Shown in pieces: positions 1 through 64,000 of a stretch of 64,000 nucleotides of DNA. How positions within the stretch are numbered: position 1 is the stretch's first letter; the number at the start of each line of letters is the position of its first letter. The DNA is from an uncultured Candidatus Saccharibacteria bacterium. GTDB lineage: Bacteria; Patescibacteriota; Minisyncoccia; Minisyncoccales; Staskawiczbacteraceae. The position numbers and the translations under genes were made by a program. The notes under the pieces were generated by a model. The model searched no databases. It was not told the DNA's origin and saw only the letters and a program-made list of their open reading frames with translations. Where the stretch lies: NCBI GenBank assembly GCA_964397155.1, contig CAYNHB010000001.1:2093-66092 (forward strand). The letters are read 5' to 3'.

Positions 1-550
1 TCGTGAAGCAAATAGAAAGCTTATAAAAGCAGTAAAAATTGTTTTGCGAAGAAAATTGAACAGTCCAAGAAAGCGAAAAAGAATAGTTTGTGAATTAAAA
101 GGGACGAGAACCACTATTGCAATCAAAAAATACTTTTTTGGAAAAGTAAAAAATATCAAATTTGGAGTTTATGCCATTACTCTTAATAAAAAAAGGGTTT
201 ACGAAAGATTAAGTAAAAATAAGTCGCGAGTTTATAATTATATATCTCGTCAGGTTTTAAATAAAATTCCGTTTGAAAAAAATGGAGGAGATAGAGTAGA
301 ACTAATTATTGATAAATCAATGAGCAAACCCGAGATTGAAGAATTTAATTCTTATATCAGGCGGGAGCTAGAAACCAGATTATCGCCAAACATTCCACTG
401 GATATATACCACAAACTTTCTCATGAAAATTGCGGATTGCAAGCAGCAGATATGTTTTGTTGGGGGATTTTTCAAAAATATGAAAGAAAGAACAATGAAT
501 GGTTAGATGTTTTTAAGGAAAAGGTATTGTTTGATGAGCAGTTTCTATAA
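1..550 (+). CDS. DUF3800-family protein, C-terminal portion (gene runs off the 5' edge of the window)
   Basis: The frame is open from position 2 to TAA at 548-550, so the listed TTG at 44 is probably internal. The C-terminal motif NCGLQAADMFCWGIF resembles the conserved LQxAD core of DUF3800 proteins. Confidence 0.5.
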   Translation, partial: REANRKLIKAVKIVLRRKLNSPRKRKRIVCELKGTRTTIAIKKYFFGKVKNIKFGVYAITLNKKRVYERLSKNKSRVYNYISRQVLNKIPFEKNGGDRVELIIDKSMSKPEIEEFNSYIRRELETRLSPNIPLDIYHKLSHENCGLQAADMFCWGIFQKYERKNNEWLDVFKEKVLFDEQFL

Positions 551-552
551 AA

Positions 553-575
553 AAATCCCCTTACGGGGGAGCTGC
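553..575 (+). terminator. Weak hairpin after the DUF3800 stop (tcccc-ttac-gggga)
   Basis: Short GC stem directly after the TAA. No clean U-run follows, so support is weak. Confidence 0.25.
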
Positions 576-745
576 CCTATAGATTTGTGATGTCTAGACT
601 ATTGCCAACCGATGGATGGGAACATCTAGAACAATCCATAAAGGACTTATGCTCAATTTCAATATAACACAAAAATGGATGTCAATCAAGAGTTATTCAC
701 ATACGCATGTCTAACCATTAGCAAGCAAATAAAAAACAAAAAATT

Positions 746-1063
746 ATGGAGTATTTATATTTTGTTTTAATTTTATTAGTTTTGATGGTTGCTGGTTTGG
801 TTTTGTGGGTTTGGTATTTGTCTAAAAGAAAAGAAGAGGGTGGGCTGGAGAAATACAATGAAGAAGTACAGGCAAAGAAAAAAGAGGCGCAAAGCAAGAT
901 TATGGCTCTTTTTGGCAGTAAAGACAAAATTTGCAACAGCGATGTCCAAAAACTGCTGGGCATTTCTCAATCTTCAGCAACAAGATATTTAGATGACCTG
1001 GAGGCAGAAGGCAAAATTAAGCAGATTGGCAAAATAGGCCAAAGCGTGTTTTACACAAAGTAA
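746..1063 (+). CDS. Small membrane-anchored winged-helix (wHTH) DNA-binding protein
   Basis: N-terminal hydrophobic helix (YFVLILLVLMVAGLVLWVWYL), a charged linker, and a C-terminal wHTH-like segment (SSATRYLDDLEAEGKIKQ). Paralogous to the ORF at 63402..63725. Confidence 0.6.
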   Translation: MEYLYFVLILLVLMVAGLVLWVWYLSKRKEEGGLEKYNEEVQAKKKEAQSKIMALFGSKDKICNSDVQKLLGISQSSATRYLDDLEAEGKIKQIGKIGQSVFYTK

Positions 1064-1105
1064 GTTGAATGGCCCAAGCACTGTCTGGGCCATTCGCAGG
1101 AAGCT

Positions 1106-1132
1106 AAAAACGCCCCGCAGCGGGGCGTTTTT
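1106..1132. terminator. Bidirectional rho-independent terminator
   Basis: aaaaa-CGCCCCG-cag-CGGGGCG-ttttt is a perfect 7-bp GC stem flanked by an A-run and a T-run. It sits between the convergent genes 746..1063 (+) and mtnP (-). A second inverted repeat, atggccca...tgggccat, lies at 1068-1092. Confidence 0.8.
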
Positions 1133-1889
1133 AGCTTATTTTGGGGAGAGTTTCAAGTATCAATTTTTTAACATTACCTACGTTTTTGCCGAATATTTCA
1201 AAAACTTCTTTCCAAGTAACAGCGCTTTCTTCTTCCAGCCAGCTGTCATAGTCAGTTGACATTGCTATTGCAGAATACTCTATTCCTGCTTCGTTTGCCA
1301 GAATACACTCTGGGGCTACAGACATATTAATTACATCAGCCCCCCAAATGCGAAACATTTTTGACTCTGCTTTTGTAGAAAAGCGTGGGCCTTCTATTGT
1401 GATTACCGTGCCATTTGGGTGGAATTTAAGATTCAAATTTTTTGCGCTTTCAATTAAAATTTGTCTTAACTCGTTTGAAAAAGGTTCTGGCATGGCAGTA
1501 TGTTTTGCGTTTTCAGATCCTCCGGCAAACTCCTCATAATAAGTTATTTTTCTGTGCCTTGTAAAATCAATAAACTGGTCGAGTATAACAAGGTCGCCCC
1601 TTTCAATTTCTTTTTTTAAACTGCCGCAAGCAGTGCTGGCAATAATATGTTTTACTCCAAGCTCTTTTAGGGCTAAAATATTTGCCCTGAAATTCACTTG
1701 AGTGGGCGGAATGGTATGGCGCTTGCCGTGCCTTGCCAAAAAAGCAATTTTTTTACCTTTTAATTCTCCAATTTTTAAAGCAGAGCTTGGCTGGCCATAT
1801 CGCGTGTTAACCTCCAAGTCTTTTACATTTTTCAAATCCTCCATATCATAAAGCCCTGAACCGCCAATTATTCCTATATCAGCTTTCAT
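1131..1889 (-). CDS. mtnP: S-methyl-5'-thioadenosine phosphorylase (purine nucleoside phosphorylase family 2)
   Basis: N-terminal IGIIGGSGLY motif and overall MTAP-like sequence over 252 aa. Overlaps the apt gene by 11 nt. Confidence 0.85.
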   Translation of the reverse strand: MKADIGIIGGSGLYDMEDLKNVKDLEVNTRYGQPSSALKIGELKGKKIAFLARHGKRHTIPPTQVNFRANILALKELGVKHIIASTACGSLKKEIERGDLVILDQFIDFTRHRKITYYEEFAGGSENAKHTAMPEPFSNELRQILIESAKNLNLKFHPNGTVITIEGPRFSTKAESKMFRIWGADVINMSVAPECILANEAGIEYSAIAMSTDYDSWLEEESAVTWKEVFEIFGKNVGNVKKLILETLPKIS

Positions 1890-2409
1890 ATTTTATTAAA
1901 GAATTTATATTTTGCTCTTTTAATTGTTCTTTGCCTTTTAAAAAAACTAATTCAATTAAAAATTCAACTCCAATTAATTTGCCTTTTAACTCCTTTACTA
2001 AATCAACAGCTGCTTTCATTGTACCTCCTGTAGCTAAAACATCATCAACCAGCAAAACTTTTTCACCCGGCAAAATTGAATCTTGATGCATTTCAATTGT
2101 GTTTGACCCGTATTCTAAAGCATAATCCCTTGAAACTGTTTTTGAAGGCAGTTTGCCTTTTTTGCGCACAATGGCAATGCCTGTTTTTAATTTGTATGCC
2201 ATGGCAGAAGCCAGCAAAAATCCGCGGGCATCAATGCCGATTATTTTGTCTATATCTTGTGCTTCATAGGGGTGGCACAATTCATCAATCATTATAGAAA
2301 AAATTTCTTTGTCTTCCAGCAAAGGGGTTATGTCTTTAAAATTAACCCCTGGCTTTGGCCAGTCCGGAACTTCCCTTATTTTTGATTTGAAAAGTTGTTG
2401 GATGTTCAT
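1879..2409 (-). CDS. apt: Adenine phosphoribosyltransferase
   Basis: PRTase fold with the PRPP-binding motif VLLVDDVLATGGT and the APRT-typical N-terminus (VPDWPKPGVNFKDITPLL). 176 aa. Confidence 0.9.
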   Translation of the reverse strand: MNIQQLFKSKIREVPDWPKPGVNFKDITPLLEDKEIFSIMIDELCHPYEAQDIDKIIGIDARGFLLASAMAYKLKTGIAIVRKKGKLPSKTVSRDYALEYGSNTIEMHQDSILPGEKVLLVDDVLATGGTMKAAVDLVKELKGKLIGVEFLIELVFLKGKEQLKEQNINSLIKYES

Positions 2410-4949
2410 TCTGAATAGTTTTTAATATATTTTTCCGCGTAATCCTGACCCAAAGAGCTTATAAAGTTTGCTACATGGGTATGGATGCTCGGATCTAATT
2501 TTTCTGCAAGCACAGCTTCGTAATAGGCCTTTTCGTATTCACCTAATTCTTTGCAAACGCCAGCCAAACTAAAATGGTAGGCGCCTTCATTTGGGTATCT
2601 TGCCACTGCTTGCTCATAAAGCGACTTGGTTATTAAATATTCTTGCCTGGCTTTTTCGGTTTCTCCTATTTGGTTATACACAAAAGCTAGGGAAGAATGA
2701 AGAGTCGGGTCATTAGGGCTCAACCCAAGCAGTTGTTTTAAAAATTCTGGCACCTCTTTATTTTCCGGCTGTAACTCAAAAACTTTAATAGCCTCTTTGG
2801 CGGCTTTGCTATATTCTCCTATTTGCCTGTATAAATAAGCTAAAACAGCGCGGTAGCCGGCATTATTGACGTCATTAAAAACAGTTGCCATATAATAGGC
2901 GTCGGCGGCGTCTTTGTAATTTTTTTGGCTTATATAAGCAACCCCGAGCTGTATATAAGGATAAGAGGTATCAGTTTTTTGTTTTGCCTCCTCAACATGT
3001 TTTTTGCCGTTTTCCTGGTCTCCTAAAAACACTTCAGCTACGCCCAAGTACCAATAGCAGTAGCCGTTGCTGTCGTCTATTTTTATGCAGTCATTTGCTG
3101 TTTGCTTCATTGCCTGGTAATCCTCGGCCAATAAATGGCTTTTTTCCATTTCTATTAAAATTTCCTGCCGTTTTGGGCTTGATTCCAGAGCTTTATTAAG
3201 ATAGCCCACTGCCTCGGAAGTAAGCTCTTTCTTGCTTTTGGCATCTTCTTTTTGCGCCGCCAAAACATTTGTGAATGCTCCCAGGGCAATCCATGTTCTG
3301 GTGTATCTGGGCTGGATAACAGATGCTGGCTTTAAGGCATTAACTCCAGACAAAGCATATTCTTCCTGTTTTTCCGGAAATGCTGAAATGCATTTTTTAA
3401 TAGAGTCAAAATATTTTAATCCTGCGTAAGATTTTAAAATTCCTGAATTTGGCCAAGTTTTGCCCATTATATCCAGGGCTTTTTGGCATTTTCTGGCGCT
3501 GATCAGATTGTCGGCATAAACAATATTATTGTTGAGGTATAAGGGCTTTATGTTCCAAAACCAGATAAAAAAGATTAAAAAAATTAAAAGAGGAATATAA
3601 ACAAACTTGTTTTTTCCGGCATTTGTTTTAGGCGGCAAAATGACTATTTTTTCAGCTGGCAAGGAGAGCAGGTAAAAGGAGCAGCCGATAAAAAAGAAGG
3701 AAATAAGATAAGTTGAAAAATCGTCAAAATTAAAGAAAAGCGCCACAAGGTACGCAACAAACATAGTTTGAAGCCCGTGAGCCAGGTAAGTATTCGGGCT
3801 GTCGCCAGTCTGCCTTTTAAATTTCTGGAGTTGCCACAAAAGCAATATCCAAAAAGAAACATAAAACAAAAGGGCTAATATGCCTGAATTGACCCATATT
3901 TCCAAAAACGCATTGTGGGGCCTGTCCCACCACAGATTTTTGACATCTTTAATTGTGGGGTCGTAGTATTTTTCAAAGCCCATATAAAAATTTTCAGGGC
4001 CCCAGCCCAAGATAGGTTTTTCTTTTATTGCCTTGAGAGTGATTTTCCATGCTGAAAAGCGGGTTCCGGCTAAATCGGAAAGCACCCCTTTAACAGACAG
4101 CCTTTGGGCAGTTAATTTTAGTAAAGTATTTTTCTCTGTAATTTGAGGAAAAAAGTTAAAAAGCAAAACAGCCAGAAAAGCCAGCAAGAGTATGGAAGCG
4201 CTGATTGTTTTGAGAGATTTAAATTTTTTAGGATAAAAAAAGAAGAAAAAGAAAAACCCGGCTAAAAGACCAAGGTAAGTGGCGCGGGAGCCGGTGATCA
4301 AAATAGTAAAAATAAAAAGCAGAAAAAGAAGGCCGTAAATTATTTTTTTCTTTTTGATTTTTTCCTTGACAAACAAGGTAAAAGATAAAAAAACCAGAAA
4401 AATTGTATAAATTGCCAGAAAAGTAGCGTTGCCCAAAAAAGAAGGCGTGCCCCCGCTTTCAAAAGAAATAAAAACATTTTTTAAGATATTAAAATACTGG
4501 ACAATAGCCAGCAAAGAACATAAAATTCCTACTAAAAACAGCGAACTAAACAATTTTTGCCAGATGTTTTCATTGGTGAAAAGAGCTAAGGCAACAGTAA
4601 AAACAAAGAAAAACAATAAATTAAGCGCGCCTCCGCCTCTTGAGGGAGAGCCGAAGATGCTGAAATTTATATCCTGTGAAAATATAACAGACAGGATTAT
4701 AACCGCAAAAAAAGCCGACAAGGCCAGAAAGGATAGATATTTAGAAAATTCCCACTTAGGAACAGAAAAAGAAAACTCTTTTTTATAGAAAAATTTATAA
4801 AGCAGAAAACAAGCCAAAACGGTTAAAATTGTCCTGAATAAAATCGTCCGGCTCCATGTAGCTGGCTGGAATGTTGGGGGGAGAAGAACTATCGGCATAA
4901 ACACCAAAAGGCAAAGCCCCCATAATAAAAATTTTGAATTGCTTTCCAT
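2406..4949 (-). CDS. O-antigen ligase-like (Wzy_C) polytopic membrane protein fused to C-terminal TPR repeats
   Basis: The N-terminal two-thirds has more than 10 predicted TM helices, including a GSRATYLGLLAGFF segment typical of the Wzy_C/O-antigen-ligase domain. The C-terminal ~350 aa has repeated TPR-like A/Y-rich helical pairs. Confidence 0.65.
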   Translation of the reverse strand: MESNSKFLLWGLCLLVFMPIVLLPPTFQPATWSRTILFRTILTVLACFLLYKFFYKKEFSFSVPKWEFSKYLSFLALSAFFAVIILSVIFSQDINFSIFGSPSRGGGALNLLFFFVFTVALALFTNENIWQKLFSSLFLVGILCSLLAIVQYFNILKNVFISFESGGTPSFLGNATFLAIYTIFLVFLSFTLFVKEKIKKKKIIYGLLFLLFIFTILITGSRATYLGLLAGFFFFFFFYPKKFKSLKTISASILLLAFLAVLLFNFFPQITEKNTLLKLTAQRLSVKGVLSDLAGTRFSAWKITLKAIKEKPILGWGPENFYMGFEKYYDPTIKDVKNLWWDRPHNAFLEIWVNSGILALLFYVSFWILLLWQLQKFKRQTGDSPNTYLAHGLQTMFVAYLVALFFNFDDFSTYLISFFFIGCSFYLLSLPAEKIVILPPKTNAGKNKFVYIPLLIFLIFFIWFWNIKPLYLNNNIVYADNLISARKCQKALDIMGKTWPNSGILKSYAGLKYFDSIKKCISAFPEKQEEYALSGVNALKPASVIQPRYTRTWIALGAFTNVLAAQKEDAKSKKELTSEAVGYLNKALESSPKRQEILIEMEKSHLLAEDYQAMKQTANDCIKIDDSNGYCYWYLGVAEVFLGDQENGKKHVEEAKQKTDTSYPYIQLGVAYISQKNYKDAADAYYMATVFNDVNNAGYRAVLAYLYRQIGEYSKAAKEAIKVFELQPENKEVPEFLKQLLGLSPNDPTLHSSLAFVYNQIGETEKARQEYLITKSLYEQAVARYPNEGAYHFSLAGVCKELGEYEKAYYEAVLAEKLDPSIHTHVANFISSLGQDYAEKYIKNYSE

Positions 4950-4973
4950 AATATTTTATGATACAAATTAAAT

Positions 4974-5417
4974 ATGCAAAAAGCAAGAAAAAAAATAGTG
5001 ATAACATCCGGTTATTGGAACCCTGTGCACGTAGGCCACATAAATTTATTTAAAGGAGCTAAGGAGATAGGAGATGTCTTAGTTGTAATTATGAACAACG
5101 ACGAGCAGGTGGAATTAAAAGGCGGCGCTATTTTTATGCCAGCAAAAGAAAGAATAGAAATAATAAAAGCCATAAAATATGTTGATGAAGTTTTTTTATC
5201 TGTTGACAGTGACAGTTCTGTTTGCAAGAGCTTAAAAATAATTGCAAAAATGCACCCCGGTTGCGAGCTTTTTTTTGCAAACGGCGGGGATAGGCACCAT
5301 GGCAATATTCCCGAAACAGGGGTTTGCGAAGAATTGAATATAAGGGTGGTAGATGGAGTCGGGGGAGAGAAAGTGCAAAGCTCATCATGGATGCTGAATA
5401 AAATTAAGAATTCTTAA
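4974..5417 (+). CDS. Nucleotidyltransferase of the cytidylyltransferase-like superfamily (HldE domain II / TagD-like)
   Basis: HxGH motif (NPVHVGHINL) near the N-terminus and the small ~150 aa size typical of the CTP_transf_like fold. Confidence 0.65.
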   Translation: MQKARKKIVITSGYWNPVHVGHINLFKGAKEIGDVLVVIMNNDEQVELKGGAIFMPAKERIEIIKAIKYVDEVFLSVDSDSSVCKSLKIIAKMHPGCELFFANGGDRHHGNIPETGVCEELNIRVVDGVGGEKVQSSSWMLNKIKNS

Positions 5418-5421
5418 ATCA

Positions 5422-6360
5422 ATGGATATAATTGTTGTTTGTCATACAGAATTTGGTTTTACCTCCGGCAAAAAAATAGTTTTTGATAAAAAAGGCCGGC
5501 AGGGCGTTAAAAGCGGGGTTAAAAATTTAATTGAATTAGCAGGCAAATACAAGGCCAAGATAACCTTTACTGTTTGCCCAGAAGTTGTTGATTTTTTTCC
5601 AAAAAATACTTACCATGAGATAGGATTGCATGTCCACCCAGGCTGGGAAAAATTCAGCAAGCCCGGGTTTGAATGGTTTGTAGGAGACCAATATCTTAAA
5701 GAACATTGCCGTCAGTCTTCGTTTTCCAGCGCCTTGTCAGACCACCCTTATTCAGAGCAGTTTGAGATGATAAAAATAGGCAAGGAGTATCTTAAAAATA
5801 GATTAGGCGTTGAATCAAAAGTTTTTGTTGCCGGCCGCGGCTCTGTAAACGATGATACTATAAAGGCGCTGGTGGAAAATGGATTTAGCCACGATTGTTC
5901 AGCCTTAGCAAACAAAAAATTAGCTTATTTGGATTGGTCAAGATTGCCCAGGATTTGCATGCCCTATCACCCCGATGCAGGAGATTATCAAAAAAAAGGG
6001 GACTTGCCTATTTTGATTGTTCCTGCTGCCCAAGTGATATACGGAAGATCTATTGCCCCAGAGAGTGTTCCTAATTTTGGTTTTTCTTGGTTTAAGGCTT
6101 GTTTTTTAGAGTATTACAGGCAAAAGGCGCCTTTATTTCATATTTTCACTCATTCGCCGACAATGACCAGCCCTTATTATTTATCTGTGATGGATAGTTT
6201 TTTTTCTTTTATCTCAAAGTATGATAATATAAATTTTAAATTTGCTTCACAAATTAAAGAATACCCGGATGCGAATTATAAGACATATTTATGGTCTTAT
6301 TTATTTTCTCCCAATAAAGAAATCGCAAAAACAATTCTTAAGAAATTCAAGGGATTATGA
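5422..6360 (+). CDS. Conserved hypothetical enzyme, possibly polysaccharide-deacetylase or glycoside-hydrolase-like
   Basis: 312-aa soluble protein with His-rich candidate metal-binding segments (VVCHTEFG, HEIGLHVHPGW). I recognise no definitive family motif, so the functional call is weak. The existence of the ORF is solid and its stop overlaps the next start. Confidence 0.35.
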   Translation: MDIIVVCHTEFGFTSGKKIVFDKKGRQGVKSGVKNLIELAGKYKAKITFTVCPEVVDFFPKNTYHEIGLHVHPGWEKFSKPGFEWFVGDQYLKEHCRQSSFSSALSDHPYSEQFEMIKIGKEYLKNRLGVESKVFVAGRGSVNDDTIKALVENGFSHDCSALANKKLAYLDWSRLPRICMPYHPDAGDYQKKGDLPILIVPAAQVIYGRSIAPESVPNFGFSWFKACFLEYYRQKAPLFHIFTHSPTMTSPYYLSVMDSFFSFISKYDNINFKFASQIKEYPDANYKTYLWSYLFSPNKEIAKTILKKFKGL

Positions 6361-8018
6361 AAAAAGAATACAAATCAATTTTTCTTGTAAAACTTCCTCT
6401 GTGTTCTCATCCTGACTCCGAAGACAGCGATAGTTTTAGAACCAAAAACCCGTTTAGGCCGGACCCTTCTTTGGCTTTACCGGCATTGTGCGCTTTTATA
6501 GAAAGATACAAAACTTATGATTATAAAATAAAAGCCGTAGATTTAAACCTAGAGGCTTATACTAAACCCGGAACCCCGGTAGATCCGTCTGTTTTCCCCG
6601 GATTGTTAGAGAAAACTATTAAAAACAACGATTATGATGTTTTATCTATATCAATAATGTTTGTTTTTAATGTAAAGTGGGTTGATGATATTGTAAAATT
6701 ATCAAGAAAATTTCATCCTGAGGCAAAAATAATTATCGGTGGCGGATATCCTACGCTTTTTCCTGATAGATGTTTAGCAAAACACGATATTGATAACGCG
6801 ATAATAGGGGAAGGAGAAGCTACTTTTTTGCATATTATTAATAAATATAATAATCATCAAGATCCTGAGTTTGATAAAAAATTTCCTCATGGGTCATATG
6901 CGGCAAAAAATGAAAAAGGAGAAATTAATATTATCGAAGGAAAGAACAGCTTTATTGATCTAGCTAATTTGCCAGTTCCGGCTTGGGATTATATAAATAT
7001 AGAAAAATATTTTGAGAAGAGCGGGGAAAGCACACTGCCAATTGAAGGGAGCAGAGGATGCCCGTATCGTTGTTATTATTGTACCAGCTTCCTTTTTTGC
7101 GGGCCAAGGATTCGCTATAAGCCAGTTGATAATTTAATAAAAGAGATATTAGAGATAAAAAAAAGATACAAGGGTGTAAAAACTTTGCGTTTTGTAGATG
7201 ATAATCTTTCTTTTTCTAAAGACTGGATCAAGGATTTATTGAATAGAATAATAGATATGAAATTGCCGTTAAAATTAGAGATTCAAAACTTTTCAGTCAA
7301 GCATTTAGACGAAGAAATAGTAAGCTTATTAGTTAAAGCTAATATGAAGACATTTACTCTAGCTATTGAGTCAGGTTCTCCTGAAATACAAAAACGCATT
7401 AACAAGAACTTAAACCTTGATATGGTAAGAGGAGTAGTAAAAATGATAAAATCTCATGGTGTTCATCTCCATCTTTGCTGGATGGTAGGCTTTCCAAATG
7501 AAACATTGGATCAGATTAATGAAACTTTTGCTTTCGCCCGCGAATTAAAAGCTAACTCAAACCAATTTGTTACAGTTTTACCGTATCCTGGAACGCCGAT
7601 GTTTAATGAGGCAAAGAGAGACAATTTACTAGTTTTTTCCGAAGACAATTTAGATAAGTTTGATAATAGGAGATGTGACTATTTAAAATCAGATCAATGG
7701 AATTATGATCAGCTTCAGAAAATTATATATGATGCCAATATTGAAATGAATTTTCTTAAAAATCCTTCTCTTGAAACTGCTGAAGGGCGAGACCGCCTCT
7801 TAGAGTTTTTTCAGCCCCTTTTATTGGCGATACCAGAACACGTTGTTTTGCATTTAGTTGTTGGATATATTCACAAGAAGAAAGAGAATTATTCTGAATC
7901 TGAAAAGCATTACAATACAGCCAAAGAGCTTTTAAAAGACAAAAAGCTTTCTGAAACTTTTACTAAATATTTATCTTGGGATAACCTAGTTATACGAGAT
8001 TTTAACGCATGGCTATAA
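6357..8018 (+). CDS. B12-binding (class B) radical SAM enzyme
   Basis: The Cx3Cx2C motif GCPYRCYYC follows an N-terminal Rossmann-like cobalamin-binding region. 553 aa. Confidence 0.8.
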   Translation: MKKEYKSIFLVKLPLCSHPDSEDSDSFRTKNPFRPDPSLALPALCAFIERYKTYDYKIKAVDLNLEAYTKPGTPVDPSVFPGLLEKTIKNNDYDVLSISIMFVFNVKWVDDIVKLSRKFHPEAKIIIGGGYPTLFPDRCLAKHDIDNAIIGEGEATFLHIINKYNNHQDPEFDKKFPHGSYAAKNEKGEINIIEGKNSFIDLANLPVPAWDYINIEKYFEKSGESTLPIEGSRGCPYRCYYCTSFLFCGPRIRYKPVDNLIKEILEIKKRYKGVKTLRFVDDNLSFSKDWIKDLLNRIIDMKLPLKLEIQNFSVKHLDEEIVSLLVKANMKTFTLAIESGSPEIQKRINKNLNLDMVRGVVKMIKSHGVHLHLCWMVGFPNETLDQINETFAFARELKANSNQFVTVLPYPGTPMFNEAKRDNLLVFSEDNLDKFDNRRCDYLKSDQWNYDQLQKIIYDANIEMNFLKNPSLETAEGRDRLLEFFQPLLLAIPEHVVLHLVVGYIHKKKENYSESEKHYNTAKELLKDKKLSETFTKYLSWDNLVIRDFNAWL

Positions 8019-9952
8019 ACATATATTTTGCTGATTTAGTATACAAAACCAATAAGACAAACTTTTTTGTACCCTTGAACATAGGATATGTTGCAGCTTT
8101 TCTAAAAGAGAGGTTTAGAGAAGATGTTAACATTAAGCTTTTTAAATATCCGGATGTTCTTGAAAAAGCTCTAGTTGAAAACCCTCCTGATATTTTGGCT
8201 TTGAGCTATTACAACTGGAATGCCAGGTTAAGCCTTCTTTTTCTGGATATGGTTAAACGATTAAACTCGAAGACATTAACAGTTATGGGTGGGCCGAACA
8301 TCAGAACTGATCCAGACAGCCTTAAAAAATTTTTTGCCAGTCACACCAATCTTGATTATTATATAACCAACGACGGCCCGGAGCCTTTTTCCAAACTTAT
8401 TGGTGAAATTTTAGCAGGGCGCCCCAATCCCGATCCTTTGTCTTTGGCTGCTGAACCCTTTGATGCAAAAAGCATGGAAATAAACCACCCCAGCCCTTAT
8501 CTTACAGGATTGTTGGATGAGTTTTTGGCTGACCCTGATATAAACATTCTTTTGGAAACTAACAGGGGGTGTCCTTTTAGGTGCGCTTATTGCGCTTGGG
8601 GAGGGATGCTCCCTAAAATAAGAACAAGGCCCCTTGAGCAGGTTTTAAAAGAAATTGAGTATATAGCTGAAAAATCAGCAAGTCAGCCCACTTGGATATT
8701 CTGCGATAGTAATTTTGGGATTTTACCCAGAGATTTGGAAATTGCAAAAAAGGTGCGGGAAGTAATGGATAAAAAAGGGTACCCTAAAGATGTGATTATT
8801 TGGCAGTCAAAAAACACGCCGGCAAGAAACATAAAAATTGGCGAACTTTTAGGGAAAAATAACAGGGTATTAATTGCCATACAGTCAGCAGACCCCAAGG
8901 TTCTTGATATTATCGGCCGGGGAAACATAAAAATGAGCAGCATAAAAGAAGAAGTAGATTATTACCACAAAAAAAACCTTAAACTGGGAACGGATATTTT
9001 GGTAGGATTGCCCGGCGAGAGCAAAGACAGCCACTGCAATACTTTGGCAGCTGCTTTTGATATGGGATTTGATTATATTGCCCCACTTAATATTATGCTT
9101 TTACAGGGCACAAGGTATGAAAGCGATGAGTATCGCCAAAAATATGGAGTTAAAACCAAATACAGGCCGATTTTCGGCGCTTACGGCACATATGATAATA
9201 AAAAAGTATTTGAAATAGAAGAGTCGGTCAGGGCCACAAAAGATATGCCAGAACAAGAAATGAATAATCTTAAAATTCACCACTGGCTTATTTTCCTTAC
9301 TTGGAATTATGGTGTTTTCAAACCCATTTTGATGCTGGGCAAAAAACAAGGAATTAACCCTGAAACCGTTATAAAAGAGCTCTCTCAAACCCAAAACCCT
9401 GTGTTAAAAGATTTTTTTGACCGTTTTAAAAAACAATCTATGGAAGAATGGTTCAAAACTAAAGAAGAAATGATTTCTTTTTACGAACGGCCTGAAAATT
9501 TTAGCAATTTAGTCAAGGGTTTTGTAAAATTAAACCTTTTTTATGTGGCATGGGCTTTTCAGAACCCTGAAGTTCTCAATGCTTTAAAAAAAGAAATGGA
9601 AGCTATTGTTGTTGAAAAACTTAAAGAAAACAATGTTTTTGATCTGACTATTATAAAAGGAGTGGCTGAGCTTTCAGACCTTTTTGTCTGCAAAAATTTT
9701 TTGGAAGGCGAAAGGCAAATAACTGTAAAATATCCAGGCCAAGTTGTTTCAGTTGCGATTGATGATGCAAAATTCGCCGATAAAGATACTGTTGAATTAG
9801 AAATTTATCGGCCCCAGGAGTTTGTTGAACTTTGCAGGGCGCACCTGTGCCCGGACGGAAAGGAAAATTTATCTTTAGAAAATATCGCCAAGTTTTTAGA
9901 AATAGGAGGCGCCAGTACGCTTAAAAATAAGGTAATTGTAAAAAATCTTTAA
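8009..9952 (+). CDS. B12-binding radical SAM enzyme with ~250-aa C-terminal extension (tandem paralog 1)
   Basis: Cx3Cx2C motif NRGCPFRCAYCAWG. About 75% amino-acid identity to the next ORF. Confidence 0.8.
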   Translation: MAINIYFADLVYKTNKTNFFVPLNIGYVAAFLKERFREDVNIKLFKYPDVLEKALVENPPDILALSYYNWNARLSLLFLDMVKRLNSKTLTVMGGPNIRTDPDSLKKFFASHTNLDYYITNDGPEPFSKLIGEILAGRPNPDPLSLAAEPFDAKSMEINHPSPYLTGLLDEFLADPDINILLETNRGCPFRCAYCAWGGMLPKIRTRPLEQVLKEIEYIAEKSASQPTWIFCDSNFGILPRDLEIAKKVREVMDKKGYPKDVIIWQSKNTPARNIKIGELLGKNNRVLIAIQSADPKVLDIIGRGNIKMSSIKEEVDYYHKKNLKLGTDILVGLPGESKDSHCNTLAAAFDMGFDYIAPLNIMLLQGTRYESDEYRQKYGVKTKYRPIFGAYGTYDNKKVFEIEESVRATKDMPEQEMNNLKIHHWLIFLTWNYGVFKPILMLGKKQGINPETVIKELSQTQNPVLKDFFDRFKKQSMEEWFKTKEEMISFYERPENFSNLVKGFVKLNLFYVAWAFQNPEVLNALKKEMEAIVVEKLKENNVFDLTIIKGVAELSDLFVCKNFLEGERQITVKYPGQVVSVAIDDAKFADKDTVELEIYRPQEFVELCRAHLCPDGKENLSLENIAKFLEIGGASTLKNKVIVKNL

Positions 9953-9953
9953 C

Positions 9954-11921
9954 ATGGCTTTAAATATATATCTTGCTGACCTCGTATATAATACTATTAA
10001 AACAAATTATGTAGTGCCCTTAAATATAGGGTATGTTGCAGCTTTTCTAAAAGAAAAGTTTGGAGAAGATGTTAACATTAAGCTTTTTAAATACCCGGAT
10101 GTTCTTGAAAAAGCTCTAGTTGAAAACCCTCCTGATATTTTGGCTTTGAGCCATTACAGTTGGAATGAAAGGCTTGATTTCCTTTTTTTGGATATGGCCA
10201 AGCGCCTGAACCCCAAAATCTTAACAGCAATGGGCGGGCCGAACATCAGGACCGGCCCAGAAGACCTTAAAAAGTTTTTTACTAATCACCCAAACCTTGA
10301 TTACTGCGTAGTAAACGAAGGAGAGGAGTCTTTTGCCAGAATTGTAGATGAAATTCTGAAAGGATCTGCCAAACCGCATCCTATGGGTTCTGCTACTATT
10401 ATTAATGGAGAGTTTTTTTATACTCCCGAGCCCTTGGATGAAAGGGGTATGGAAATAAACCAGCCCAGCCCATATCTTACAGGATGGCTGGATGAATTTT
10501 TAGCTGACTCTAATATAATTCCCCTTTTAGAAACCAACAGAGGTTGTCCATTCCGTTGTGTTTATTGCGCTTGGGGAGCTATGCTTTCAAGAATGAGAAT
10601 AAGGCCTCTTGGCCAGGTTTTTAAAGAAATTGAATATATAGCTGAAAAATCAGCAGGTCAGCCTACTTGGATATTCTGCGACAGCAATTTCGGGATTTTT
10701 CCAAGAGATGTGGAAATTGCCAAAAAGGTGAGGGAAGTAATGGATAAAAAGGGATTTCCCATGAATGTAACTGTCTGGCAGTCAAAGAATACGCCAGAAA
10801 GAAACATAGAAATATCTGAACTTTTAGGAAAGAACAACAGAGGGTTAATTGCCATACAATCAGCAGACCCCAAGGTTCTTGAGAATATTGGCCGAGGAGC
10901 TATAAAAATGAGCAGTATAAAGCAACAAATTGATTATTATCATAAAAAGAACCTTGAAACAGTAACAGAAATGATGATAGGATTGCCTGGCGAGAGCGCC
11001 AAGAGCCAATATAATACTCTTATATCTGCTTTTGATATGGGATTTGATTTTATTGAACCATTTAACATCAGGCTTTTACAAGGCACAAGGTATGAAAGCG
11101 ATGAGTACCGCCAAAAATATGAAGTTAAAACTAAATACAGGCCTATTTTTGGAGCTTATGGCGTTTATGATAATAAAAAAGTATTTGAGATAGAAGAATC
11201 GGTCAGAGCCACAAAAGATATGTCAGAGAAAGAGTTAAACGACCTTAAAATTCACCACTGGCTTATTTTTTTCACTTGGAATACCGGTATATCCAAGCCC
11301 ATTTTAATGTTGGGCAAAAAACAAGGGATTAATCCTGAAATTGTTATAGACGAGCTTTCTCGAACTCAAAACCCTACGCTAAAAAATCTTTTTGACCGCA
11401 TAAAAGAAGAATCTATGAAAGAATGGTTTGAAACCAAAGAAGAAATGATTTCTTTTTATGAAAAGCCCGAGAATTTTGACAAGCTGGTTAATAATTTTAT
11501 GAAATTGAACTTTTTTTACATCGCGCTAGTGTATCAGAATCCAGAGATTCTTAAAGCTTTGCAAAAAGAGATGGAAATTATTGTAGCTGAAAAGCTTAAG
11601 CTGAAAAATATTTTTAGCCAAGTTGCTATGAATAGCGTAGTTGAGCTTTCAAACCTTTTAATCTGCAAAAATCTTTTAGAAGATGAGAAGCGGATAACCA
11701 TGAAATATCCAGGCGAGATTGCTTCAATTGTAACTAATGACTTAAAACTTGCCGGCAAAGACGTTGTTGAATTAGAGATTTACCGCCCTAAGGAATTTGT
11801 TTCTTTTTGCCAATTTCATTTAAACCCTGGTGGCAAGGAAAATTTATCTTTGAGAAACATTACCAAATTTTTAGAAGTAGGAGGCCTAAACATGCTTAAA
11901 AACAGGATAAGAGTGTTATGA
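9954..11921 (+). CDS. B12-binding radical SAM enzyme with C-terminal extension (tandem paralog 2)
   Basis: Cx3Cx2C motif NRGCPFRCVYCAWG. Begins 2 nt after the stop of paralog 1. Confidence 0.8.
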   Translation: MALNIYLADLVYNTIKTNYVVPLNIGYVAAFLKEKFGEDVNIKLFKYPDVLEKALVENPPDILALSHYSWNERLDFLFLDMAKRLNPKILTAMGGPNIRTGPEDLKKFFTNHPNLDYCVVNEGEESFARIVDEILKGSAKPHPMGSATIINGEFFYTPEPLDERGMEINQPSPYLTGWLDEFLADSNIIPLLETNRGCPFRCVYCAWGAMLSRMRIRPLGQVFKEIEYIAEKSAGQPTWIFCDSNFGIFPRDVEIAKKVREVMDKKGFPMNVTVWQSKNTPERNIEISELLGKNNRGLIAIQSADPKVLENIGRGAIKMSSIKQQIDYYHKKNLETVTEMMIGLPGESAKSQYNTLISAFDMGFDFIEPFNIRLLQGTRYESDEYRQKYEVKTKYRPIFGAYGVYDNKKVFEIEESVRATKDMSEKELNDLKIHHWLIFFTWNTGISKPILMLGKKQGINPEIVIDELSRTQNPTLKNLFDRIKEESMKEWFETKEEMISFYEKPENFDKLVNNFMKLNFFYIALVYQNPEILKALQKEMEIIVAEKLKLKNIFSQVAMNSVVELSNLLICKNLLEDEKRITMKYPGEIASIVTNDLKLAGKDVVELEIYRPKEFVSFCQFHLNPGGKENLSLRNITKFLEVGGLNMLKNRIRVL

Positions 11922-11933
11922 GGCCAAAAGCTA

Positions 11934-11970
11934 TTGACAGCTTTTTAAAAAAAAGATAAAGTGCATAAAT
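11934..11970 (+). promoter_or_regulatory. Candidate promoter for the riboswitch-led operon
   Basis: Perfect TTGACA at 11934-11939 and an extended -10-like TGcATAAAT at 11962-11970. The spacing to the TTGACA is not ideal, so one of the two elements may act alone. Confidence 0.3.
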
Positions 11971-11971
11971 A

Positions 11972-12136
11972 AATGGGAAACACCGGTGATTCCGCTTTGG
12001 CGGAAAATTCCGGGGCTGTGCCGCAACTGTAAAGCCAGAACACCATTATCATTAAAATCCCTTCGAGCAAAGGGCAATATGAACCGCGTTTTTGCGAATC
12101 TATTGTCTCCCACTTGAAGGTGGGATTTGTGTTTTT
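11972..12136 (+). promoter_or_regulatory. Cobalamin (B12) riboswitch with terminator / SD-sequestering expression platform
   Basis: GGGAAAcaccGGTGatTCC...GCTGTGCCGCAACTGTAAAGCC matches the conserved cobalamin-riboswitch core (GGGAA, GGTGnnTCC, GCnGnnCCGCAnCTGTAA). At the 3' end the hairpin tcccac-ttgaag-gtggga (12108-12125) encloses the AGGTGG Shine-Dalgarno and is followed by tttgtgttttt. Confidence 0.7.
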
Positions 12137-13925
12137 AAATAAGAAAATTATTTTGTCTGTCCTGCTTTTGGCAGGAATAATAGGCACCATAAAGGTAATA
12201 GGCGCTGAAAATCAGAAAGCAGTAGATTATATATCAGCAAAGCCACAAAACGCCTGGATAACCATGGCTTTGGCTTCAGCCGGACAAGGCAATATACCTT
12301 CAGAGCATCTCAAAAATATTACCGGCAACAACACTAATGATTACAGCTCTGCTATTTTAGCCATTACTGCCATGAATGAAGACCCAAGAACTTTTGGAGG
12401 AAGCGATTATGTGGCAAAGTTGGAAAGCTTTTGGGATGGCTCGCAGTTAGGCGACTCAAGCTTATTAAATGATGATATCTTCGGGCTTCTGGCTCTAATT
12501 TCAGCTGGAGAACCTTCTTTAAATCCTATTGTTGAGGGAGCAAAAAATTATATTATTTCTGAACAGAACCCAGATGGGGGCTGGGGGTGGTCTCCGTCGG
12601 CTGAATCTGACTCTAATATGACATCAGCCTCAATTATGGCTCTAATTTCAGCTGGCGTTTCTGCTTTTGACCCTGTAATTGAAAAAGCTTCTGATTTTTT
12701 GAAAACAATGCAAAATGATGACGGCGGTTTTAAATATGATTCTTCAGAATGGAGCTTAGTTTCAGATTCTGCTTCTGACTCTTGGGCGATTTCAGCTATT
12801 TATGCAATGGGGCAGAATCCATCTGAGTGGGTTAAAGAAGCTTCAAATCCTTTGAATCATTTGGAATCTTTGCAAGATGAAGCCGGATTTTTTCATCATC
12901 AGTTAGGAGATCAAGAAACTTCTTTTACCCCCACAGAAACAGCTTATGCAATAATTGCTTTAGAAGGGAAATTTTTCCCCTTGAACATTGTTCAGCCAAC
13001 AGAGGTTTTTTCATTTCGCATTGAAGGAAGCAGCGAAGTTATCTGCCAAGGGAGTGTGGCTGGCCCTACTGCCATGGATGTTGTGAAAAATGCAGCAGTT
13101 ATTTGCGATTTTGATTATGATATTGAAGAAACTCAATTCGGGCCATATCTTACTGCTATAGGGAGCGATGCGGCTTCAGGCAGCGCAGGATGGCTTTATT
13201 TGGTGGATTTTGTGTCTCCTCCTGTTGGGGCTGCAGATTATAACTTAAGTCAGGGAGATGAAGTGCTGTGGTATTTTGGGGAGTTTGGCTTAAAGCCGAT
13301 TAAGCTCGAAATGAATAATGACGGCTCAACAGCATTATTGCACGTCAGTTTTTTTGACAATTCATCTTGGCAGGATTTATCGGGAGCTGCAATTTATGTC
13401 GGGGGTTCTGATTTTATTACAGATTCTTCAGGAGAGGCTTCTGTTAGTATTGCTTCTTTAGTAGATGGCTTGTATCAAATATTTGCAGAAAAGCAAGAGT
13501 ATATAAGAAGCAATAAAATTATCCTTACGGTAGGCGAGGCGCCAAGCGGCCATCAGGTTGGATTAAGCGTTAATATTGCCCGAACCCAGCCTCTGCCAAA
13601 AGACGACCAAAACAGCATAGCTTTTTCAGTTAACCCGTCTGATGTAAACTTTGGCGAGATGAAAGCCGGCAGTTCAAAAAGCAAAGTTTTGAGCTTGTCA
13701 AATGATGGTTCTCAAAATATCAATGTTAATGCCCAAGTGGCCGGAGCTGATGTTTTTAGATCGAACATTTCAATCAATGGAAATATTTGGAATGATTTTT
13801 CTGCCTTTGTTTTGAAAAACGATTCTTTAGACATACAGCTTGGGCTTTCTGTTCCGGATGATTACTCCGGGGCATTTGGTCAGCAGGAAGGAGGGCTGAC
13901 ATTCTGGGCCACAACACAACAATGA
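12114..13925 (+). CDS. Secreted transcobalamin-like B12-binding protein: signal peptide, alpha/alpha-toroid repeats, DUF4430 beta-domain, two Ig-like domains
   Basis: Signal peptide (LNKKIILSVLLLAGIIGTIKVIGA). Repeated DGGWGW / QNDDGGF motifs of the prenyltransferase/squalene-oxidase alpha/alpha-toroid repeat. The mid-protein segment GWLYLVDFVSPPVGAADYNLSQGDEVLWYFGEF fits the DUF4430 signature. The start codon is ambiguous (TTG 12114 or GTG 12129) because it lies inside the riboswitch expression platform. Confidence 0.6.
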   Translation: MKVGFVFLNKKIILSVLLLAGIIGTIKVIGAENQKAVDYISAKPQNAWITMALASAGQGNIPSEHLKNITGNNTNDYSSAILAITAMNEDPRTFGGSDYVAKLESFWDGSQLGDSSLLNDDIFGLLALISAGEPSLNPIVEGAKNYIISEQNPDGGWGWSPSAESDSNMTSASIMALISAGVSAFDPVIEKASDFLKTMQNDDGGFKYDSSEWSLVSDSASDSWAISAIYAMGQNPSEWVKEASNPLNHLESLQDEAGFFHHQLGDQETSFTPTETAYAIIALEGKFFPLNIVQPTEVFSFRIEGSSEVICQGSVAGPTAMDVVKNAAVICDFDYDIEETQFGPYLTAIGSDAASGSAGWLYLVDFVSPPVGAADYNLSQGDEVLWYFGEFGLKPIKLEMNNDGSTALLHVSFFDNSSWQDLSGAAIYVGGSDFITDSSGEASVSIASLVDGLYQIFAEKQEYIRSNKIILTVGEAPSGHQVGLSVNIARTQPLPKDDQNSIAFSVNPSDVNFGEMKAGSSKSKVLSLSNDGSQNINVNAQVAGADVFRSNISINGNIWNDFSAFVLKNDSLDIQLGLSVPDDYSGAFGQQEGGLTFWATTQQ

Positions 13926-14461
13926 GGTTAAAACATAAAATTATTTTATTATTTTTGGGGCTTTTTTTGGCAGCAACTGTTGACGCCTCTGCTCTAAAAG
14001 TTACGCCTTCTTCTTTGGATTTTGATTTTGCTATTGGAAAAACAGAAGAAAAAATTGTAACAGTGGAAAATCCTTCAAGCAATGTAGCGCTTTTTGAAGC
14101 TTATCCAGATGATTTTCTTGATGAGATAAAGGTTGATCCTGCAAGTTTTACCTTAAATCCGGGAGAAAAAATGGTGGTATCTGTTCTGGCTGATTTTAAG
14201 GAAGAGGGAGTTTATGTTACAGCTCTTTCTGTGGTTTCAAAGCCATTGTCTCAAAGAGAGTTTAGCGCCAACGCAGGAGTAAAAATTCCTATGGAAATTA
14301 AAGTTGCAGAAAAAAAATCTGATTTTTGGTTGGCTTCTTTATCAGAAAGTTTTGGAAAACTATTTGAAAATCAGCGCGATTTAGTTTATATTTTAAGTAT
14401 AATAACCCTTTTAGTTTTATTGTTGCTTTTAATAAGAAGGAATAAAACTGCAAAAATATGA
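13922..14461 (+). CDS. Surface Ig-fold protein with signal peptide and C-terminal TM anchor
   Basis: N-terminal signal peptide (ILLFLGLFLAATVDASA), a beta-rich Ig-like core, and a C-terminal hydrophobic helix followed by RRNK. Its start overlaps the upstream stop. Confidence 0.5.
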   Translation: MRLKHKIILLFLGLFLAATVDASALKVTPSSLDFDFAIGKTEEKIVTVENPSSNVALFEAYPDDFLDEIKVDPASFTLNPGEKMVVSVLADFKEEGVYVTALSVVSKPLSQREFSANAGVKIPMEIKVAEKKSDFWLASLSESFGKLFENQRDLVYILSIITLLVLLLLLIRRNKTAKI

Positions 14462-14886
14462 CAAAAAATACTTATATTATTATAATCGGGCTGATAGTTA
14501 TTGTTATTTTTGGAAGCTGGCTGGCTTTGTCTAATAATAATTCTGATACTGATAATGTTGTTTTAGAAACAGCAGAGAAACAGGCAACATTAGCCATTGA
14601 TTATGGAGACAGGGAGCCGGAAATTTTTCAGATTGATTTCGCCGAAGGCACAACAGTTTTTGACGCCCTGAAAAACAAAGCAGAAGAGCTGGGTCTGAAT
14701 TTAAAAACCAAAACTTACGAAGGCATGGGTGTCTTTATTGAAGCAATTGGAGATAAAGAAAATGGACAGGATGGAAAATATTGGCTATACTATGTTAACG
14801 GGGAAATGCCCATGGAATCTGCCGACAAAATGATTATAGAGCTTGGAGACAAAATTGAATTTAAATTTGAAAAGTCATCTTTTTAA
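14458..14886 (+). CDS. DUF4430 domain protein (homolog of the transcobalamin/intrinsic-factor beta-domain), membrane-anchored
   Basis: N-terminal TM anchor, then TVFDALKNKAEELGL...GKYWLYYVNGEMPMESADKMIIELGDKIEFKF, which matches the DUF4430 consensus (W.Y.VNG...GA....L.DGD.I.F.Y). Confidence 0.7.
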   Translation: MTKNTYIIIIGLIVIVIFGSWLALSNNNSDTDNVVLETAEKQATLAIDYGDREPEIFQIDFAEGTTVFDALKNKAEELGLNLKTKTYEGMGVFIEAIGDKENGQDGKYWLYYVNGEMPMESADKMIIELGDKIEFKFEKSSF

Positions 14887-14910
14887 TATTAAATAATAAA
14901 AAATAAATTT

Positions 14911-15474
14911 ATGGAAATTTCTAAAAAAGGAAAAATTGTAAGCATTATTGTTGTTTTGTTTATTGTTTTAGCCGGAATCAGTTTAAGGCTTATTCCTCAT
15001 GCTCCTAATTTTACGCCAATAGCTGCTATTGCTTTGTTTAGCGGAGTTTATTTTTCTAAAAGAATAGCCCTTATTCTGCCGATTGGAGCTATGGCAATTT
15101 CAGATATATTCATTGGTTTTTATGAGCCAAAGCTAATGATTGCTGTCTACGCAAGTTTTCTTTTATTTACTATTATAGGTTTTTGGCTGAAAAAACATAA
15201 GAGCTGGTATTTGATAGGTGGGAGCGCAATTCTATCTGCTGTTTTATTTTTTCTTATTACTAATTTTGCTGTTTTTGCTTTTTCTCCATGGTATGCCAAA
15301 ACTTTTTCAGGTTTGATTCAATGCTATGTGCTGGCCCTGCCATTTTTCAAAAATACCCTGCTGGGAAATCTGTTCTACACAGGTGTATTTTTTGGAGCAT
15401 ATGAATTATCAAGGGTTTGGATAAAAAGCAAGTTTGGGGTGAAATCAAAAACCCTTGCTTCAGCTAAAATCTAA
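14911..15474 (+). CDS. Small polytopic membrane protein (5-6 TM), candidate ECF-type S-component or B12 permease
   Basis: 187 aa with 5-6 hydrophobic helices, last gene of the riboswitch-led operon. Function is inferred from size, topology and context only. Confidence 0.4.
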   Translation: MEISKKGKIVSIIVVLFIVLAGISLRLIPHAPNFTPIAAIALFSGVYFSKRIALILPIGAMAISDIFIGFYEPKLMIAVYASFLLFTIIGFWLKKHKSWYLIGGSAILSAVLFFLITNFAVFAFSPWYAKTFSGLIQCYVLALPFFKNTLLGNLFYTGVFFGAYELSRVWIKSKFGVKSKTLASAKI

Positions 15475-15504
15475 ATAATCGAACCCCGTCTTAATCTTAA
15501 AAAT

Positions 15505-15536
15505 AAACCGCTCACACGCCCGTGTGAGCGGTTTGG
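15505..15536 (+). terminator. Rho-independent terminator of the B12-capture operon
   Basis: ccgctcacac-gcccg-tgtgagcgg followed by tttgg, 30 nt after the stop of 14911..15474. A second small hairpin, cccctt-cttga-ggggtt, lies at 15585-15602. Confidence 0.75.
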
Positions 15537-15620
15537 CTTTGCAAAGCTTGGCTTTGCAATGTTTTGATACCCCCTGACCCCCCTTGACACCCCTTCTTGA
15601 GGGGTTTAATATGGAAAAAT

Positions 15621-15869
15621 ATGATAAACGAGATTAAACCCAACCAAATTTATACCCCAAAAGAGGCGCGGGATTTTTTGAAGATTTCTGAAAGCACAAT
15701 GAAAAGAATGATAAAAAGCGGGATAATAGAGGCCTATAAGGTTTCGGGCCAGTACAGAATTTGGGGGGCTGAAATATTAAAGCTGCTTTCTCCTGAATTG
15801 GGTTCTGGAATATACAGAGTTTATAAAAATATCAGGGAAAAAACAAAGGAAACTATCAAAAAATGGTAG
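15621..15869 (+). CDS. Excisionase/MerR-type helix-turn-helix DNA-binding protein
   Basis: TPKEARDFLKISESTMKRMIKSGIIEAYKVSGQYRI fits the excisionase-family HTH (HTH_17-like). ATG 15621 is preferred over the listed upstream TTG. Confidence 0.5.
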   Translation: MINEIKPNQIYTPKEARDFLKISESTMKRMIKSGIIEAYKVSGQYRIWGAEILKLLSPELGSGIYRVYKNIREKTKETIKKW

Positions 15870-15916
15870 TTTTTTACGTATTAATATAAGTTAAAATATT
15901 ATTAACATTTCTTAAT

Positions 15917-17236
15917 ATGAAGACAAAAAGCACAGACGAAGTAAAAGAGTTATATAAATATTGGAGCAAAAGAATCTTTTGGAGCGTTTGGATAACTTAT
16001 GCCTGCTTTTATTTAGTAAGAGTGAATATGTCTATTGCCCTTCCTGGAATTATGTAGGAATTTGGGTTGTCAAAAACAGCAATGGGCGGTGTTTTGTCTG
16101 CCATGTTTTTTGCTTATGCTGTTGGGCAGTTTATCAATGGCCAGCTTGGCGACAAATTTGGAGGAAGAAAGCTGATAAGCATTGGTTTGATAGTTTCTGC
16201 AATTATTAACCTTGTGTTTGGTTTTACCCATGGAATTATTTCTGCAATGATGCTTTTGTGGGGTTTGAATGGATATTTCCAGAGCATGGGATGGAGCCCG
16301 AGCGTTAAAACAGTCGCAAACTGGTTTTCGCCAAGCAAAAGATCAAAATTCAGCAGCTTGCTAGGGACCTCATATCAAATAGGAAATGCTATATCATGGG
16401 CCCTTTCCGGGTTTATTGTGGGGCTGTTCGGATGGAGGTTTGCATTTATAATTCCTGGGGCAATATGTCTTTTTGTCGGCCTTCACTGGGCAATTCGCGG
16501 CAGAAACGCGCCCGAAGAAGTTGGACTGCCGACTGTGGAGGAAGAAGAAAAGGGAAAACTTGATGAAAAAGCAACAAGCATTGAAGTTAAAATTGAAGTC
16601 AAAACAGACCATCACATAGGATTTAAAGAAACTTTGAAAATGTGCCTTTTCAACAGAGGCGTTTGGATAGTTGCTCTTGGATTATTTTTTTTAAATGTTG
16701 TAAGATATGGATTTTTGGACTGGGCGCCAACTTATATGTTTGAAGTTCAGGGAGCAGCTATATCACTCGCAGCTTACAAGGCAATGGTTATGCCTATCGC
16801 GGGCTCGTTAGGAGCTTTATTTGCCGGCTGGGCATCTTATAAATATTTTAGAAACAGGAAAGCTCCGGTTTCAGCTGTGATGCTGTTTCTGCTTGGAATT
16901 TCTGCATGGCTTTATATGCAAATACCCGCAGGAGACTGGATGTTAAGCTTAATTTGTTTAATGTTTATCGGGTTCATGACATACGGGCCCCACGTAATGA
17001 TGGTAACATCAATGCCAATGGATTTTGGAACCAGAAAGGCGGCCGCTTCTGCAGCTGGATTTATAGATGGATGGGGTTATGTTGGAGCAGCATTAACTGG
17101 AGTTGCAAGCGGCTGGTTAATTGATGCGTTCAGCTGGGATGCTGCGTTTTATTTCTGGATATTATGCGCGTTTATAGCAGGAATTCTGATGTTGACTCTT
17201 TGGAAATACAAACCTAAAAAAGGAGAATATTGCTAA
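15917..17236 (+). pseudogene. GlpT/UhpC-family MFS organophosphate:phosphate antiporter interrupted by an in-frame TAG at 16055-16057
   Basis: ATG 15917 encodes MKTKSTDEVKELYKYWSKRIFWSVWITYACFYLVRVNMSIALPGIM, a GlpT-like TM1. An in-frame TAG follows. The same frame then continues EFGLSKTAMGGVLSAMFFAYAVGQFINGQLGDKFGGRK (MFS TM2 and the G-x-L-x-D-K-x-G-R-K loop) to TAA at 17236. Either a nonsense mutation, a sequencing error or read-through. Confidence 0.55.
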
Positions 17237-17264
17237 AAAAGAAAATTATTAAAAGATTTTTACT

Positions 17265-17732
17265 ATGAAAATAGTTTATGCGTATGTCGTAGCTGACTTG
17301 CTTCATGTGGGGCATGTTTTAGCATTAGAAAACGCTAAAAAATTAGCCGGGCCGGACAGCAAATTAATTGTTGGCGTTTTGACAGATGAAGCGACAATGC
17401 AAAAAAAATCAAAGCCAATTTTGTCTTTCAGCGAAAGAAGAAAATTAATTGAGTCCCTAAAGTGCGTTGATTGTGTCGTTGCCCAAAAACAATATAGCCC
17501 CAACCATAACATCCAAATTATAAAACCGGACATACTTATGGAAAGCGATAGCCACACAGATGAAGATTTAAAGGAAACCCAAAGGATTGCAGATGCTATA
17601 GGATGTAAGATTCAGATGATGCCTTATTTTTCCGATCAAAGTTCAACCAAAATTAAGAATAGTATTTCTGTAAATTGGGAGGATCCAAATCAGATTAAGA
17701 AAACTGAAAATGACGGACTATGGCATGAGTAA
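17265..17732 (+). CDS. tagD: Glycerol-3-phosphate cytidylyltransferase
   Basis: YVVADLLHVGHVLALENAKKLAG...LIVGVLTDEA matches the TagD/GCT HxGH motif and N-terminal fold. Confidence 0.8.
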   Translation: MKIVYAYVVADLLHVGHVLALENAKKLAGPDSKLIVGVLTDEATMQKKSKPILSFSERRKLIESLKCVDCVVAQKQYSPNHNIQIIKPDILMESDSHTDEDLKETQRIADAIGCKIQMMPYFSDQSSTKIKNSISVNWEDPNQIKKTENDGLWHE

Positions 17733-17775
17733 AGTAAGTTGCTTTTTAAAAAGAGAATGCCGTTAAATTAATAGG

Positions 17776-19026
17776 TTGATGAAGATTTGCAATATCAATT
17801 TAAGTAAAATTATAAAGCGAGCTTGCGGATTGCCTCTTTATTTGATTTATTGTCTTTCCTGTTTGGCGCCGAGGAGTAAAAGGATTTGGGTCTTTGGAAC
17901 AGAAAGGAATTTTACTGATAATTTTAAATATCTGTTTCTATATATTGCTAACAATAAAAAAGATAAAGTAAAAGCAGTATGGATTTCCCAAAGCAAAAAC
18001 CTTGCAAAACAGCTAAAAAAAGAAGATTATAATGCCTATTCGAATACATCCCTTAAAGGAATATATTATACCTTAAGAGCTAAATATTTTTTTGTTAATG
18101 AAAATTCTTCTGATATAAATTTTTGGCTTTCTGGAGGAACGAAAAAAATTGCCCTTTACCATGCCATGCCTTTTAAAAAAGTAGGGTATGACACAAAGAA
18201 AGGAAAACACAGCCATTTTTTACATCTCAAAGGGATTAAAAAAAATATATTTAGATTGCTCGCCCCATGGACGTTTGAAAAAAAAGATTTTATTATCGCC
18301 ACCTCGCCTATCTTTCAGAAAATAATGGCTTCATCTTTTTGCACTGACGAAAACAAAGTTATTATTACCGGCTCTCCGAGAAATGATATTTTTTTCAATG
18401 AAATTAAAAACTCTGAACTGGGTAATGATAAATCTATATTCTGGCAAATAAAGAATTTTAAAACTAAAGGCAAAAAGATTATATTCTATTTACCTACCTG
18501 GCGGGACACGGGAGGAGATCCATTAGAAGAAGCGAACATTAATTTTGATGCACTTAAAAAATTTTTAAATTTGAATAACGCTGTTTTTATAGCTAAGTTC
18601 CATATACGCGCAGATATAAACGAAGAAAACTGGCAAAAACTGAATTCTGAAGAATTTTTAATTTTGCCCAGCAATACTGATATTTACCAAATTCTTCCTA
18701 AGACCGATATTTTGATTACCGACTATTCTTCAGTATTTTTTGATTTTCTTTTGATAAACAGGCCAGTAATATTTTTCCCTTATGACTTTCAGAAATATAT
18801 TAGTAAAGACAGAGAATTATATTTTGATTATGATGAATTTACCCCCGGTCCGAAGGTTTATAACTTTAACGAGCTTTTAAGCCAGCTGGATCGCCTTTTA
18901 AAAGGAGAAGATGGCTATGAACAGCAAAGAGAAAAGATAAGAAGCCAATGTTTCAGCCATATTGACGGTAATTCATCTGAAAGAATTTTTAAGACAATTT
19001 ATAATGAAGCACAAATTAAAAAATAA
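17776..19026 (+). CDS. CDP-glycerol glycerophosphotransferase (TagB/TagF family)
   Basis: C-terminal motifs IFYLPTWRD and DILITDYSSVFFDFLLINRPVIFFPYD are typical of Glyphos_transf enzymes. Confidence 0.75.
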   Translation: MMKICNINLSKIIKRACGLPLYLIYCLSCLAPRSKRIWVFGTERNFTDNFKYLFLYIANNKKDKVKAVWISQSKNLAKQLKKEDYNAYSNTSLKGIYYTLRAKYFFVNENSSDINFWLSGGTKKIALYHAMPFKKVGYDTKKGKHSHFLHLKGIKKNIFRLLAPWTFEKKDFIIATSPIFQKIMASSFCTDENKVIITGSPRNDIFFNEIKNSELGNDKSIFWQIKNFKTKGKKIIFYLPTWRDTGGDPLEEANINFDALKKFLNLNNAVFIAKFHIRADINEENWQKLNSEEFLILPSNTDIYQILPKTDILITDYSSVFFDFLLINRPVIFFPYDFQKYISKDRELYFDYDEFTPGPKVYNFNELLSQLDRLLKGEDGYEQQREKIRSQCFSHIDGNSSERIFKTIYNEAQIKK

Positions 19027-19042
19027 TAATTAAAAGGTATTT

Positions 19043-19567
19043 ATGGATTGGGAATCATTTTATAAAACGGAGCATAATTTTAAAAATAGCACCTTTTCTG
19101 ACTTTGTTTTTGAACAAATCAAGGGTGATTCATTGGTTGAGCTTGGTTGCGGAGACGGGAGAGATTTAAAATTTTTTATTAAAAATGGAATTAATGCTTG
19201 TGGAATTGATAAGGCTTTTGAGGGAAGGAACATTACGAAACAAGACGTCTTAGATTTCATAAAGAACAATAATTCACCAGAATATGTTTATACAAGATTC
19301 TTCTGGCATATAGTCAACAGGGACATTCAGCTGGAGATATTAAAATGGGTTAAGGGAACATTGTTTATAGAAGCGAGAACAGCAGAAGATAGGCCGCTTA
19401 ATTTATTTACTAAGCATAAAAGATATTTAATAAACGTTTCACAATTAGTAAAAGACCTTAAAGACAATGGATTTCAAATAACATATTTGCACGAAGGAAG
19501 GGGACTTTCAGTATTAAAAGGAGAAGACCCGTACTTAGTGCGTATTGTAGCAAAAAAAGTAAATTAA
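19043..19567 (+). CDS. Class I SAM-dependent methyltransferase
   Basis: Motif I LVELGCGDGRD. 174 aa. Confidence 0.55.
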   Translation: MDWESFYKTEHNFKNSTFSDFVFEQIKGDSLVELGCGDGRDLKFFIKNGINACGIDKAFEGRNITKQDVLDFIKNNNSPEYVYTRFFWHIVNRDIQLEILKWVKGTLFIEARTAEDRPLNLFTKHKRYLINVSQLVKDLKDNGFQITYLHEGRGLSVLKGEDPYLVRIVAKKVN

Positions 19568-19574
19568 TTATATA

Positions 19575-20573
19575 ATGATTTTTGATAACAAAAAAATATT
19601 AATAACCGGCGGGGCTGGATCAGTGGGTCAGGCCCTAATAAAAGAGATATTAAAATACAGCGGAAATACCATCCGTGTTTTTGACATATCTGAAAATGAG
19701 ATATCCAAATTAAGGCATAATTTTATGGGAGAAAAAAGACTGCGTTATTTGATTGGCGATGTAAGGGACTTAAAGAGATTAGAATTAGCGATGGAAGGGA
19801 TTGATATTGTTATCCATTTAGCGGCGATGAAGCACGTATATACCTGCGAGTATAATCCTTTTGAAGCAATTAAAACAAATATAGACGGCCTGCAAAATGT
19901 TATAGATTGCGCCAGAAATGAGAATGTTGAGAAGGTGATTTTTACCAGCACTGATAAAGCAGCGCGCCCCTTAAGTGTGATGGGCATGACTAAGCTTATA
20001 GGCGAAAAACTTATTTCTTCTGCAAACTATTATAAGGGAAGTAGTACGACATCATTTGCTTCAGTGCGTTTTGGAAATGTGGCGGGGTCAAACGGATCTG
20101 TTGTGCCGATTTTTAAAAAACAAATTCTCAATAGCGAACCCTTGAGGATTACCGATATGAAAATGACCCGTTTTGTTATTACTATGCAAGAAGCGGTAAG
20201 TTTAATTTGCCAAGCCGTTCAGCTTATGCAGGGAGGAGAGGTATTTGTGTGGAAAATGAGAACATTAAAAATAACTGATTTGGCAGATTCAATGATAGGC
20301 AGATACGCAGGGGGCAGGCAGGTAGAAGTGGTTATCACCGGAAAAGTAGAGGGCGAAAAAATACATGAAGACATAATGTCATCAGAAGAGCTTTCCCGAT
20401 CGGTAGAGTTGGATAATCTTTATATTATTTTTCCAATGATTGATTACTCAAATATTAAAAGCAGATACCAGAACGCAAAGCCGGTTGAAAATCCGATTAT
20501 CGCTTCAAATATGGGGACTCACATGTCTTCAGACGAGATAAATAAATTATTAGGAGAAGAAAAAGATTTATGA
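19575..20573 (+). CDS. pseB: UDP-N-acetylglucosamine 4,6-dehydratase (inverting), PseB/FlaA1/CapD-type
   Basis: ILITGGAGSVG, YLIGDVRD, HLAAMKHV, STDKAARPLSVMGMTKLIGEKL and GNVAGSNGSVVPIFKKQI closely follow PseB throughout its length. Confidence 0.85.
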   Translation: MIFDNKKILITGGAGSVGQALIKEILKYSGNTIRVFDISENEISKLRHNFMGEKRLRYLIGDVRDLKRLELAMEGIDIVIHLAAMKHVYTCEYNPFEAIKTNIDGLQNVIDCARNENVEKVIFTSTDKAARPLSVMGMTKLIGEKLISSANYYKGSSTTSFASVRFGNVAGSNGSVVPIFKKQILNSEPLRITDMKMTRFVITMQEAVSLICQAVQLMQGGEVFVWKMRTLKITDLADSMIGRYAGGRQVEVVITGKVEGEKIHEDIMSSEELSRSVELDNLYIIFPMIDYSNIKSRYQNAKPVENPIIASNMGTHMSSDEINKLLGEEKDL

Positions 20574-21991
20574 TAAAAGTTTTATTAATTGATCCGCCAT
20601 TCCCGGAAAGGCCCTGGGATATAAATTGGCTGACGCAGTTTCCGCCCAAGGGCTTGATGTACATTGCCGCCTACCTGCGCCAGGCCGGAGTTGATGTGGA
20701 TGTTTTAGATATAAAGCAACTGCAGTTTGAAAGGCCCTCGCTTCTTTCGCGTTCAATAAGCGAGATACAGCAATTTGTAAAATATTATGTAAAGGAGCAT
20801 AATCCGGAAATTATTGGAATAACATCAACAACAATATCATATATTCCGGCGACAAAAATAGCCAAAGCAGTAAAGGAAGCGGCTCCAAACGCAAAAGTAG
20901 TTATTGGGGGGGTGCACGTTACATTTACAGCTCACGAAACTTTAACGGAGTGCCCATGGATAGATGTTGTTGTAAGGGGAGAGGGAGAGCGCCCGATACT
21001 TGAACTTGCGCAAGGCAAGACGCTTGCGCAAGTTCAAGGCATTAGTTTTAGAGAAAATGGAGAGATAATCGATAACCCAATGGGCCCATTATTAAATCCT
21101 GAGGAAATTCCTGTGCCAGCATATGATATGCTTGATATGAAAAAATACGCTTATGTTGTTTTAATGTGCACTCGGGGCTGTCCTCATAATTGCACCTTTT
21201 GTGAATTGCCTCAGGTGCATGGGAAAGGGATCCGCTGCCGTTCTTCTGAGAGAGTTTCTGAAGAGTTAGAGCTTGCTCTTTCTTTAAATCCAAATCTTGA
21301 AATTAGGTATGAAGATGAATTTATGGGCTTGTTTCCAGAACGCACAAAACAGATTTTAGATTTAGTGAAGAACAAAAGAGTTGGCCAGTTCCGGGCTGCT
21401 ACCAGACCTGATGGGCTTACAGATGAAATACTCGTTAAATTAAAGGAAGCGGGTTGCACCAATCTTTACATTGGCATGGAATCGGGCTCAGATGAGGTTT
21501 TAAAATTTAATAAGCGAGCTGTTACAGTGTCAAAAATTTTAGAGATTGCTGAAATGTTTAAGAAAAACGAAATGCTTTTTCACTCCGGGTTTATTTTAGG
21601 GCTTCCGGGAGAGAATAAACAAACACTTGAACAAACATTAGATATTGCCCTAAAGTGTTGCGATGCCACATTTGAAACAGTAAAGAAAAATTTTAAAGAG
21701 TTTCTTAGAATAATGCCGTTCAAATTAATTGTGGAAAATTCAAGAGCGGAGTTTAACTTATTGGCTCCAAATCCAGGCACAGAAATATTCCAGAACCCAG
21801 GAAAATTCAGGTATAAAATATTTCATAAGAATTGGGAGCTTTATGACTGCAATACTTCGGTTGGGGAACCCTATGATGTGAGTGCTTTGGAAATTGAAGA
21901 ATTTAAGAAAAAAGCTTTTAAGGCTGTCCAAGATAAAATGAAAGCTTACGATTTGCCAGTAAATTGGTGGGATTATGGATATAAAGGATAA
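20570..21991 (+). CDS. B12-binding (class B) radical SAM enzyme
   Basis: N-terminal B12-binding-like domain followed by the Cx3Cx2C motif RGCPHNCTFC. Confidence 0.8.
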   Translation: MIKVLLIDPPFPERPWDINWLTQFPPKGLMYIAAYLRQAGVDVDVLDIKQLQFERPSLLSRSISEIQQFVKYYVKEHNPEIIGITSTTISYIPATKIAKAVKEAAPNAKVVIGGVHVTFTAHETLTECPWIDVVVRGEGERPILELAQGKTLAQVQGISFRENGEIIDNPMGPLLNPEEIPVPAYDMLDMKKYAYVVLMCTRGCPHNCTFCELPQVHGKGIRCRSSERVSEELELALSLNPNLEIRYEDEFMGLFPERTKQILDLVKNKRVGQFRAATRPDGLTDEILVKLKEAGCTNLYIGMESGSDEVLKFNKRAVTVSKILEIAEMFKKNEMLFHSGFILGLPGENKQTLEQTLDIALKCCDATFETVKKNFKEFLRIMPFKLIVENSRAEFNLLAPNPGTEIFQNPGKFRYKIFHKNWELYDCNTSVGEPYDVSALEIEEFKKKAFKAVQDKMKAYDLPVNWWDYGYKG

Positions 21992-22919
21992 AAAAATTTT
22001 AATAACCGGCGGGGCCGGGTTTATGGGTCGGTGGACTGCAAAAAATTTGGTTGAAAAAGGCCATAAAGTTTGGATTTTAGATAATCTTTCAAATGGTTTT
22101 GAAAAAAATATTGAAGAATTTAGAAGCAAACTGCAGGGCTTTGTAATAGGAGACGTAAAAGATAAGGAAGTTCTTTTAAAATTATTTGAAAATAATTTCG
22201 ATATATGTGTTCATTTTGCCGCAGCAATAGATGTGCAAGAAAGCATTGATGACCCTGAAAAAAATTTCAACGATAATTGCCTTGGCACTTTTAACATTTT
22301 AGAACAATGCAGAAAGCACAACACAAAACTAGTTTTTGCCAGCTCTGCCTTAGTTTATAAAACATCGGAGCCTGGCTGTTTGATAAAAGAGCAAGACCCT
22401 GTTTTTTCCTCTTGCCCGTATGTTGCAAACAAGCTTTACGGAGAAAATCTTGCCATAGCTTATTTAAAAACTTACAATTTGCCTGTTGTTATTTTAAGGC
22501 CTTTCAGCATTTATGGGCCTTTTCAGAGAAGCGATTCTGAAGGAGGAGTGATGAGTATATTTATTAATAAAAAGCTTAAAGGTGATCCGCTTTTGGTTTT
22601 TGGAACAGGAGAACAGGAAAGAGATTTCTTTTATATTGAAGATTGCGCTGAATTTATTGCCAGAGCTTGTTTTGAAGACAAAGCCATAGGAGAAATTTTT
22701 AACGCCGGTTATGGGAAGGGAATAAAGATAAAGGATTTAGCTAAAAAAATAGCCGGCAACGAAGCAGAAATAAAATTTATTGAGCACCACCATCCTCATG
22801 CTGAAATAATGAATATGGCAGCTGACTGGCAAAAAGCAAAAACAATTTTGAATTGGGAACCGACAATAACTTTAGAACAAGGAATAATAAAAACAACTCA
22901 ATGGCTAAAAAACCAATAA
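21975..22919 (+). CDS. NAD-dependent sugar epimerase/dehydratase (extended SDR)
   Basis: ILITGGAGFMGRW Rossmann motif and a YxxxK region (YVANKLYGE). Confidence 0.75.
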   Translation: MDIKDKKILITGGAGFMGRWTAKNLVEKGHKVWILDNLSNGFEKNIEEFRSKLQGFVIGDVKDKEVLLKLFENNFDICVHFAAAIDVQESIDDPEKNFNDNCLGTFNILEQCRKHNTKLVFASSALVYKTSEPGCLIKEQDPVFSSCPYVANKLYGENLAIAYLKTYNLPVVILRPFSIYGPFQRSDSEGGVMSIFINKKLKGDPLLVFGTGEQERDFFYIEDCAEFIARACFEDKAIGEIFNAGYGKGIKIKDLAKKIAGNEAEIKFIEHHHPHAEIMNMAADWQKAKTILNWEPTITLEQGIIKTTQWLKNQ

Positions 22920-24022
22920 TTCCATACGGGCATCAATGGATAGATGAAGCCGACGTTAAAGAAGTTGTTAAAGCTTTGAGCTCTGATTGGCTTACTCAGG
23001 GCCCGAAAGTTGAAGAATTTGAAAAAGCACTTGCAAAATATTGCGGGGCAAAGTATGCCGTGGCAGTTTCTTCGGGCACCACAGCCTTATACGCAGCTTA
23101 TAATGTAGCTGGAATAAAGCTGAGAGATGAAATAATAACAACGCCTTTGACTTTTGCAGCTACTTCTAATATGGCGGCAATCTTGGGAGCAAAGCCGGTT
23201 TTTGTTGATATTGAGAGCGAGACTTTGAATATTGACCCGGAAAAAATAGACCAGAAAATTACAAGCAAAACAAAAGCCATAGTAACAGTAGATTTTGCCG
23301 GGCATCCTGCAGATTACGATAAAATTTTAAAAGTTGCCAAAAAGCATAATTTGCTGGTTATAGAAGATGCCTGCCACGCTTTGGGAGCTGTATATAAGAA
23401 CAAAAGAGTCGGAAGCTTAACTGATATGGCGATTTTAAGTTTCCACCCTGTAAAAAATATTACTACTGGAGAAGGCGGAGCAATTTTAACCAATAATAAA
23501 AATTTTTATGAAAAGCTTAAAATTTTTAGGCATCACGGAACAGTTAAAAAATCAGAAAAAGGTAAATGGTATTATAAAATTGAAAACCCGGGCTTTAACT
23601 GCAGAATTACTGATTTTCAATGCGCTTTGGGCACGAGTCAGCTAAAAAAAATAGGTAAGTTTTTAAAAAGAAGAAAAAAAATTGTTTCAGAATATAATAA
23701 GGCATTTAAAAATATTAAAAAAATTATACTGCCTGTTGAAAAAAATTATGCGAAGTCAGCCTGGCACATATATCCTGTTCAAATAAACGGATTGAACAGA
23801 AGAAAGGTTTTTGAGACATTGCAAAAAAAAGGAATTGGCTGCCAGGTCCATTATATGCCTCTGCACTTGCATCCGTTTTACAAAAAAAAGTTTGGGTATA
23901 AAAAAGGAGATTTTCCAAGAGCTGAGAAGTATTATGAGAGAGCAATCACCTTGCCCTTATATCCTAAAATGACCAACAAAGACGTCCAATATGTAATTAA
24001 GTCAGTTAAAAAAATAATATGA
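22901..24022 (+). CDS. DegT/DnrJ/EryC1/StrS-family PLP-dependent sugar aminotransferase (PseC/ArnB-like)
   Basis: The family N-terminus (IPYGHQWIDEADVKEVVKALSSDWLTQGPKVEEFE), SSGTTAL, and the FHPVKNITTGEGG lysine motif. Start taken at MAKKPIIPYG, overlapping the upstream gene. Confidence 0.85.
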   Translation: MAKKPIIPYGHQWIDEADVKEVVKALSSDWLTQGPKVEEFEKALAKYCGAKYAVAVSSGTTALYAAYNVAGIKLRDEIITTPLTFAATSNMAAILGAKPVFVDIESETLNIDPEKIDQKITSKTKAIVTVDFAGHPADYDKILKVAKKHNLLVIEDACHALGAVYKNKRVGSLTDMAILSFHPVKNITTGEGGAILTNNKNFYEKLKIFRHHGTVKKSEKGKWYYKIENPGFNCRITDFQCALGTSQLKKIGKFLKRRKKIVSEYNKAFKNIKKIILPVEKNYAKSAWHIYPVQINGLNRRKVFETLQKKGIGCQVHYMPLHLHPFYKKKFGYKKGDFPRAEKYYERAITLPLYPKMTNKDVQYVIKSVKKII

Positions 24023-24759
24023 GAACTGAAAAAGAACAAAATCACTCTAAAGAATTAAACCAACACTTAAATAGCCTGATAGCTCAAGAGAATAAACCTG
24101 TAATAGATATTATTAATGATTTTCCCAAATATGCTTCACGACAGACCCTTTCTCGCTTTTTGGCGCAGCATGAGTTATTTAAGATGATTTTAGATGTTAA
24201 GGGCTCTATTGTGGAATGCGGGGTTTTCAGGGGGGCAGGACTAATGACTTGGGCAAAATTATCTGCAATATATGAACCAGTAAATTATCACCGTGAAATC
24301 ATTGGGTTTGATACTTTTGCTGGTTTTCCTGATGTTGATGCTAAAGATGAAGCAGAAAATAAAAATGTTGACGCAAAAAAGGGTGGTATATCTGCAGATT
24401 CATATGATGAATTAAAAAAAGCAATAGATTTGTATGATTCAAACCGGTTTCTTTCCCACATAGAGAAAGTTAAACTAATCAAGGGAGACTTTTCAAAAAC
24501 TGGTCCGGAATTTATTGAGAAAAATCAACACCTTATAATATCTTTATTGTATTTAGACTTTGATATTTATAAACCTACGAAAGAAGCTTTAAAATTATTT
24601 TTACCAAGAATGCCGCGTGGGTCGGTTTTAGTTCTTGACCAAATAAATAATCCCAGATGGCCTGGGGAAACAGCTGCTTTGCTAGAAGAATTGGATCTGA
24701 ATAAGTATGAAATTAAAAATTTTTACTATGAACCAGATATATCTTATGTTGTTATATAA
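24019..24759 (+). CDS. TylF/MycF-family (macrocin-type) sugar O-methyltransferase
   Basis: IVECGVFRGAGLMTWA and the downstream DFD/LDQ segments fit the TylF (Methyltransf_24-like) family. Confidence 0.6.
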   Translation: MRTEKEQNHSKELNQHLNSLIAQENKPVIDIINDFPKYASRQTLSRFLAQHELFKMILDVKGSIVECGVFRGAGLMTWAKLSAIYEPVNYHREIIGFDTFAGFPDVDAKDEAENKNVDAKKGGISADSYDELKKAIDLYDSNRFLSHIEKVKLIKGDFSKTGPEFIEKNQHLIISLLYLDFDIYKPTKEALKLFLPRMPRGSVLVLDQINNPRWPGETAALLEELDLNKYEIKNFYYEPDISYVVI

Positions 24760-24767
24760 AAAATTTT

Positions 24768-25136
24768 ATGTTTAAAGTAGGAATTGATTTGATAGAAGTC
24801 AAAAGGTTTAAAAACATATCCCAAAAAAAGAAATTTTTGGAAAATGTTTTTACAGAAAAAGAATTAAAGCATTGCAAAAAAAAACCGGCAGAATCTTTGG
24901 CTGGCCGGTTCGCTGCCAAAGAAGCGACAAGAAAAACAATTGAAGATAAAATTGCTTTTAATGAAATAGAAATAACAAACGATAAAAATGGCGCGCCAGA
25001 AGTTAAGTTTTTGAACAAAAGAATAGAAAAAAAATATAAATCAATAATTAGCATTTCGCACACTCGATCGATGGCCCAGGCAGTGTGCATTACTTTCAAA
25101 AATGAGCGTCAAAAAATGCATAGTATTAGACCTTGA
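24768..25136 (+). CDS. acpS: Holo-[acyl-carrier-protein] synthase (4'-phosphopantetheinyl transferase)
   Basis: GIDLIEVKRF N-terminus and LAGRFAAKEATRK, with the small AcpS size. Confidence 0.75.
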   Translation: MFKVGIDLIEVKRFKNISQKKKFLENVFTEKELKHCKKKPAESLAGRFAAKEATRKTIEDKIAFNEIEITNDKNGAPEVKFLNKRIEKKYKSIISISHTRSMAQAVCITFKNERQKMHSIRP

Positions 25137-26148
25137 TAACACCCTTTGGGGCGGTATTGTGGGAGAGGACGGCTTTGAGGGAATTGAGTTATCTCTTGAT
25201 AAAGGGGCAGGTTTTATTGCTTTTCAGCAGGCTTTGTTGGATTTATATAACAAAGGAATAATTTTAGCTATTAATAGCCGAAATAATCATGAAGATGCCA
25301 TAAAAGTTATTAAAACTCACCCAAATATGATTTTGAGAGAAAACAATTTTGCCGCTGCGAGGATTAATTGGAATGATAAGGCAGACAATTTGAAAGAATT
25401 GGCAAAAGAAATAAATATCGGGCTTGATTCAATGGTATTTTTGGATGATGACCCGACAAATAGGGCGCTGGTCAAAGCAATTTTGCCAGAGGTTGAAACT
25501 CCAGAAATGCCCTCTGATCCTTCAGATTACGTAAAGTTTTTAATTCAGCTTCCATATTTTGATTTAGCTGCTCTGACAAATGAAGACAAAATGAGGGGGA
25601 ATTTTTATGTCACCGAAAGATTGCGCCGCGAGTCTGAAAAAATTTTTAATAACAGAGAGGATTTTTTAAAAAGCTTAAAAATGGAGATGCAGATATTCGA
25701 GGATGATCCGTCTCAGCTGGCGCGCTTAGCCCAGCTTACCAACAAAACCAATCAGTTCAATTTTAACAAGCGCGAGCTGTTAGAAAAAGATATTGCAGAT
25801 TTTATAAATAGCAAAGACTATAGGGTATTTTACGGCAGGTTAATAGATTGTTTTGGGGATTACGGAATAATTGGTTTTGCTGTTGTAAAAAAGGGTGAAG
25901 AATCCTGGCAAATTGAGCAATTTTTAATGAGTTGCAGGGCTATTGGGCGGGGGGCTGAGGAGGCATTTTTAGCAGCCATAGCAAAAACCGCAAAAAGCAG
26001 CCAAGCCAAAAGCTTATCAATAACATTTGTCCAAACCCTCAAAAACGAACCGGCAAAAGATTTTTTAGAAAAATACTTTAAAGATAATCCGGTGCTAATT
26101 GATAATATTGTTAATTCGCCGTCTTGGATAAAAAATGGAAAAATTTAA
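25102..26148 (+). CDS. FkbH-like HAD-superfamily (subfamily IIIC) enzyme
   Basis: CIVLDLDNTLWGGIVGEDG HAD motif I, a second motif VFLDDDP, and a ~350-aa length matching FkbH-like domains that load a glyceryl unit onto ACP. Confidence 0.6.
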   Translation: MSVKKCIVLDLDNTLWGGIVGEDGFEGIELSLDKGAGFIAFQQALLDLYNKGIILAINSRNNHEDAIKVIKTHPNMILRENNFAAARINWNDKADNLKELAKEINIGLDSMVFLDDDPTNRALVKAILPEVETPEMPSDPSDYVKFLIQLPYFDLAALTNEDKMRGNFYVTERLRRESEKIFNNREDFLKSLKMEMQIFEDDPSQLARLAQLTNKTNQFNFNKRELLEKDIADFINSKDYRVFYGRLIDCFGDYGIIGFAVVKKGEESWQIEQFLMSCRAIGRGAEEAFLAAIAKTAKSSQAKSLSITFVQTLKNEPAKDFLEKYFKDNPVLIDNIVNSPSWIKNGKI

Positions 26149-26365
26149 TAAAATAATTTTTGATATCTTTAAATTAACGCCGGCTAAGATTAAAGATTCC
26201 CTGACGTTAGAAGAAATTCCCGATTGGGATTCTATGAATTATTTACTGCTTATTTCTGAATTAGAAAAGCAATTTAAAGTATCTTTTAACATGGACCAGG
26301 TACTAAAGGCTAAATCTTTGGGCGATGTTAAAAATATGCTTCGTTCAAAAGGCATAGAATTATGA
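26135..26365 (+). CDS. Acyl carrier protein
   Basis: 76 aa with the EIPDWDSMNYLLLISELEKQF helix II and a DS(M) phosphopantetheine-attachment serine. Confidence 0.7.
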   Translation: MEKFNKIIFDIFKLTPAKIKDSLTLEEIPDWDSMNYLLLISELEKQFKVSFNMDQVLKAKSLGDVKNMLRSKGIEL

Positions 26366-27162
26366 AAAAAGAAAAAATTATATTTAAATATAAGGACAAG
26401 GGATTCGTTTTTTCGGACATAGTCAAAGCCATTAAAAAATCTGGGATTAAAAAAGGAGGCGTTTTAATGCTTCATGCTGATTTAGCCCGTTTTGGAAAAT
26501 TAGGAGAAATTTCTGATAAAAAAGAGTTTGCCAATGTTTTTATAGAAGCGTTTAGAGAGGCGTTGGGAGAAGAGGGAACATTGGTTGTGCCGACTTTCAC
26601 ATATTCTTTTTGCAATAATGAGGTCTATGACCCAGATAATACACCATCAAGAGTAGGATTATTTACTGAAGAATTACGCAAGAGAAAAGACGCTTTCAGA
26701 AGTATTCATCCTATATTTTCAGTTGCTGCTATCGGGAAAAAAGCTAAAGAACTAACCCAAAATATCAGCAAAAACAGTTTTGGTGAAGGTTCTGTGTATG
26801 ACAAGCTTTTAAAAATAAAAAATAGCAAATATGTGATATTTGGAGTTGATTATTTTAGTTGTACTCAGGTTCATTATATTGAAGAAAAACTGAGAGCGCC
26901 TTATAGATACGTAAAAAAATTTAAAGGGAAAATAAAAGAAAAAGGCAAAATATATAATGACGAATATGAATATTATGTCAGGCCCTTGGATGAAAGTGTA
27001 GTTCCTGATTTTGATAAAATTGAAAACCATCTTTTAAATGCTGGTTTTCTCAAAAAAACAGCCCTCGGTAATGATTTTATAAGCGTTACTAAGATTAGTG
27101 ATATCTGCAAGGAGGGAACAAAAATGTTTAAAAAAGACCCAAATTTTTTCTTAAAAATATGA
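26362..27162 (+). CDS. AAC(3)-family (Antibiotic_NAT fold) N-acyltransferase
   Basis: GGVLMLHADLARFG and TLVVPTFTYSF match aminoglycoside 3-N-acetyltransferase-family motifs. Here it is embedded in a sugar pathway next to an ACP. Confidence 0.65.
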   Translation: MKKEKIIFKYKDKGFVFSDIVKAIKKSGIKKGGVLMLHADLARFGKLGEISDKKEFANVFIEAFREALGEEGTLVVPTFTYSFCNNEVYDPDNTPSRVGLFTEELRKRKDAFRSIHPIFSVAAIGKKAKELTQNISKNSFGEGSVYDKLLKIKNSKYVIFGVDYFSCTQVHYIEEKLRAPYRYVKKFKGKIKEKGKIYNDEYEYYVRPLDESVVPDFDKIENHLLNAGFLKKTALGNDFISVTKISDICKEGTKMFKKDPNFFLKI

Positions 27163-28409
27163 TGCAATTAATTAAAGACCTCTGGTTTAAAAGAAGGGAT
27201 ATTATTTCTGACGGATTTGATGAATCATTGGAATATATTTCAAAAATAATCCCTCTTAAAATTCATGAAATCCCATCGGGAACAAAATGCTGGACTTGGA
27301 CGGTGCCTGAAAAATGGAGCGTGAAAGAGGCATATATAAATGATTTGGACGGCAACAGAATCCTTGATTTAAAAGATCACCCCTTGCATGTTGTTTCTTA
27401 TTCTTTGCCGATTGATAAAGTTGTAAGCAGAGAAGAGCTATTGGAGCACTTGCATACAAGCAAAGAAAGACCTGAAGCCATTCCCTTTGAATTTAAGTAT
27501 TATGAAAAAGATTGGGGTTTTTGTATTCAAGATAATAAATTAAAAGAATTTACAAAAGATAAATACAAAGTTTTTATTGATTCTAAATTTGAAAAAGGAG
27601 ACTTAAAAGTAGGTGAGCACACAATAAAAGGTAAAACTGATAAAACTATTGCTTTGGTTTCTCATCTTTGCCATCCCGCTCAAGTGAATGATGATTTGAC
27701 TGGCGTTGCAGTATCAGTTGATATTGCTAAAGCAATGGGCAAAAAAGACAACTACTATACATATAAATTTTTGTTTGTTCCAGAAACAATCGGTTCTCTT
27801 GCCTATCTAAGCCAAAATGAAGACGTAATTCCTAAAATAGAATACGGCATTTTTCTTGAAATGTTGGGCAATGACAATATTCATGCCTTGCAGTTATCGC
27901 GACAAGGGGATACGCGATTAGACAGAATTGCAAGATATCTAATGAAAAGAAATCTTAAAAATTTTAAAGAAGGACCTTTTAGAACAATTGTGGGAAATGA
28001 CGAAATGGTATTTAACGGACCCGGTGTTGATGTCCCAATGATTTCAATCAGCAGATATCCTTATCCTGAATATCATACATCAGACGATAATCTTGATATT
28101 GTGTCAGAACAAAGATTGGAAGAATCCAAAAATTTAATTTTGGAAATATTAAACATTATTGATAAAGATTTTACGCCGAAAAGGCAATTTAAAGGGCCGA
28201 TATTTTTGTCAGGATATGATTTATGGGTGGATTGGAGGGAAAATTTAGAATTAAACAGAAATTTTGAAAAAATTATGCTTAATCTTGAAGGCGATAAAAC
28301 CGTATTTGATATAGCAGATGAATTAAATATGAAATTTGAAGATGTCTTGGGCTTCGTGAATAAATTAGAAAAAGCCAAATTGGTCTTAAATATGAAAAAT
28401 AATGAATAA
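27159..28409 (+). CDS. DUF4910/aminopeptidase-like domain protein with C-terminal winged helix
   Basis: 416 aa. The C-terminal FDIADELNMKFEDVLGFVNKLEKAKLVL looks like a wHTH. The architecture resembles DUF2172-DUF4910-HTH proteins often found beside AAC(3)-like genes in glycan loci. The assignment is tentative. Confidence 0.35.
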   Translation: MMQLIKDLWFKRRDIISDGFDESLEYISKIIPLKIHEIPSGTKCWTWTVPEKWSVKEAYINDLDGNRILDLKDHPLHVVSYSLPIDKVVSREELLEHLHTSKERPEAIPFEFKYYEKDWGFCIQDNKLKEFTKDKYKVFIDSKFEKGDLKVGEHTIKGKTDKTIALVSHLCHPAQVNDDLTGVAVSVDIAKAMGKKDNYYTYKFLFVPETIGSLAYLSQNEDVIPKIEYGIFLEMLGNDNIHALQLSRQGDTRLDRIARYLMKRNLKNFKEGPFRTIVGNDEMVFNGPGVDVPMISISRYPYPEYHTSDDNLDIVSEQRLEESKNLILEILNIIDKDFTPKRQFKGPIFLSGYDLWVDWRENLELNRNFEKIMLNLEGDKTVFDIADELNMKFEDVLGFVNKLEKAKLVLNMKNNE

Positions 28410-29469
28410 GGAATATAATTTTAAAATTGGCAACAGGGAAATAGGGCCCGGAAATCCGGTTTTTATTATTGCTGAAATGTCTGCTAATCATAGTCAGGAT
28501 TTTGAAAGAGCCAAGAAAATAATTAAAGCTGCTTGCGAATGCGGAGCAGATGCAGTTAAGTTGCAAACCTATACTCCCGATACTTTGACTATTGATTGCA
28601 AGAAAGAAAGCTTTATCGTAAAAAACTCCAACCCTGATTGGAATGGGAAAACTTTATATGAACTCTATAAAACAGCTTATATGCCCTGGGAATGGTATCC
28701 GGAGCTTAAAAAAATAGCCCAAGAATGCGGTGTTATTCTTTTTTCTACTGCTTATGACGAAACATCAGTTGATTTTTTGGAAGAAATGCAGACGCCAGCT
28801 TATAAAATTGCCTCTTTTGAAATTAATGATGTGGAACTTTTAAAAAAAGTGGCCAAAACAGGAAAGCCAATAATTTTATCAAAAGGTATGGCCAGCATAG
28901 AAGAAGTAGAATTGGCAATTTCAACTTTAAGAGAAAATGGTGCTAAAGATATTATTCTTCTTCACTGCATTAGCTCGTATCCTGCTAAATTGGAGGACAT
29001 GAACTTAGCCACTATTTTAGATATAAAAGAAAAATTTAATGCAGTGCCAGGTTTATCTGACCACAGTTTAGGAATTTCTGTGGCAATAACTTCAATAGCT
29101 TTGGGAGCTTGTGTAATTGAAAAGCATTTTACCCTAAAACGAGCTGATGGCGGGCTTGACAGCTCTTTCTCTGTTGAGCCGGACGAATTAAAACAATTAG
29201 TAAAATGTGTAAGAGAGGCAGAAAAAGCTATCGGTAAAATTCAATACGGACCGACTGAAAGCGAAAAACCGAATATTATTGGCAAAAGATCGTTATTTGT
29301 GGTTGAAAATATAAAAACAGGGGAAGTGTTTACCCACAAGAATGTGCGTTCAATTCGCCCAGGATATGGGCTTGCGCCGAAATTTTTGCCTGAAGTTTTT
29401 GGAAAAAAATCGGTAAAAGACATAGAGCGCGGCACTCCCCTTGATCAAAGTTTAATTGAAAAAAAATAA
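28402..29469 (+). CDS. Nonulosonic acid synthase (NeuB/PseI/LegI family)
   Basis: FIIAEMSANHSQDFERAKKIIKAACECGADAVKLQTY N-terminal NeuB motif and a C-terminal SAF domain. Confidence 0.85.
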   Translation: MNKEYNFKIGNREIGPGNPVFIIAEMSANHSQDFERAKKIIKAACECGADAVKLQTYTPDTLTIDCKKESFIVKNSNPDWNGKTLYELYKTAYMPWEWYPELKKIAQECGVILFSTAYDETSVDFLEEMQTPAYKIASFEINDVELLKKVAKTGKPIILSKGMASIEEVELAISTLRENGAKDIILLHCISSYPAKLEDMNLATILDIKEKFNAVPGLSDHSLGISVAITSIALGACVIEKHFTLKRADGGLDSSFSVEPDELKQLVKCVREAEKAIGKIQYGPTESEKPNIIGKRSLFVVENIKTGEVFTHKNVRSIRPGYGLAPKFLPEVFGKKSVKDIERGTPLDQSLIEKK

Positions 29470-30196
29470 TATGAAATCAGCCATTATCCAAGCAAGGATG
29501 GGCTCTGATCGTTTGCCAGGGAAAGTTTTGAAGAAAATTAACGGAAGACCAATGCTGGAATACGTAATTAATAGGGTGAAGCTCTCTAAAAATTTAGATA
29601 AAGTCATTTTGGCTATTCCCAGCGCTTCTCAAGATGATATTTTGTTTAAATTAGCCAAAAAATTAAATACGATTTGTATAAGAGGGAGCGAGAAGAATGT
29701 TTTGAGCCGCTATCTTAAGGCGGCAAAAGGGACCAATACAGATGTGATTATTAGAATTACCGCCGATGCTCCTTTAATTGATCCTAGAATAATAGATGAG
29801 ATGCTAGACAGCTTTGAAAAAGAAAAATGTGATTATCTTATTAATGATGTAAGACACAAAGGCCATCCCCGAGGATTTGATGTAGATGTATTTTTTACAA
29901 AATGTTTAGAGAAAACATCAAAGCTGGCCAATACAGATTATCACAAAGAGCATATTACAACTTTTATGTTAGATCACCCTGAAATATTTAAAGTCAGATA
30001 TTACAAGGCGCCAAAAAATCTTTGCCGGCCGAATTACCGGCTTTGTGTGGATGAAAAACTTGATCTGATTTTGATAAAAAAAATATTTAAACATTTTAGG
30101 AAAAGAGAATATTTCAGCGCCCAAGAAATAATTGAATATATTGATAAAAATCCTAAATTGGCAGATATAAACAAAAATGTTAAGCAAAAAACATAA
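29456..30196 (+). CDS. Acylneuraminate cytidylyltransferase family (CMP-nonulosonate synthetase, PseF/NeuA-like)
   Basis: AIIQARMGSDRLPGKVL N-terminal CTP_transf_3 motif. The start may be MKSAII at 29471. Confidence 0.8.
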   Translation: MKKNNMKSAIIQARMGSDRLPGKVLKKINGRPMLEYVINRVKLSKNLDKVILAIPSASQDDILFKLAKKLNTICIRGSEKNVLSRYLKAAKGTNTDVIIRITADAPLIDPRIIDEMLDSFEKEKCDYLINDVRHKGHPRGFDVDVFFTKCLEKTSKLANTDYHKEHITTFMLDHPEIFKVRYYKAPKNLCRPNYRLCVDEKLDLILIKKIFKHFRKREYFSAQEIIEYIDKNPKLADINKNVKQKT

Positions 30197-30959
30197 AATA
30201 AAATACGGCTTGAAGCTATGGTCTACTGACCGGGAATTATTTCCGGAAGCAGTTCAATCATTTAAAAAAGGAACTATTGATTTTATAGAATTATATATTG
30301 TTCCCAATTCGTTTATGCCGGGAAAACTCGATTTTTTGAACGATCTGAAGAATATTCCCACAATTATTCATGCTCCTCACACCAAACACAATTTTGATGT
30401 TTTTTCACTCAACGATTCAAAGATTAAAATTTTTAAGGAGCAAGTTGCAAAAACCGCTGATTTTTTAAATAGTAAATTCATAATTGTCCATGCTGGAATT
30501 GGGGATTCCCAAGCAATTTTTAAAGAAAATATTGAAAAAATTAAAGATAAAAGAATTTTAATTGAAAATATGACAAAAATCGGCATAAATGATCAACCTT
30601 GCTTTGGACATTCTTATGAACAGTTGAAGTTTATTAAGGAGCGTGGATTTAATTTTTGTTTGGATTTCAGCCATGCGATAAAAAGCTCTATAAGCCAGAA
30701 AATAGGTTACAAAGAATTTGTTGAAAAATTAATCATTGAATTAACCCCGAATTATTTTCATATCTGCAACGGCAGATTTAATAATGACGAAGATGAACAC
30801 ATGGATTTGTTTGACGGTGACTTTGATATTAAATGGATTAAAGAAATATTGCTTAAATTAGCTGGGAAAAAAGATGTATATTTAGTATTTGAGACGCCCA
30901 AGAGCGGGAATAGAATTTCGAATGATATTAAAAATATAAACTACTTTTTAAGCATATGA
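30177..30959 (+). CDS. Xylose-isomerase-like TIM-barrel protein (sugar-phosphate isomerase/epimerase family)
   Basis: Alternating beta/alpha pattern with His/Asp/Glu metal-ligand candidates (IIHAPH, IIVHAGIG, ENMT, DFSH) typical of the AP_endonuc_2 fold. Confidence 0.5.
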   Translation: MLSKKHKIKYGLKLWSTDRELFPEAVQSFKKGTIDFIELYIVPNSFMPGKLDFLNDLKNIPTIIHAPHTKHNFDVFSLNDSKIKIFKEQVAKTADFLNSKFIIVHAGIGDSQAIFKENIEKIKDKRILIENMTKIGINDQPCFGHSYEQLKFIKERGFNFCLDFSHAIKSSISQKIGYKEFVEKLIIELTPNYFHICNGRFNNDEDEHMDLFDGDFDIKWIKEILLKLAGKKDVYLVFETPKSGNRISNDIKNINYFLSI

Positions 30960-32305
30960 ATAACAAAATAATGTTGATAAATCCGCCGATGACTTATTTT
31001 ACATCGGTAGAACCGATAAGATTGGCCCAGCCAATGGGGCTTTGTTATATTGCCGCAGTTTTAGAAAAAGAAGGGTATGATGTCAAAATATTTGACGCTC
31101 ATGCGGAAGGATACAACAACCGTACAAAAAGAGGAGACAGAACGCAGGTTGGTTTGGATGAAAAAGAGATTGCAAAAAAGATAGCAGAACTTAAGCCCGC
31201 TATCGCGGGGGTTTCGTCAATGTTTACAGACCAATACCATAATGCCAAAATGGTTTGCAAGATTATCAAAGAAGCAAATCCTGAAATTGTAACTTGCATG
31301 GGCGGAGTGCATCCAAGTATGGTAGCGGAAGAGGTTTTGAAAGATCTAAATGTTGATTATGTTATAAGGGGCGAGGCAGAGTACAGCTTTAGGGATCTTT
31401 GTGATTTGTTGGTAAAAAAGAAAGATATTGATCCTAAAAAAATTGACGGCTTGAATTTAAACTCTAAAACGAAATGGATTGAAAATCTTGACGAATTGCC
31501 TTTTCCTGCCCGCCACCTTCTTGACCTTCAAAGATATTTTGCTGCTGGAAGAGCCTATCGAGAACCGTCAAAGCGAGAGCCCGCTTTTCCCATAATTACC
31601 TCAAGATGCTGTCCTGCTTCTTGTAGTTTTTGCGCTACTCACATAATGCAAGGCCACTACCGACAGCGTTCAGTTGAAAATGTTATAACTGAGATTGAAT
31701 ATCTTATTAAAAACCATGGCATGCAAGAAATATATTTTTTGGATGATGCTTTGGCTTTCGGCAATTTTAAGGAGATATTAAAAAAGATGATTGAAAACCA
31801 GTATGATTTAGCGTGGCACGGCGCAAATGGGGTTGCTATTTACAGCTTAAATGATGAGTTGATAGAGTTATTTGCTAAATCCGGATGCTATAAAATTATA
31901 TTATCAATAGAGTCAGGCGTTCAAAAAACATTAGAATATATGAAAAAACCGGTAATATTAAACAAGGCAAATAAAATCATTAAGAAGATAAAAGATTGCG
32001 GCATGAAGGCAGAAAGCATGTTTATGATAGGCCTTCCTTGTGAGACAAAGGAGGACATATTAAATACTGTAAAATTTGCAGAGAGCTTAGATTTAGATTA
32101 TGTTAGTTTTCCTCTTGCCACGCCCTTCAAGGGAACAGCTTTTTATAGGGATTGTGTTGAAAAAGGATGCTTGGTGAAAGATTATAAGTATGAAAATCTT
32201 AAATTTGGAATTGGAAATATTCGAACCAAAGAATGGGGGACGGAATTTGTTGAGAAAGTAAGAAGAGAAGCATGGGAAAGAATTAACAAAATTAATAAAA
32301 AATAA
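30956..32305 (+). CDS. B12-binding (class B) radical SAM enzyme
   Basis: N-terminal B12-binding domain (VKIFDAH, GGVH) followed by the Cx3Cx2C motif SRCCPASCSFC. Confidence 0.8.
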   Translation: MNNKIMLINPPMTYFTSVEPIRLAQPMGLCYIAAVLEKEGYDVKIFDAHAEGYNNRTKRGDRTQVGLDEKEIAKKIAELKPAIAGVSSMFTDQYHNAKMVCKIIKEANPEIVTCMGGVHPSMVAEEVLKDLNVDYVIRGEAEYSFRDLCDLLVKKKDIDPKKIDGLNLNSKTKWIENLDELPFPARHLLDLQRYFAAGRAYREPSKREPAFPIITSRCCPASCSFCATHIMQGHYRQRSVENVITEIEYLIKNHGMQEIYFLDDALAFGNFKEILKKMIENQYDLAWHGANGVAIYSLNDELIELFAKSGCYKIILSIESGVQKTLEYMKKPVILNKANKIIKKIKDCGMKAESMFMIGLPCETKEDILNTVKFAESLDLDYVSFPLATPFKGTAFYRDCVEKGCLVKDYKYENLKFGIGNIRTKEWGTEFVEKVRREAWERINKINKK

Positions 32306-33007
32306 ATGAAAGCAACAATATTGCAGCCAACTTATTTGCCATGGATGGGATATTTTGAAATGATCGATTCTTCTGATGCTTATGTTGTTTTTGATCACGT
32401 TCAGTTTGAAAGAAAATCATGGCAGCAAAGGAATAAGATTAAAACAGCTAATGGAGTTATTTATTTAACAGTACCAGTTGAAAAATCATCGAGAGAAACA
32501 CCTATTTCTAAAATAAGAATATCTTATAATCAAGGAAATCCTTTAAAAAATCACTGGAAAACGATAGAGCTGGCTTATAAAAGAGCGCCATACTTTGGAA
32601 AGTATAAATCTTCTTTTGAAAAGATTTATTCTCAAAAGCATGTTTTATTAAAGGATTTGAATATCAAAATAATAAAATTAGCTTGTGATATTTTAGGTAT
32701 TAAGAAAAAGATAATCTTTTCTTCAGACCTTAACTTAAAAGATAAAAACATGGAAAAAACAGAAAAAGTCATAAACTTATGCAAGAACCAAGGAATAGCC
32801 CATTTATACGACGCTGAGGGAGCAGAAAAGATTTTGGATAAATCCTTGTTTCAAAAGGAGGGCATTTCGGTTGATTTCCAAGAATTTTTGCATCCAGAAT
32901 ATCCTCAGCTTTGGGGCGAATTCGTTCCATATATTTCAATAATCGACTTAATTTTTAATCAAGGAGATAAGTCCCTTTCTATTATTAGAAGCGGGGTTAA
33001 AGAATAA
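32306..33007 (+). CDS. WbqC-family protein
   Basis: MKATILQPTYLPWMGYFEMI N-terminus and ~230-aa size match the WbqC-like family. Paralog of 62669..63385. Confidence 0.6.
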   Translation: MKATILQPTYLPWMGYFEMIDSSDAYVVFDHVQFERKSWQQRNKIKTANGVIYLTVPVEKSSRETPISKIRISYNQGNPLKNHWKTIELAYKRAPYFGKYKSSFEKIYSQKHVLLKDLNIKIIKLACDILGIKKKIIFSSDLNLKDKNMEKTEKVINLCKNQGIAHLYDAEGAEKILDKSLFQKEGISVDFQEFLHPEYPQLWGEFVPYISIIDLIFNQGDKSLSIIRSGVKE

Positions 33008-33012
33008 AAACT

Positions 33013-34314
33013 ATGAAAAAACTTGCTTTATTCGGCGGAGAGCCAATATCAAAAAAACCTTTGTTGCAATATAATTCTATCGGTAAGGAAGAAGAACGGG
33101 CTGTTTTAAAAGCAACAAAAGAAAAGAAGCTTTCTGGATTTGTGGGAAGAGCTGGCGATCGTTTTTTAGGCGGTAAATATGTAAGAGAATTAGAATCAAG
33201 GTTTTGTAAGCATTTTAAGGTAAAATATGCAGTTAGCCTAAACTCTGCTTCTACCGCCCTACAGGCAGCTGTAGGAGCCTTAGGCATTGGTCCGGGAGAT
33301 GAAGTAATTACTTCGCCTTTTACAATGTCAGCTACTGCCTCTGCTATCTTGTTTAACAACGCCTTGCCTGTTTTTGCTGACATAGAAGAGGACAGCTTTT
33401 GCCTTGATTCTAAAAGTATTGAGAAAAATATCACAAAAAGAACTAAGGCAATTTTAGTTGTTAATATACTTGGCAGTTCAGCAAACTATGACCCCATTCT
33501 TAAAATAGCCAAAAAATATAACTTAAAAGTTATTGAAGATAATGCTCAATCACCAGGAGCCACTTATAAGAGTAAATTCACAGGTACGATAGGCGATATA
33601 GGCATTTTTAGTTTTAATGTTCACAAGGTTATTCAATGTGGAGAAGGAGGAATGTTAGTTACTAATAATAAAGATTATGCTTTTAGAGCCCAGCTTATTA
33701 GAAACCATGGAGAAGCAGTAATTAATGATTTGTATAAGAGTAAAAAATATTATCAGCCGGTTTTAGGCAATAATTTTCGTTTAACTGAAATTCAGGCAGC
33801 AATTGCTATAGAACAATTTAAAAAATTAGATAAGTTTAATAAACCAAGAATAATTCTTGCTAACTATTTGACTAAACAACTTTCACAATTTAAATGGCTG
33901 GTTCCCCCCTTGGTTTTTGAAGATAGTGTTCATGTTTATCATGTTTATGGTTTTAGGTTTTTGTCACAAAAAATCGGTATCAAAAGAGCAACTTTTATGA
34001 AAGCAATGAAAGCTGAGGGGTTCCAGCTTGTTGTAGGATGTGAAGACCCAATCCATTTATTAGAAGTTTTTCAAAAACAACAAATGTATCCTAATTCTAA
34101 ATTTCCTTTTGCTTCAAAGGAATATCCTCATAATATCAGCTACAAAAAAGGGATTTGCCCTGTTGCTGAAAGAATGTCGGAGGGAGAGCTTTTAGAAGCG
34201 CTAATTTGCCAGCCCGCTTATACAAAAAACGATGTTGATTTATTTATTAGAGCTGTTAAAAAAATTGAGGAGAATATCGAAGAGTTAAAAAAATATGAAA
34301 AGAAAAAGGTATAA
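33013..34314 (+). CDS. DegT/DnrJ/EryC1/StrS-family PLP-dependent sugar aminotransferase (second copy)
   Basis: Family N-terminus and a candidate PLP-lysine region FSFNVHKVIQCGEGG. 433 aa. Confidence 0.8.
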   Translation: MKKLALFGGEPISKKPLLQYNSIGKEEERAVLKATKEKKLSGFVGRAGDRFLGGKYVRELESRFCKHFKVKYAVSLNSASTALQAAVGALGIGPGDEVITSPFTMSATASAILFNNALPVFADIEEDSFCLDSKSIEKNITKRTKAILVVNILGSSANYDPILKIAKKYNLKVIEDNAQSPGATYKSKFTGTIGDIGIFSFNVHKVIQCGEGGMLVTNNKDYAFRAQLIRNHGEAVINDLYKSKKYYQPVLGNNFRLTEIQAAIAIEQFKKLDKFNKPRIILANYLTKQLSQFKWLVPPLVFEDSVHVYHVYGFRFLSQKIGIKRATFMKAMKAEGFQLVVGCEDPIHLLEVFQKQQMYPNSKFPFASKEYPHNISYKKGICPVAERMSEGELLEALICQPAYTKNDVDLFIRAVKKIEENIEELKKYEKKKV

Positions 34315-36148
34315 AATTATTTTTACCGCTCAAGATCCAGGAGGGTTTAATGCTATTACTCCTGTTATAAAAAAACTTAGAAGAGACAAAAGATTTAATG
34401 TGTCAGTGGTTTTAGCTAAACACGCCTGCCTATTTGCCGAGAAGCAGAAAATAAGATATTTAGATGCTGATAAAACACCGTTTGATATAACCGGAGCAGA
34501 TTTAATTTTAACGGGCACCAGTTTTGGCGATTCCATAGAAAAAAGAATAATAGCTATGGCTAAAGCCAAAAACATACCTACAATCAGTATAATTGATTTT
34601 TGGACTGATTACGCCCCTTCTTTCAGCGATTCAGAAACAGGCAATTTCAAATATCTGCCGGATTATATTTTGGCTGTAGACGAAATAATGAAAAAAGAAA
34701 TGGTTTTAAACGGTTTTCCGCCTGAGAAAATTTTTATTACAGGAAATCCGTCTTTTGATTCATTTTCAAGAATAATTCAACCCAAAACGAACAAAGACCT
34801 AATTGCGTTTTTCCCCCAGCCTTTTTCTGAAATATTAAAAAATAACAGCAAAGATTATAAAGATTATATCAAGTTTGACGAAGTTCAAATTCTTGAAGAT
34901 ATTGTAAAAGTATTGGAGAAGATAGACTTAAACAAAAGAATTGTAATTAATATTCACCCGCGGGCCAAAAAACTTGATAAGTTTGATAAAGTGATCGAAA
35001 ACACAAAATTAAAAATAAAAAAAGAAAAAAAATTATATAACAAAAACTTAATTGAAAAATCAGAAATAGTTATTGGGGTCAATTCCGTAGTGCTGTTCCA
35101 AGCTGCCATGAGGGGCAAAAAAGTATTAAGCTATCAGCCGGGTATTAAAAGCTCAGACCTTTTAATCAGTAACAGATTGGGTTTGTCTGTGCCGGTTTAC
35201 AAAAAAAAGGATCTTTATCGAACATTTAAGAAAATGCTTTCTCAAAAAGTTCGAAAGAATAATTCTAAACCGGTTAAAAAGTATACAGAAAATAAATCTA
35301 CTCAAAAAGTAATAGATTTTATAATTAATACTCTTAAGAATAAGCCCAAAAGAAAATTAAAAGTTATTGCCTGCATTCAAGCAAGAATGGGTTCAAGCCG
35401 CCTTAAAGGAAAAGCATTATTAAAAGTTTCTGGTAAGAGTGTAATTGAAAATATATTTCAAAGATTAAAATCGGCCAAAGAGATCGACGGCATAGTTTTA
35501 GCAACTGCAGATAATAAAGAAAATGATGTTTTAGCAAAACATGCCGAAAGAGTCGGCCTTAAATGTTACAGGGGCTCAGAAAAAGATTTGATTTCAAGGC
35601 ATTATGAAACTGCCCAAAAATTTGGAGCAGATGCTCTGCTTTTAACTACCGGAGATGCTCCATTCACCGACCCTGAAATAGTAGACAGAATGGTAAAAAT
35701 ATATAAAAAAAACTATAAAAAATTTGATTATTTTACTAATGGTTTTCCGCCCACTTTTCCTCATGGATTGGATATAGATATTATACCCTCCTCAACTTTG
35801 AAAAAATTAGACAATGAAGTAAAAAGCCCGTTTTATCGAGAATGTTTTTACGCTTATACTATGGAGAATCCTAAAAAATTTAGAATTCATAATTTAAAAA
35901 ATCCAGTTGACCTTTCTTCAATACGTTTGACGCTTGATTATCCAGAAGATTTGATTATCACAAGAAAAATTTTTAATGCTCTAGGCAGAAGAAATAAGAT
36001 TTTTGTTATGAAAGATATTCTTAAATTTCTTAAAGAAAACCCTGAGGTTCTGGAAATTAATAAAAAAAGAATAGACATGGTTATTGTTAGGAATATTCGG
36101 AGCAAAGAGTATCATTCAACAATAAACAAAAAATATGAACAACAGTAA
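34295..36148 (+). CDS. Fusion of an N-terminal GT-B-like domain (possible PseG-type UDP-sugar hydrolase or glycosyltransferase) with a C-terminal CMP-nonulosonate / SpsF-type cytidylyltransferase
   Basis: The C-terminal ~260 aa carry IACIQARMGSSRLKGKAL, a CTP_transf_3 motif. The N-terminal ~350 aa have a Rossmann-like two-lobe pattern of unknown specificity. Confidence 0.55.
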   Translation: MKRKRYKIIFTAQDPGGFNAITPVIKKLRRDKRFNVSVVLAKHACLFAEKQKIRYLDADKTPFDITGADLILTGTSFGDSIEKRIIAMAKAKNIPTISIIDFWTDYAPSFSDSETGNFKYLPDYILAVDEIMKKEMVLNGFPPEKIFITGNPSFDSFSRIIQPKTNKDLIAFFPQPFSEILKNNSKDYKDYIKFDEVQILEDIVKVLEKIDLNKRIVINIHPRAKKLDKFDKVIENTKLKIKKEKKLYNKNLIEKSEIVIGVNSVVLFQAAMRGKKVLSYQPGIKSSDLLISNRLGLSVPVYKKKDLYRTFKKMLSQKVRKNNSKPVKKYTENKSTQKVIDFIINTLKNKPKRKLKVIACIQARMGSSRLKGKALLKVSGKSVIENIFQRLKSAKEIDGIVLATADNKENDVLAKHAERVGLKCYRGSEKDLISRHYETAQKFGADALLLTTGDAPFTDPEIVDRMVKIYKKNYKKFDYFTNGFPPTFPHGLDIDIIPSSTLKKLDNEVKSPFYRECFYAYTMENPKKFRIHNLKNPVDLSSIRLTLDYPEDLIITRKIFNALGRRNKIFVMKDILKFLKENPEVLEINKKRIDMVIVRNIRSKEYHSTINKKYEQQ

Positions 36149-36737
36149 AAGGAATCGGATAAAAGCAATAATTCTCGATTTTGACCAAACAATAGCGGAC
36201 CTTAAAGTGAATTGGGCCCTTGTTAGAAGCAAAATGACAGATTTCTGCGCTAAAAGCGGCATTGAAGCTGACTTTTCTTACCCTAAGCCAATATATGAAG
36301 TTGCAAGAGCAGTATCAAAAAATAAAAGATTTTATGATAATTTATCGGCAATTGTCAGTGAAGAGGAATTAAAGTCGGCAGAAAGAGCTAAATTAATACC
36401 CGGCGCTAATGCTTTTTTAAAATTTTTACAGGTTAATAATATCCCTTTTGCAATTCTTAGCAATAATAACAGTCAGTGTATTGAGAAAATTTTTAAAAAA
36501 TTTAAACTGCCCAGCCCTAAAATGATAATCGGAAGCAACAATGTTAAGCGTTTAAAACCGCACCCTGAAGGATTTAATAAAATTTTTAACAAAATGAAAA
36601 TTAAAAAAACCCAATGCTTGTTAATAGGAGATTCCAATGCTGAACTATGCCTAGGTAAGCTTACTGGTGTAAAAACATTCATCATTCCCGGAGGCAAAAT
36701 GAAAAATTTCGATCAATTAAAAAACATATTGATATGA
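36135..36737 (+). CDS. HAD-superfamily hydrolase (phosphatase)
   Basis: IILDFDQTIAD motif I and later K / GDSxxE-like motifs. 200 aa. Confidence 0.55.
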   Translation: MNNSKRNRIKAIILDFDQTIADLKVNWALVRSKMTDFCAKSGIEADFSYPKPIYEVARAVSKNKRFYDNLSAIVSEEELKSAERAKLIPGANAFLKFLQVNNIPFAILSNNNSQCIEKIFKKFKLPSPKMIIGSNNVKRLKPHPEGFNKIFNKMKIKKTQCLLIGDSNAELCLGKLTGVKTFIIPGGKMKNFDQLKNILI

Positions 36738-37792
36738 GTAAAAAAACCATACTTATAACCTCCGCATCCGGAGTGGGATTTCCAAGTTCCGGCCGCTATC
36801 TTAAAGGGTTGGGAAAAGAATTTAGAATTATAGGCACTGCCTTTGGAAAAGACGGATCGGGTTTTGCTTTCATTGACAAGGGGTATTTTATTTCCAAGCC
36901 AAAAGACAAGAATTATGTAAGTGATCTTTTAAGAATTTGTAAAAAAGAAAAAGTTAAAATTTTGATTCCATGTGATCCAAACGAGCTTATTTCAATTGCT
37001 AGCAATAGAGACAAATTTGAAAAGATAGGCACCTTGGTTTTGTTATCATCCTTAAAAAGCATACGGATTGCAGAAGATAAAGAAAGGTTCTTTATCTTCT
37101 GCAAAGAAAAGGGAATTCCTGTTCCAGATTTTATAAAGGTCAAAAATTACAAAGATTTTCGCAGGGCTGTTTTCAGATTGGGTTATCCTAAAAAGACAGT
37201 TTGCTTTAAGCCCAAAATTTCTAGCGGGAGCAGGGGATTTAGGATTTTGTCATCAAAAAATAACCGATTGCGCTCTCTTTTGAAGGGCCAGCCGGGAAGC
37301 ATTGTTGATTTTAATGAAGTTTGTTCAATTTTTAAAAAAGCTAAAAATTTTCCGGAAATTTTAGTTATGGAATTTTTATCTGGCAAAGAATATAGTGTTG
37401 ATATTTTAGCCAACAATGGAGATGCTCAAATTATCATTCCAAGAACAAGAGACAAGGTTCTTTTAGGAGCTAGTTTTTGGGGACAAGTTGTGAAGGAAAA
37501 AGAAATTATTGAATGTTCTAAAAACATAGTTGAGGGCCTTAATCTTAGCACAATAGTGGGGATACAATTTATAAAAGATAGAAAAGGCGCCCTGAAAGCA
37601 CTAGAAGTGAATCCGAGGATCCATGGCGCAGCGCTTCTTAGCGTCGCAGCTGGTGCTGATCTCGTGCTTTTAGCAATAAAAAACGCTTTAGGAGAAAACT
37701 GGAAGAAGCCAAAAATAAAATGGGGAACCAAGTTGTTCCGTTATTTTGACGAAATATATCAAGATGAAAAAGGAAAATTCTTTAAAATTTAA
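36734..37792 (+). CDS. ATP-grasp domain ligase
   Basis: Central ATP-grasp pattern (CFKPKISSGSRGFRIL, EFLSGKEYSVDIL, ALEVNPRIHGA). Confidence 0.6.
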   Translation: MSKKTILITSASGVGFPSSGRYLKGLGKEFRIIGTAFGKDGSGFAFIDKGYFISKPKDKNYVSDLLRICKKEKVKILIPCDPNELISIASNRDKFEKIGTLVLLSSLKSIRIAEDKERFFIFCKEKGIPVPDFIKVKNYKDFRRAVFRLGYPKKTVCFKPKISSGSRGFRILSSKNNRLRSLLKGQPGSIVDFNEVCSIFKKAKNFPEILVMEFLSGKEYSVDILANNGDAQIIIPRTRDKVLLGASFWGQVVKEKEIIECSKNIVEGLNLSTIVGIQFIKDRKGALKALEVNPRIHGAALLSVAAGADLVLLAIKNALGENWKKPKIKWGTKLFRYFDEIYQDEKGKFFKI

Positions 37793-38741
37793 TACTATCT
37801 GCCCGATTTGCAATAGCCGAAAAAACAGATTTCAAAGAAGTATTTCTAAATACAAATTATTTAGTTGTTTAGGTTGCAACGGAGAATTTTCTTGGCCAAC
37901 AAAAAGCTTGACTGATTATAATAAGCCAACTCCAAAAAGGGACTTTGAAAAAGTAGTGGAAAAATCTTTAAGAAGAACTTTTACCTACTCCGCCCTAGCA
38001 ACTTTTTTGAGTTTGATAAAAAGGGGAACAATCTTAGATGTTGGAGCCGGTCCTGGAACTTTTATATTTCATGCGAACAGGCTGGGTTTTGATACGCATG
38101 CCATAGATTTATCAGAAAGTGAATTTAGGCAAAATTGTCCATTCGGCAAGTTCCATATTAGCAGTGGAGAGAAGTTTGATGTGCCAAAAGAGTGGCCTAG
38201 TACTTTTAATGTTATTTCGGCTTTAGATGTTTTAGAGCACGCAGAGGAGCCTCTTGTGGCGGGCCAGAATATATATAAACATTTGGCTGACGGAGGGTAT
38301 TTTATAGGAAGCTTGCCTAACAGAAACAGGTATTATTATAAACTTTTGGGAATGGTAGATGATTTTGTTCTTAAAGATTATGGAGGGGATAATCCTCCTT
38401 ATCACATGACTTTCTGGCGCAAGCAAACAGTCAAAGTTTTTTTGGAAAGCTTGGGTTTTAGAGATTATTATATTTTTTCAGGCGGTTTGGCGTGGAGAAA
38501 AAATATCTCTGTTGGCGGCAAGCGTTCAGCCATTCTTTCGGCATTAACCAACAAGTTTTATAAAAACACTTCAAAAATCCCATTGCCCATAATTAATTTT
38601 GTAGAACGATTTGGCCCTCATTTGATGTTCATTGCAAGAAAAGGAACAGTCAAGGGTGGTTTGCAAAAGACCGGAAATGTTGTTGAAAAAAAATTATATA
38701 ATAAGGAAATACCATTTTTTATTGATGGTGATATAGAATAA
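37764..38741 (+). CDS. Class I SAM-dependent methyltransferase with N-terminal zinc ribbon
   Basis: CPICNS...CLGCNG zinc ribbon, then ILDVGAGPGTF motif I. Confidence 0.6.
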   Translation: MKKENSLKFNTICPICNSRKNRFQRSISKYKLFSCLGCNGEFSWPTKSLTDYNKPTPKRDFEKVVEKSLRRTFTYSALATFLSLIKRGTILDVGAGPGTFIFHANRLGFDTHAIDLSESEFRQNCPFGKFHISSGEKFDVPKEWPSTFNVISALDVLEHAEEPLVAGQNIYKHLADGGYFIGSLPNRNRYYYKLLGMVDDFVLKDYGGDNPPYHMTFWRKQTVKVFLESLGFRDYYIFSGGLAWRKNISVGGKRSAILSALTNKFYKNTSKIPLPIINFVERFGPHLMFIARKGTVKGGLQKTGNVVEKKLYNKEIPFFIDGDIE

Positions 38742-38742
38742 T

Positions 38743-39738
38743 ATGAAAAAAAGATATAAAGCAGTAGTAATCGGATGTGGCAAGGCTGGAGCGGAAGAAT
38801 GGAATTATTCTAAAAAAATCCGGCCAGAAACTCATGCTGCATCATACAAAAAACATTCCAAAATTGATTTGGTAGGTTTGGTAGATACTAATCAAAAAAA
38901 GATAGAGAATGCCGGTAAACATTTTCCAAATGTTCCTTTGTTTAATTCTGCTAAAGATATGTTTGAGAAAATAAAGCCGGATATTGTTTCTATTGCCACT
39001 AATTCTAATTCGCATGCTTCCTTAGTCAAAATGGCGGCAAAACAAAAAGTTCCTGCAATACTTTGTGAAAAACCTATTGCTGAATCCGTCAAACAAGCTG
39101 AAGAGATGATAAAAGCCTGTAAGCAGAATAAATCTTTATTATTTATTCACCACCAGCGCAGGTTTGATCCTTTGCTGCAACAGTGGAAAAAAAGGATAAA
39201 ATATGGTTTAATAGGTAAGATTGTCCAGGTAAATTGCTACTATTACAACGGGCTAATTAATAGCGGAACTCATGTTATTGACCTCTTAAGATTCTTCTTG
39301 GGCGATGTGGAGTGGGTAAAAGGTTTTACGAATAATCAAACCTCTTGGAAGAAAAATGATGACAATATAGACGCCTTGATTAAATTTAAAAATGGGACAT
39401 TGGCAACTCTGCAGACGCTCCCTAAAAACTATGGCCTTTCAGATTTTCACTTTTATGGAGAAAAAGGATATTTTGCCATAAAAAACTTAGGTTATGAGAT
39501 TGAATACAGAAAATTAATAGGAAATAAATACGGCAAAGGTTTCTATCAGTTATCTAGCAGTGTAGAAAAAAAAGGCAAGCCAAGAAGTTTGGTTATTTCT
39601 GTTGTAGATCACATGGTGTCTTGTCTTGATAAAAAAGCAAAACCAATTAGCAGCGGAGAGGATGGATTAGCAGCTATAAAAGTTATTTTTGCTTTAAAGG
39701 AAAGCGCTAAAAAGCAAGGTAAAACTATAAGGTTATGA
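38743..39738 (+). CDS. Gfo/Idh/MocA-family NAD(P)-dependent sugar oxidoreductase
   Basis: AVVIGCGKAG Rossmann motif and the EKP segment (ILCEKPIAES) typical of this family. Confidence 0.7.
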   Translation: MKKRYKAVVIGCGKAGAEEWNYSKKIRPETHAASYKKHSKIDLVGLVDTNQKKIENAGKHFPNVPLFNSAKDMFEKIKPDIVSIATNSNSHASLVKMAAKQKVPAILCEKPIAESVKQAEEMIKACKQNKSLLFIHHQRRFDPLLQQWKKRIKYGLIGKIVQVNCYYYNGLINSGTHVIDLLRFFLGDVEWVKGFTNNQTSWKKNDDNIDALIKFKNGTLATLQTLPKNYGLSDFHFYGEKGYFAIKNLGYEIEYRKLIGNKYGKGFYQLSSSVEKKGKPRSLVISVVDHMVSCLDKKAKPISSGEDGLAAIKVIFALKESAKKQGKTIRL

Positions 39739-39771
39739 TGTAATTAGTAGTTATTTTAAATTAATAACAAA

Positions 39772-40557
39772 ATGAGTAATCAAAAGATTAACACAATTAT
39801 TTTATGCGGCGGGATGGGTACACGTTTGAGAGAGGAAACAGAATTTAAGCCAAAGCCCTTGGTGGAAGTGGGGGGCAAGCCGATTTTGTGGCACATTATG
39901 AAGATTTACAGCCACTATGGCTACAAAGATTTTGTTTTAGCCTTAGGTTATAAAGGAAGCCAGATAAAAGATTATTTTTTAAGACAAAAATATTATACTT
40001 GCGATTTTTCGTTTAATCCGAGCCACGGAAAAGTCAGCGGTTTTTTTCAAAACGGCGAAGAGGATAATTTTAATATTATTTTTGCTGAAACAGGATTGGA
40101 AACCCCACACGGAGAAAGAGTTTTAAAAGTTAAAAAACATGTTCCCGAAGAAATTTTTATGGTTACTTATGGCGACGGAGTGAGCGACATAGACATTAAT
40201 AAACTGATAGAATTTCACAAAAGCCATGGAAAAATAGCAACCATTACCGGGATTCACCCTTCTTCAAGGTGGGGGCTGGTTAATTCAGATGAAAATAATA
40301 TAGTCACAGAATTTGCCCAGAAACCCCTGCTTTACGATTATATAAACGGGGGTTTTATGGTTTTTAACAAAGAGTTTTTTGATTATTTAAAAGAAGGAGA
40401 CATGATAGAAGACGCTTTATCAAGATTGATACCTGAAAAGCAATTAGCTCTTTATAAGCATGAGGGCTTTTGGTATGCGATGGATACTTACAGGGATTTT
40501 TTGCTATTAAATGAGTTTTGGGAAAAAAACCCAAAATGGAAAATATGGCAAGATTAA
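39772..40557 (+). CDS. rfbF: Glucose-1-phosphate cytidylyltransferase
   Basis: ILCGGMGTRLREETEFKPKPLVEVGGKPILWHIMKIYSHYGYKDFVLALGYKG is nearly diagnostic of RfbF/DdhA. Confidence 0.85.
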   Translation: MSNQKINTIILCGGMGTRLREETEFKPKPLVEVGGKPILWHIMKIYSHYGYKDFVLALGYKGSQIKDYFLRQKYYTCDFSFNPSHGKVSGFFQNGEEDNFNIIFAETGLETPHGERVLKVKKHVPEEIFMVTYGDGVSDIDINKLIEFHKSHGKIATITGIHPSSRWGLVNSDENNIVTEFAQKPLLYDYINGGFMVFNKEFFDYLKEGDMIEDALSRLIPEKQLALYKHEGFWYAMDTYRDFLLLNEFWEKNPKWKIWQD

Positions 40558-41492
40558 CTTCAAGCAAAATTTTAGTTACTGGCGGGGCAGGTTTTATTGG
40601 CAGCCATTTGGCAAACGAACTTATAAGGCAAGGCAATAAAGTAATTGTTGTTGACGATTTGTCTTCTGGCAAAAAAGAAAATGTAAGCCCCAAAGCTAAA
40701 TTTTATAAAACAGATGTTAGAAGCAATAAAATTGCTGAAATTTTTAAGAAAGAAAAACCAGAAGTTGTTTTTCATTTTGCTGCCAGGCCATTGGTCCAAG
40801 ATGCTTATAAAAACCCCTATGAGGCAATTGAGGTGAATATTATGGGTACTGTTAATGTTTTAGAGGCCTGCAGGCAACAAAAAAACATAAAGTCAATTAT
40901 TGTTGTTTCTTCAGACAAGGCATATGGCAAAGCAAAAGAATTGCCTTATAAAGAGGATCACCCATTAAGGGGTGACCACCCATATGACGCATCCAAATCA
41001 TCGGCTGATTTAATAGCAAGGGCGTATTTTACAACCTATGGTCTGCCAATTAAAATCACCAGATTCAGCAATGTTTTTGGTCCGGGCGACTTAAATTTTT
41101 CGAGAATTATTCCAGGTATAGTGGAATCTGCGATAAAAAACAAAAAACTTTTGATAAGAAGCGACGGGAAAATGATAAGAGAATATACCTATATTAAAGA
41201 TATAGTGAACGGATGCATCAGATTGGCCGGCCATAAAAAAGACCTTGGAGAGGCGTTTAATTTTGGTTCGGAAAATGTTTTAAGCGTTTTAGATATTGTG
41301 AAGAAATCAGAAGTCGCGCTTGGTAAAAAAATTAATTATAAGATATTGAATATTGCCAAAAATGAAATACCAGAGCAATATCTTGACTGGTCGAAGGCAA
41401 AAGAAAAATTGCGCTGGCAGCCAGAAACAACTTTTGAAAAAGGAATTCAAGAAACATACGATTGGTTTAATAAGGAAAAGTTCTTTTCATAA
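40536..41492 (+). CDS. NAD-dependent sugar epimerase/dehydratase (extended SDR)
   Basis: ILVTGGAGFIGSHL motif and a YxxxK region (YDASKSSAD). Confidence 0.7.
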   Translation: MENMARLTSSKILVTGGAGFIGSHLANELIRQGNKVIVVDDLSSGKKENVSPKAKFYKTDVRSNKIAEIFKKEKPEVVFHFAARPLVQDAYKNPYEAIEVNIMGTVNVLEACRQQKNIKSIIVVSSDKAYGKAKELPYKEDHPLRGDHPYDASKSSADLIARAYFTTYGLPIKITRFSNVFGPGDLNFSRIIPGIVESAIKNKKLLIRSDGKMIREYTYIKDIVNGCIRLAGHKKDLGEAFNFGSENVLSVLDIVKKSEVALGKKINYKILNIAKNEIPEQYLDWSKAKEKLRWQPETTFEKGIQETYDWFNKEKFFS

Positions 41493-41541
41493 AAAAAGCA
41501 CGTTCATTGGTACATACCTTGGTACGTACCAATGAACGTGC
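41491..41541 (-). terminator. Strong hairpin terminator serving the minus-strand GC-rich gene
   Basis: Perfect 16-bp inverted repeat gcacgttcattggtac / gtaccaatgaacgtgc with a 12-nt loop. An A7 run on the + strand becomes a U-run on the minus transcript. Confidence 0.6.
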
Positions 41542-41582
41542 ATACGTGATCGGTTAAGACCGCGCGGTCCCAACAGAATCTA

Positions 41583-42197
41583 TCAGGAATTTTGTAAGAG
41601 CAGTTCGGTGGCGTGGTCGGACCTGAAGATTCCGACCGCCGCTGGTATGATTATCTCCTTGTGGTGCAAGACTGTGTTGCTTGGCAGGTGGTCTATTGGC
41701 CACCAAGAACCCCTTCCTCCTTCGGATTTTTCAAATTCACAGAGGTATATCATTGATTGAAAATGCCCTCGTTTTTCTGTGGTATGGTTGAAGTTGCGGA
41801 CGAACTCGTACCGTTTCAGTCGCGCGTCAAACTCCTCCCTTTTGGCGAGTCGCAGAAAAACATCCTCAATTTCCTCACCAGCTCGCTGAATTGAGCCCGG
41901 GCAATGCCACTGGCCAGGGTAGGCCGTGTCGTGTGTTGAGCGTCGAGTGAGATAGACATTAATAGAAGGGTGCGGGGAGGTGTCGATCTGATGGATAGAT
42001 TTCGCTATGCAGAGCCACACCGCTTCCACAGCGGGCTGGACGACAATCAGAGATATGGCGTTGAAAAGGTTTGTCCCGAGAGGCTTTCTTCCGTCCACCT
42101 TTTCAAGGAGCTCCAGGAGTTGGTCCATCTCTTCATCGGATAACGGTTGTTGGTCGTTTCTGGTCATCAGACACAGTCCTTTTTTCAAATTGGTCAA
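41583..42197 (-). CDS. Nudix-like hydrolase with a divergent Nudix box, in a GC-rich (~52%) segment
   Basis: PGQWHCPGSIQRAGEEIEDVFLRLAKREEF aligns loosely to the Nudix box (GxWxxPGG...E...RE.xEE). The gene is compositionally distinct from its surroundings. Confidence 0.4.
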   Translation of the reverse strand: MTNLKKGLCLMTRNDQQPLSDEEMDQLLELLEKVDGRKPLGTNLFNAISLIVVQPAVEAVWLCIAKSIHQIDTSPHPSINVYLTRRSTHDTAYPGQWHCPGSIQRAGEEIEDVFLRLAKREEFDARLKRYEFVRNFNHTTEKRGHFQSMIYLCEFEKSEGGRGSWWPIDHLPSNTVLHHKEIIIPAAVGIFRSDHATELLLQNS

Positions 42198-42245
42198 ATA
42201 TTGACAAAAAACAAGTCAAAGAAATAATAACAAATAATTGTATAT

Positions 42246-43025
42246 ATGTCAATAGAAAACAAACAGTCAGTAGAGTTGTGGGATAATTATTACAGAGAAG
42301 AAAAAACAAACCCTAAGGTCGGGTTTTTCAGTTCTTATGATATATTTTTACATGACGCTATTTTGGCAAAATATCTGCCGTTTAATAAGAAAAGCAAAGA
42401 AGAGGTTAAGATTTGTGAAATTGGGTCTGGCGACGGAAAGTTATTAAAGAAAATTGCAGATAACTTTAATTATGAACCGTTTGGAATAGAAAATGCCCAA
42501 GAACCGATTAGGCAAGCTAGAGACAGGGGAATAAATATGATTGAAGGAGATGTATTTGATGAAGCTATTTTAGAAAAATATAATGGATATTTTGATGTGG
42601 TTTATTCTTACGGTTTTATAGAACATATTATGCCACCAGAAAAAGCTGTAGAGATTCATTTAAGGCTTTTAAAAAAGGGAGGATATTTCTTTATACAAAT
42701 ACCCCGTTTAAAAGGGTTTAATTATTTACGGTTTAAGATATTCAGGCCCGATCTTTTGCCTCTTCATAATTTAACAATAATGGAAGAAGAGCAGTTAAGG
42801 CGATTTTGCAAAAAAGAAAGTGTTCAAGAGTTGTTTTGTAAAAATTATGGAACATTTAAACTGAGAGTTCCCATGCCCAAGAAAAATATTTTCTGGTTTA
42901 TTCTTAGGGTAGTATATAGTTTAGAATTTATTTTAAATCCTATTTGCAGGATTGTTTTTAAGGATAACGGCTTTGAAACAAGGCTGTTCAGTCCCTGCGT
43001 TATGTTTATAGGAAAAAAAAATTAG
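42246..43025 (+). CDS. Class I SAM-dependent methyltransferase
   Basis: ICEIGSGDGKLL motif I and a downstream acidic motif. Confidence 0.6.
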   Translation: MSIENKQSVELWDNYYREEKTNPKVGFFSSYDIFLHDAILAKYLPFNKKSKEEVKICEIGSGDGKLLKKIADNFNYEPFGIENAQEPIRQARDRGINMIEGDVFDEAILEKYNGYFDVVYSYGFIEHIMPPEKAVEIHLRLLKKGGYFFIQIPRLKGFNYLRFKIFRPDLLPLHNLTIMEEEQLRRFCKKESVQELFCKNYGTFKLRVPMPKKNIFWFILRVVYSLEFILNPICRIVFKDNGFETRLFSPCVMFIGKKN

Positions 43026-43028
43026 TTT

Positions 43029-44153
43029 ATGAATAATAAAATTTTACTAAGCTTTGCTATTCCAACTTATAACAGGGCCAATTCTTTAGAAAAGCTTTTA
43101 AATAATGTTTTACCTCAAGCAAAAGAATTGAAGGATGATGTTGAAATATGCATTTCCGATAATGGTTCAACAGACAATACGCGGGAGGTAGTGGCTGGTT
43201 TTAAGAATAAGTATCCGGACTTGACAATAAAATATAGCAAGAATAAAGAAAATTTAGGAGTTGATGCAAACATAATTAAAGTAGCGGACATGTGTGATGG
43301 AGATTTTGTTTGGACATTTGGAGATGATGATCTTATTGTAAGCAGTGGTTTAAATGCGGTTGTTAGCTTTCTGAAAAAAAATAAAGAAAATTATATAAAA
43401 GATATTGGATTGATTGTTCTTAGAGTAAAATCATATTTTATTGACAAGCAAACTGGGAAAAAAACAATTTATGTGGATACTTTTGACAAGAATAAGCCAG
43501 AGACCATTAAAATAGACAGAAAAGAGGTTATCGGGCTAAGTTTTCCGCAAATCGCCTTTTTATCAATATTAATTTATAACAATAGCCTGCTTAAAGGATT
43601 ATTGGCAGAAGATAGAGCTTTTGCTGAGAAAGGAATCGGGACAAGCCATAACCACATAGTACTGCTTTCTTTAATGTTTATGAAGTATCCTCATGCTAAT
43701 GGAGTTGTCTTTAATAAAGAAATGGTTAGTCAAGAATTATCTCAATACAAATATTTTATTGAGGATAAATTTATGTTGCATTATCAAATGCAAAAGAAAA
43801 TAAACAACTTGTTGCTGTCTTATAAGCATACAAGCGATGATTATGCGCCTTTGTTTACTCAAAGATATAAAGGATTGTTAAGATGGGGTGTTGTAATAGA
43901 CATGATGGTGATGAGAGCCTTTAAGAGTTTTAATTATTTTTCATATTTTGGCTGTTTAAAGTTGTTTTTTAAACACGCAACATTCATAGATGCGCTGTTG
44001 TTTTCCTTCACATTTTCAGTTCTTTTTTTGATCCCCCCTGTAATTTTAACTTCTTTGTATAAGGGTCTGCTAATAATCAGGCATGGCAAAAAATGGAAAG
44101 AGAAATGGGATTTTATAGACAATGCGACTTCCAAGCCGAGAGGCGGAGATTAA
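43029..44153 (+). CDS. Family 2 glycosyltransferase with C-terminal TM segments
   Basis: FAIPTYNRANSL, ICISDNGSTDNT and a DDD motif fit the GT-A fold. Confidence 0.8.
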   Translation: MNNKILLSFAIPTYNRANSLEKLLNNVLPQAKELKDDVEICISDNGSTDNTREVVAGFKNKYPDLTIKYSKNKENLGVDANIIKVADMCDGDFVWTFGDDDLIVSSGLNAVVSFLKKNKENYIKDIGLIVLRVKSYFIDKQTGKKTIYVDTFDKNKPETIKIDRKEVIGLSFPQIAFLSILIYNNSLLKGLLAEDRAFAEKGIGTSHNHIVLLSLMFMKYPHANGVVFNKEMVSQELSQYKYFIEDKFMLHYQMQKKINNLLLSYKHTSDDYAPLFTQRYKGLLRWGVVIDMMVMRAFKSFNYFSYFGCLKLFFKHATFIDALLFSFTFSVLFLIPPVILTSLYKGLLIIRHGKKWKEKWDFIDNATSKPRGGD

Positions 44154-44199
44154 AGGCACAAGAAGAAGAAACGAGCAACCACATTAATTTTTTTTAAAA

Positions 44200-45663
44200 A
44201 TGTATTCATATTTTAAATTTGCAAAGCACACTTTCCTTATAGGCGCGCTCCAGGCGTCAGGGATTATACAAATTCTGATTTTTTTGCCTATTATTACAAA
44301 AATTCTTGGCGCAGAAGATTATGGAATTTGGACTCAGTTAAAAGTTACGATAAGTTTGTTGACTCCGCTTGCTTTTTTTGGTTTAGGTGATGCTATATTA
44401 AGATTCGTATCTGGAGAAAAAGATAAAGAAAAAATTCAAGAGGGAGTTTATTCTTCTTTAGTTTTTATTTCAGGCGTCGCCTTAATAATGGCTTTGCTTA
44501 TAATAGTATTTTCAGAACCAATTGCTGCATTTTTTGGATTCGCTTCAATATTTGTTAAGCTCCTTGCCTTAATGATTATCTTCGAATCTTTTATCGCGGC
44601 TTTTTTGACTATAATTTATGCCAGAAGAGAAATAGAAAAATATTTTTGGTTTTCAATTTTAAAAACATTTGGGGAAACTGGATTAATGATTGGGGCAATT
44701 GTGCTTGGCTACGGATTATACGTCGCAGTTCTTTGGCTTTTGTTCTTTAGAATATTAGTCGCTTTAATTTTATTTATTTATATTATTAAGAAGATCGGCA
44801 TAAAAATTCCTAATTTTTCGTTAATAGGGGAATATATGCATTTTGGCGTGCCCACAATGGCCAACAATCTTTCTTATTGGTTAGTTGCTTCTGTCGACAG
44901 GTATATTATTGGATTATTTCTTGGAGTGCTTTTTGTTGGTTATTATGCTCCGGCTTACTCTATTGGAATGCTTTTAGTGGTTTTTATAATTCCTATTACT
45001 TCTATATTAACAGTGGTTTTGCCTAAGTTTTTTGACGATAATAATCTTGACGAAGTGAGAAAATATTTAAGGTATTCTCTGAAATATTTTTTATTAATAA
45101 TGATTCCTGCGGTTTTTGGATTATCCATCTTATCTCGCCAACTGCTTAACATTCTTTCTACTGAAGAAATCGCAAATAACTCTTATCTTGTTGTTCCTTT
45201 TATAGCAACAAGCATGCTTGTATATGGAATTGCTTCCTTTTTCAACCAAATTTTATTTCTTGTTAAAAAAACAAAACTTATTGCAGTAATCTGGGCAATA
45301 GCTGCTTTTTTAAATCTTGGATTAAACATAGTCTTTATTCCCAAATTTGGAATTATTGCTGCTGCTGGTACCACTCTTTTATCTTATTTTTGCGCCTTTA
45401 TTTTAATATGGTATTTTGCTTTTAAAGAAATCCAATTTGAAATTGAATGGAATTTTATGATTAAAAGCATTGTAGCATCAAGCTTGATGGTTTTGTTTAT
45501 AAAATGGTTTAGTTCGGGGGGTTTTTTGAACCTCGTTTTATCAGTTATTTTAAGTGTTTTTGTCTACGGCATTTTGATATTTTTGTTGAGAGGTGTTGGC
45601 AAAAAAGAGATTAGGTTTTTAAAGGAACTAATTAATCCCCCTACCCAAAACATAAAAACATGA
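44200..45663 (+). CDS. Wzx-type oligosaccharide flippase (MOP superfamily)
   Basis: 487 aa with ~12-14 TM helices and the Polysacc_synt-like N-terminus. Confidence 0.65.
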   Translation: MYSYFKFAKHTFLIGALQASGIIQILIFLPIITKILGAEDYGIWTQLKVTISLLTPLAFFGLGDAILRFVSGEKDKEKIQEGVYSSLVFISGVALIMALLIIVFSEPIAAFFGFASIFVKLLALMIIFESFIAAFLTIIYARREIEKYFWFSILKTFGETGLMIGAIVLGYGLYVAVLWLLFFRILVALILFIYIIKKIGIKIPNFSLIGEYMHFGVPTMANNLSYWLVASVDRYIIGLFLGVLFVGYYAPAYSIGMLLVVFIIPITSILTVVLPKFFDDNNLDEVRKYLRYSLKYFLLIMIPAVFGLSILSRQLLNILSTEEIANNSYLVVPFIATSMLVYGIASFFNQILFLVKKTKLIAVIWAIAAFLNLGLNIVFIPKFGIIAAAGTTLLSYFCAFILIWYFAFKEIQFEIEWNFMIKSIVASSLMVLFIKWFSSGGFLNLVLSVILSVFVYGILIFLLRGVGKKEIRFLKELINPPTQNIKT

Positions 45664-47087
45664 AATGGCTTTTTCTAACAAATAACGCTTTATTTCTATC
45701 GGAGTTTTTTGGAAAACTCGCTAATGAAGCAATGGAACAGGGAGATGATTGCCTTGTGGTTTGGAATAGTAAGGTTGCTGAATATGGCAAAAAGAAATTT
45801 TTTCCTAAAGAAGCAAAGTTTATTTCAAAAATTGATTGGTGTATTGAAAACTATAAACCAGAGCAAAAAGAGTTTGGTAATTTATCGTGGAAAGAATTAT
45901 TTTCTGTTTTTGACAGGTCTAAGTCAACAAAAAACTTTAGCTATGATAATTCGCTAAAAATGGTCTCGCACCTTTACCAGTTTTTTAAATTTGTTTTTCA
46001 AAAAGAAAAACCAGATGTAGTAATTGGTGAATCACCAACTGATTTATTTCACGAAGTAGCTTTTTATTTTTGTAAGATAAATAATATACCTTATGTCGGT
46101 TTGGGTGGATCTAGATTCAACGATAGAATAGAGCTTTTTGATCTGAAATTTACTTACTCAAAAAATGAAGAAAGTTTTAAAGAAATCAAGGACGAAGATA
46201 TATCAGAAAAAGAAAAAGAATTTGCTAAAAACTTTATAGAACAATTTATATCCCACAAATACATACCGTCTTATGTCGGTTTGGGTAAGTTCCGCCTTAG
46301 CCAATTTGGGATTATAAAACATTATCTTGAAAAAATAAAAACAGACAGCTCTTGGTCTTGGCAATATTTAAAGAAAAGAAAATATTTTAAAGATATTGAT
46401 TACGAAAGCGAGGCTAGAATGAGAAGATCGTTTTCTGCTCCTTTAAGAATGGAAAAACGACAATTTAGAATTTTATTTCAAAAAAAGATTTTTTCTAAAA
46501 TTAATAATAACGATATTTTTTTTCTTTATCCCTTGCAATATCAGCCAGAAGCATCTACCTCTGTTGGAGCAACTTATTATTCTGACCAATTAAGCACAAT
46601 TAGCAATATAGCATTTTCATTGCCTCTTCCTTATAAGCTATATGTAAAAGAGCATTTAGCGTCTATTGGATTAAGAAAAAACAATTTTTACAAAAAATTA
46701 CAGCAAATTCCAAATATAGTTTTAATTCCTTATTCTGAAAACGTAGAAAAACTTGTTAGAAAGTCATCTGGTGTTATCACTTTAAACAGCACCATTGGAA
46801 TGGAAGCGGTTCTTTCTGGAAAGGCAACATATGCTCTAGGAAAATCGTCTTATTCTTATCATCCTTTATGCAGAAAAGTTAAAAATTTTGAAGAATTGAA
46901 AAAAAAGATAGAAGACGATTTAGTTGACAAACCGAGGATAGATGATTTGGAAAATATTAATTATCGTTTTATTGTTTCTTGGTTCAGAAATACGATTAAG
47001 GGCAGTATTGTTTCCGCAAGCCAGGGAAAAGATATTAATGATTATAGGTTAATTTATGAAAACCTGAAGAAAGTATTATTAAGATAA
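45660..47087 (+). CDS. KpsS/KpsC/LpsZ-like capsule polysaccharide biosynthesis protein (PF05159-like)
   Basis: YPLQYQPEASTS, LYVKEHLASIG and VITLNSTIGMEAVLSGKATYALG resemble the conserved C-terminal half of KpsS/KpsC-type retaining beta-Kdo transferases. Confidence 0.45.
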   Translation: MKWLFLTNNALFLSEFFGKLANEAMEQGDDCLVVWNSKVAEYGKKKFFPKEAKFISKIDWCIENYKPEQKEFGNLSWKELFSVFDRSKSTKNFSYDNSLKMVSHLYQFFKFVFQKEKPDVVIGESPTDLFHEVAFYFCKINNIPYVGLGGSRFNDRIELFDLKFTYSKNEESFKEIKDEDISEKEKEFAKNFIEQFISHKYIPSYVGLGKFRLSQFGIIKHYLEKIKTDSSWSWQYLKKRKYFKDIDYESEARMRRSFSAPLRMEKRQFRILFQKKIFSKINNNDIFFLYPLQYQPEASTSVGATYYSDQLSTISNIAFSLPLPYKLYVKEHLASIGLRKNNFYKKLQQIPNIVLIPYSENVEKLVRKSSGVITLNSTIGMEAVLSGKATYALGKSSYSYHPLCRKVKNFEELKKKIEDDLVDKPRIDDLENINYRFIVSWFRNTIKGSIVSASQGKDINDYRLIYENLKKVLLR

Positions 47088-47105
47088 AAAAATAAGATTA
47101 AAATT

Positions 47106-48047
47106 ATGCCATTTGAAGATTACCCTAAAATTTGTCCGATTTGTAAACAAGGAAAAGAATTTAAATTTATCAAAGATTTTGAAAAAAAACAGGATAAATT
47201 TTCTTTATATCAATGCTCTGAATGCCAGATTCAATTTTATACACCGCTTAAAGACAAGAATTATGAGCAAAGAGATACTTATAAGATATATGAAATTGTT
47301 ACGCCCCAAATTTTTAGGGGTTACCATAAAAAGTTTCTTGAGAGAAACAAAAATTTTCATGATAAACATAAAATATTAGATTTAGGATGCGGCACGGGTG
47401 AATTTCTGAATGAGCTAAAAAAAAGAGGATGCGAAGTTTGGGGCGTAGACCTTGATCACAATGCTATTTTATTGGCTAAAAAATATTTTAATTTAGAAAA
47501 TGTTTACGCAGGGTCTTTTGAAGATTTTTTCAAGAATAACAGTTTGCTCCAATTTGATATCATTACCATATTTGAAACTATACATCTTTTAGAAGATCCT
47601 TTAGAATTTATCAAAAATATTCAAAAAATATTAAAACCTGATGGAAAGATTGTTTTGAGCGTACCGTCTCGGCAAAGAATGATGGCCGGATTAAGTGCAT
47701 GGGATTTGCCGCCATATTGCATAACAAGGTGGGATAGCAGGTCAATTTCAAATTTATTTTCAAAAATTAATCTTAAAATATCTTATATTTCCTACATTGA
47801 ACAGTTTAAAATTCTTGTTCAGGCAATTAATAGTAAGATAAGATTGGGACTGATTAATAAAACTATAAACATTTCGGAAGGCAAAGAGGGTAAACCGTCG
47901 TCTTTTCCTAAAATTATTTATTTTTTAGGCCGCTGCAAAGAGTTTGTGATTGCTTTTTTACCGGCATCCCTTTTTTGGCTTTGGGGAAAAATAACTAAAA
48001 GAAAGAATGGTATTATTTTTGTGGAATTAGAACATATTCATGGTTAA
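47106..48047 (+). CDS. Class I SAM-dependent methyltransferase with N-terminal zinc ribbon
   Basis: CPICKQG...CSECQ zinc ribbon, then ILDLGCGTGEF motif I. Confidence 0.6.
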   Translation: MPFEDYPKICPICKQGKEFKFIKDFEKKQDKFSLYQCSECQIQFYTPLKDKNYEQRDTYKIYEIVTPQIFRGYHKKFLERNKNFHDKHKILDLGCGTGEFLNELKKRGCEVWGVDLDHNAILLAKKYFNLENVYAGSFEDFFKNNSLLQFDIITIFETIHLLEDPLEFIKNIQKILKPDGKIVLSVPSRQRMMAGLSAWDLPPYCITRWDSRSISNLFSKINLKISYISYIEQFKILVQAINSKIRLGLINKTINISEGKEGKPSSFPKIIYFLGRCKEFVIAFLPASLFWLWGKITKRKNGIIFVELEHIHG

Positions 48048-49209
48048 GAAAAAGATTATTTTTTTAATTCCCACCTTGAGTATGGGTGGTGGCGAGAGGG
48101 TAGTCTCTGAGCTGTCTTTAGGTTTGCCAGATTCGATTGAAAAAATTATTATTTTATTTAAAGATGAAGTTTTTTATAAATATAAAGGAAAATTAATTTC
48201 TCTGAATCTTCCACTTTCCAATGGTTTTTTTCTTAAAATATATTATTTTTTAAAAGGACTTCTCCGCCTTAGAAAAATAGTTAAGGAAAAAAAACCTGAT
48301 TATATAATTGCTCTTGGATTTTCAGCGGATTTAATGGCTATTTTTGCCAGCAATAATGTACTAGTAGGGGCACACAGTTTTTGGACAAAAGCTCATGGGG
48401 GGATAATAGAAAAAAATTTAATTAGAATGTTTTTTAATAAGTCAAAAAAATTTATTTGCGTTTCTAAAGAAGTGGGTGAAGATTTAATAAATAATTTTGG
48501 GATTAAAAGAGAAAAAATTAAAGTTATTCCTAACCCAATAAATATAAATGAAATCCAAAAATTGGCGAATTTTCCCATTAAGGCGGAACATGAGGAAATT
48601 TTTGAAAATCCGGTAATAATTACCATGGGAAGACTTTCTGAAGAAAAAAATCATTATTCTTTAATAAGAGCATTTAAGGAAGTAAAAAATAAGATTAAAA
48701 CAGCAAAACTAGTGATTTTGGGAGACGGGGAAAAGAGAGCATTTTTAGAAGCAACGGTCAAAGAATTTGATCTCAAAAATAATGTGTATTTTTTAGGTCG
48801 CCAAGACAATCCATTTAAATTTTTAATCAAAGCAAAAGTATTTGTTTTATCTTCTCAGCGAGAAGGACTGCCCTGTTCTATTTTAGAGGCAATGGCATGT
48901 GGCCTTCCAATTATATCAGCAGATTGTAAATTGGGGCCAAGAGAAATTTTAGCTCCACAAACTGATGCAAAAAATCAGACTAAAGATATTGAATATGCAG
49001 AGTTTGGAATTTTAACTCCTATTTTTGACAAAAAAGCTGACAAGCCAGCCGATCCCCTGACAAAAAGCGAAAAAAAATTAGCAGAAGCTATGATTAAAAT
49101 ATTAACCGATAAAGAATTGTCAGATACTTTAATTGAAAGATCTAAACAAAGAGTAGTAGATTTTGATACCCCAAAGATTATTAAAAAATGGGATTTTTTA
49201 TTTTATTGA
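48040..49209 (+). CDS. Family 4 (GT-B, group 1) glycosyltransferase
   Basis: ITMGRLSEEKNH ... EGLPCSILEAMACGLPIIS C-terminal GT4 signature. Confidence 0.8.
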   Translation: MVKKKIIFLIPTLSMGGGERVVSELSLGLPDSIEKIIILFKDEVFYKYKGKLISLNLPLSNGFFLKIYYFLKGLLRLRKIVKEKKPDYIIALGFSADLMAIFASNNVLVGAHSFWTKAHGGIIEKNLIRMFFNKSKKFICVSKEVGEDLINNFGIKREKIKVIPNPININEIQKLANFPIKAEHEEIFENPVIITMGRLSEEKNHYSLIRAFKEVKNKIKTAKLVILGDGEKRAFLEATVKEFDLKNNVYFLGRQDNPFKFLIKAKVFVLSSQREGLPCSILEAMACGLPIISADCKLGPREILAPQTDAKNQTKDIEYAEFGILTPIFDKKADKPADPLTKSEKKLAEAMIKILTDKELSDTLIERSKQRVVDFDTPKIIKKWDFLFY

Positions 49210-49210
49210 A

Positions 49211-50254
49211 ATGAAAAAACAATTTAAAATTTTAATAATTCATCCTGGCGGGATTGGGGACTTAATAATGTTTACGCCAGCCCTGCGGGTTTTAAGAGAT
49301 AGTTTTCTTGATTCTAAGATAGATATTTTCGCCGGTTATACGCTAGCTGCAGCCGAAGTTTTACCGAACTGGAAAGGTGTTGAAGTTTATGATTTTGACT
49401 TTCCAAAAAGCAATTTTTTTGGTAGACTTAGATTTATCTATAGATTAAGGAAAGAAAGGTATGATTTAGCCATTGTTGCCAGCGGAGTTGATGCGTTAAA
49501 GGGAAGTTTATTTGCTTTTTTGATTGGAGCGAAAAAAAGGGTCGGGGATTATAGAAAATATAAATGGTTTTATACCCATTCGGTCAAATTAAATGGAAAC
49601 CAGCACAAGACATTAGCTAATTTGGATTTGTTAAAATCTTTGGGTCTAAATGTAAATTTTAAGGACGCGTTATTCTTTGAGATAAGAAATGAAGACAGGC
49701 AGTTTGCTGAAAAATTTATTTTTAAAAATGATTTAAAGAAAAAAGTATTAGTGGGTTTTGCTCCCTGCGTTGGCTTAAAACAGCAATTTAAGCGATGGCC
49801 CAAAGACAATTTTGTTGAATTAGGCAGAAAGATTTTAGATAGCTACACTGATTCCTTTATACTTATTTTTGGTTCTTTTAGCGAGAAAGAGTTTTGTTCA
49901 AAAATAAAGAGTGATTTAGGAAAAAACACCATGGAAATAACTGACTTCTCGTTAAAGCAGGTAGCTGCCCTAATAGACAAATGCAAGGTTTTTGTTGCTT
50001 CTGACTGCGGATTAGGCCATATTGCCACAACCACTAACACGAATTTAATTTCTATATTTGGGCCTACTATTTCAGAAAGAACCGGACCATATATCCATGT
50101 GGCTAAAGTGCAAATAATCAGTGAAAAATGCAATTATCAATACCACGATATTTATAGGGCTAAAAATTATGATGCAACCAGGCAACACCAGTGTTTAATA
50201 AAGATAACTCCAGACAAAGTTTTTAGCAAGGTTAAAGAAATTTTAGTAAAATGA
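49211..50254 (+). CDS. Family 9 glycosyltransferase (heptosyltransferase-like)
   Basis: ILIIHPGGIGDLIMFTPALRVL N-terminal GT9 motif. Start taken at MKKQFK. Confidence 0.7.
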   Translation: MKKQFKILIIHPGGIGDLIMFTPALRVLRDSFLDSKIDIFAGYTLAAAEVLPNWKGVEVYDFDFPKSNFFGRLRFIYRLRKERYDLAIVASGVDALKGSLFAFLIGAKKRVGDYRKYKWFYTHSVKLNGNQHKTLANLDLLKSLGLNVNFKDALFFEIRNEDRQFAEKFIFKNDLKKKVLVGFAPCVGLKQQFKRWPKDNFVELGRKILDSYTDSFILIFGSFSEKEFCSKIKSDLGKNTMEITDFSLKQVAALIDKCKVFVASDCGLGHIATTTNTNLISIFGPTISERTGPYIHVAKVQIISEKCNYQYHDIYRAKNYDATRQHQCLIKITPDKVFSKVKEILVK

Positions 50255-50263
50255 ATAAAAGAT

Positions 50264-50638
50264 ATGATGGATAAAAAAACACCAAAACCATATAAGCCAG
50301 AAAGGCATTTTAAGGGATGGGGGTTTGAAGACTGGACAGCCAACAATAAAGAATATTGCGGTAAATTATTATTTTTTCAAAAAGGAAAAAAATGCAGTTT
50401 TCACTATCACGAGAAAAAACATGAAACATTTTATCTTTTTTCAGGAAAGATGGAAATCAGAATATCTTGGCAGGACGATCTTTCTTCTGCTGTATCTTTT
50501 ATTTTTTTGCCTGGTGATTGCCTTGAAATACCAAGGGGGTTGAGGCACCAAATGACTGCGCTGGAAGATTCAAATCTTTTTGAATTTTCAACTACTCATT
50601 TCGAAGAGGATTCAAAAAGAATTATAAGAGGAGATTAA
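50264..50638 (+). CDS. Small cupin-fold protein
   Basis: 124 aa with the two cupin His/Glu motifs (FHYHEKKHETFYLFSG, LRHQM). Confidence 0.5.
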   Translation: MMDKKTPKPYKPERHFKGWGFEDWTANNKEYCGKLLFFQKGKKCSFHYHEKKHETFYLFSGKMEIRISWQDDLSSAVSFIFLPGDCLEIPRGLRHQMTALEDSNLFEFSTTHFEEDSKRIIRGD

Positions 50639-50641
50639 AAT

Positions 50642-51586
50642 ATGAAAAAACTAGTAGAATTAGTAAACAATTTTAAAGGGAAAAAAATAGGAGTGATTGG
50701 CGATTTAATGCTGGACCATTTTATATGGGGAGATGTTGAGCGCATTTCGCCCGAAGCTCCAATTCCGGTTGTTTTGGCGCACAAGGAAAGTTTTATACCC
50801 GGCGGTGCTGGGAACACTGCCAGCAATATTGCTGCCTTGGGCGGAAAAGTTTTTTTAGTGGGGCTGGCAGGCAAAGATGAAGCTGGCAAAAAACTGATTT
50901 CTGAATTTCAAAAAATAGACGTCGATACCAGCGGAGTTTTAATTTCAAGCCAGAAGCCGACCATCCAAAAAATAAGAATTGTAGCTCGGGGTCAGCAGGT
51001 TGTCAGGGTGGATAAAGAGAATACTGAATACATAAGCAAAGACATTGAAAAAAAATTAATTTCATTTATTTTGCCAAACATAAAAGAGTGGGACGGCATT
51101 GTGGTTTCAGATTATGCCAAGGGAGTGATTACTAAGAATTTTGCCCAAACTTTGGTTAAATTAGCTGTAAAGCATAAAAAGCCGATAATTTGTGACGTAA
51201 AGCCAAAACATGCGCCATATTTTAAAAATGCCACTCTTTTGAGCCCCAACCATAAAGAATGTTTAGAAATTGCTGGAGTAGAAGACGAAAGGCAAGCAGG
51301 CAAGATAATCCAAAAACAATTTAACTGCAGTGTTTTGCTCACCCAGGGAGCGCGAGGAGTTACTTTGTTTGGAAATAAAGAAATAAAACATTTTCCCGCT
51401 ATGGCAAAAGAGGTTTTTGATGTTAGCGGAGCCGGAGACACAACGGTGGCTGTTGCCACTTTGGCTTTAGCTTCAGGGGCTAACCTTGAGCAGGCCTCAA
51501 TTATAGCTAACCACGCGGCTGGCATTGTCGTGGGTAAGCTAGGAACTGCAGTAGTTTTTCCACAAGAATTAAAACAAAACTTATAA
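50642..51586 (+). CDS. hldE: D-glycero-beta-D-manno-heptose-7-phosphate kinase (HldE domain I, PfkB fold)
   Basis: GVIGDLMLDHFIWGDVERISPEAPIPVV, PGGAGN, and C-terminal DVSGAGDTTVAVA and AGIVVGKLGTAVV match HldE domain I end to end. Confidence 0.85.
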   Translation: MKKLVELVNNFKGKKIGVIGDLMLDHFIWGDVERISPEAPIPVVLAHKESFIPGGAGNTASNIAALGGKVFLVGLAGKDEAGKKLISEFQKIDVDTSGVLISSQKPTIQKIRIVARGQQVVRVDKENTEYISKDIEKKLISFILPNIKEWDGIVVSDYAKGVITKNFAQTLVKLAVKHKKPIICDVKPKHAPYFKNATLLSPNHKECLEIAGVEDERQAGKIIQKQFNCSVLLTQGARGVTLFGNKEIKHFPAMAKEVFDVSGAGDTTVAVATLALASGANLEQASIIANHAAGIVVGKLGTAVVFPQELKQNL

Positions 51587-51590
51587 AATT

Positions 51591-51622
51591 AAAAAAACCC
51601 ATCAGCTTTCGCGATGGGTTTG
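51591..51622. terminator. Bidirectional rho-independent terminator
   Basis: aaaaaaa-cccatc-agctttcgc-gatggg-ttt between the convergent hldE kinase (+) and the GC-rich Nudix gene (-). Confidence 0.7.
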
Positions 51623-51645
51623 GCAAATCATGCACACTTGGACTT

Positions 51646-52383
51646 TTAGGCCAAACTGGCCCATCCGCCACACAGCTCCAGTCCGAGTTGGCAGAGCGAA
51701 GCGAGCGCAAGCCACTCTAAAAGGATGCCTTTTTTGCCTTGTTCTATCAGGAAGTTTTCCGCTTCCAGTAGAGGCACAAGGGCGCATTTTTCCGGAATTA
51801 CGCCCTCTTTTCTAGGTGGTGCCGGTTTTTTTGTTACAAGAGTTGTACAGGTGGAGTAAAACTCCACATTGCCTCCTGCATCATTGGCTGCATAGACGCT
51901 AGTCAGCAAAGGCGCCGTCATCGCAATATCTGTGGCACTGCAACCATATTCTTCTGTAGCTTCTCGAAGACCATTGGCAATGGCCTGTTCATCAACCGCA
52001 TCAGCCACGCCTCCGGGAATCTCTAGTTGGTAATTTTCAGTTAATCCTTCAAGCTCCGGCGATTTCGGATACGTGCAGGGCTTGTCTGATGCCAAGAAAA
52101 ATACCCAGAGATTCTGCAGTCCGATTCTACGGAGATTCTGCAGGAAGCTAGGGAGGTCGCTACTATTTTTTGCCTGCGATTCATCCCATAACTCTTCTTC
52201 AACATACAGAACCATACACTTGGCCGACCTAAAGTGACCATTCTTTCGGGCTACAACTTCTCGATAACCGCTTGGGGTGCGAAACCCATGAAGGTGCAAC
52301 CACTTGCCTTTGCCGATCAGGTTCTTATGGTCGAAAACTATGGTTTTTCTCATGGTTTCTCTCCAAGATTTAGTCAAATTCAA
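51646..52383 (-). CDS. Nudix hydrolase (ADP-sugar pyrophosphatase-like) in a GC-rich (~50%) segment
   Basis: LEIPGGVADAVDEQAIANGLREATEEYG fits the Nudix box (GG...E...REUxEExG with one extra residue). The minus-strand gene is compositionally distinct. Confidence 0.6.
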   Translation of the reverse strand: MNLTKSWRETMRKTIVFDHKNLIGKGKWLHLHGFRTPSGYREVVARKNGHFRSAKCMVLYVEEELWDESQAKNSSDLPSFLQNLRRIGLQNLWVFFLASDKPCTYPKSPELEGLTENYQLEIPGGVADAVDEQAIANGLREATEEYGCSATDIAMTAPLLTSVYAANDAGGNVEFYSTCTTLVTKKPAPPRKEGVIPEKCALVPLLEAENFLIEQGKKGILLEWLALASLCQLGLELCGGWASLA

Positions 52384-52448
52384 AGGACAGTATCTTTAAT
52401 ATTAAACTATTATTATAACTTTGTCAATATTTAAAAGTCAAAAGATTT

Positions 52449-53480
52449 ATGTTATATTCTGTAATACGCAACAAAAAAGTGAACTCCAAGATTAAACGCC
52501 GAGAACAAATTGTTGGACTTGCAAAAAACCTTAAAAAACAAGGGAAAAAAGTCGTTACCTATAACGGCAGTTTTGATATCTTGCATTTGGGGCACATTAA
52601 ATCTTTAGAAGAGGCAAAACAACAAGGAGATATTTTAATCGTTCTTTTGAACAGCGATAATTCTGTTCGTAATTATAAAGGACCAAATCATCCAATTAAT
52701 TCAGAAGGGCATAGGGCAGAGGTTTTATCTGCTATAGGCCACGTTGATTATGTCGTTAATTTTGATGAAATTAATCCTAAGGAAATTTTGAAAAAAATTA
52801 AGCCAGACATTCACTGTAACGGTTCAGATTGGGGAAAAAATTGCGTTGAAAGAGGCGTTGTTGAAGAAAACGGAGGTAGAATCCATCTTTTAAAATGGCA
52901 ACAAGGTTTTTCAACCAGCGGATTAATACAAAAAACCATAAATACCAATTCCAAGCCAGAAATAAAAGCAGTATTTTTAGACCGCGATGGAACCATAAAT
53001 GTAAACAATCCCGAATATGTCCACAAAATTAATGATTTTAAATTTGTTCCCGGCGCGATTTCAGCTTTGAAAAAATTATCAAAAACTAATTACAAGATTA
53101 TTATTGCAACTAATCAGTCGGGAATTAGCAGAGGATACTTTAGAGAAGATAACTTGAGGCAGCTACATAAATGGATGATTTCAGAATTGAATAAAAGGGG
53201 CGTGAGAATAGATAAAATTTATTATTGTCCTCATGGGCCTAATGATAATTGTTCATGCCGAAAGCCAAAACCAGGCATGTTTTTTCAGGCAGCAAAAGAT
53301 TTTAGTATTAATTTGAGTAAGAGTTGGCTTATCGGCGATGAGCAGAGAGATGTGATCGTTGGCAGAGAGGCAAACATAAAAACCATAAAAATTGGCACTA
53401 GTATGCCTAAAAAGCTAAAGATTGAACCTAACTATTACGCCAAAAATATTTTAGAGGCGGTTGACGTTATTCTTGCATAA
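52449..53480 (+). CDS. Fusion of D-glycero-beta-D-manno-heptose-1-phosphate adenylyltransferase (HldE domain II) with D,D-heptose-1,7-bisphosphate phosphatase (GmhB)
   Basis: The N-terminal 160 aa carry VVTYNGSFDILHLGHIKSLEEAK (HxGH). The C-terminal 180 aa carry AVFLDRDGTIN, NQSGISRGYF, YYCPHGPNDNCSCRKPKPGM and GDEQRD, the GmhB HAD motifs including the Zn-binding Cys loop. Confidence 0.85.
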   Translation: MLYSVIRNKKVNSKIKRREQIVGLAKNLKKQGKKVVTYNGSFDILHLGHIKSLEEAKQQGDILIVLLNSDNSVRNYKGPNHPINSEGHRAEVLSAIGHVDYVVNFDEINPKEILKKIKPDIHCNGSDWGKNCVERGVVEENGGRIHLLKWQQGFSTSGLIQKTINTNSKPEIKAVFLDRDGTINVNNPEYVHKINDFKFVPGAISALKKLSKTNYKIIIATNQSGISRGYFREDNLRQLHKWMISELNKRGVRIDKIYYCPHGPNDNCSCRKPKPGMFFQAAKDFSINLSKSWLIGDEQRDVIVGREANIKTIKIGTSMPKKLKIEPNYYAKNILEAVDVILA

Positions 53481-53648
53481 TTTTAGGAGAACCACATTAA
53501 AGATTTTTTAAAAGAATTAAAAAATAAAATAGATAAAGTTTCTCATGATGAAATAATCAAAGTGGTTAAGTGTCTTCAATCAGTTTATGAAAACAAAGAT
53601 AGGATTTATAATTGTTTTGTATTTTGAAAAAAATTTAAAATAAGAAAA

Positions 53649-54548
53649 ATGAATAGCAAAAAAATATTAATTACAGGCGGAGCTGGATTTATCGGTTCTA
53701 ATTTAGCTTTGGCGCTTCAGGAAAAATATCCAGAAAACGAATACTTTGTCATCGATAATTTTTCTTCCGGCAATCCCGAAAATCTTATTGGTTTTAAAGG
53801 TAAAATTATTTCTGCCAACATTGCGCAAATAGATTTGAAAAGACATTTTGACAAACTGGATATTATTTTTCATCAGGCAGCCATTACAGACACCACGGTT
53901 TTTGACGAGAAAAAAATGATGTCTAGCAACGTTGATGGTTTTAAAAATGTATTGAATTTCGCCATCGATTGTAAAGCCAAGCTGATTTATGCCTCTTCTG
54001 CAGCAGTCTACGGCCATTCAGAGCCCCCAATGATAGTTGGCAAAAACGAGGTTCCAGCTAATGTATACGGTCTTTCTAAGTTGGTAGCCGACAATATTGC
54101 CCGCGAGAATTTTAATAATCTTCATTTGGTTGGGCTGCGCTATTTTAATGTTTATGGACCGGGAGAAAAGTATAAAGGCAAAATGGCAAGCATGGTTTGG
54201 CAGTTGTATTTGCAGATGAAACAGGGCAGGAGGCCCAGGATTTTCAAATACGGAGAGCAGAAAAGAGATCAGGTTTATATTAAAGATATTGTTAAAGCAA
54301 ATTTACTCGCCTTAGATTGCGAAGAGAGTGGAATTTTTAATGTTGGAATTGGAAAAGCAACTACATTTAATGATATAATCAAAAATATTAATGGCGTCCT
54401 TGGTACAAATTTTGAACCAGAATACATTGATAATCCACATGAACATTATCAAGAACATACTGAAGCCGACTTAACAGAAACAAAGAGCGCTTTGGGATAT
54501 TCAGCAGAATATGATATAAAAAAAGGAATTGAAGATTATTTTAAATAA
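53649..54548 (+). CDS. hldD: ADP-L-glycero-D-manno-heptose 6-epimerase
   Basis: ILITGGAGFIGSNL, YASSAAVYG and especially YFNVYGPGEKYKGKMASMVWQ match HldD/RfaD. Confidence 0.8.
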   Translation: MNSKKILITGGAGFIGSNLALALQEKYPENEYFVIDNFSSGNPENLIGFKGKIISANIAQIDLKRHFDKLDIIFHQAAITDTTVFDEKKMMSSNVDGFKNVLNFAIDCKAKLIYASSAAVYGHSEPPMIVGKNEVPANVYGLSKLVADNIARENFNNLHLVGLRYFNVYGPGEKYKGKMASMVWQLYLQMKQGRRPRIFKYGEQKRDQVYIKDIVKANLLALDCEESGIFNVGIGKATTFNDIIKNINGVLGTNFEPEYIDNPHEHYQEHTEADLTETKSALGYSAEYDIKKGIEDYFK

Positions 54549-54567
54549 TAAACAATAATTTACGAAT

Positions 54568-55446
54568 ATGTTTAAAAACTATCGCCCGATTATCAAAAGA
54601 TTTTTTCATATATTGGTTAATAATCCCATTTTTTTCTTTAAAAGAATTCTTCTTGAGTTAAAATATTTTATCTTACCGATGCCAAAATCGGCAGTTGTCA
54701 AAAAAATAAATGGGGTATCGTTTAATTTTGATTTTAATTATAGTCCTAAAGTCAAGCAGATGTATGTTGGCAATTATCAGTCGATAATTTCCGAAAACCT
54801 AAGGAAATATTTAAAAAAGGGGGATACGTTTATTGATGTTGGGGCGAGTATAGGTTATTTTTGCGCAATTGCCGCCGGGTATGTTGGAAAAAACGGGCAG
54901 GTTCATAGTTTTGAGCCAATACCAGAATATTCTAAGAAGATAGATGAGCTTTCTAAAATGAATAGTGAATATAAGATTGTAGAAAATCAGTGCGCTTTAG
55001 GAGAAAAAGAAGGGTTGAGTAAAATTTATGTAGATGGTCCTTCCGATATCGGGAACAATACTTTTTTTCCTGATTTGTTTGGCGCTGACACAAAAAAAGG
55101 TAAAGTCATCGAGGTTCCCGTGCGCCGGCTTGATGTATACATTAAAGAAAATGGGCTAAACAATATAGGGCTAATTAAAATTGATGTAGAAGGGTTCGAA
55201 TTTCCTGTTTTAAAAGGATTAAGCGGTTATTTCACAGAGTGTTCTAACGCTGGATTTTATCCTCCGATTATATGTGAAATTGTTCCTTCAGCTTACGCTT
55301 ATTCCGGGTGCAAGCTGCAAGATCTTTTAGATTATATGGAAAAGTTTTCGTATCATCCTTTTGAAATTTTTAATGCTAAAAAGAAGATTAGCATAAACGA
55401 AATAGAAAAAAAAGCAGTAATAGATGTACTTTTTTTAAACAAATAA
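54568..55446 (+). CDS. FkbM-family methyltransferase
   Basis: FIDVGASIGYF motif I and the ~290-aa Methyltransf_21-like layout. Confidence 0.6.
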   Translation: MFKNYRPIIKRFFHILVNNPIFFFKRILLELKYFILPMPKSAVVKKINGVSFNFDFNYSPKVKQMYVGNYQSIISENLRKYLKKGDTFIDVGASIGYFCAIAAGYVGKNGQVHSFEPIPEYSKKIDELSKMNSEYKIVENQCALGEKEGLSKIYVDGPSDIGNNTFFPDLFGADTKKGKVIEVPVRRLDVYIKENGLNNIGLIKIDVEGFEFPVLKGLSGYFTECSNAGFYPPIICEIVPSAYAYSGCKLQDLLDYMEKFSYHPFEIFNAKKKISINEIEKKAVIDVLFLNK

Positions 55447-55472
55447 AAATTAAAAATAATATAATTTTAAAA

Positions 55473-56990
55473 ATGAAACTTTTAGAATTAATTTCAAAGT
55501 ATAAAAAAATCATAATATATAGTATTCTATTCTTTATAGCCGTATTCTTATTTGACAAAATTTTGGCAGTTGCCCTTATTTTTATTGGAATTTTAACGGC
55601 AACTACTTTTTTAATACTTAAAGAAACAGGTTTTAAAAATAAAACAATATATATACTTTTTTTAATTGCTCTTTTGGTTCATATTGGAATGGTTTTTTTC
55701 ATTTATTACGCCAATTTCCAGCCGTTTAGCGGAGGCGCTGGAGATTATTTAGAATATGATGTTATGGCTCAACAGATATCAGAAAGGATTAAACAAGGAA
55801 ATTTTTCTTTACAGGGGATTGAATATGGGCATTTTTATCCGGTGATAGTTGCATATATTTATACTCTAATATCACCCCAAGCATTTATCGGTCAGATGTT
55901 TAATGCTTGGCTGGTTGCCCTTTTGGTTATTTTTGTTTATTTGATAGTTCTGGAAATTGGTGGTTCGGAAAAACAAGCTTTCTTCGCGGGGTTAATGGTA
56001 AGCATTTATCCGAGTTTGCTTTTTTTCGGAAGTTTGCTGTTGAAAGATGCATTAGTTGTTTTATTGTGTTCAATCGCGTTGTTTTTGATTTTGAAAGTCC
56101 TCAAAGCCTTTTCTTGGCTTAAGTTTTTAATTTTATATATATTTTTAGGCAGTTTGATACACTTTCGTATTTATATCGGTTTTTCTGCCATTATTGCTTT
56201 TGTTGTTAGTTGGTTCCTATTTTCAAATTTAAAAATAAAGAAAAGAGTAATTCATGGGATTTTATTTATTTTTCTTCTTGGCTTTTTAACTGTTTTTTCT
56301 GGCGGGCAATCTGCTGGACAAGGATACTATGGAACAGATGTTTTAAAAGTCCTTCTTAATCCTAAAACAATTACTCAATACAGAGAGCTTTTTTCCATTT
56401 CCAATCCTAAAGTTTCTCCAGTTACTGGATATGCCGTAGAGGAAGAACATATATTTCTACAGGATACTGAAACTCCTGTAGATACTGAAACTCCTGTAGA
56501 TACTAATCCTGTAGATACTGAAACTAAGCCCTCTGGTTTTACCGATAATCCCATCACAAAAAGGGGGAGGGGGTCTAATGTAATGGTGAAGACCGGATTT
56601 GAAAATCCTTTTACATTTTTAAAAAATTCTTTGATTGCTTTTCTCTACGTTTTATTGGGTCCCCTTCCTTGGCAGATGAGATACTTAAGACACATTTTGT
56701 TTTTACCCGAATTAATTCTTTGGTATTCTGCGCTCTTTTTTGCCATAAAAGGAACAATAAAAAGAATAAGAGACCCCATAAGGTCATATAATTTTACCTT
56801 GCTTATTTTTAGCTTGGTAGTGTTTAGTGCGCTTTCTCTTTATATTTGTAATTTTGGCATAACAACTAGAATCAGAATGCCGGCTTTTATAGCTATTTTC
56901 TGTTTAGCGCCTTTTGGAATTAATTGGGCTTCAAATAATAAAATAATTAGGTTTTTTTCGAAAAGCCTAGACGCTCTGACAAATTTATAG
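55473..56990 (+). CDS. GT-C-fold (ArnT/PMT-like) polytopic membrane glycosyltransferase candidate with an internal Thr/Pro/Asp-rich tandem repeat
   Basis: Eleven or more TM helices. An acidic motif (GGAGDYLEYD) sits in the first extracytoplasmic loop, where GT-C enzymes carry their DE/DD motif. There is a central TETPVDTETPVDTNPVDTET repeat. Confidence 0.45.
   Translation: MKLLELISKYKKIIIYSILFFIAVFLFDKILAVALIFIGILTATTFLILKETGFKNKTIYILFLIALLVHIGMVFFIYYANFQPFSGGAGDYLEYDVMAQQISERIKQGNFSLQGIEYGHFYPVIVAYIYTLISPQAFIGQMFNAWLVALLVIFVYLIVLEIGGSEKQAFFAGLMVSIYPSLLFFGSLLLKDALVVLLCSIALFLILKVLKAFSWLKFLILYIFLGSLIHFRIYIGFSAIIAFVVSWFLFSNLKIKKRVIHGILFIFLLGFLTVFSGGQSAGQGYYGTDVLKVLLNPKTITQYRELFSISNPKVSPVTGYAVEEEHIFLQDTETPVDTETPVDTNPVDTETKPSGFTDNPITKRGRGSNVMVKTGFENPFTFLKNSLIAFLYVLLGPLPWQMRYLRHILFLPELILWYSALFFAIKGTIKRIRDPIRSYNFTLLIFSLVVFSALSLYICNFGITTRIRMPAFIAIFCLAPFGINWASNNKIIRFFSKSLDALTNL
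56463..56525 (+). repeat. 18-bp tandem repeat (gatactgaaactcctgta, about 3.5 copies) encoding the PVDTET peptide repeat
   Basis: Two perfect 18-bp units at 56463-56498, then a 15-bp variant (gatactaatcctgta) and a partial unit. Confidence 0.85.
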
Positions 56991-57068
56991 AAATCACTAG
57001 CGTAATTTATATAATTAATCACTCGGTCGAAATAAAAATAAATTTTTATTTCTCCCTCGTTCATAATT

Positions 57069-57995
57069 ATGAAATATTTAGTTACTGGTGGAGCCGGATT
57101 TATCGGTGGCCACTTGGTGGATAGGTTAATAGGGAAAAATCATAAAGTAATAGTTGTTGACAATCTTTCAACTGGCAGAAAAGAAAATTTAAATTCTAAG
57201 GCAGAATTTCATCAGCTGGATATTTGTGATTTCGAGAAAATTAAACCCATCTTTCGGGGCGTTGATTACGTTTTTCATTTAGCTGCCATACCAAGAGTTC
57301 CTCTTTCAATTGAAGATCCTGTTTTAACCTCAAAGGTAAATATTTTAGGAACAGTCAATGTTTTTAAATCAGCAGTCGACCAAGGTTGCAAAAGAGTTGT
57401 TTTTGCCTCCTCTTCCTCTATATATGGAGAACAAAATAAATTGCCCCTTGAAGAAAAAATGGAGCCAAATCCACTGAGCCCATATGGTTTGCAAAAATTG
57501 GTCGGAGAGCAGATGGCTAAAATGTTTCTCAGTCTTTATAATCTTCCCATAGTTTCGCTCAGGTATTTTAATGTTTATGGCCCTAGAATTGATTTTAATT
57601 CAGATTACAGCTTGGTTCTCGGCAAATTTCTGCGCTTGAAATCACAAGGGAAACCTATGACAATTTTCGGCGATGGCGAGCAAACAAGAGCATTTTGTTT
57701 TATTGAAGATGTTGTCGAAGCCAATATTAAAGCTATGGAAAGTAAAAAAGCAAAAGGCGGAGAAGTTATTAATGTCGGCCAAGAAAAGTCCTATTCTATT
57801 AATTATTTAAGCCAGCTAATTGGTGGAGAAGCCCAATATCTGCCTCCGAGGCCCGGCGATCCCCTTCACACCCAAGCTGATATTTCTTTAGCTAAAAATC
57901 TGCTTTTGTGGGAGCCAAAAGTTAATTTTAAAGAAGGAGTTGAAATTACAAAGCAATGGTTTCAAAAAAATTATAAACCAAAAAATGGAAAATAA
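57069..57995 (+). CDS. NAD-dependent sugar epimerase/dehydratase (UDP-glucose 4-epimerase / UDP-glucuronate decarboxylase-like)
   Basis: YLVTGGAGFIGGHL, YGLQKL (YxxxK) and YFNVYGP. Confidence 0.75.
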   Translation: MKYLVTGGAGFIGGHLVDRLIGKNHKVIVVDNLSTGRKENLNSKAEFHQLDICDFEKIKPIFRGVDYVFHLAAIPRVPLSIEDPVLTSKVNILGTVNVFKSAVDQGCKRVVFASSSSIYGEQNKLPLEEKMEPNPLSPYGLQKLVGEQMAKMFLSLYNLPIVSLRYFNVYGPRIDFNSDYSLVLGKFLRLKSQGKPMTIFGDGEQTRAFCFIEDVVEANIKAMESKKAKGGEVINVGQEKSYSINYLSQLIGGEAQYLPPRPGDPLHTQADISLAKNLLLWEPKVNFKEGVEITKQWFQKNYKPKNGK

Positions 57996-58725
57996 TAACC
58001 AGAAAATAGGTATATTGGGCTATGGTGAAATAGGCCAGGCAATAGCCAAATTTTATCAGAATCCTAAAATTAAAGACCTCAAAAGAGACGACGGTCTCGC
58101 GGGTGTAGATATTTTAAATATTTGTATCCCTTATTCGGATAATTTTATTGAAATTGTTGTAAAAGAAATAGAAGAAGCAAAACCAAAATTAACCATTATT
58201 CATTCTACAATCGCCCCCAAAACCACTAAAAACATATCTCAAAAATTTAATGGCATGGTGGTTCATAGCCCAGTTAGGGGAGTGCACCCAAATCTTTATG
58301 AAGGGATTAAGGTTTTTGTCAAATATATTGGGGCTGAAAACGAAAAGGCAGGCCAAATGGCCCAAGATCATCTTGTAGCTTTAGGAATTAATTCAAAGGT
58401 TTTCTGTCCCGCAGTTACTACTGAAATAGGTAAGATTCTAGATACTACCTATTATGGTGTTTGTATTGCATGGCATGGGGAGATGAAAAAAGTTTGCGAT
58501 AAATTTGGTATTGATTTTGAAAAATCAGTGGCCGATTTTAATAAAACTTACAACGAGGGTTATGCAAAACTTGGGATGGGGAATGTGGTGAGGCCGGTTC
58601 TTTATCCGGTAAAGGATTTTATCGGCGGACACTGTATCCTTCCCAATGCAGAGATTCTTAAAAAATATTTTGACAGTTTGGCCATTGATTTAATTTTGAA
58701 ATATCGAAGGAAAAATGAAAATTAA
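57985..58725 (+). CDS. NAD(P)-binding Rossmann oxidoreductase of uncertain specificity
   Basis: IGILGYGEIGQAIA dinucleotide-binding motif. Start taken at MENNNQK, overlapping the upstream gene. Confidence 0.35.
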   Translation: MENNNQKIGILGYGEIGQAIAKFYQNPKIKDLKRDDGLAGVDILNICIPYSDNFIEIVVKEIEEAKPKLTIIHSTIAPKTTKNISQKFNGMVVHSPVRGVHPNLYEGIKVFVKYIGAENEKAGQMAQDHLVALGINSKVFCPAVTTEIGKILDTTYYGVCIAWHGEMKKVCDKFGIDFEKSVADFNKTYNEGYAKLGMGNVVRPVLYPVKDFIGGHCILPNAEILKKYFDSLAIDLILKYRRKNEN

Positions 58726-60007
58726 AGAGCTGTCAAATCTTTTTTTTAAAAATTCAGGGATTAGACAAACTCTTTTTAAAAATGCTTTTTGGCTTGCCGT
58801 AGCAGAATTTTTTAGCAGAGGAATTTATCTTCTGGTTTTTATTTGGTTGGCTCGCTACTTAGGTCCAGAAACTTACGGTAAGTGGAGTTTTGCTTTGAAT
58901 TTCGTAAGTTTTTTCGCAGTATTTGTTGATTTTGGTTTTACTACATTAGTTATTAGAGAGCTTGCTAGAGACAAGGAGAAATCTTCTAAATACATCGGCA
59001 ATATTTTGACGATGAAATTGATTTTAAGTTTGATAGTAACGGCACTAACCGCATCAATAATTAGATTTTTAAGCAAAGATCCAGTGGTCATAAATTTAAT
59101 TTATTTTTTAAGTCTTTACATTATAATAAACAATTTTGGAGTACTTCTTCAGGCAATTTTCAGAGCTTATGAAAAAATGGAATATGAGGCTATTTGTAGA
59201 ATAGCCCAAAGTTTAAGCTTGCTAATTTTAGCAACCTTTTTTATTTTAAACAATAGTACAGTTTTGACTATTTCTGTTCTGTATTTAATTGCAAGTCTAA
59301 TAGGGGTTGCTTTTTCGCTGTTTTTTCTTAAAAGGTATTTTTTTAAGACGTCTCTTAAAGCAGATTTAGAGACGTGGAAAGAAATTATTAAAAAAGTTTG
59401 GCCATTTCTGTTTTCTGGTATTTTCTATATGATGTATTTTGTAATGGGTCCAGTAATGTTGGGAATATTTTCTAGTATGGAAGAGGTAGGATATTATAAC
59501 GCTGCCTATAACTTGTTTATTGCAGCTTTCATTATTCCAAGCATTATTACTGTGAGTTTTTTCCCTAAAATCTCATATTTTTATGAGAAAAATAAAGTAG
59601 GGCTTAAAAAGATATTTTCTAATTATAGGTTAGTCATGCTTGTTACTGGTTTATTGTTAAGCATTGGCTTGTTTTTCTTATCGGATTTATTCTTAATTAA
59701 AATTTATTCAGTTGATTATTTACCATCGGTTTTTCTTTTGAAAATATTATCTTTTATCATATTATTCAAATCTTTATCTTATGTTTATAATTGGTTTTTG
59801 TTCAGTTCAGATGAACCAAAAAAAGTTCTGGTGACTAGCGGATTTGCAGCCTTGCTGAATGTTATTCTTAATTATTTTCTTATTATTAAATATAACGCTA
59901 TGGGAGCAGCGATTGCTGTAGTTATTACGGAATTGTTTTTGTTGGCACTTTACTATATATATTTTAAAATAAAATGGCATAAAATTTATGGCACAGATAA
60001 GACATAA
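58715..60007 (+). CDS. Wzx-like polysaccharide flippase (MOP superfamily), second copy
   Basis: 430 aa with ~12 TM helices and a Polysacc_synt-like N-terminus (AFWLAVAEFFSRGIYLLVFIWLARYLGPETYGKWSFA). Confidence 0.65.
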   Translation: MKIKELSNLFFKNSGIRQTLFKNAFWLAVAEFFSRGIYLLVFIWLARYLGPETYGKWSFALNFVSFFAVFVDFGFTTLVIRELARDKEKSSKYIGNILTMKLILSLIVTALTASIIRFLSKDPVVINLIYFLSLYIIINNFGVLLQAIFRAYEKMEYEAICRIAQSLSLLILATFFILNNSTVLTISVLYLIASLIGVAFSLFFLKRYFFKTSLKADLETWKEIIKKVWPFLFSGIFYMMYFVMGPVMLGIFSSMEEVGYYNAAYNLFIAAFIIPSIITVSFFPKISYFYEKNKVGLKKIFSNYRLVMLVTGLLLSIGLFFLSDLFLIKIYSVDYLPSVFLLKILSFIILFKSLSYVYNWFLFSSDEPKKVLVTSGFAALLNVILNYFLIIKYNAMGAAIAVVITELFLLALYYIYFKIKWHKIYGTDKT

Positions 60008-62024
60008 CATCTTGGTTTCAGTCATTATTTCTACTTTTAATGGAGAAAAATATATAAAAAGAGCGATTGAAAGTGTACTAAGCCAGACATATGGGAACAT
60101 AGAATTAATTATAATAGACGATTGTTCAACAGATAATACATCAGAAATAATTTTTGGATATAGTAGAAAAGATTCGCGGATTGTAATTTTAAAAAACGAA
60201 ACCAATATTGGCTCTTACAAAAGTTTGAATAAGGCTATCAGAATATCTAGGGGAAAGTACATCGCTAATTTAGACGATGATGACATTTGGCGCGATTCTC
60301 AAAAAATAGAAAAACAAACAGAATTTCTGGAAAAACACAACGACTACGGCTTAGTTGGAGGAGGTATGATAAAGATAGATATAAAAAATAATGAGATTGG
60401 AAGATATTTATTTCCAGAACATGATAAAGATATTAGAAAATCAATACTTAAAAATAATTTATTTTCTCATAGCGCAGTTCTTTTTAGAAAAGATGCTTGG
60501 GAAGAAGTTGGGGGATACAATGAATTGTTCGGTTATTCAGCAGATATAGATTTATGGTTAAAAATTGGTAAGAAATATAAATTTTATAATTTCCAAGATT
60601 ATTTTATTTATTATTTAGACAAAGAAAACAGCGGTAGTTACTTTTCGCGAAAGAATAGTTATCGGAGAAAGGTATGGCTTAATATAAAGATGATAAAGCA
60701 ATATAAAAATGATTATCCTGGTTGCAAAAAGGCCGTTTTACTTTGCTGGGCCAGCTATTTCTATTCCTTTGTGCCTTATAGGCAAAAGATGCGTCCAATA
60801 TTGAATAAATTAAGAGCTCTAATTTTTGGCCAGCCGTCATATAAAATAGTTAGTAGAACAACCGGAAAAATTAAAGTTTGTTGTGTTGCCAGTGTTGATA
60901 TTACCTTGAAGTTTATGCTTTTGAATCAGCTGAAATTTTTGCAGAGCCATGGATACGATGTTTCAGCTGTTTGTTCTCCGGGCAAATGGGTAAAAGATAT
61001 TGAAAGCACAGGTATTAAAGTAAAAACTATAAGATTCAAAAGAAGATTATTTTCTCCTCGTTCCGACATTTCTGCTTTTTTTCAATTATTTTTTTATTTT
61101 AGAAAAGAAAAATTTCAGATTGTTCATACTCATACTCCAAAGCCGGAAATTTATGGTCAAATAGCTGCTAAATTAGCAGGAGTCCCTATTATTATTGATG
61201 GGTTGCATGGATTTGACCTTTCTCCGGACGTTCCATGGTTTTTTGCAAAATTGTTTATTTTGTTAGAAAGACTTGCAGCTAGGTGTTCGGATGTTATTTT
61301 TTCTGTAAGTAAGGATGTAATAAAAAGAGCGACTGAAGCAAGAATTTGCAAGCCAGATCTTTTAAAATATTTAGGCAGAGATATTGATACAAATAGATTT
61401 AATCCCGAAAGATTTTCTGAAGAGTTTATTTTGAATAAAAAAAAGGAACTTGGGATTGATCCCAACAAGAGAGTCATTGGGATTGTGGCAAGATTGGTTG
61501 AAGAAAAAGGATATATAGAAATTTTTAAAGCATTTAAAAATATCCTTGATAAATTTCCTAATACATTGCTTTTGTCAGTTGGTCCCAGGGAGCCCGAGAA
61601 AAAAGATAGGATAAACATTAAAACTGCTAAAAAATATAATATAGAAAAAAATGTTATATTTTTAGGAGAAAGAATAGACGTTGAGGAAATTTATCCTTTA
61701 ATGGATGTATTTATTTTGCCTACTCATAGGGAAGGGATTGGAGCATCAATTTTAGAGGCCTCATCAATGGAAAAACCAGTAATAGTTAGTAATATTGGAG
61801 GTTGTCCAGAAGCAGTTGAGGATAAAAAAACAGGTATTTTAACTCCAGTTAAAAGCACAAAAGAAATAACAGAAGCTATTATTTATTTATTTGATAATCC
61901 TCAAATAGCAAAAAAAATGGGAGAAGAAGGCCGGAAAAAAATTATCAGAGAATTTGACCAGCAATTAGTTTTTGATAGGCTTAAAACGGAGTATCAACGC
62001 CTTATTAAAGAAAAATTAAAATGA
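59988..62024 (+). CDS. Bifunctional glycosyltransferase: N-terminal GT2 (GT-A) plus C-terminal GT4 (GT-B)
   Basis: The N-terminus carries VSVIISTFNGEKYI...IIIDDCSTDNT. The C-terminus carries EGIGASILEASSMEKPVIVSNIGG with the EX7E-like pattern. Confidence 0.75.
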   Translation: MAQIRHNILVSVIISTFNGEKYIKRAIESVLSQTYGNIELIIIDDCSTDNTSEIIFGYSRKDSRIVILKNETNIGSYKSLNKAIRISRGKYIANLDDDDIWRDSQKIEKQTEFLEKHNDYGLVGGGMIKIDIKNNEIGRYLFPEHDKDIRKSILKNNLFSHSAVLFRKDAWEEVGGYNELFGYSADIDLWLKIGKKYKFYNFQDYFIYYLDKENSGSYFSRKNSYRRKVWLNIKMIKQYKNDYPGCKKAVLLCWASYFYSFVPYRQKMRPILNKLRALIFGQPSYKIVSRTTGKIKVCCVASVDITLKFMLLNQLKFLQSHGYDVSAVCSPGKWVKDIESTGIKVKTIRFKRRLFSPRSDISAFFQLFFYFRKEKFQIVHTHTPKPEIYGQIAAKLAGVPIIIDGLHGFDLSPDVPWFFAKLFILLERLAARCSDVIFSVSKDVIKRATEARICKPDLLKYLGRDIDTNRFNPERFSEEFILNKKKELGIDPNKRVIGIVARLVEEKGYIEIFKAFKNILDKFPNTLLLSVGPREPEKKDRINIKTAKKYNIEKNVIFLGERIDVEEIYPLMDVFILPTHREGIGASILEASSMEKPVIVSNIGGCPEAVEDKKTGILTPVKSTKEITEAIIYLFDNPQIAKKMGEEGRKKIIREFDQQLVFDRLKTEYQRLIKEKLK

Positions 62025-62656
62025 GATTTCAAGGATTAATTAAAAAAATTATTGATTTCACTATATCCTTAACCACATTAATTCTGCTAAGTCCGCTTTT
62101 TATCTTTATAGTTATTTTAATAAAATTAGATTCAAAAGGGTCAGTGTTTTTTAGACAAGAAAGATTGGGCAAGAATGGAAAGATGTTCAAAATTTGGAAA
62201 TTCAGAACAATGATAGAAAACGCAGAGAATATTGGATTGGGACTGGCTTCTGCGGAAAATGATCCTCGGGTGACGAAAGTCGGTAAGTTCTTAAGAGAAT
62301 CGACGTTTGATGAATGGCCACAATTGATTAATATAATAAAAGGAGAGATGAGCTTAGTCGGACCAAGACCATTGCCCAAGTATTCAAATCAAGACGAATT
62401 TTTAAACGAATTATGGCAGAAAAGATTATCAATAAAGCCTGGTTTGATTTGCTTAGTAGACATTAAGGGGAGGGGTTCCGTATCATGGGAAAAAAGACTA
62501 GAATACGATATCTGGTATATTGATAACCAGTCTTTATGGATAGACCTTAAAATATTGTTTTTTGGGTTTTTTGCTGTTCTTTCTCAAAAAGGAGTTTATG
62601 GCAAAGACGGGGTTAATCTTCCTCCGCCAACAAGCAAAAAAGATAAAGAAAAATAA
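62021..62656 (+). CDS. Initiating undecaprenyl-phosphate sugar phosphotransferase (PglC/WbaP C-terminal-domain type)
   Basis: Single N-terminal TM, then KIWKFRTM and DEWPQLINIIKGEMSLVGPRP, the Bac_transf family motifs. Confidence 0.85.
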   Translation: MRFQGLIKKIIDFTISLTTLILLSPLFIFIVILIKLDSKGSVFFRQERLGKNGKMFKIWKFRTMIENAENIGLGLASAENDPRVTKVGKFLRESTFDEWPQLINIIKGEMSLVGPRPLPKYSNQDEFLNELWQKRLSIKPGLICLVDIKGRGSVSWEKRLEYDIWYIDNQSLWIDLKILFFGFFAVLSQKGVYGKDGVNLPPPTSKKDKEK

Positions 62657-62668
62657 GATAAATAAAAA

Positions 62669-63385
62669 ATGATTATTTCCGCGCATCAATCAGAATGTCT
62701 TCCATATCTCGGTTTTTTTTACAAAATGGTTAAGGCTGATAAATTTATCTTAGTTGACCATGTTCAGTATTTCCATGGAAGTTTTCAGAATAGAAATAAG
62801 ATTAGAACTAATTCTACTTCTGAGGGTTGGCTTTGGCTTACAGTGCCAGTTATTACTAAAGGCAAGTTAGGTCAAAAGATAAACGAGGTAAAAATAGATA
62901 ATTCTACTCCTTGGGCAAGACAGCACTGGAAAACTATCTATTTTAATTATAGAAAGACCCCATTTTTTGATACTTACAGTAATTTTTTCAAAGAAATGTA
63001 TTCTAAAAAATGGGAGAAACTGGCTGATTTTAATGAAAGCATTATCTATTATTTAAAAGAAAAATTAGAGATTAAAACACCTATTATTAAAAGTTCTGAC
63101 TATGATTTTAAAGGACATAAAACTGATTTGATAGTTGAATTATGCCAAAAATTCGGGGCAGATACCTATTTGTCGGGCCCTGGTTTGACGGCTGAAGGAA
63201 GGGAGCATTATATAGACGAAGAAAAGCTGAAAAAAAATAATATAAAGCTTATTTATTCAAAATTTAAGCACCCGGTTTATCCTCAAAGGTTCAAGCCGTT
63301 TTTAGAAAAAATGTCTGCAATTGATTTATTGTTTAACTGCGGTCCGGAAAGTTTGGAAATTATTAATTCTAGCGATAAAAAATAA
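62669..63385 (+). CDS. WbqC-family protein (second copy)
   Basis: MIISAHQSECLPYLGFFYKM N-terminus. Collinear similarity to 32306..33007. Confidence 0.6.
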   Translation: MIISAHQSECLPYLGFFYKMVKADKFILVDHVQYFHGSFQNRNKIRTNSTSEGWLWLTVPVITKGKLGQKINEVKIDNSTPWARQHWKTIYFNYRKTPFFDTYSNFFKEMYSKKWEKLADFNESIIYYLKEKLEIKTPIIKSSDYDFKGHKTDLIVELCQKFGADTYLSGPGLTAEGREHYIDEEKLKKNNIKLIYSKFKHPVYPQRFKPFLEKMSAIDLLFNCGPESLEIINSSDKK

Positions 63386-63401
63386 TCCAAATTTTTAATT
63401 T

Positions 63402-63725
63402 ATGGATATAATATATTTTTTAATTATTATTTTTCTTATTGGCTTTGCCTTATTTTTATTTTTAAAAAATAGGGAGCTAGAAAATAAAAATAAGAATAAT
63501 AAGTTTTTAGATTATCGGCTTCAAAGAGAGGAGAAAAAACAACAAAACAAAAGACAAATTATAGAAATACTTGAAAAGAAGGGAAGAATAACAAACCAAG
63601 AAGTTGAAAAAGCGCTTAAGGTTTCCGACGCTACTGCCACCCGCTATTTAGACGAGCTGGAAAAAGAAGGTCGGGTCATCCAAAAAGGTGAGGCAAAAGG
63701 GACCTATTATGTGAAAAAACAATAG
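63402..63725 (+). CDS. Small membrane-anchored wHTH protein (paralog of 746..1063)
   Basis: N-terminal TM helix, a K/E/Q-rich linker, and a C-terminal ATATRYLDELEKEGRVIQKGEAKGTYYV that aligns with SSATRYLDDLEAEGKIKQIGKIGQSVFY of the first-copy ORF. Confidence 0.6.
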   Translation: MDIIYFLIIIFLIGFALFLFLKNRELENKNKNNKFLDYRLQREEKKQQNKRQIIEILEKKGRITNQEVEKALKVSDATATRYLDELEKEGRVIQKGEAKGTYYVKKQ

Positions 63726-63736
63726 AAGAGTAAGAA

Positions 63737-63771
63737 AAAGTACGGCTCATACGGTGTGAGCCGTATTTTTG
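63737..63771 (+). terminator. Rho-independent terminator
   Basis: acggctca-tacggtg-tgagccgt followed by attttt. Confidence 0.75.
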
Positions 63772-63811
63772 GCCCATTGATTTAAGGAAAAAATCTGATA
63801 GTATAAAAATA

Positions 63812-64000
63812 ATGAAAATATTAGTGATAGCTCCGCATCCGGATGACGAAGTATTGGGCTGTGGGGGAACAATAAAAAAATATACGCAAAAAGGAGACGA
63901 GGTTTTTTTGTGTATCGTAACAAAGGCCTATACTCCTGATTGGTCAGAGGATTTTATTAAAGAAAGAAAAAAGGAAATAGATTGTGCCTCAGAATCTTTA
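63812..64000 (+). CDS. PIG-L/LmbE-family N-acetylglucosaminyl deacetylase, N-terminal part (runs off the 3' edge)
   Basis: MKILVIAPHPDDEVLGCGGTIKKY is the signature N-terminus of the LmbE-like zinc deacetylases. The frame is open to the window end. Confidence 0.65.
   Translation, partial: MKILVIAPHPDDEVLGCGGTIKKYTQKGDEVFLCIVTKAYTPDWSEDFIKERKKEIDCASESL

Follow-up and report, generated by a model that had tools for sequence, protein, structure and literature searches.

Several class-B (B12-binding) radical SAM enzymes (rSAMs) serve antibiotic pathways. GenK, GenD1 and Fom3 add a methyl group to an unactivated carbon, be it in an aminoglycoside sugar or in a small molecule activated with a nucleotide; Fom1 and Fom3 follow a cytidylyltransfer logic, the substrate of Fom3 being cytidylyl-hydroxyethylphosphonate. 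TokK, ThnK, CysS and KedN5 are C-methyltransferases (some of them iterative) of carbapenem, cystobactamid and enediyne clusters. Related enzymes of other chemistry act on amino-sugar moieties: HpnJ rearranges a hexosamine moiety, and AprD4, an enzyme of diol dehydration/deoxygenation, is paired with a reductase, AprD3. According to a 2026 review, every functionally characterised group of B12-dependent rSAMs includes C-methyltransferases, methylating and non-methylating members are inseparable by sequence, HpnJ is listed among the non-methylating ones, and AprD4 does not bind cobalamin (PMC12931638).

The window (the whole stretch of DNA analysed, 64 kb) comes from an ultra-small, uncultured bacterium of the Patescibacteria/CPR type, and its nearest relatives are Patescibacteria/Parcubacteria metagenome-assembled genomes. 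A glycan locus fills it from ~2.4 to 63.4 kb (roughly 60 kb), essentially as a single unit, with the gene set of a surface glycan: Wzy_C, two Wzx, glycosyltransferases (GT2/GT4/GT9), Bac_transf, NeuB, CMP-sugar synthetases, DegT aminotransferases and SDR dehydratases. Within this locus lie five class-B rSAM genes:

6357-8018, + strand: R1, class-B rSAM, 553 aa, both Pfam domains, CPYRCYYC at residue 235
8009-9952, + strand: R2, TokK/CysS-like class-B rSAM, 647 aa, CPFRCAYC at residue 188; diverged copy of a tandem duplication
9954-11921, + strand: R3, TokK/CysS-like class-B rSAM, 655 aa, CPFRCVYC at residue 198; widespread family linked to nonulosonic-acid loci
20570-21991, + strand: R4, class-B rSAM, 473 aa, CPHNCTFC at residue 204; Pfam 84.8 bits (B12-binding) and 78.4 bits (Radical_SAM)
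30956-32305, + strand: R5, class-B rSAM, 449 aa, CPASCSFC at residue 219; Pfam 77.7 and 68.6 bits; linked to WbqC and NeuB

The preliminary description had read in each of these ORFs a B12-binding domain paired with a Cx3Cx2C motif, and the reading holds: PF02310 (34.8-84.8 bits, GA 32.1) and PF04055 (52-78 bits, GA 29.5) are both above threshold in all five, the motifs are exactly as described, and orthologs lie in sugar loci. The domain E-values (1e-8 to 1e-24) mean that these matches are not due to chance; cobalamin binding itself cannot be read from sequence. As R2 and R3 are tandem paralogs with 71% identity, the five enzymes represent four subfamilies. None meets the cutoff of any curated NCBIfam family (best scores 143-245 bits, cutoffs 575-700; the TsrM model gave 39.8 bits, cutoff 500), so that their chemistry has to be assigned by analogy. 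Most of R1-R5 are probably methylcobalamin-dependent C-methyltransferases. The density of such genes, described earlier as unusual, is so when set against characterised systems, but not when set against environmental sequence: in a sample of 28 unrelated metagenomic class-B loci (each at least 15 kb), seven had at least three class-B genes in ~22 kb, and one had five.

The explanation that we favour, and hold to be rather probable, is that R1-R5 are functional class-B rSAMs which tailor a patescibacterial surface glycan centred on a pseudaminic-acid-type nonulosonic acid. Radical modification of sugar nucleotides had been proposed before, and the link to the pathway stands, since gene neighbourhoods tie R2/R3, R4 and R5 to nonulosonic-acid synthesis and homologs of R5 occur as fusions; C-methylation as the reaction is what we infer. 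Thus, the evidence points to a sialic-acid-like sugar being tailored by radical chemistry that is as yet uncharacterised and relies on scavenged B12: a good lead for new enzymology, in a system which is itself not of a new kind.

R2 and R3 are of the TokK/CysS type. Against TokK (7kdx), R2 gave E=2.3e-37 and R3 E=1.7e-39, and R3 also matched CysS (9n1b, E=1.5e-32). Homology extends over ~350 residues, through the B12-binding and rSAM domains, and includes the motif ETNRGCP...C..C-x-W-G; its tryptophan (W207 in R3, invariant across the R2/R3 family) aligns to W215 of TokK, which is placed between the cobalamin and the cluster (PMC12931638). However, ~250 C-terminal residues of R2/R3 cannot be aligned to TokK, R2/R3 reach 147-149 bits with the KedN5 family model (cutoff 700), and the genomic context is that of nonulosonic-acid/glycan loci rather than antibiotic clusters. 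The family is large (at least 574 relatives in a genome scan); its single-copy orthologs are nearer to R3 than to R2, and in a set of 5.8 billion proteins none besides R2 itself was more than 72% identical to R2. NeuB was found within 10 kb of 8 of 13 R2/R3 orthologs (at least 44% identity, several phyla) compared with 2 of 35 background loci, i.e., generic class-B loci (p=1e-4). For the family as a whole, the corresponding numbers were 20/80 and 2/80 (p=4e-5), with CMP-synthetase at 12/80 and 0/80, and WbqC at 8/80 and 0/80. NeuB is thus within 10 kb at just 25% of all family loci, and many distant members (27-40% identity) are in other contexts. In the manner of TokK and CysS, R2 and R3 may add methyl groups, possibly iteratively, to an sp3 carbon, either in the sugar itself or in its N-acyl group. 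As R1-R3 lie ~8 kb from the Pse genes, with the B12 operon and a TagF block in between, their substrate could also be another component of the glycan. The latter block is:

16067-19567, + strand: MFS transporter, second cytidylyltransferase-like gene, TagF-like CDP-glycerol glycerophosphotransferase and small methyltransferase

The centre of the locus is, judged by profile scores, a pseudaminic-acid-type pathway, the genes of which enclose R4 and lead up to R5:

19575-20573, + strand: PseB-like UDP-GlcNAc 4,6-dehydratase (PF02719, 315.7 bits)
21975-24022, + strand: SDR (GalE/RmlB-like, 314 aa), then PseC aminotransferase (389 aa)
24019-28409, + strand: N-acyl tailoring block of TylF-like methyltransferase, 4'-phosphopantetheinyl transferase (PPTase), FkbH-domain protein, ACP, Antibiotic_NAT-type N-acyltransferase and DUF4910/M28-like protein
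28402-30959, + strand: PseI, CMP-sugar synthetase and xylose-isomerase-like TIM-barrel protein (PF02348, PF01261)
32306-34314, + strand: WbqC-family protein (PF08889, 249.6 bits) and second DegT-type aminotransferase (PF01041, 298.7 bits)

PseC (TIGR03588, 486.6 bits, cutoff 423.5) and PseI (TIGR03586, 479.2 bits, cutoff 340.25) are above their equivalog cutoffs; the PseB-like dehydratase is below that of TIGR03589 (316.2 bits, cutoff 407.75). In comparison with the canonical pathway (PseB-PseC-PseH-PseG-PseI-PseF), PseB-like, PseC, PseI and CMP-synthetase genes are present in similar order, whereas R4 and an extra SDR sit between PseB and PseC, and PseH is apparently replaced by FkbH/ACP/NAT acylation. 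The FkbH protein scores 297 bits with TIGR01686 (cutoff 146.65), the ACP is a 76-aa ORF (26135-26365) with a DSM motif, and the whole acyl block is also found in a related locus, L011. Further tailoring genes that the canonical pathway does not have are methyltransferases, an ATP-grasp protein, two copies of WbqC, and R5; the window has no clear candidate for PseG.

The stop codon of the PseB-like gene and the start codon of R4 overlap by 4 bases. The order PseB-R4-SDR recurs in L011, L012 (Omnitrophota), L014 and L018, i.e., in two phyla, Patescibacteria and Omnitrophota, and the R4 orthogroup is tight (57-100% identity, constant length; at most 34% identity beyond it), with PseB-like and SDR genes at its sides throughout. 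R4 is translationally coupled between the dehydratase and the SDR, upstream of PseC, and its step is placed before transamination: R4 would modify the UDP-4-keto-6-deoxy-HexNAc intermediate or its precursor.

Between R3 and the Pse operon lies a module (11934-15559) that had been described as a riboswitch-regulated B12-capture operon:

11934-12125, + strand: promoter-like site (11934-11962), AdoCbl-II-type cobalamin riboswitch aptamer (11960-12053), terminator-like hairpin (12108-12125)
12114-13925, + strand: membrane-anchored transcobalamin-like protein, 603 aa, with alpha/alpha toroid (PF13243/PF00432), DUF4430 (PF14478) and Ig-like regions
13922-14461, + strand: 179-aa protein with signal peptide, Ig-like domain (weak ASH/Ig-like matches) and C-terminal TM helix
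14458-14886, + strand: membrane-anchored DUF4430 protein, 142 aa, putative B12 binder (PF14478, 58.5 bits; N-terminal anchor)
14911-15474, + strand: DUF6580 polytopic membrane protein, 187 aa, putative transporter component (PF20221, 172 bits)

The description is upheld by the domains encoded and by the riboswitch. As in riboswitch-regulated B12 uptake systems, an AdoCbl-II/cobalamin riboswitch precedes the genes; the match to RF01689 is 4.4 bits below GA here (32.1 bits, GA 36.5; E=5e-6 on local search), but at the syntenic site it is above threshold in L015 (56.2 bits), with 31.5 bits in L011 (equal to GA, RF00174) and 28.1 bits in L014. The core is conserved, with compensatory changes in 2 of 12 pairs. 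The 603-aa protein, with a hydrophobic anchor at its N-terminus, joins an alpha/alpha toroid and a DUF4430 beta-domain in one polypeptide, as do eukaryotic transcobalamin and intrinsic factor, DUF4430 being the C-terminal domain in transcobalamins (PMC4350170); its residues 315-384 match the beta domain of human transcobalamin-2 (5no0, E=8.4e-5). The 179-aa protein (hydrophobic segments 5-27 and 150-175) is kept in L011, L014 and L015, and the DUF6580 protein (at least four hydrophobic segments) in these and in L018; terminator-like hairpins follow the DUF6580 gene (15505-15559). Neither BtuCDF nor BtuB nor a recognisable ECF ATPase is encoded in the operon; the membrane component is DUF6580, an uncharacterised family on which a paper search returned no literature. 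In five CPR genomes the module lies beside the Pse operon, and from this conserved adjacency it would appear to be dedicated to these rSAMs. The host is presumably without B12 synthesis and would scavenge B12 via the riboswitch-gated module, which would make the decoration of its glycan dependent on B12 from outside.

R1 is the third gene of a cassette which begins with two small genes:

4974-5417, + strand: small cytidylyl/adenylyltransferase-like protein, 147 aa, first gene of the cassette (PF01467, 49.7 bits)
5422-6360, + strand: 312-aa protein, probable divergent polysaccharide-deacetylase/GH57-clan fold

The first of these matches rfaE_dom_II (59.8 bits) and TagD (41.7 bits) among NCBIfam models, both sub-cutoff, and is kept upstream of R1 in L015 and L040. 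The second had no match in a Pfam search at 1e-3; Polysacc_deac_1 is weak in all four orthologs (22.5, 22.4, 19.5 and 12.8 bits; GA 23.1), from which the fold is probably that of a divergent polysaccharide deacetylase, and an AF2 single-sequence model is of too low confidence to bear on this (pLDDT 35). Its gene is directly 5' of R1 in every case. The R1 subfamily is rare and was seen in CPR genomes only, with ~15 representative clusters of full-length relatives; orthologs with 76-78% identity are in L014, L015 and L040, and the cassette is kept in three CPR genomes. The cytidylyltransferase-like and deacetylase-like proteins would work with R1 on a precursor in nucleotide-activated form. The resemblance of GenK, GenD1 and Fom3 to R1-R5 is one of concept, and they serve antibiotic pathways rather than a cell-surface glycan locus; the gene beside R1, and a nucleotidyltransferase fused to a homolog of R5, echo the Fom1/Fom3 logic.

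At least one of the five, with R4 and R1 the foremost candidates, might instead be non-methylating, catalysing diol dehydration/deoxygenation, ring contraction or rearrangement (as HpnJ and OxsB), or epimerisation, with the adjacent SDR processing the product. Among curated families, R4 scores highest with HpnJ (164 bits) and BchE (158 bits), neither of which methylates, and the closest solved relative of R1 is the B12-independent AprD4 (6fd2, E=5e-24), which speaks against C-methylation; an SDR always follows R4, resembling the pairing of AprD4 with AprD3, and the literature reports no features marking non-methylating members (PMC12931638). However, these scores are far below the cutoffs (577.6 for HpnJ, 481 for BchE, and 500 for AprD4, with which R1 gives 97.5 and R4 56.5 bits), the AprD4 match of R1 is confined to the rSAM half, and the window has no hopanoid, bacteriochlorophyll or aminoglycoside genes. 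The B12-binding-domain match of R4 is strong (84.8 bits), and the B12-uptake operon is conserved beside R4 even in L011, which is without R1-R3; this argues for cobalamin use by R4. We regard a non-methylating role as possible but somewhat unlikely.

Under the favoured reading, a glycan tailored by radical chemistry, R5 with WbqC would act on a later intermediate of the nonulosonate pathway, nucleotide-linked or free. Orthologs of R5 (58-89% identity) bear Patescibacteria-type names only, where the source names them. WbqC comes after the R5 ortholog in each CPR context examined, is downstream in L009 and L173, and is nearby in L010. Two homologs are fusions, one of WbqC, B12-binding and rSAM domains (P0153) and one of nucleotidyltransferase, B12-binding and rSAM domains (P0194), which supports action on nucleotide-activated sugar intermediates. 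It is distinctly unlikely that the rSAMs act on something other than a sugar, be it an ACP-tethered acyl group, a glycoprotein acceptor (by protein C-methylation, as with QCMT and Mmp10) or a lipid carrier. Class-B enzymes do modify peptides and lipids too (PMC12931638), the locus encodes FkbH, ACP and PPTase, and among solved structures that of QCMT (9ccb), a protein glutamine C-methyltransferase, comes nearest to R4 and R5; but this likeness is weak (E=1e-11 to 1e-20), FkbH/ACP are not kept with R2/R3, R4 or R5 in other phyla, and the neighbours that are conserved are dehydratase, SDR, aminotransferase, NeuB, CMP-synthetase and WbqC, to which the nucleotidyltransferase fusion may be added.

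The top NCBIfam match of both R5 (245 bits) and R1 (143 bits) is the Sden_1168 P-methyltransferase family, with PhpK next in rank, and the locus has cytidylyltransferase-like genes, which recalls the Fom1/Fom3 logic. That R1 and R5 P-methylate a phosphonate/phosphinate decoration is nevertheless highly improbable: neither score comes to half of the cutoff (575 bits), the window ORFs of at least 100 aa include no PEP mutase or other phosphonate gene, and R5 has WbqC and NeuB as its conserved partners. Finally, the locus is mosaic, in that the MFS-TagF block (missing in L014, the closest relative) and the R1-R3 cassette come and go among relatives, but that the rSAMs are unrelated cargo of a variable region is scarcely credible given the cross-phylum gene order, the overlapping ORFs, the fusions and the significant enrichment of nonulosonic-acid markers.

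Three uncharacterised subfamilies of class-B (B12-type) radical SAM enzymes, R4, R2/R3 and R5, sit in nonulosonic acid (NulO)/glycan pathways in a conserved manner: R4 is found in both Patescibacteria and Omnitrophota, the R2/R3 family turns up near NeuB in several phyla, and R5 is linked with WbqC and NeuB in CPR genomes plus one other genome. The five ORFs that the preliminary description had assigned to class B are as it described them: the ORF listing gives identical coordinates, the CX3CX2C motif sequences that it named are present and intact in each, and all five exceed the gathering scores (GA) for both the B12-binding domain (PF02310; GA 32.1 bits, barely cleared by R2 and R3) and the Radical_SAM domain (PF04055; 52-78 bits, GA 29.5).

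The radical SAM genes R1-R5, with PF02310 scores and the highest-scoring NCBIfam model of each
6357-8018, +: R1; PF02310 44.1 bits; Sden_1168 (NF038361) 142.8 bits, cutoff 575
8009-9952, +: R2; PF02310 34.8 bits; KedN5 (NF033712) 148.6 bits, cutoff 700
9954-11921, +: R3; PF02310 37.3 bits; KedN5 (NF033712) 146.6 bits, cutoff 700
20570-21991, +: R4; PF02310 84.8 bits; HpnJ (TIGR03471) 164 bits, cutoff 577.6
30956-32305, +: R5; PF02310 77.7 bits; Sden_1168 (NF038361) 244.9 bits, cutoff 575

In pairwise BLAST, R2 and R3 are tandem paralogs (71% identity) and all remaining pairs are at most 28% identical, thus defining four subfamilies. None of R1-R5 reaches the cutoff of a curated NCBIfam family. 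This also holds for R4 with the BchE model (TIGR02026, 158 bits, cutoff 481), for R5 and R1 with the PhpK model (TIGR04479, 134.9 and 115 bits, cutoff 600), and for R1 with the AprD4 model (NF033070, 97.5 bits, cutoff 500). Membership of the TsrM group, which had been named in advance, was not borne out, as only R4 matched its model (TIGR04428), at 39.8 bits (cutoff 500). The nearest solved structure to R1 is AprD4 (6fd2), and only across residues 198-417, the radical SAM half. AprD4 and ArsL each have a B12-type domain and do not bind cobalamin. A 2026 review likewise describes AprD4-like proteins as binding no cobalamin, and identifies 9ccb, the nearest solved structure to both R4 and R5, as QCMT, the glutamine C-methyltransferase of MCR (PMC12931638). 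Cobalamin use by R1-R5 is putative, with indirect pointers from a B12 module adjoining in five CPR genomes and from a tryptophan conserved in R2/R3.

The density of class-B genes, which had been called unusual, stands out in a CPR bacterium with a small genome and is without characterised precedent, but has parallels in environmental data. One class-B gene is present in 39 of the R2/R3-family loci that span at least 15 kb, two in 10 and three in one. Of 28 generic class-B metagenome loci (a sample size-biased towards multi-copy loci), 7 have at least three, one of them five. Four unrelated metagenomic loci (L097, L114, L115, L116) have four or five such genes in ~22 kb, and some of these loci also have SDR or FkbH-like genes next to them. 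Related pseudaminic acid (Pse)/NulO loci also contain further class-B subfamilies, each less than 30% identical to R1-R5.

The window from ~2.4 to 63.4 kb is one glycan locus, nearly all on one strand, as revealed by Pfam and NCBIfam searches with all ORFs of 100 aa or more.

Gene groups of the glycan locus
Polymerisation/export: Wzy_C-TPR, two Wzx flippases
Glycosyltransferases: GT2, GT4, GT9, Bac_transf
Heptose-type genes: PfkB, CTP_transf/HAD protein
CDP-hexose genes: glucose-1-phosphate cytidylyltransferase, 4,6-dehydratase
TagF-like glycerophosphotransferase: one gene
Pseudaminic-acid-type core: PseB-like, PseC, PseI, CMP-sugar synthetases
N-acylation block: FkbH (297 bits, cutoff 146.65), 76-aa ACP, PPTase, Antibiotic_NAT-type acyltransferase
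Further tailoring: several SAM methyltransferases, one ATP-grasp, two WbqC

The pathway is of the pseudaminic acid type: PseC (486.6 bits) and PseI (479.2 bits) exceed their equivalog cutoffs (423.5 and 340.25, respectively), and the PseB-like dehydratase scores 316.2 bits, under the PseB cutoff of 407.75. The window yielded neither a GNAT-type PseH nor a GT28-type PseG; in contrast to the canonical pathway, there are a NAT/FkbH/ACP system and a fusion of Epimerase_2 with a CMP-synthetase. The place of PseH is occupied by the PPTase, FkbH, 76-aa ACP and Antibiotic_NAT acyltransferase (24768-27162 in the window; 13484-17100 in the related CPR locus L011, where NAT and a methyltransferase form one fusion protein), which suggests that an ACP-derived, glyceroyl-type N-acyl group on pseudaminic acid replaces acetylation by PseH. 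The 617-aa fusion (34295-36148), comprising a UDP-GlcNAc 2-epimerase-like domain (a weak match) and a CMP-sugar synthetase domain, may supply the PseG/NeuC-type step that is otherwise missing.

The R4 orthogroup is tight, with a constant length of ~473 aa and identities of 57-100%, followed by a drop to at most 34%. R4 is flanked by a PseB-like dehydratase and an SDR in four NeuB/DegT/CMP-synthetase loci, two from Patescibacteria (L011 and L014), one from Parcubacteria (L018) and one from Omnitrophota (L012); in the window the three ORFs overlap. R4 would act where the Pse pathway has reached UDP-4-keto-6-deoxy-HexNAc, with the SDR processing its product. The R5 orthologs are 58-89% identical and, where the source is named, have only Patescibacteria-type names. 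A WbqC gene is directly 3′ of R5 in the window and in one homologous locus (L173), and is separated from it by one methyltransferase in another (L009). On a 3.2-Mb contig (L010), a 43%-identical R5 homolog has WbqC and NeuB within 4 kb, and two single homologs are fusions of the B12 and radical SAM domains with WbqC (P0153) or with a nucleotidyltransferase (P0194). R5 would work together with WbqC on a later intermediate. To our knowledge, the WbqC family is without a solved structure or a known function; a PDB sequence search gave nothing meaningful, literature searches gave incidental mentions only, and an AF2 model from a 3-sequence alignment had a pLDDT of 54. The two WbqC-family genes of the window (32306-33007 and 62669-63385) are 38% identical.

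The nearest solved structures to R2/R3 are TokK and CysS, the E-values for TokK being 1e-37 to 1e-39 (R3: 1.7e-39 across residues 51-399). With scores far under the 700 bits of the KedN5 model, R2 and R3 are homologs of the KedN5/TokK/CysS type, not members of it. They share with TokK the homology of the catalytic domain and a tryptophan: W207 of R3, invariant among 17 family members, aligns with TokK W215, which sits between the cobalamin and the cluster (PMC12931638). The family comprised 2,426 proteins at E<=1e-10 in a first search and at least 574 loci in species-representative genomes. Members with at least 44% identity come from Planctomycetota, Methanosarcinales, Sulfuricella, Desulfovibrionaceae, Firestonebacteria and Magnetococcales; relatives at 30-40% identity come from Omnitrophota, Nitrospinota, Myxococcota and many Alphaproteobacteria, among them the cultured Pelagibius litoralis. 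NulO genes are enriched around this family, as determined by tblastn within 10 kb with window proteins as markers, the background being 80 generic class-B loci obtained as a by-product of a metagenome scan with the R1-family alignment.

Marker genes within 10 kb of R2/R3-family and background class-B loci (Fisher tests)
NeuB: family 20/80, background 2/80, p=4e-5
CMP-synthetase: family 12/80, background 0/80, p=3e-4
WbqC: family 8/80, background 0/80, p=7e-3
NeuB, orthologs with at least 44% identity, loci of at least 12 kb: 8/13, background 2/35, p=1e-4

The single-copy orthologs are 75-80% identical to R3 versus 68-72% to R2, and no relative of R2 above 72% identity was found among 5.8 billion clustered proteins. 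Thus, R2 is a lineage-specific diverged duplicate, and its divergence may represent neofunctionalisation. Tandem copies of the TokK-like gene (8009-11921) occur only in this genome. R2 and R3 are probably TokK-like C-methylases, possibly iterative ones.

R1 is rarely encountered: when 1.84 billion representatives were searched exhaustively, only ~15 full-length relatives above 30% identity emerged. The metagenome scan with the R1-family alignment returned class-B enzymes of at most 33% identity and zero R1 orthologs, the patterns being too generic. True orthologs (76-78% identity) were found only in CPR genomes (L014, L015, L040), always in the gene order cytidylyltransferase-like gene, ORF 5422-like gene, R1, R3. 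For the 312-aa product of ORF 5422-6360, a PDB sequence search found nothing and a single-sequence AF2 model was unusable (pLDDT 35); assignment of its function rests on weak, near-threshold but consistent Polysacc_deac_1 matches across the family. R1 would act on a nucleotide-activated precursor.

In all five related CPR genomes, the B12 module has the Wzy/R-cassette side on one flank and the Pse operon on the other.

Features of the B12 module
11934-15559, +: operon encoding products of 603, 179, 142 and 187 aa
11960-12053, +: AdoCbl-II aptamer (RF01689)
15505-15559: strong hairpins that end the unit

This had been described as a riboswitch-regulated operon for B12 capture. The Rfam scan of the window at the gathering threshold gave zero riboswitches, and in E-value mode the aptamer scored 32.1 bits, 4.4 bits under its GA of 36.5. 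Riboswitch control is supported by the relatives, in which the syntenic intergenic site scores 56.2 bits (L015, above GA), 31.5 bits (L011, equal to GA, RF00174) and 28.1 bits (L014). The aptamer core, including the B12 box, is conserved, with compensatory changes in 2 of 12 predicted pairs, and a promoter-like site lies 5′ of it. As for capture, the 603-aa product combines an N-terminal anchor with an alpha/alpha toroid of the squalene-cyclase/prenyltransferase type (SQHop_cyclase_C/Prenyltrans) and a DUF4430 domain that matches the beta-domain of human transcobalamin-2 (E=8.4e-5). DUF4430 (PF14478) scores 36.4 bits in this product and 58.5 bits in the 142-aa product, a second anchored protein, and is the C-terminal domain of transcobalamins (PMC4350170). 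The 603-aa product therefore has the transcobalamin combination of a beta-domain with an alpha/alpha-barrel, and its binding of cobalamin is putative. The module's other two products are an anchored protein with an Ig-like domain and a DUF6580 protein that is polytopic; a literature search for DUF6580 returned nothing relevant. In L011, R1-R3 are missing, R4 is retained and the module is still in place. Since the module is conserved beside the Pse operon, it is reasonable to propose that it serves the radical SAM enzymes.

Every characterised group among the radical SAM enzymes that depend on B12 includes C-methyltransferases (PMC12931638), so methylation is what would be expected beforehand. 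That R4 or R1 does not methylate is a serious rival reading, because non-methylating members are not recognisable from sequence (PMC12931638) and because AprD4-like proteins do without cobalamin. P-methylation of a phosphonate or phosphinate by R1 and R5, at which their Sden_1168/PhpK-like scores might hint, is unlikely: those scores are under the cutoffs, and PEP mutase (PepM) is absent among the window ORFs of at least 100 aa. Non-sugar substrates and a coincidental co-location are both poorly supported. It is tentatively proposed, as a possible and on balance rather improbable outcome, that at least one enzyme puts a carbon-carbon modification (a C-methyl branch or a lengthening of the terminal 9-methyl) on the skeleton of a pseudaminic acid precursor, giving a branched or more than nine-carbon sialic-acid-like sugar not yet known, and that in these genome-reduced CPR bacteria the surface glycan structure is gated by B12 scavenged from neighbours or hosts through the transcobalamin-like capture system. 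The candidates regarded as strongest are R4, paired with the SDR, and the TokK-like R2 and R3.

The characterised enzymes in the 2026 review include none for cell-surface glycans or nonulosonic acids, and the words “sugar”, “glycan” and “polysaccharide” are absent from its text (PMC12931638). Full-text literature searches found nothing relevant on radical SAM with nonulosonic, pseudaminic or legionaminic acid (coverage being incomplete, this is absence of evidence only), on radical SAM and cobalamin in Patescibacteria, or on pseudaminic acid in CPR. What appears to be new is the combination of orphan class-B subfamilies in a conserved, apparently undescribed pathway context with a CPR module for B12 capture that is transcobalamin-like and uncharacterised. 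Based on annotation and comparative genomics, this may be regarded as a well-supported lead with defined candidate substrates for the orphan families, namely UDP-4-keto-6-deoxy-HexNAc and CMP- or UDP-linked Pse intermediates. The locus predicts new sialic-acid-like sugars, and suggests that ultra-small, presumably B12-auxotrophic CPR bacteria link surface decoration to B12 scavenged by a riboswitch-controlled capture system.

The nearest relatives of the window (at least 15 syntenic genes, 42-89% amino acid identity) are MAGs labelled Patescibacteria, Parcubacteria, Paceibacteria or Staskawiczbacteria, among them GW2011_GWA2_37_10; the G+C content of the window is ~35%. The window is metagenomic: exact matches to R1 and R2 were confined to short metagenome contigs, and its taxonomic placement is taken from these relatives. 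The R1-R3 cassette is missing from L011, and a block of MFS, cytidylyltransferase-like, TagF-like and methyltransferase genes (16067-19567) is missing from the otherwise syntenic L014; thus, the locus is modular and variable. The sole sizeable minus-strand ORFs within it are 41583-42197 and 51646-52383, one with a very weak NUDIX match and the other without a match. Patescibacteria are generally thought to be without an outer membrane. Genes for a GT9 heptosyltransferase and for heptose activation (PfkB-kinase and CTP_transf/HAD), a lipopolysaccharide-core-type toolkit, are present at 49163-53480 and in the homologous locus L003 (13505-16521), and are conserved in Patescibacteria-labelled genomes. 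A DUF3800-V RNA (RF02964; 53.3 bits, GA 37.4) lies at 564-661 on the minus strand, opposite to and just downstream of a DUF3800-domain ORF (44-550, +). The whole glycan locus is flanked by two small paralogs (746-1063, + and 63402-63725, +; 36% identity across 69 aa, E=4e-14), both with an HTH_24 domain at the C-terminus, which may be regulators of the locus; a similar small HTH ORF is present in L012.

Follow-up and report, generated by a model that had tools for sequence, protein, structure and literature searches.

Analysis of a 64-kb stretch of DNA (64,000 nucleotides, hereafter the window) from an uncultured member of the Patescibacteria (CPR) revealed a TAG codon that cuts the first membrane helix off an otherwise well-conserved organophosphate importer of the major facilitator superfamily (MFS). 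The codon is probably a genuine and recent amber nonsense mutation in an OPA-type MFS transporter gene; the mutation would have become fixed in a near-clonal population with the standard code, and the gene would accordingly be an incipient pseudogene.

The interrupted transporter

The GlpT/UhpC-like reading frame is continuous from 15917 to 17236 with TAG 16055-16057 as its sole break, in frame both with ATG 15917 and with the terminal TAA (17234-17236), and the gene carries no other lesion; inspection of the open reading frames therefore bears out the description, given in an earlier note on this DNA, of one MFS frame with a single TAG and no frameshift. With the stop treated as X, the joined frame matched PF07690 (MFS_1) over residues 24-393, corresponding to profile positions 1-345 of 347 (188 bits, E=2.2e-55), and E. 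coli GlpT (1pw4) was aligned by HMMER with residues 8-428 (E=3e-59). Since the MFS_1 match begins at profile position 1 and the GlpT alignment likewise extends over this region, the 46-residue upstream piece is homologous to the first transmembrane helix (TM1) of MFS proteins, a point on which the earlier note had made its reading depend.

Regarding family membership, the MFS_1 domain spans 12 transmembrane helices and the protein has the paired arginines of the OPA family, Arg35 in TM1 aligning with GlpT Arg45 and Arg263 with GlpT Arg269, both invariant in 30 homologues. In GlpT these are the paired substrate-binding arginines of TM1 and TM7 (PMC5940252, PMC12926222), and the passage of PMC12926222 that cites Huang et al. 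gives strongly lowered transport for the R45K variant. The best NCBIfam matches were the PgtP, UhpC and GlpT models, all below their curated cut-offs: the GlpT equivalogs TIGR00712 and NF008433 gave 239-240 bits against cut-offs of 632.55 and 748, and the subfamily model gave 272 bits against 408. The transporter belongs to a clade with 61-68% identity across Patescibacteria, DPANN archaea and others, which is set apart from GlpT. Because this OPA-like protein scores below every NCBIfam cut-off, its substrate has to be deduced from gene neighbourhood, according to which it is probably glycerol-3-phosphate: the transporter gene is accompanied by cytidylyltransferase and Glyphos_transf genes in the window and in the related contigs L006 and L007, and by a CDP-OH_P_transf gene in L015 and L016.

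An AlphaFold2 model of an orthologue with 85% identity (P0003) is confident (pLDDT 86, pTM 0.85) and consists almost entirely of long helices, in line with an MFS fold. TM1 comprises helical residues 2-31 and 37-49, followed by a loop (50-52) and the next helix (53-81), which places the TAG three residues ahead of the TM1-TM2 loop, where TM1 ends on the periplasmic side. The coordinates of the transporter fragments and the neighbouring features are given in Table 1.

Table 1. Features of the transporter locus, in window coordinates.
Feature	Coordinates	Strand	Evidence
HTH_17 (excisionase/MerR-type) small DNA-binding protein, 82 aa from ATG 15621, ends in TAG	15621..15869	+	PF12728 E=7.7e-11; TIGR01764 30.4 vs 28.8 bits
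Promoter-like site TTTACG-18-TATTAT 5' of the transporter gene	15873..15902	+	Consensus scan, 9/12 matches; weak evidence
N-terminal OPA-family MFS fragment, 46 codons + TAG; cytoplasmic N-tail and TM1 including Arg35	15917..16057	+	Pfam, GlpT alignment, P0003 model
In-frame amber TAG; orthologous codon CAT (His) in L006, L007, L014, GCT (Ala) in L010-L012	16055..16057	+	Codon alignment
C-terminal transporter fragment TM2-TM12; candidate restarts TTG 16067 (389 aa) / ATG 16082 (384 aa)	16067..17236	+	ORFs; database gene call P0002 = 384 aa
Small cytidylyltransferase-like nucleotidyltransferase ('TagD-like'), HVGH at residues 14-17	17265..17732	+	PF01467 (CTP_transf_like) E=1.4e-13
TagB/TagF-type CDP-glycerol glycerophosphotransferase family protein, probable start ATG 17779	17776..19026	+	PF04464 257.2 bits, profile positions 12-366 of 367; L001 gene call

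Origin of the amber codon

The same TAG and flanks recur in five further contigs (L001-L005), which come from assemblies of ENA, JGI and Logan and match the window with 100% identity. Three of them, L003, L004 and L005, all end at window position 17332, and L003 terminates in an Illumina adapter, so that these three probably derive from one read set; counted in this way, at least three independent read sets carry the TAG. Strain variation was rejected as the cause of the shared contig ends on the grounds of the same adapter. Metagenome and genome collections were scanned for sense alleles of the codon using the pattern ATGTCTATTGCNNTTCCNGGAATTATGNNNGAATTTGG. The metagenome scan recovered the window's own population once (L009, with TAG) and four contigs of diverged relatives, in which the codon is CAT or GCT; the genome scan gave a single relative with CAT, and neither collection yielded a sense allele within the window's own population. 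That the TAG is a sequencing or assembly artefact in place of a real sense codon, which would require only one codon to be affected and is judged here from assemblies, is very improbable given that the codon and its flanks are identical in six contigs from differing pipelines (ENA MEGAHIT-style, JGI, Logan) and that TAG differs from the orthologous CAT by two base changes. The same TAG across several assemblies effectively excludes the sequencing error that the earlier note had offered as one option.

Comparison with related genomes, which the earlier note had called for, revealed a sense codon at this position. The closest intact orthologues, from Patescibacteria with 84-85% amino acid identity, have a histidine codon here and the more distant ones an alanine codon (Table 1), and judged by the codon alignment TAG is the derived state relative to CAT. 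The sense codon in intact orthologues supports the nonsense mutation, or incipient pseudogene, that the note had listed among its possibilities. The residue is variable in the family (H/K/E/G/A/Q/D), making a mutational path via CAG or TAT easy. No other split of the transporter was detected among the best 120 homologues; two short homologues (P0094 and P0118) were rejected as natural splits, having mis-called starts and open upstream frames.

The gene order HTH–MFS–cytidylyltransferase–TagF-like (Glyphos_transf) is kept in relatives, and within the module the MFS gene shows the highest conservation (84% amino acid identity vs 52-77% for its neighbours). Pairwise Nei-Gojobori estimates of dN/dS are 0.09-0.10 between the split gene and its orthologues and 0.09-0.13 between intact genes, and the lineage-specific changes in the split gene (54 synonymous and 24 non-synonymous, mostly conservative) resemble those of intact lineages; neither analysis gave a signal of relaxed selection on the split gene. 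This unrelaxed constraint, the high conservation of the MFS gene and the intact state of the downstream genes are observations that speak against a nonsense mutation. All of these observations fit a very recent event and retained function equally well.

Regarding stop codon usage, the other 63 open reading frames tile the window unbroken and no other gene is split. TAG is the rarest stop codon, ending four of 63 genes when the in-frame TAG of the transporter is left out of the count, and the genes following these four stops encode complete, independent domains. Recoding of TAG was rejected on the basis of this census and of the domain checks, the 64 kb showing neither a lack of TAG terminators nor in-frame TAGs in other conserved genes; TAG is thus a normal stop here and the standard code is used. 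A leaky or suppressed stop, at which near-cognate read-through or an amber suppressor tRNA encoded elsewhere provides some full-length transporter, would be compatible with the perfectly continuous frame, the absence of decay and the rarity of TAG, and the free variability of the residue means that any inserted amino acid should be tolerated. It is nevertheless distinctly unlikely, since genes next to the four TAG-terminated ones begin as complete domains and since the TAG stop at 43023 is in frame with the following gene, so that efficient suppression would fuse the two. Furthermore, no tRNA gene, including any with the anticodon CUA, was found within the window, no Rfam element near the TAG, no significant RNA structure after it (fold z=-0.8) and no evident pyrrolysine-type context. 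Bacteria normally show basal read-through at levels much too low to support a transporter. The amber read-through considered in the earlier note thus finds no support in the TAG-ended genes, the tRNA search or the RNA folding.

Consequences for the transporter

Under a nonsense mutation, translation from ATG 15917 would yield 46 residues and halt where TM1 reaches the periplasm, the full-length 12-helix transporter would not be made, and the helix carrying Arg35, one of the two substrate-binding arginines, would be parted from the remainder. The organophosphate feeding the neighbouring cytidylyltransferase and TagF-like transferase, probably glycerol-3-phosphate, would then be expected to enter the cell much less or not at all, from which we infer a loss of function of the transporter. 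Losing an importer of the GlpT/UhpT type can benefit a bacterium: fosfomycin resistance in E. coli goes along with nonsense mutations in glpT and uhpT (PMC12926222). Fixation of the present stop by selection is therefore conceivable by analogy.

Alternatively, ribosomes stopping at the TAG may restart at TTG 16067 or ATG 16082, such that the TM1 peptide of 46 residues and the TM2-TM12 piece insert separately and assemble into an active importer. The position of the stop, at the periplasmic end of TM1 just ahead of the loop in the P0003 model, and the variability of the residue it replaces are in keeping with such an arrangement, as are the in-frame TTG and ATG codons 9 and 24 nt downstream of the TAG, the AGGA formed by the TAG and the following G 7 nt 5' of the TTG, and the unchanged dN/dS in both pieces with further lesions absent. 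A precedent exists in engineered fragments of LacY, which when supplied as two pieces form a functional complex in vivo, as stated in the passage of PMC6605686 that cites Bibi & Kaback (1990) and Zen et al. (1994).

Such a two-piece importer is nonetheless unlikely. Shine-Dalgarno motifs precede only nine of 63 starts in the window, even when permissive 4-mers are allowed, and the AGGA is of doubtful value for a restart because the genome hardly uses such sequences; it moreover arises automatically wherever GAA follows TAG. With TTG accounting for 22% of leucine codons, its presence at 16067 is unremarkable. A restart would also drop nearly invariant loop residues, E48 in the case of the TTG and additionally S52-K53-T54 in the case of the ATG. 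Homologue searches and the metagenome and genome scans did not reveal a second, diverged example of the split, and a single clonal allele provides no evolutionary evidence of maintenance. Naturally split proteins are recognised by expression of both fragments and by retention of the split in diverged lineages, whereas here there is one clonal allele and all relatives are intact. Two features of the locus can be held against a nonsense mutation nevertheless, namely the closeness of the stop to a helix-loop boundary, a place at which MFS proteins that have been split are still able to assemble, and the presence of restart codons at short distance downstream.

If the nonsense mutation is a simple loss of function, one CPR population has just lost a dedicated organophosphate importer while keeping its cytidylyltransferase and TagF-like genes, a small point on how reduced, host-dependent bacteria supply the decoration of surface glycans. 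Public gene calls give just the 384-aa stump, which calls for caution in annotation. The finding would matter more if an environmental toxic phosphonate proved to select for loss of the importer, or if the two pieces cooperate, which would make the locus a natural counterpart of the LacY fragment experiments and capture gene fission at its very first step. To our knowledge, natural fission of an MFS transporter is hardly documented.

Surrounding module and comparison with known systems

The gene upstream of the transporter, for which the mechanical open reading frame starts at TTG 15597 and a gene call is present in L001, encodes a protein matching the HTH_17/excisionase family, as stated in the earlier note. 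No integrase was seen in the neighbourhood, and in L006 and L014 the gene likewise precedes the one for the MFS transporter, for which reasons the product looks like a local regulator rather than a mobile-element excisionase.

Of the downstream genes proposed to encode TagD and a TagB/TagF-like enzyme, the second assignment is firm. The PF04464 (Glyphos_transf) match covers the full-length domain, and the protein falls below the specific equivalogs TarF, TarL and TarB (135 bits for the TarF model, cut-off 550). The first holds at family level only, as a small cytidylyltransferase: the best PDB match is the Fom1 cytidylyltransferase domain (5x3d, 53.9 bits), with TagD (1coz) second at 46.9 bits, and TIGR01518 gave 56.6 bits against a cut-off of 165.4. 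The HVGH motif is present, and the RTxGISTT-type motif is degenerate (…SDQSSTKIK…). Thus, of the suggested route from glycerol-3-phosphate through CDP-glycerol to glycerophosphate transfer, the TagF-like enzyme stands, TagD is reduced to its family and the transporter substrate is a deduction; we infer the link of the module to CDP-glycerol. Since the module forms part of a large surface-glycan island that also includes nonulosonic-acid and heptose-type genes, the acceptor is probably a glycan rather than classical wall teichoic acid. A phosphonate in place of glycerol-phosphate was considered because a PEP mutase gene adjoins the L008 orthologue and because the best PDB match is Fom1-like; it is not supported for the window, there being no PEP mutase in the 64 kb.

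Compared with TagD and TagB/TagF (TarF) of wall teichoic acid synthesis, the module is alike in having an HxGH cytidylyltransferase adjoining a PF04464-family enzyme, and differs in that both enzymes score under the equivalog cut-offs, the cytidylyltransferase being slightly nearer to the Fom1 domain than to TagD. The transporter shares with E. coli GlpT (1pw4) and the OPA family (UhpT, UhpC, PgtP; TC 2.A.1.4) the 12-helix MFS fold and, with GlpT, alignment from end to end and both substrate-binding arginines (Arg35/Arg263 = Arg45/Arg269); unlike these proteins it carries a stop, belongs to a distinct clade and scores far below the curated cut-offs, and GlpT His165 aligns with an invariant tyrosine (Tyr153). 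The fosfomycin-resistant glpT and uhpT nonsense alleles of E. coli likewise have a premature stop and a truncated OPA importer in an otherwise intact genome. Those alleles are selectable since the importer admits a toxic phosphonate (PMC12926222), whereas here there is no evidence of a selective agent, the bacterium is an uncultivated member of the CPR, and its gene is associated with a teichoic-acid-like module rather than with catabolism. With engineered split LacY, finally, the locus has in common an MFS protein cut close to the junction of helix and loop, whose two parts are encoded contiguously; the LacY pieces are laboratory constructs with engineered starts, whereas in the present case the second fragment's expression and its assembly with the first are putative.

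The interrupted transporter frame

The transporter frame on the forward strand is continuous from ATG 15917 to TAA 17234-17236 apart from one internal TAG at codon 47, which bears out the earlier note's reading of a single MFS frame broken once. When X was put in place of the stop, Pfam MFS_1 matched residues 24-393 of the joined frame from profile position 1 (E=2.2e-55) and the HMMER alignment with E. coli GlpT (PDB 1pw4) spanned residues 8-428 (E=3e-59); since both cover the upstream part, the 46-codon piece is homologous to MFS TM1 and represents the true N-terminus and first helix. The top NCBIfam matches were OPA-family models (PgtP subfamily, UhpC and GlpT), all far under their curated cut-offs, and on these profiles the protein is GlpT/UhpC-like and not a GlpT orthologue.

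In an AlphaFold2 model of P0003, an orthologue of equal length and 85% identity (pLDDT 86, pTM 0.85), TM1 comprises helices 2-31 and 37-49, followed by a loop (50-52) and TM2 (53-81), which places codon 47 at the predicted periplasmic end of TM1. Arg35 of the 46-codon fragment and Arg263 align with Arg45 and Arg269 of E. coli GlpT, the paired TM1/TM7 arginines (PMC5940252), and substitution of Arg45 strongly reduces GlpT transport according to PMC12926222, citing Huang et al. Because Arg35 is in TM1, a product without this helix would miss half of the substrate-binding pair.

The stop is reproducible. A 384-aa database protein starting at ATG 16082, identical to the downstream part of the transporter, is recorded from NCBI, JGI, ENA and Logan, and five contigs bearing it (L001-L005) contain the TAG, each 100% identical to the window across 2-7 kb. 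Three of these (L003, L004, L005) stop at window 17332, L003 in Illumina adapter sequence; given the common end base and the adapter they are probably assemblies of one library and were counted as one read set, so that no fewer than three independent read sets, and as many assembly pipelines, support the TAG. A sequencing error, as considered earlier, or an assembly error is thus very unlikely.

The nearest homologues (P0001, from a Patescibacteria MAG, P0003, P0004 and P0005; 77-85% protein identity) are all full-length (431-439 aa). The codon aligned with the TAG is CAT (His) at three loci of 84-85% identical orthologues (L006, L007, L014) and GCT (Ala) in more distant relatives, and family-wide this site varies freely (H, K, E, G, A, Q, D) and directly precedes a nearly invariant Glu. 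The sense codon in the orthologues, at a variable site, makes the TAG the derived state, two substitutions away from CAT and plausibly reached via CAG or TAT. Scanning metagenome and genome collections with a degenerate DNA pattern recovered, for the window's own population, the TAG allele and no sense allele; the other matches were diverged relatives. The order HTH_17–MFS–CTP_transf_like–Glyphos_transf was found again in L006 and partly in L007 and L014; this synteny marks the module as a genuine one whose ancestral form had an intact transporter. The transporter's MFS clade shows 61-68% identity between Patescibacteria and entries labelled Nanoarchaeota, Woesearchaeota, Margulisbacteria and Chloroflexota, conservation that suggests horizontal spread among small-celled symbionts.

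Selection and the fate of the product

Values of dN/dS between the window transporter and four orthologues (0.09-0.10) resemble those among the intact orthologues (0.09-0.13). The window lineage alone altered 54 codons synonymously and 24 non-synonymously (ratio 0.44; 0.30-0.57 in three intact lineages), the replacements being mostly conservative; no second stop or frameshift was detected in the frame, and the transporter is the best-conserved module gene in the comparison with L006. As this pattern is that of intact genes, the stop either arose very recently when set against a branch of dS≈0.8, or selection still acts on the gene; the two cases are inseparable here because all population contigs are identical.

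Regarding amber read-through, under the standard code 64 ORFs tile the window unbroken, counting the transporter pieces as two, and terminate in TAA (41), TGA (18) or TAG (5, the transporter's included). Genes downstream of the other TAG stops start as complete independent domains, for example a GT2 aligned from the first profile position and an epimerase from the second, and the predicted read-through extensions at these four stops are 4, 375, 4 and 19 codons. Only at one other place, a methyltransferase/GT2 pair in frame with one codon between, would read-through join two proteins; both domains are complete and the pair looks like ordinary tight operon packing. There were no tRNA genes in the 64-kb window and no Rfam elements near the transporter's TAG, and folding of the 100 nt around and downstream of the stop was no more stable than that of shuffled sequence (z=-0.8). 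Nothing within the 64-kb window supports recoding, and a leaky or suppressed stop is quite improbable.

A two-piece transporter, restarting after the TAG and assembling from fragments with transport kept, is rather doubtful. In-frame TTG 16067 and ATG 16082 lie 9 and 24 nt past the stop, and TAG followed by G yields AGGA 7 nt ahead of the TTG, but AGGA is the automatic outcome of TAG plus the conserved GAA, TTG makes up 22% of Leu codons, and a permissive Shine-Dalgarno 4-mer precedes just 9 of 63 window starts. Upstream regions of gene starts are A/T-rich, and initiation seems largely Shine-Dalgarno-independent in this organism. LacY fragments can form a functional permease in vivo (PMC6605686), a precedent by which two pieces could work in principle; however, restart at either codon would cost the product the conserved loop residue E48, restart at the ATG would remove S52-K53-T54 as well, and the best 120 homologues include no diverged second example. 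Two short homologue entries were rejected as natural splits, being mis-called starts. If the two pieces did work together, this would be a natural MFS fission seen at its first step.

Reproducibility, the sense codon in orthologues and the unsupported recoding favour the nonsense mutation, or incipient pseudogene, proposed earlier. The explanation we consider reasonably probable is a real, recent amber mutation in the importer gene, fixed in a near-clonal Patescibacteria population, which most probably abolishes or severely impairs the importer's function; premature nonsense mutation of this sort is a well-known phenomenon.

Neighbouring genes and the glycan island

Features of the window and of two further contigs
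Feature	Position	Strand	Detail
DUF3800 protein gene	44-550	+	
DUF3800-V RNA (Rfam)	564-661	-	53.3 bits (gathering score 37.4); adjoins DUF3800 gene
B12-binding radical SAM genes	6357-11921, 20570-21991, 30956-32305		five, three in tandem
Strong hairpin	15505-15534		upstream of HTH_17 gene
Repeat GGCTTTGCAA	15535-15544, 15550-15559		palindrome TTGCAA inside each
TTGACA-17-TAATAT	15584-15612		near-consensus promoter, directly ahead of HTH_17 gene
HTH_17 gene	15621-15869	+	77% aa identity to L006
MFS transporter	15917-17236	+	84% aa identity to L006
Internal TAG	16055-16057	+	codon 47
Small cytidylyltransferase	17265-17732	+	52% aa identity to L006
TagF-like gene	17776-19026	+	77% aa identity to L006
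Nonulosonic-acid (pseudaminic/legionaminic-type) set	19575-30196		Polysacc_synt_2 dehydratase, DegT aminotransferase, NeuB synthase, CTP_transf_3 cytidylyltransferase, N-acetyltransferase-like, DUF4910/M28
Methyltransferase/GT2 pair	42246-44153		TAG at 43023
Heptose-type set	49163-53480		GT9 heptosyltransferase, cupin, PfkB kinase, CTP_transf_like–HAD fusion (distinct from cytidylyltransferase at 17265)
Adapter end, L003 (ERZ27248897 k141_73496)	2626-2634 of L003 (window 17332)		AGATCGGAA
Relative's MFS locus, L008	973-6314 of L008		77%-identical relative

In gene content the whole window forms a single large surface-glycan island, with a Wzy_C/TPR protein, nonulosonic-acid and heptose-type genes, glycosyltransferases, a flippase and five B12-radical-SAM genes; the unusual density of the latter suggests that sugars are C-methylated or otherwise modified by radical chemistry.

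The HTH_17 gene, described earlier as excisionase-type, is more likely a local regulator, because no integrase was detected nearby and the gene is syntenic in relatives; the hairpin, repeats and promoter at 15505-15612 could be an operator/promoter for it.

The proposed glycerol-phosphate decoration pathway stood in part. The TagF-like assignment is firm at the domain level (Glyphos_transf, 257 bits, near full-length), whereas the 'TagD' gene is placed only at family level: it carries an HxGH motif and shows a match to TagD (1coz), scores slightly higher against the Fom1 cytidylyltransferase domain (5x3d) and is far under the TIGR01518 cut-off. In other lineages, members of the transporter family adjoin cytidylyltransferases and CDP-alcohol phosphatidyltransferases, neighbourhoods that fit uptake of a small organophosphate destined to be CDP-activated, with glycerol-3-phosphate as the most economical guess at the substrate. 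No PEP mutase was detected in the 64-kb window. Flanking the MFS gene in L008 are a cytidylyltransferase–PEP mutase fusion, a B12 radical SAM gene and two further small cytidylyltransferases, a Fom1/Fom3-like arrangement that suggests phosphonate decoration in that lineage.

Follow-up and report, generated by a model that had tools for sequence, protein, structure and literature searches.

A predicted pseudaminic-acid-type gene cluster with a GT-B–cytidylyltransferase fusion in an uncultured Patescibacteria genome

What surface sugar would an uncultured, very small-celled bacterium of the Patescibacteria make with the nonulosonic acid gene cluster that it carries, and what part would a 617-aa fusion protein play in its synthesis? 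Judged from its sequence, the cluster is real and its predicted product is a heavily decorated nine-carbon surface sugar. The best explanation is that the region forms the core of a surface-polysaccharide island in this Patescibacteria genome, at about 17-41.5 kb of the window (the whole stretch of 64,000 nucleotides that was analysed). A co-directional block, in which genes overlap or nearly abut, runs from ~17.3 kb to 41.5 kb; a strong hairpin (15505-15534) lies about 1.7 kb upstream of it, and a second strong hairpin, a perfect one of 20 bp with a T-run after it on the minus strand, marks its end (41498-41541, the feature itself having no assigned strand). All genes described below are on the plus strand, where every ORF named in an earlier sequence-only reading is present, with family matches far beyond chance; that reading left out the genes at 21975, 24768, 26135-26365, 26362, 27159 and 32306.

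Core pathway genes

A Pse-type 5,7-diamino nonulosonic acid pathway, as had been proposed earlier, is well supported, because the PseC and PseI proteins pass equivalog cut-offs, the homology to Pen and Pal is strong, and the counterparts of PseB, PseC and PseI are 39%, 42% and 52% identical to those of E. coli O136. The PseC aminotransferase (22901-24022, from an ATG inside ORF 22853-24022) scores 486.6 bits with TIGR03588 (cut-off 423.5) and contains the lysine motif SFHPVK. The pseudaminic acid synthase PseI (28402-29469) scores 479.2 bits with TIGR03586 (cut-off 340.25) and 315.5 bits with the NeuB model, is 37% identical to NeuB, and among E. coli genomes its DNA matches pseI genes only. 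A synthase of the Kdo-8-P or SpsE type, or a retaining dehydratase, would speak against a nonulosonic acid product; the PseI match and the 52% identity argue against the former. As for the latter, the Pen/PseB-like UDP-GlcNAc dehydratase, an extended SDR (19575-20573; Polysacc_synt_2, E 3.5e-94), favours Pen (PDB 6bwc, 258 bits) and FlaA1/PseB (2gn4, 250 bits) over CapE (203 bits) and PglF (163 bits). Its best NCBIfam match is PseB at 316 bits, under the cut-off of 407.75, and its catalytic triad reads T126-x9-M136-x3-K140, with Met in place of Tyr. The SDR encoded at 21975-22919 is a clear Pal homologue by its phmmer score against the PDB (Pal 6bwl, 349 bits, E 1.8e-103; next match 138 bits). 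In Bacillus thuringiensis, Pen and then Pal form a two-enzyme route to UDP-4-keto-6-deoxy-L-AltNAc (PMC8987622, PMC5109656), and the pair is able to feed a Leg pathway too (PMC7439481). For this reason, and because the dehydratase is under the PseB cut-off and has Met in its triad, the stereochemistry is not settled.

Next to the synthase gene lies that of an SpsF-type cytidylyltransferase, CT1 (29456-30196; CTP_transf_3, 113 bits against a gathering score of 22.6; PDB 6oew, 137 bits), which scores only 35.8 bits with the PseF model (cut-off 205.7). SpsF-type cytidylyltransferases have a genetic tie to nonulosonic acid activation (PMC7439481), and in one related locus (L022) such an enzyme is fused to NeuB.

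Tailoring genes and the N-acyl cassette

The gene of a TylF-like O-methyltransferase (24019-24759; PF05711, 51.9 bits against a gathering score of 23) precedes a cassette encoding a 4'-phosphopantetheinyl transferase of the holo-ACP synthase type (PPTase; 24768-25136; PF01648, E 6e-15; TIGR00556, 75 bits, cut-off 45.35), an FkbH-type glyceryl-ACP-forming enzyme (25102-26148), a 76-aa ACP-like protein with a DWDSM serine motif (26135-26365), an AAC(3)-fold N-acyltransferase (26362-27162; PF02522 Antibiotic_NAT, E 4e-42) and an aminopeptidase-like polysaccharide biosynthesis protein (27159-28409; DUF4910, E 6.5e-82, with DUF2172 and Peptidase_M28). The gene at 25102 had been taken for a plain phosphatase; at 297.3 bits with TIGR01686 FkbH (cut-off 146.65), it encodes an FkbH protein instead. 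The ACP-like protein, recognised from its ORF and sequence, has no family match above threshold and no NCBIfam match, and its homologue in L003 has a weak PP-binding match. None of the resistance-enzyme models reaches its cut-off with the AAC(3)-fold protein, which is a candidate for moving an ACP-bound acyl group onto a sugar amine. By its domains, the protein encoded at 27159 resembles C. jejuni Cj1295, of which it is a putative orthologue. Cj1295 is needed for Pse5(2,3-di-O-methylglyceroyl)7Ac in C. jejuni (PMC3068675), and Pse5Am7Gra occurs in T. forsythia (PMC5378307). Based on this cassette, which the sequence-only reading had missed together with a WbqC gene, we predict an (O-methyl)glyceroyl N-acyl group.

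Two class B (cobalamin) radical SAM enzymes are also encoded. The first (20570-21991), between the Pen-like and Pal-like genes, matches B12-binding (84.8 bits) and Radical_SAM (78.4 bits) and carries its CxxxCxxC motif as CPHNCTFC at residue 204; no NCBIfam model reaches its cut-off, and a methylating role would be expected. The second (30956-32305) has the same two domains and the motif CPASCSFC, and its best NCBIfam match is the Sden_1168 P-methyltransferase family (245 bits, under the cut-off of 575). A xylose-isomerase-like TIM barrel (AP_endonuc_2; 30177-30959; PF01261, 35.3 bits against a gathering score of 31.1) has no sequence relative in the PDB, and its position adjoining CT1 is conserved in L003 and L007. 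The WbqC-family protein (32306-33007; PF08889, E 4e-74) yields an AF2 model (pLDDT 93) without a PDB fold match at E<=0.001. Judged from this gene content, the heavy tailoring that had been predicted is plausible. Further along, a sugar-1-phosphate (cytidylyl)transferase (G1P_cyt_trans, 256.6 bits, cut-off 300.25) and an NDP-hexose 4,6-dehydratase (about 200 bits with the dTDP- and CDP-glucose 4,6-dehydratase models), encoded as a pair at 39772-41492, probably serve a separate 6-deoxyhexose.

The fusion protein and its conserved module

A single uninterrupted ORF of 617 codons (34295-36148) encodes an N-terminal GT-B domain (34295-35344; AF2 model, pLDDT 90.6) and a C-terminal SpsF-type cytidylyltransferase domain, CT2 (residues 358-617, 35345-36148; CTP_transf_3, 78 bits against a gathering score of 22.6; PDB 6oew, 137 bits; 34% identity to CT1). 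The fusion noted earlier, with a cytidylyltransferase as its second half, is real, since independent contigs encode the identical protein, the same fusion recurs in about 20 protein clusters of Patescibacteria, and L005, L006 and L018 have GT-B and CT as split, adjacent genes. Its two halves, normally encoded by neighbouring genes, have been joined in a lineage-specific manner. Depending on lineage, the GT-B domain is joined to either CT paralogue, and some relatives of roughly 800 aa (P0003, P0007, P0008, P0009) have a HAD domain fused at the C-terminus of GT-B::CT.

The fusion belongs to a conserved module that all the related loci examined share: aminotransferase, GT-B, (cytidylyltransferase), N-acylating enzyme, GFO oxidoreductase. 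In the window, the aminotransferase is DegT2 (33013-34314; 433 aa; PF01041, E 8e-89; PseC model 223 bits and LegC model 193 bits, both under cut-off), the second of its family, whose gene shares its last 20 nt with the start of the fusion gene; it is immediately upstream of GT-B in all related loci examined, with ~17-20 nt of overlap where gene calls exist. The acylating-enzyme part consists here of a HAD_2 hydrolase (36135-36737; PF13419, E 2e-19), an ATP-grasp ligase (36734-37792; ATPgrasp_Ter, E 4e-28) and a class I SAM methyltransferase (37746-38741; Methyltransf_23, E 8e-17), and related loci have a GNAT or a formyltransferase in the ATP-grasp slot. The gene content given by the sequence-only reading holds, but these HAD_2 and ATP-grasp genes lie beyond 36148, where it had ended the region. 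The GFO/IDH/MocA oxidoreductase (38743-39738; PF01408, E 2e-22; best NCBIfam match UDP-GlcNAc 3-dehydrogenase, 96.7 bits, under the cut-off of 450) is a conserved partner of DegT2 and GT-B; all related loci whose downstream flank is long enough have it (the flanks of L010, L011 and L016 are too short to reach its position). With the module, the sugar probably gains one more position that is oxidised, transaminated and N-acylated.

Possible roles of the GT-B half and comparison with known systems

The GT-B half had been called PseG-like. We reject this identity: the PseG model gives no match to the domain at E<=1, hhalign assigns true PseG a probability of 0.2%, and UDP-GlcNAc 2-epimerases fill the whole top 50 of a Foldseek search with the GT-B model. 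In place of the GxGH of PseG, the N-terminal loop of the domain has DPGGFN, and the alignments match neither the catalytic residues of PseG nor those of the epimerases. The domain is a member of a large family without a name (at least 1,479 clusters, as representatives at E<=1e-30) that is related to the UDP-GlcNAc 2-epimerase and TagF lineages.

In the route that we infer, its substrates, order of steps, hydrolase and position of the extra amino group included, the Pen-like and Pal-like enzymes would turn UDP-GlcNAc into a 4-keto-6-deoxy sugar, which PseC would aminate. An N-acyl group other than simple acetyl would then be added: FkbH would charge the small ACP, primed by the adjacent PPTase, with a glyceryl unit, the TylF-like enzyme may O-methylate this unit, and the AAC(3)-fold transferase and Cj1295-like protein would put it on a sugar amine. 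After removal of the nucleotide, for which the GT-B half is the proposed agent, PseI would condense the free hexose with PEP, and an SpsF-type cytidylyltransferase would make the CMP-sugar, giving a CMP-activated, heavily N-acylated pseudaminic-acid-type nonulosonic acid. The fusion would combine a functional stand-in for PseG, recruited from the 2-epimerase/TagF branch of GT-B enzymes, with a CMP-sugar synthetase, and might couple nucleotide release to CMP activation as had been suggested earlier.

Nucleotide release by the GT-B half is our leading but tentative proposal, to which we give somewhat less than an even chance; it comes from a pathway-hole argument, not from homology. No locus has another candidate for the step: PseG-type and NeuC-type genes are absent from the window and from L003, L005, L016, L017 and L018 (the loci with Pfam gene calls), each of which, like the window, has exactly one unassigned GT-B gene. 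The hydrolase gene could lie elsewhere in the genome, this absence covering the window and the related loci. Against the proposal, the hydrolysing epimerase NeuC reaches only 0.4% in hhalign. WecB reaches 88%, and none of its catalytic residues (D95, E117, H213) is aligned with a like acid or histidine of the GT-B domain. A hydrolase leaves unexplained the invariable coupling of GT-B to DegT2 and GFO, and also the presence of two cytidylyltransferases and a single NeuB in the window.

One rival reading makes the GT-B half a cytidine-nucleotide-dependent transferase. A TagF-like CDP-glycerol transferase is the best profile match of its C-half (95%), and 28 of 32 relatives have weak matches to the BFO_1060 nonulosonic-acid-transferase model; both enzymes use cytidine-linked donors, which fits feeding by the fused CT domain. 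Across 126 diverse representatives, the N-half is as conserved as the C-half (0.46 vs 0.43), so that a fixed small substrate fits better than a variable acceptor. Most loci have a separate candidate nonulosonic acid transferase of the KpsS/KpsC type, which we count in favour of the hydrolase; in the window this is a Capsule_synth GT-B protein (45660-47087; PF05159, E 1.3e-12; weak BFO_1060_trans, 35.6 bits), with homologues near the module in L005, L008, L010, L012, L014 and L017. A second Leg-type pathway and a Wbp-like epimerase module are the other rivals.

Fusions within such pathways have precedents, and the earlier implication that this one was unprecedented is overstated. The halves of H. 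pylori HP0326 are pseF and pseG, and one polypeptide of 859 aa in E. coli O136 is a PseG-PseH-PseI fusion. Also in favour of the hydrolase, HP0326 joins two genes that other strains keep separate (PMC3046158), and C. jejuni has pseF, pseG and pseH side by side (Cj1311-1313; PMC5378307), an arrangement mirrored by the GT-B, CT and GNAT trio of L003 and L005.

Pseudaminic-acid-type genes in a surface-polysaccharide island

The core enzymes of the cluster were scored against curated family models and solved structures. The PseC aminotransferase (ATG at 22901) reaches 486.6 bits against an equivalog cut-off of 423.5 (TIGR03588), and the synthase at 28402 reaches 479.2 bits on the PseI model TIGR03586 (cut-off 340.25) as compared to 315.5 bits on the NeuB model, which is below that model's cut-off of 399.65. 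Among 5,426 E. coli genomes the DNA of this synthase matches only pseI genes, and it is through this match that the E. coli O136 enzymes became our comparison set, with identities of 39% for PseB, 42% for PseC and 52% for PseI; identity of the synthase to the K1 NeuB is 37%. The dehydratase at 19575 scores 316.2 bits on the PseB model TIGR03589, below the equivalog cut-off of 407.75, and its structure matches rank Pen first (258 bits), then FlaA1/PseB (250), CapE (203) and the retaining PglF (163). Thr126, Met136 and Lys140 form its triad; the PseB fingerprint [ST]DK-xn-Y-x3-K is not found, Met replacing Tyr. Because Met is found in the triads of inverting enzymes (CapE) as well as of retaining ones (PglF, SpsM) (PMC7439481; PMC8987622), it does not settle the stereochemistry of this dehydratase. 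For the same reason we rejected the Met-for-Tyr change as proof of a retaining enzyme, as inverting CapE-type enzymes share it (PMC7439481). The gene at 21975 matches the Pal structure 6bwl at 349 bits (E 1.8e-103), the second-best structure scoring 138 bits; no curated cut-off exists for Pal. Together, Pen and Pal replace PseB in Bacillus thuringiensis (PMC5109656; PMC8987622).

We accept a Pse-type nonulosonic acid as the predicted product, with the caveat that Pen and Pal are able to feed the Leg pathway too (PMC7439481). The sequence-only reading had proposed a pseudaminic/legionaminic-type pathway and, apart from overlooking the Pal-like gene, its list of pathway genes stood: the families that it named were found at their coordinates with E-values far beyond chance, the dehydratase sides with Pen/FlaA1 over PglF and the synthase lies above the PseI cut-off, so that neither placement that it had named as refuting a nonulosonic acid product was found. 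Two genes, 36734 (ATP-grasp ligase) and 36135 (HAD_2 hydrolase), fall beyond the end that it had set for the pathway. No GNAT PseH was found in the window. A 3-amino hexose as the nonulosonic acid precursor was rejected as chemically excluded, by our own reasoning that the C3 hydroxyl of the hexose becomes the ring oxygen of the nine-carbon product.

Between ~17.3 kb and ~41.5 kb of the window lie 26 genes, all on the plus strand, most of which overlap their neighbours by 4-67 nt or are separated from them by less than 45 nt. Strong hairpins are present at 15505-15534 and at 41498-41541, the second being a perfect 20-bp stem with a T-run between convergent genes. Past the minus-strand gene 41583-42197, a divergent pair of promoter-like sites (42201-42252) has 11/12 consensus positions in each. 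Directly upstream of the Pse genes, 17265-19026 encodes a TagD/RfaE-like nucleotidyltransferase and a TagF/TarF-like CDP-glycerol glycerophosphotransferase. The remainder of the window is a surface-polysaccharide island with two Wzx-type flippases, glycosyltransferases of the GT2, GT4 and GT9 families, a KpsS/C-like protein (45660), an initiating sugar transferase (62021) and, on the minus strand at 2406-4949, an 847-aa protein that joins an O-antigen-ligase/Wzy_C domain to a C-terminal run of TPR repeats. With these flippases, glycosyltransferases, initiating transferase and Wzy-like protein present, and no flagellar genes in the window, we rejected the possibility of a flagellin glycosylation island. 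The island also holds an ADP-heptose set (49163-54548), made of a GT9 heptosyltransferase-like protein, a PfkB kinase, a cytidylyl/adenylyl-transferase::HAD fusion and an ADP-glyceromanno-heptose 6-epimerase that scores 310 bits against an equivalog cut-off of 274.6. This set deserves attention because Patescibacteria, to our knowledge, are without a lipopolysaccharide outer membrane. Identical or close relatives of the proteins come from metagenome-assembled genomes of Patescibacteria, Parcubacteria, Staskawiczbacteria and Saccharibacteria.

The Pse genes are accompanied by an extensive set of tailoring genes. Within 24019-28409 the order is a TylF-like O-methyltransferase, a phosphopantetheinyl transferase, FkbH, an acyl carrier protein (ACP), an AAC(3)-fold N-acyltransferase and a DUF4910/DUF2172/M28-like protein. 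FkbH enzymes put a glyceryl unit onto a carrier protein, and the set for glyceryl-ACP loading is complete here, with FkbH at 297.3 bits (cut-off 146.65, TIGR01686) and, adjoining it, the phosphopantetheinyl transferase (75 bits, cut-off 45.35) and a carrier protein of 76 aa with a DWDSM motif, overlooked in the sequence-only reading. In C. jejuni, the aminopeptidase-like Cj1295 is needed for Pse5(2,3-di-O-methylglyceroyl)7Ac (PMC3068675), and Pse5Am7Gra is present in T. forsythia (PMC5378307). Based on these two precedents and on FkbH chemistry, it is a reasonable prediction from the gene content that the N-acyl group would be an (O-methyl)glyceroyl group.

The two class B radical SAM genes at 20570 and 30956 each encode an N-terminal B12-binding domain and a radical SAM domain with CxxxCxxC. 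Five such class B (cobalamin) genes lie in the whole window (6357-11921, 20570-21991 and 30956-32305), each encoding CxxxCxxC, and the pair at 8009-9952 and 9954-11921 are tandem paralogues that share 71% identity. Two DUF4430 proteins, presumably of a cobalamin-binding-like family, and one DUF6580 protein adjoin radical SAM genes (12114-15474). These five genes and their DUF4430/DUF6580 neighbours suggest a strong local B12 dependence, in an organism unlikely to make B12. Two WbqC-family paralogues (32306-33007 and 62669-63385) share 39% identity. For the first, neither the confident AF2 model (pLDDT 93.2, pTM 0.90), compared by fold at E<=0.001, nor the sequence finds a match in the PDB; the invariant residues include Q7, D30-H31, R42-N43, H83, Y91, C159, Y199, Q201, D214 and N218. 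WbqC is a conserved enzyme-like family that sits in amino-sugar clusters, and our literature search found no functional study of it. The TIM barrel at 30177 has no sequence relative in the PDB.

Two cytidylyltransferase domains are present, one free (CT1, 29456-30196) and one forming the C-terminal half of a fused protein (CT2, 35345-36148). They score 113.1 and 78.1 bits, respectively, on CTP_transf_3 (gathering score 22.6), are 34% identical to each other and are both SpsF-type, the best solved relative being 6oew (137 bits). On the PseF model TIGR03584 (cut-off 205.7), CT1 reaches 35.8 bits, and CT2 is absent from the matches listed; E. coli PseF shares 25% identity with CT1 and has no BLASTP match to CT2. 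In the legionaminic acid system, spsF is required for transfer of the sugar and not for its synthesis (PMC7439481). In another uncultured lineage (locus L022, 9001-13086), the gene for an SpsF-type cytidylyltransferase::NeuB protein stands ahead of genes for a KdsC-like HAD phosphatase, a GFO/IDH/MocA oxidoreductase and a short-chain dehydrogenase, a grouping that resembles a compact PtmF/PtmA-like nonulosonic acid set. Because both domains are SpsF-type, and given the role of spsF in legionaminic acid transfer and this fusion to NeuB, synthesis of a CMP-sugar is a fair assignment for them.

The fused GT-B gene, its family and its neighbours

ORF 34295-36148 is a single uninterrupted reading frame of 617 codons' worth of protein, in which a GT-B domain (34295-35344) precedes CT2. 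The identical 617-aa protein is found on independent contigs, and the fusion architecture is common to ~20 clusters with 35-84% identity. As the same architecture recurs over this range of identity in many independent assemblies, we rejected an assembly or frameshift artefact as its origin. In some relatives of ~800 aa the HAD domain of the next gene is fused on too; one GT-B::CT2::HAD protein of ~805 aa is at 9995-12418 of a locus from other Patescibacteria (L008). Free N-half proteins of 330-360 aa also occur, and since in three loci (L005, L006 and L018) a free GT-B gene is directly followed by a free cytidylyltransferase, the fusion is the joining of two neighbouring genes. This happened more than once, because in a Staskawiczbacteria genome (L012, 9992-12563) the GT-B domain is joined to the other paralogue, a CT1-like domain, with a free CT2-like gene directly downstream. 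Among the best 150 of 1,479 GT-B representatives, only 3 are fused. At the head of the related cluster in L018, a 684-aa protein (2041-4095) carries tandem SDR domains (Polysacc_synt_2 and Epimerase) and is possibly a Pen-Pal-type fusion.

The gene stands in a constant setting. In every related locus examined, a DegT aminotransferase of 430 aa (DegT2, 33013-34314 in the window) directly precedes the GT-B gene with an overlap of ~17-20 nt wherever genes are called, and a GFO/IDH/MocA oxidoreductase (GFO, 38743-39738) is found 1-4 kb downstream wherever the flank is long enough. The interval from the GT-B gene to GFO is filled by an N-acylating enzyme and, in most loci, a cytidylyltransferase. 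The acylating slot is taken by a GNAT in L003, L005, L012 and L018 and by a formyltransferase in L017; in the window, as in L007 and L008, genes of the HAD, ATP-grasp and methyltransferase families stand there. Neither a PseG-type nor a NeuC-type gene was found in the window or in the related loci with Pfam gene calls. Most related loci have a KpsS/C-like GT-B protein, which could be a transferase candidate.

By exhaustive profile search at E<=1e-30, the GT-B family has at least 1,479 representatives (50% identity clusters), and its members here come from Patescibacteria genomes and metagenome contigs. A word-indexed protein search returned only unnamed relatives, and the source names of distant members are mutually contradictory. 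The AF2 model (pLDDT 90.6) has two Rossmann-like halves, and all fold matches are GT-B enzymes; the best 50 PDB matches by Foldseek are all UDP-GlcNAc 2-epimerases (E 7.5e-12 to 5e-10, TM 0.6-0.7). The sequence-only reading had called this half PseG-like, a label that fails as a statement of family. When the profile of this half was compared by hhalign to a true PseG domain, that from the PseG-PseH-PseI protein of E. coli O136, the probability was 0.2% with no meaningful alignment, and neither the PseG model TIGR03590 (at E<=1) nor BLASTP to E. coli PseG gave a match. Residues 12-20 read AQDPGGFNA where E. coli PseG has SIGSGHIIRC, so that DPGGFN stands for the GxGH loop, whose histidine is catalytic in PseG. 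The PseG model does match 8 of 32 GT-B relatives, with a best E of 3.7e-5. Profile comparison to the hydrolysing epimerase NeuC (0.4%) and to NeuE also gave no meaningful alignment.

Nor is the GT-B half a standard epimerase. It scores 22.6-24.7 bits on Epimerase_2 (gathering score 30.6; weak matches in 25 of the 32 relatives) and 26 bits on the wecB model, whose cut-off is 210. The hhalign match to E. coli WecB (88%, 314 columns) includes the shared motifs TGN(P/T)xxD and HP(R/N), but D95 of WecB faces a gap by G74, E117 is aligned to A91 and the loop with H213 does not align; E131 is the sole tested residue to align, to D/N105, in an N-half alignment of modest reliability. The ribose-binding QEE motif of epimerases is replaced by FQA.

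Possible functions of the GT-B half

The Pse pathway needs removal of the nucleotide ahead of the synthase step, and the GT-B protein is the only unassigned candidate in every locus. For this reason we favour, tentatively and with rather less than even confidence, a role as a nucleotide-sugar hydrolase, in which the GT-B half would release the nucleotide before PseI. Across 126 diverse members, the N-terminal half of the domain is as conserved as the C-terminal half, which fits a fixed small substrate. This role is also favoured because the trio of GT-B, cytidylyltransferase and GNAT parallels the pseG, pseF and pseH trio of Campylobacter and its occasional fusion in H. pylori (PMC5378307; PMC3046158). 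The action of GFO, DegT2 and the acylating enzyme could then place one additional N-acylated amino group on the sugar. The fuller proposal would have the GT-B family as a non-orthologous replacement of PseG/LegG, a nucleotide-sugar hydrolase of independent origin from the epimerase/TagF branch of GT-B enzymes, working in a module with DegT2 and GFO that yields a nonulosonic acid with a third N-acylated amino group and whose interchangeable acylating enzyme would be a GNAT, a formyltransferase or an ATP-grasp protein; taken as a whole, this is conceivable but rather unlikely.

A synthetase-transferase fusion is the main, if doubtful, alternative. Here, the GT-B half would be a transferase of the TagF/BFO_1060/sialyltransferase kind whose donor, a CMP-sugar or a CDP-linked group, comes from the fused cytidylyltransferase, with DegT2, GFO and the acylating enzyme tailoring the activated sugar before transfer and something else releasing the nucleotide of the hexose. 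The best profile match of the C-terminal part, by hhalign to the TagF-like protein of the window (95%, E 2e-8), covers 211 columns in the C-terminal two thirds, in which the GxPxxD, H-P/I-R and (N/Y)SxxxF motifs line up; H221-P222 is invariant, and the local matches to KpsS (48%) and NeuS (18%) are found only around this HP motif. One relative is named CDP-glycerol glycerophosphotransferase by NCBI, and GT-B has been fused independently to both cytidylyltransferase paralogues. Furthermore, the model of BFO_1060, whose family has been genetically shown to be necessary for Pse and Leg transfer (PMC5420450), matches 28 of the 32 relatives with a best E of 5e-16. However, all these BFO_1060 matches are far below the 200-bit cut-off, as the transferase matches are for their families in general, the GT-B half of the window itself has none at E<=1, and the full-length fold matches are exclusively epimerases. 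A transferase would also leave every locus without a nucleotide-releasing enzyme, while most already have their KpsS/C-like candidate. Finally, the acceptor-side N-terminal half is conserved to a degree unusual for a glycosyltransferase, and constant translational coupling to an aminotransferase is atypical of a transferase that acts on a polymer.

Two further readings each explain some features and conflict with others. In the first, which we consider improbable, two nonulosonic acid routes run in parallel, with a Leg-type set downstream of the Pse genes that shares or borrows the synthase: 39772 as PtmE, 40518 as LegB, DegT2 as LegC, the acylating enzyme as LegH, CT2 as LegF, GFO as PtmF and the GT-B half as a LegG-like hydrolysing 2-epimerase. 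All seven Leg cluster families are indeed present, the fold matches of the GT-B half lie in the Epimerase_2 family that is home to LegG and NeuC, GFO adjoins an NTP-transferase as PtmF and PtmE do in Plesiomonas (PMC4481668), L003 has two NeuB genes, and the cytidylyltransferase::NeuB fusion of L022 is followed by GFO and adh_short genes. Against this, the sole NeuB of the window is PseI-type, 39772 scores highest as a glucose-1-phosphate cytidylyltransferase (256.6 bits), LegB and LegC model scores are far below their cut-offs, and the GT-B half conserves neither the epimerase catalytic residues nor any alignable similarity to NeuC. In addition, L005 and L017 retain DegT2, GT-B and GFO with one dehydratase, one NeuB and one cytidylyltransferase, and are without the NTP-transferase and dehydratase pair.

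The second, which is more improbable still, takes its model from the classical WbpB/E/D/I (WlbA-D) pathway, which uses the same four protein families as the module. GFO, DegT2, the acylating enzyme and GT-B would make an NDP-2,3-diacylamido-2,3-dideoxy sugar as WbpB, WbpE, WbpD and WbpI do, with GT-B as a non-hydrolysing 2-epimerase and the cytidylyltransferase fusion as incidental. Its attractions are that UDP-2,3-diacetamido-2,3-dideoxy-glucuronate 2-epimerase ranks third in the fold search, that the best named matches of GFO are the UDP-GlcNAc 3-dehydrogenase model and WlbA (3q2k, 60 bits), that a UDP-sugar dehydrogenase-like gene adjoins the module in L018, and that the WecB alignment is so long. 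Yet the catalytic D95, E117 and H213 are unmatched, the best Epimerase_2 score stays under the gathering score, and DegT2 matches WbpE at 138 bits, no better than it does perosamine synthase, KdnA and inosose aminotransferases (178-190 bits). Moreover, this reading leaves unexplained both the recurrent adjacency of a cytidylyltransferase and its independent fusions, and the hydrolase of the Pse pathway would still be missing. The presence of two cytidylyltransferases with one synthase is accounted for by none of the readings.

The consequences differ with the function. Should the GT-B family prove to be the nucleotide-releasing enzyme that is missing, genome surveys based on PseG, LegG or NeuC would undercount Pse and Leg pathways across much of the bacterial tree, and the family would provide a new tool for chemo-enzymatic CMP-nonulosonate synthesis. 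If it is instead a transferase fused to the enzyme that makes its donor, activation and transfer of a rare sugar would be naturally joined in one protein. Under either reading, the five conserved genes of the module, one of them for an exchangeable acylating enzyme, offer a compact experimental target, in a cluster that is otherwise an elaborate yet recognisable member of a well-known class. Nonulosonic acids affect the recognition of bacterial surfaces by hosts, phages and partner cells, and the surface sugars of Patescibacteria probably matter for their lifestyle, because these bacteria are attached to other microbes.

Comparison with known systems

There are precedents for tailored Pse clusters, for SpsF-type cytidylyltransferases and for fused Pse enzymes. 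The GT-B family, the fixed DegT2/GFO module, the recurrent cytidylyltransferase fusion and the occurrence in Patescibacteria are not described in the literature that we searched, in which we found no paper on nonulosonic or pseudaminic acids in Patescibacteria or the Candidate Phyla Radiation. Like the CMP-Pse pathways of B. thuringiensis (Pen, Pal, Pam, Pdi, Phy, Ppa, Pcp) and of C. jejuni and H. pylori (PseBCHGIF), the window has PseC and PseI above their cut-offs, a CTP_transf_3 cytidylyltransferase and tight gene clustering, and with the seven-enzyme version of B. thuringiensis it shares the Pen-like and Pal-like pair. Unlike them, it has neither a PseG-family hydrolase nor a GNAT PseH, its cytidylyltransferases are SpsF-type and not PseF-type, its dehydratase triad is Thr-Met-Lys, and it carries an extra set of aminotransferase, oxidoreductase and acylation genes as well as two cytidylyltransferases.

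For the tailoring genes, the closest likeness, by family, is to the region of Cj1295 and Cj1296/7 in C. jejuni NCTC 11168, and to the glyceroyl chemistry of T. forsythia. In C. jejuni too, an aminopeptidase-like polysaccharide protein stands beside an AAC(3)-type acyltransferase in a Pse locus, together with an ACP, a HAD-IIIC/FkbH-type enzyme and an O-methyltransferase. Unlike the flagellin glycosylation island of Campylobacter, the window is a polysaccharide island with its own Wzx flippases, glycosyltransferases and initiating transferase.

As to its fold, the GT-B half resembles the UDP-GlcNAc 2-epimerases (WecB, MnaA, WbpI, NeuC, LegG; Foldseek E ~1e-11) and differs from them by its score below the Pfam gathering score, the loss of D95, E117 and H213, and the change of QEE to FQA. 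A kinship with TagB/TagF and the BFO_1060/Tanf_01245 Pse/Leg transferases is arguable: the C-terminal nucleotide-binding half aligns (95%), an HP motif is there and relatives match the BFO_1060 model weakly, but only about two thirds of the domain aligns, with scores far below the cut-offs, and its N-terminal half is highly conserved, as acceptor domains are not.

The fusion itself has its nearest counterpart in HP0326 of H. pylori, where HP0326A and HP0326B are pseF and pseG. In both cases, adjoining GT-B and cytidylyltransferase genes have become one polypeptide in some lineages, and the split form is commoner than the fused one (PMC3046158). Unlike HP0326, the order here is GT-B then cytidylyltransferase, the GT-B half has no detectable PseG homology and the cytidylyltransferase is SpsF-type. 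E. coli O136 probably provides another fused Pse system, with PseG, PseH and PseI in a single protein. In strain 08-00022 (7246-9825 of locus L025, in the O136 O-antigen cluster) this is an 859-aa protein that RefSeq names pseudaminic acid synthase only. PseI occupies residues 517-859, the PseG motif SIGSGHIIRC is at the N-terminus, and pseG and pseH are absent as separate genes from the cluster, so the protein is most probably a naturally occurring triple fusion of PseG, PseH and PseI. Finally, CT1 and CT2 belong to the same branch as SpsF of B. subtilis (COG1861-type, sps legionaminic acid pathway); unlike there, two paralogues are present here, one of them fused to GT-B and, in relatives, also to HAD.
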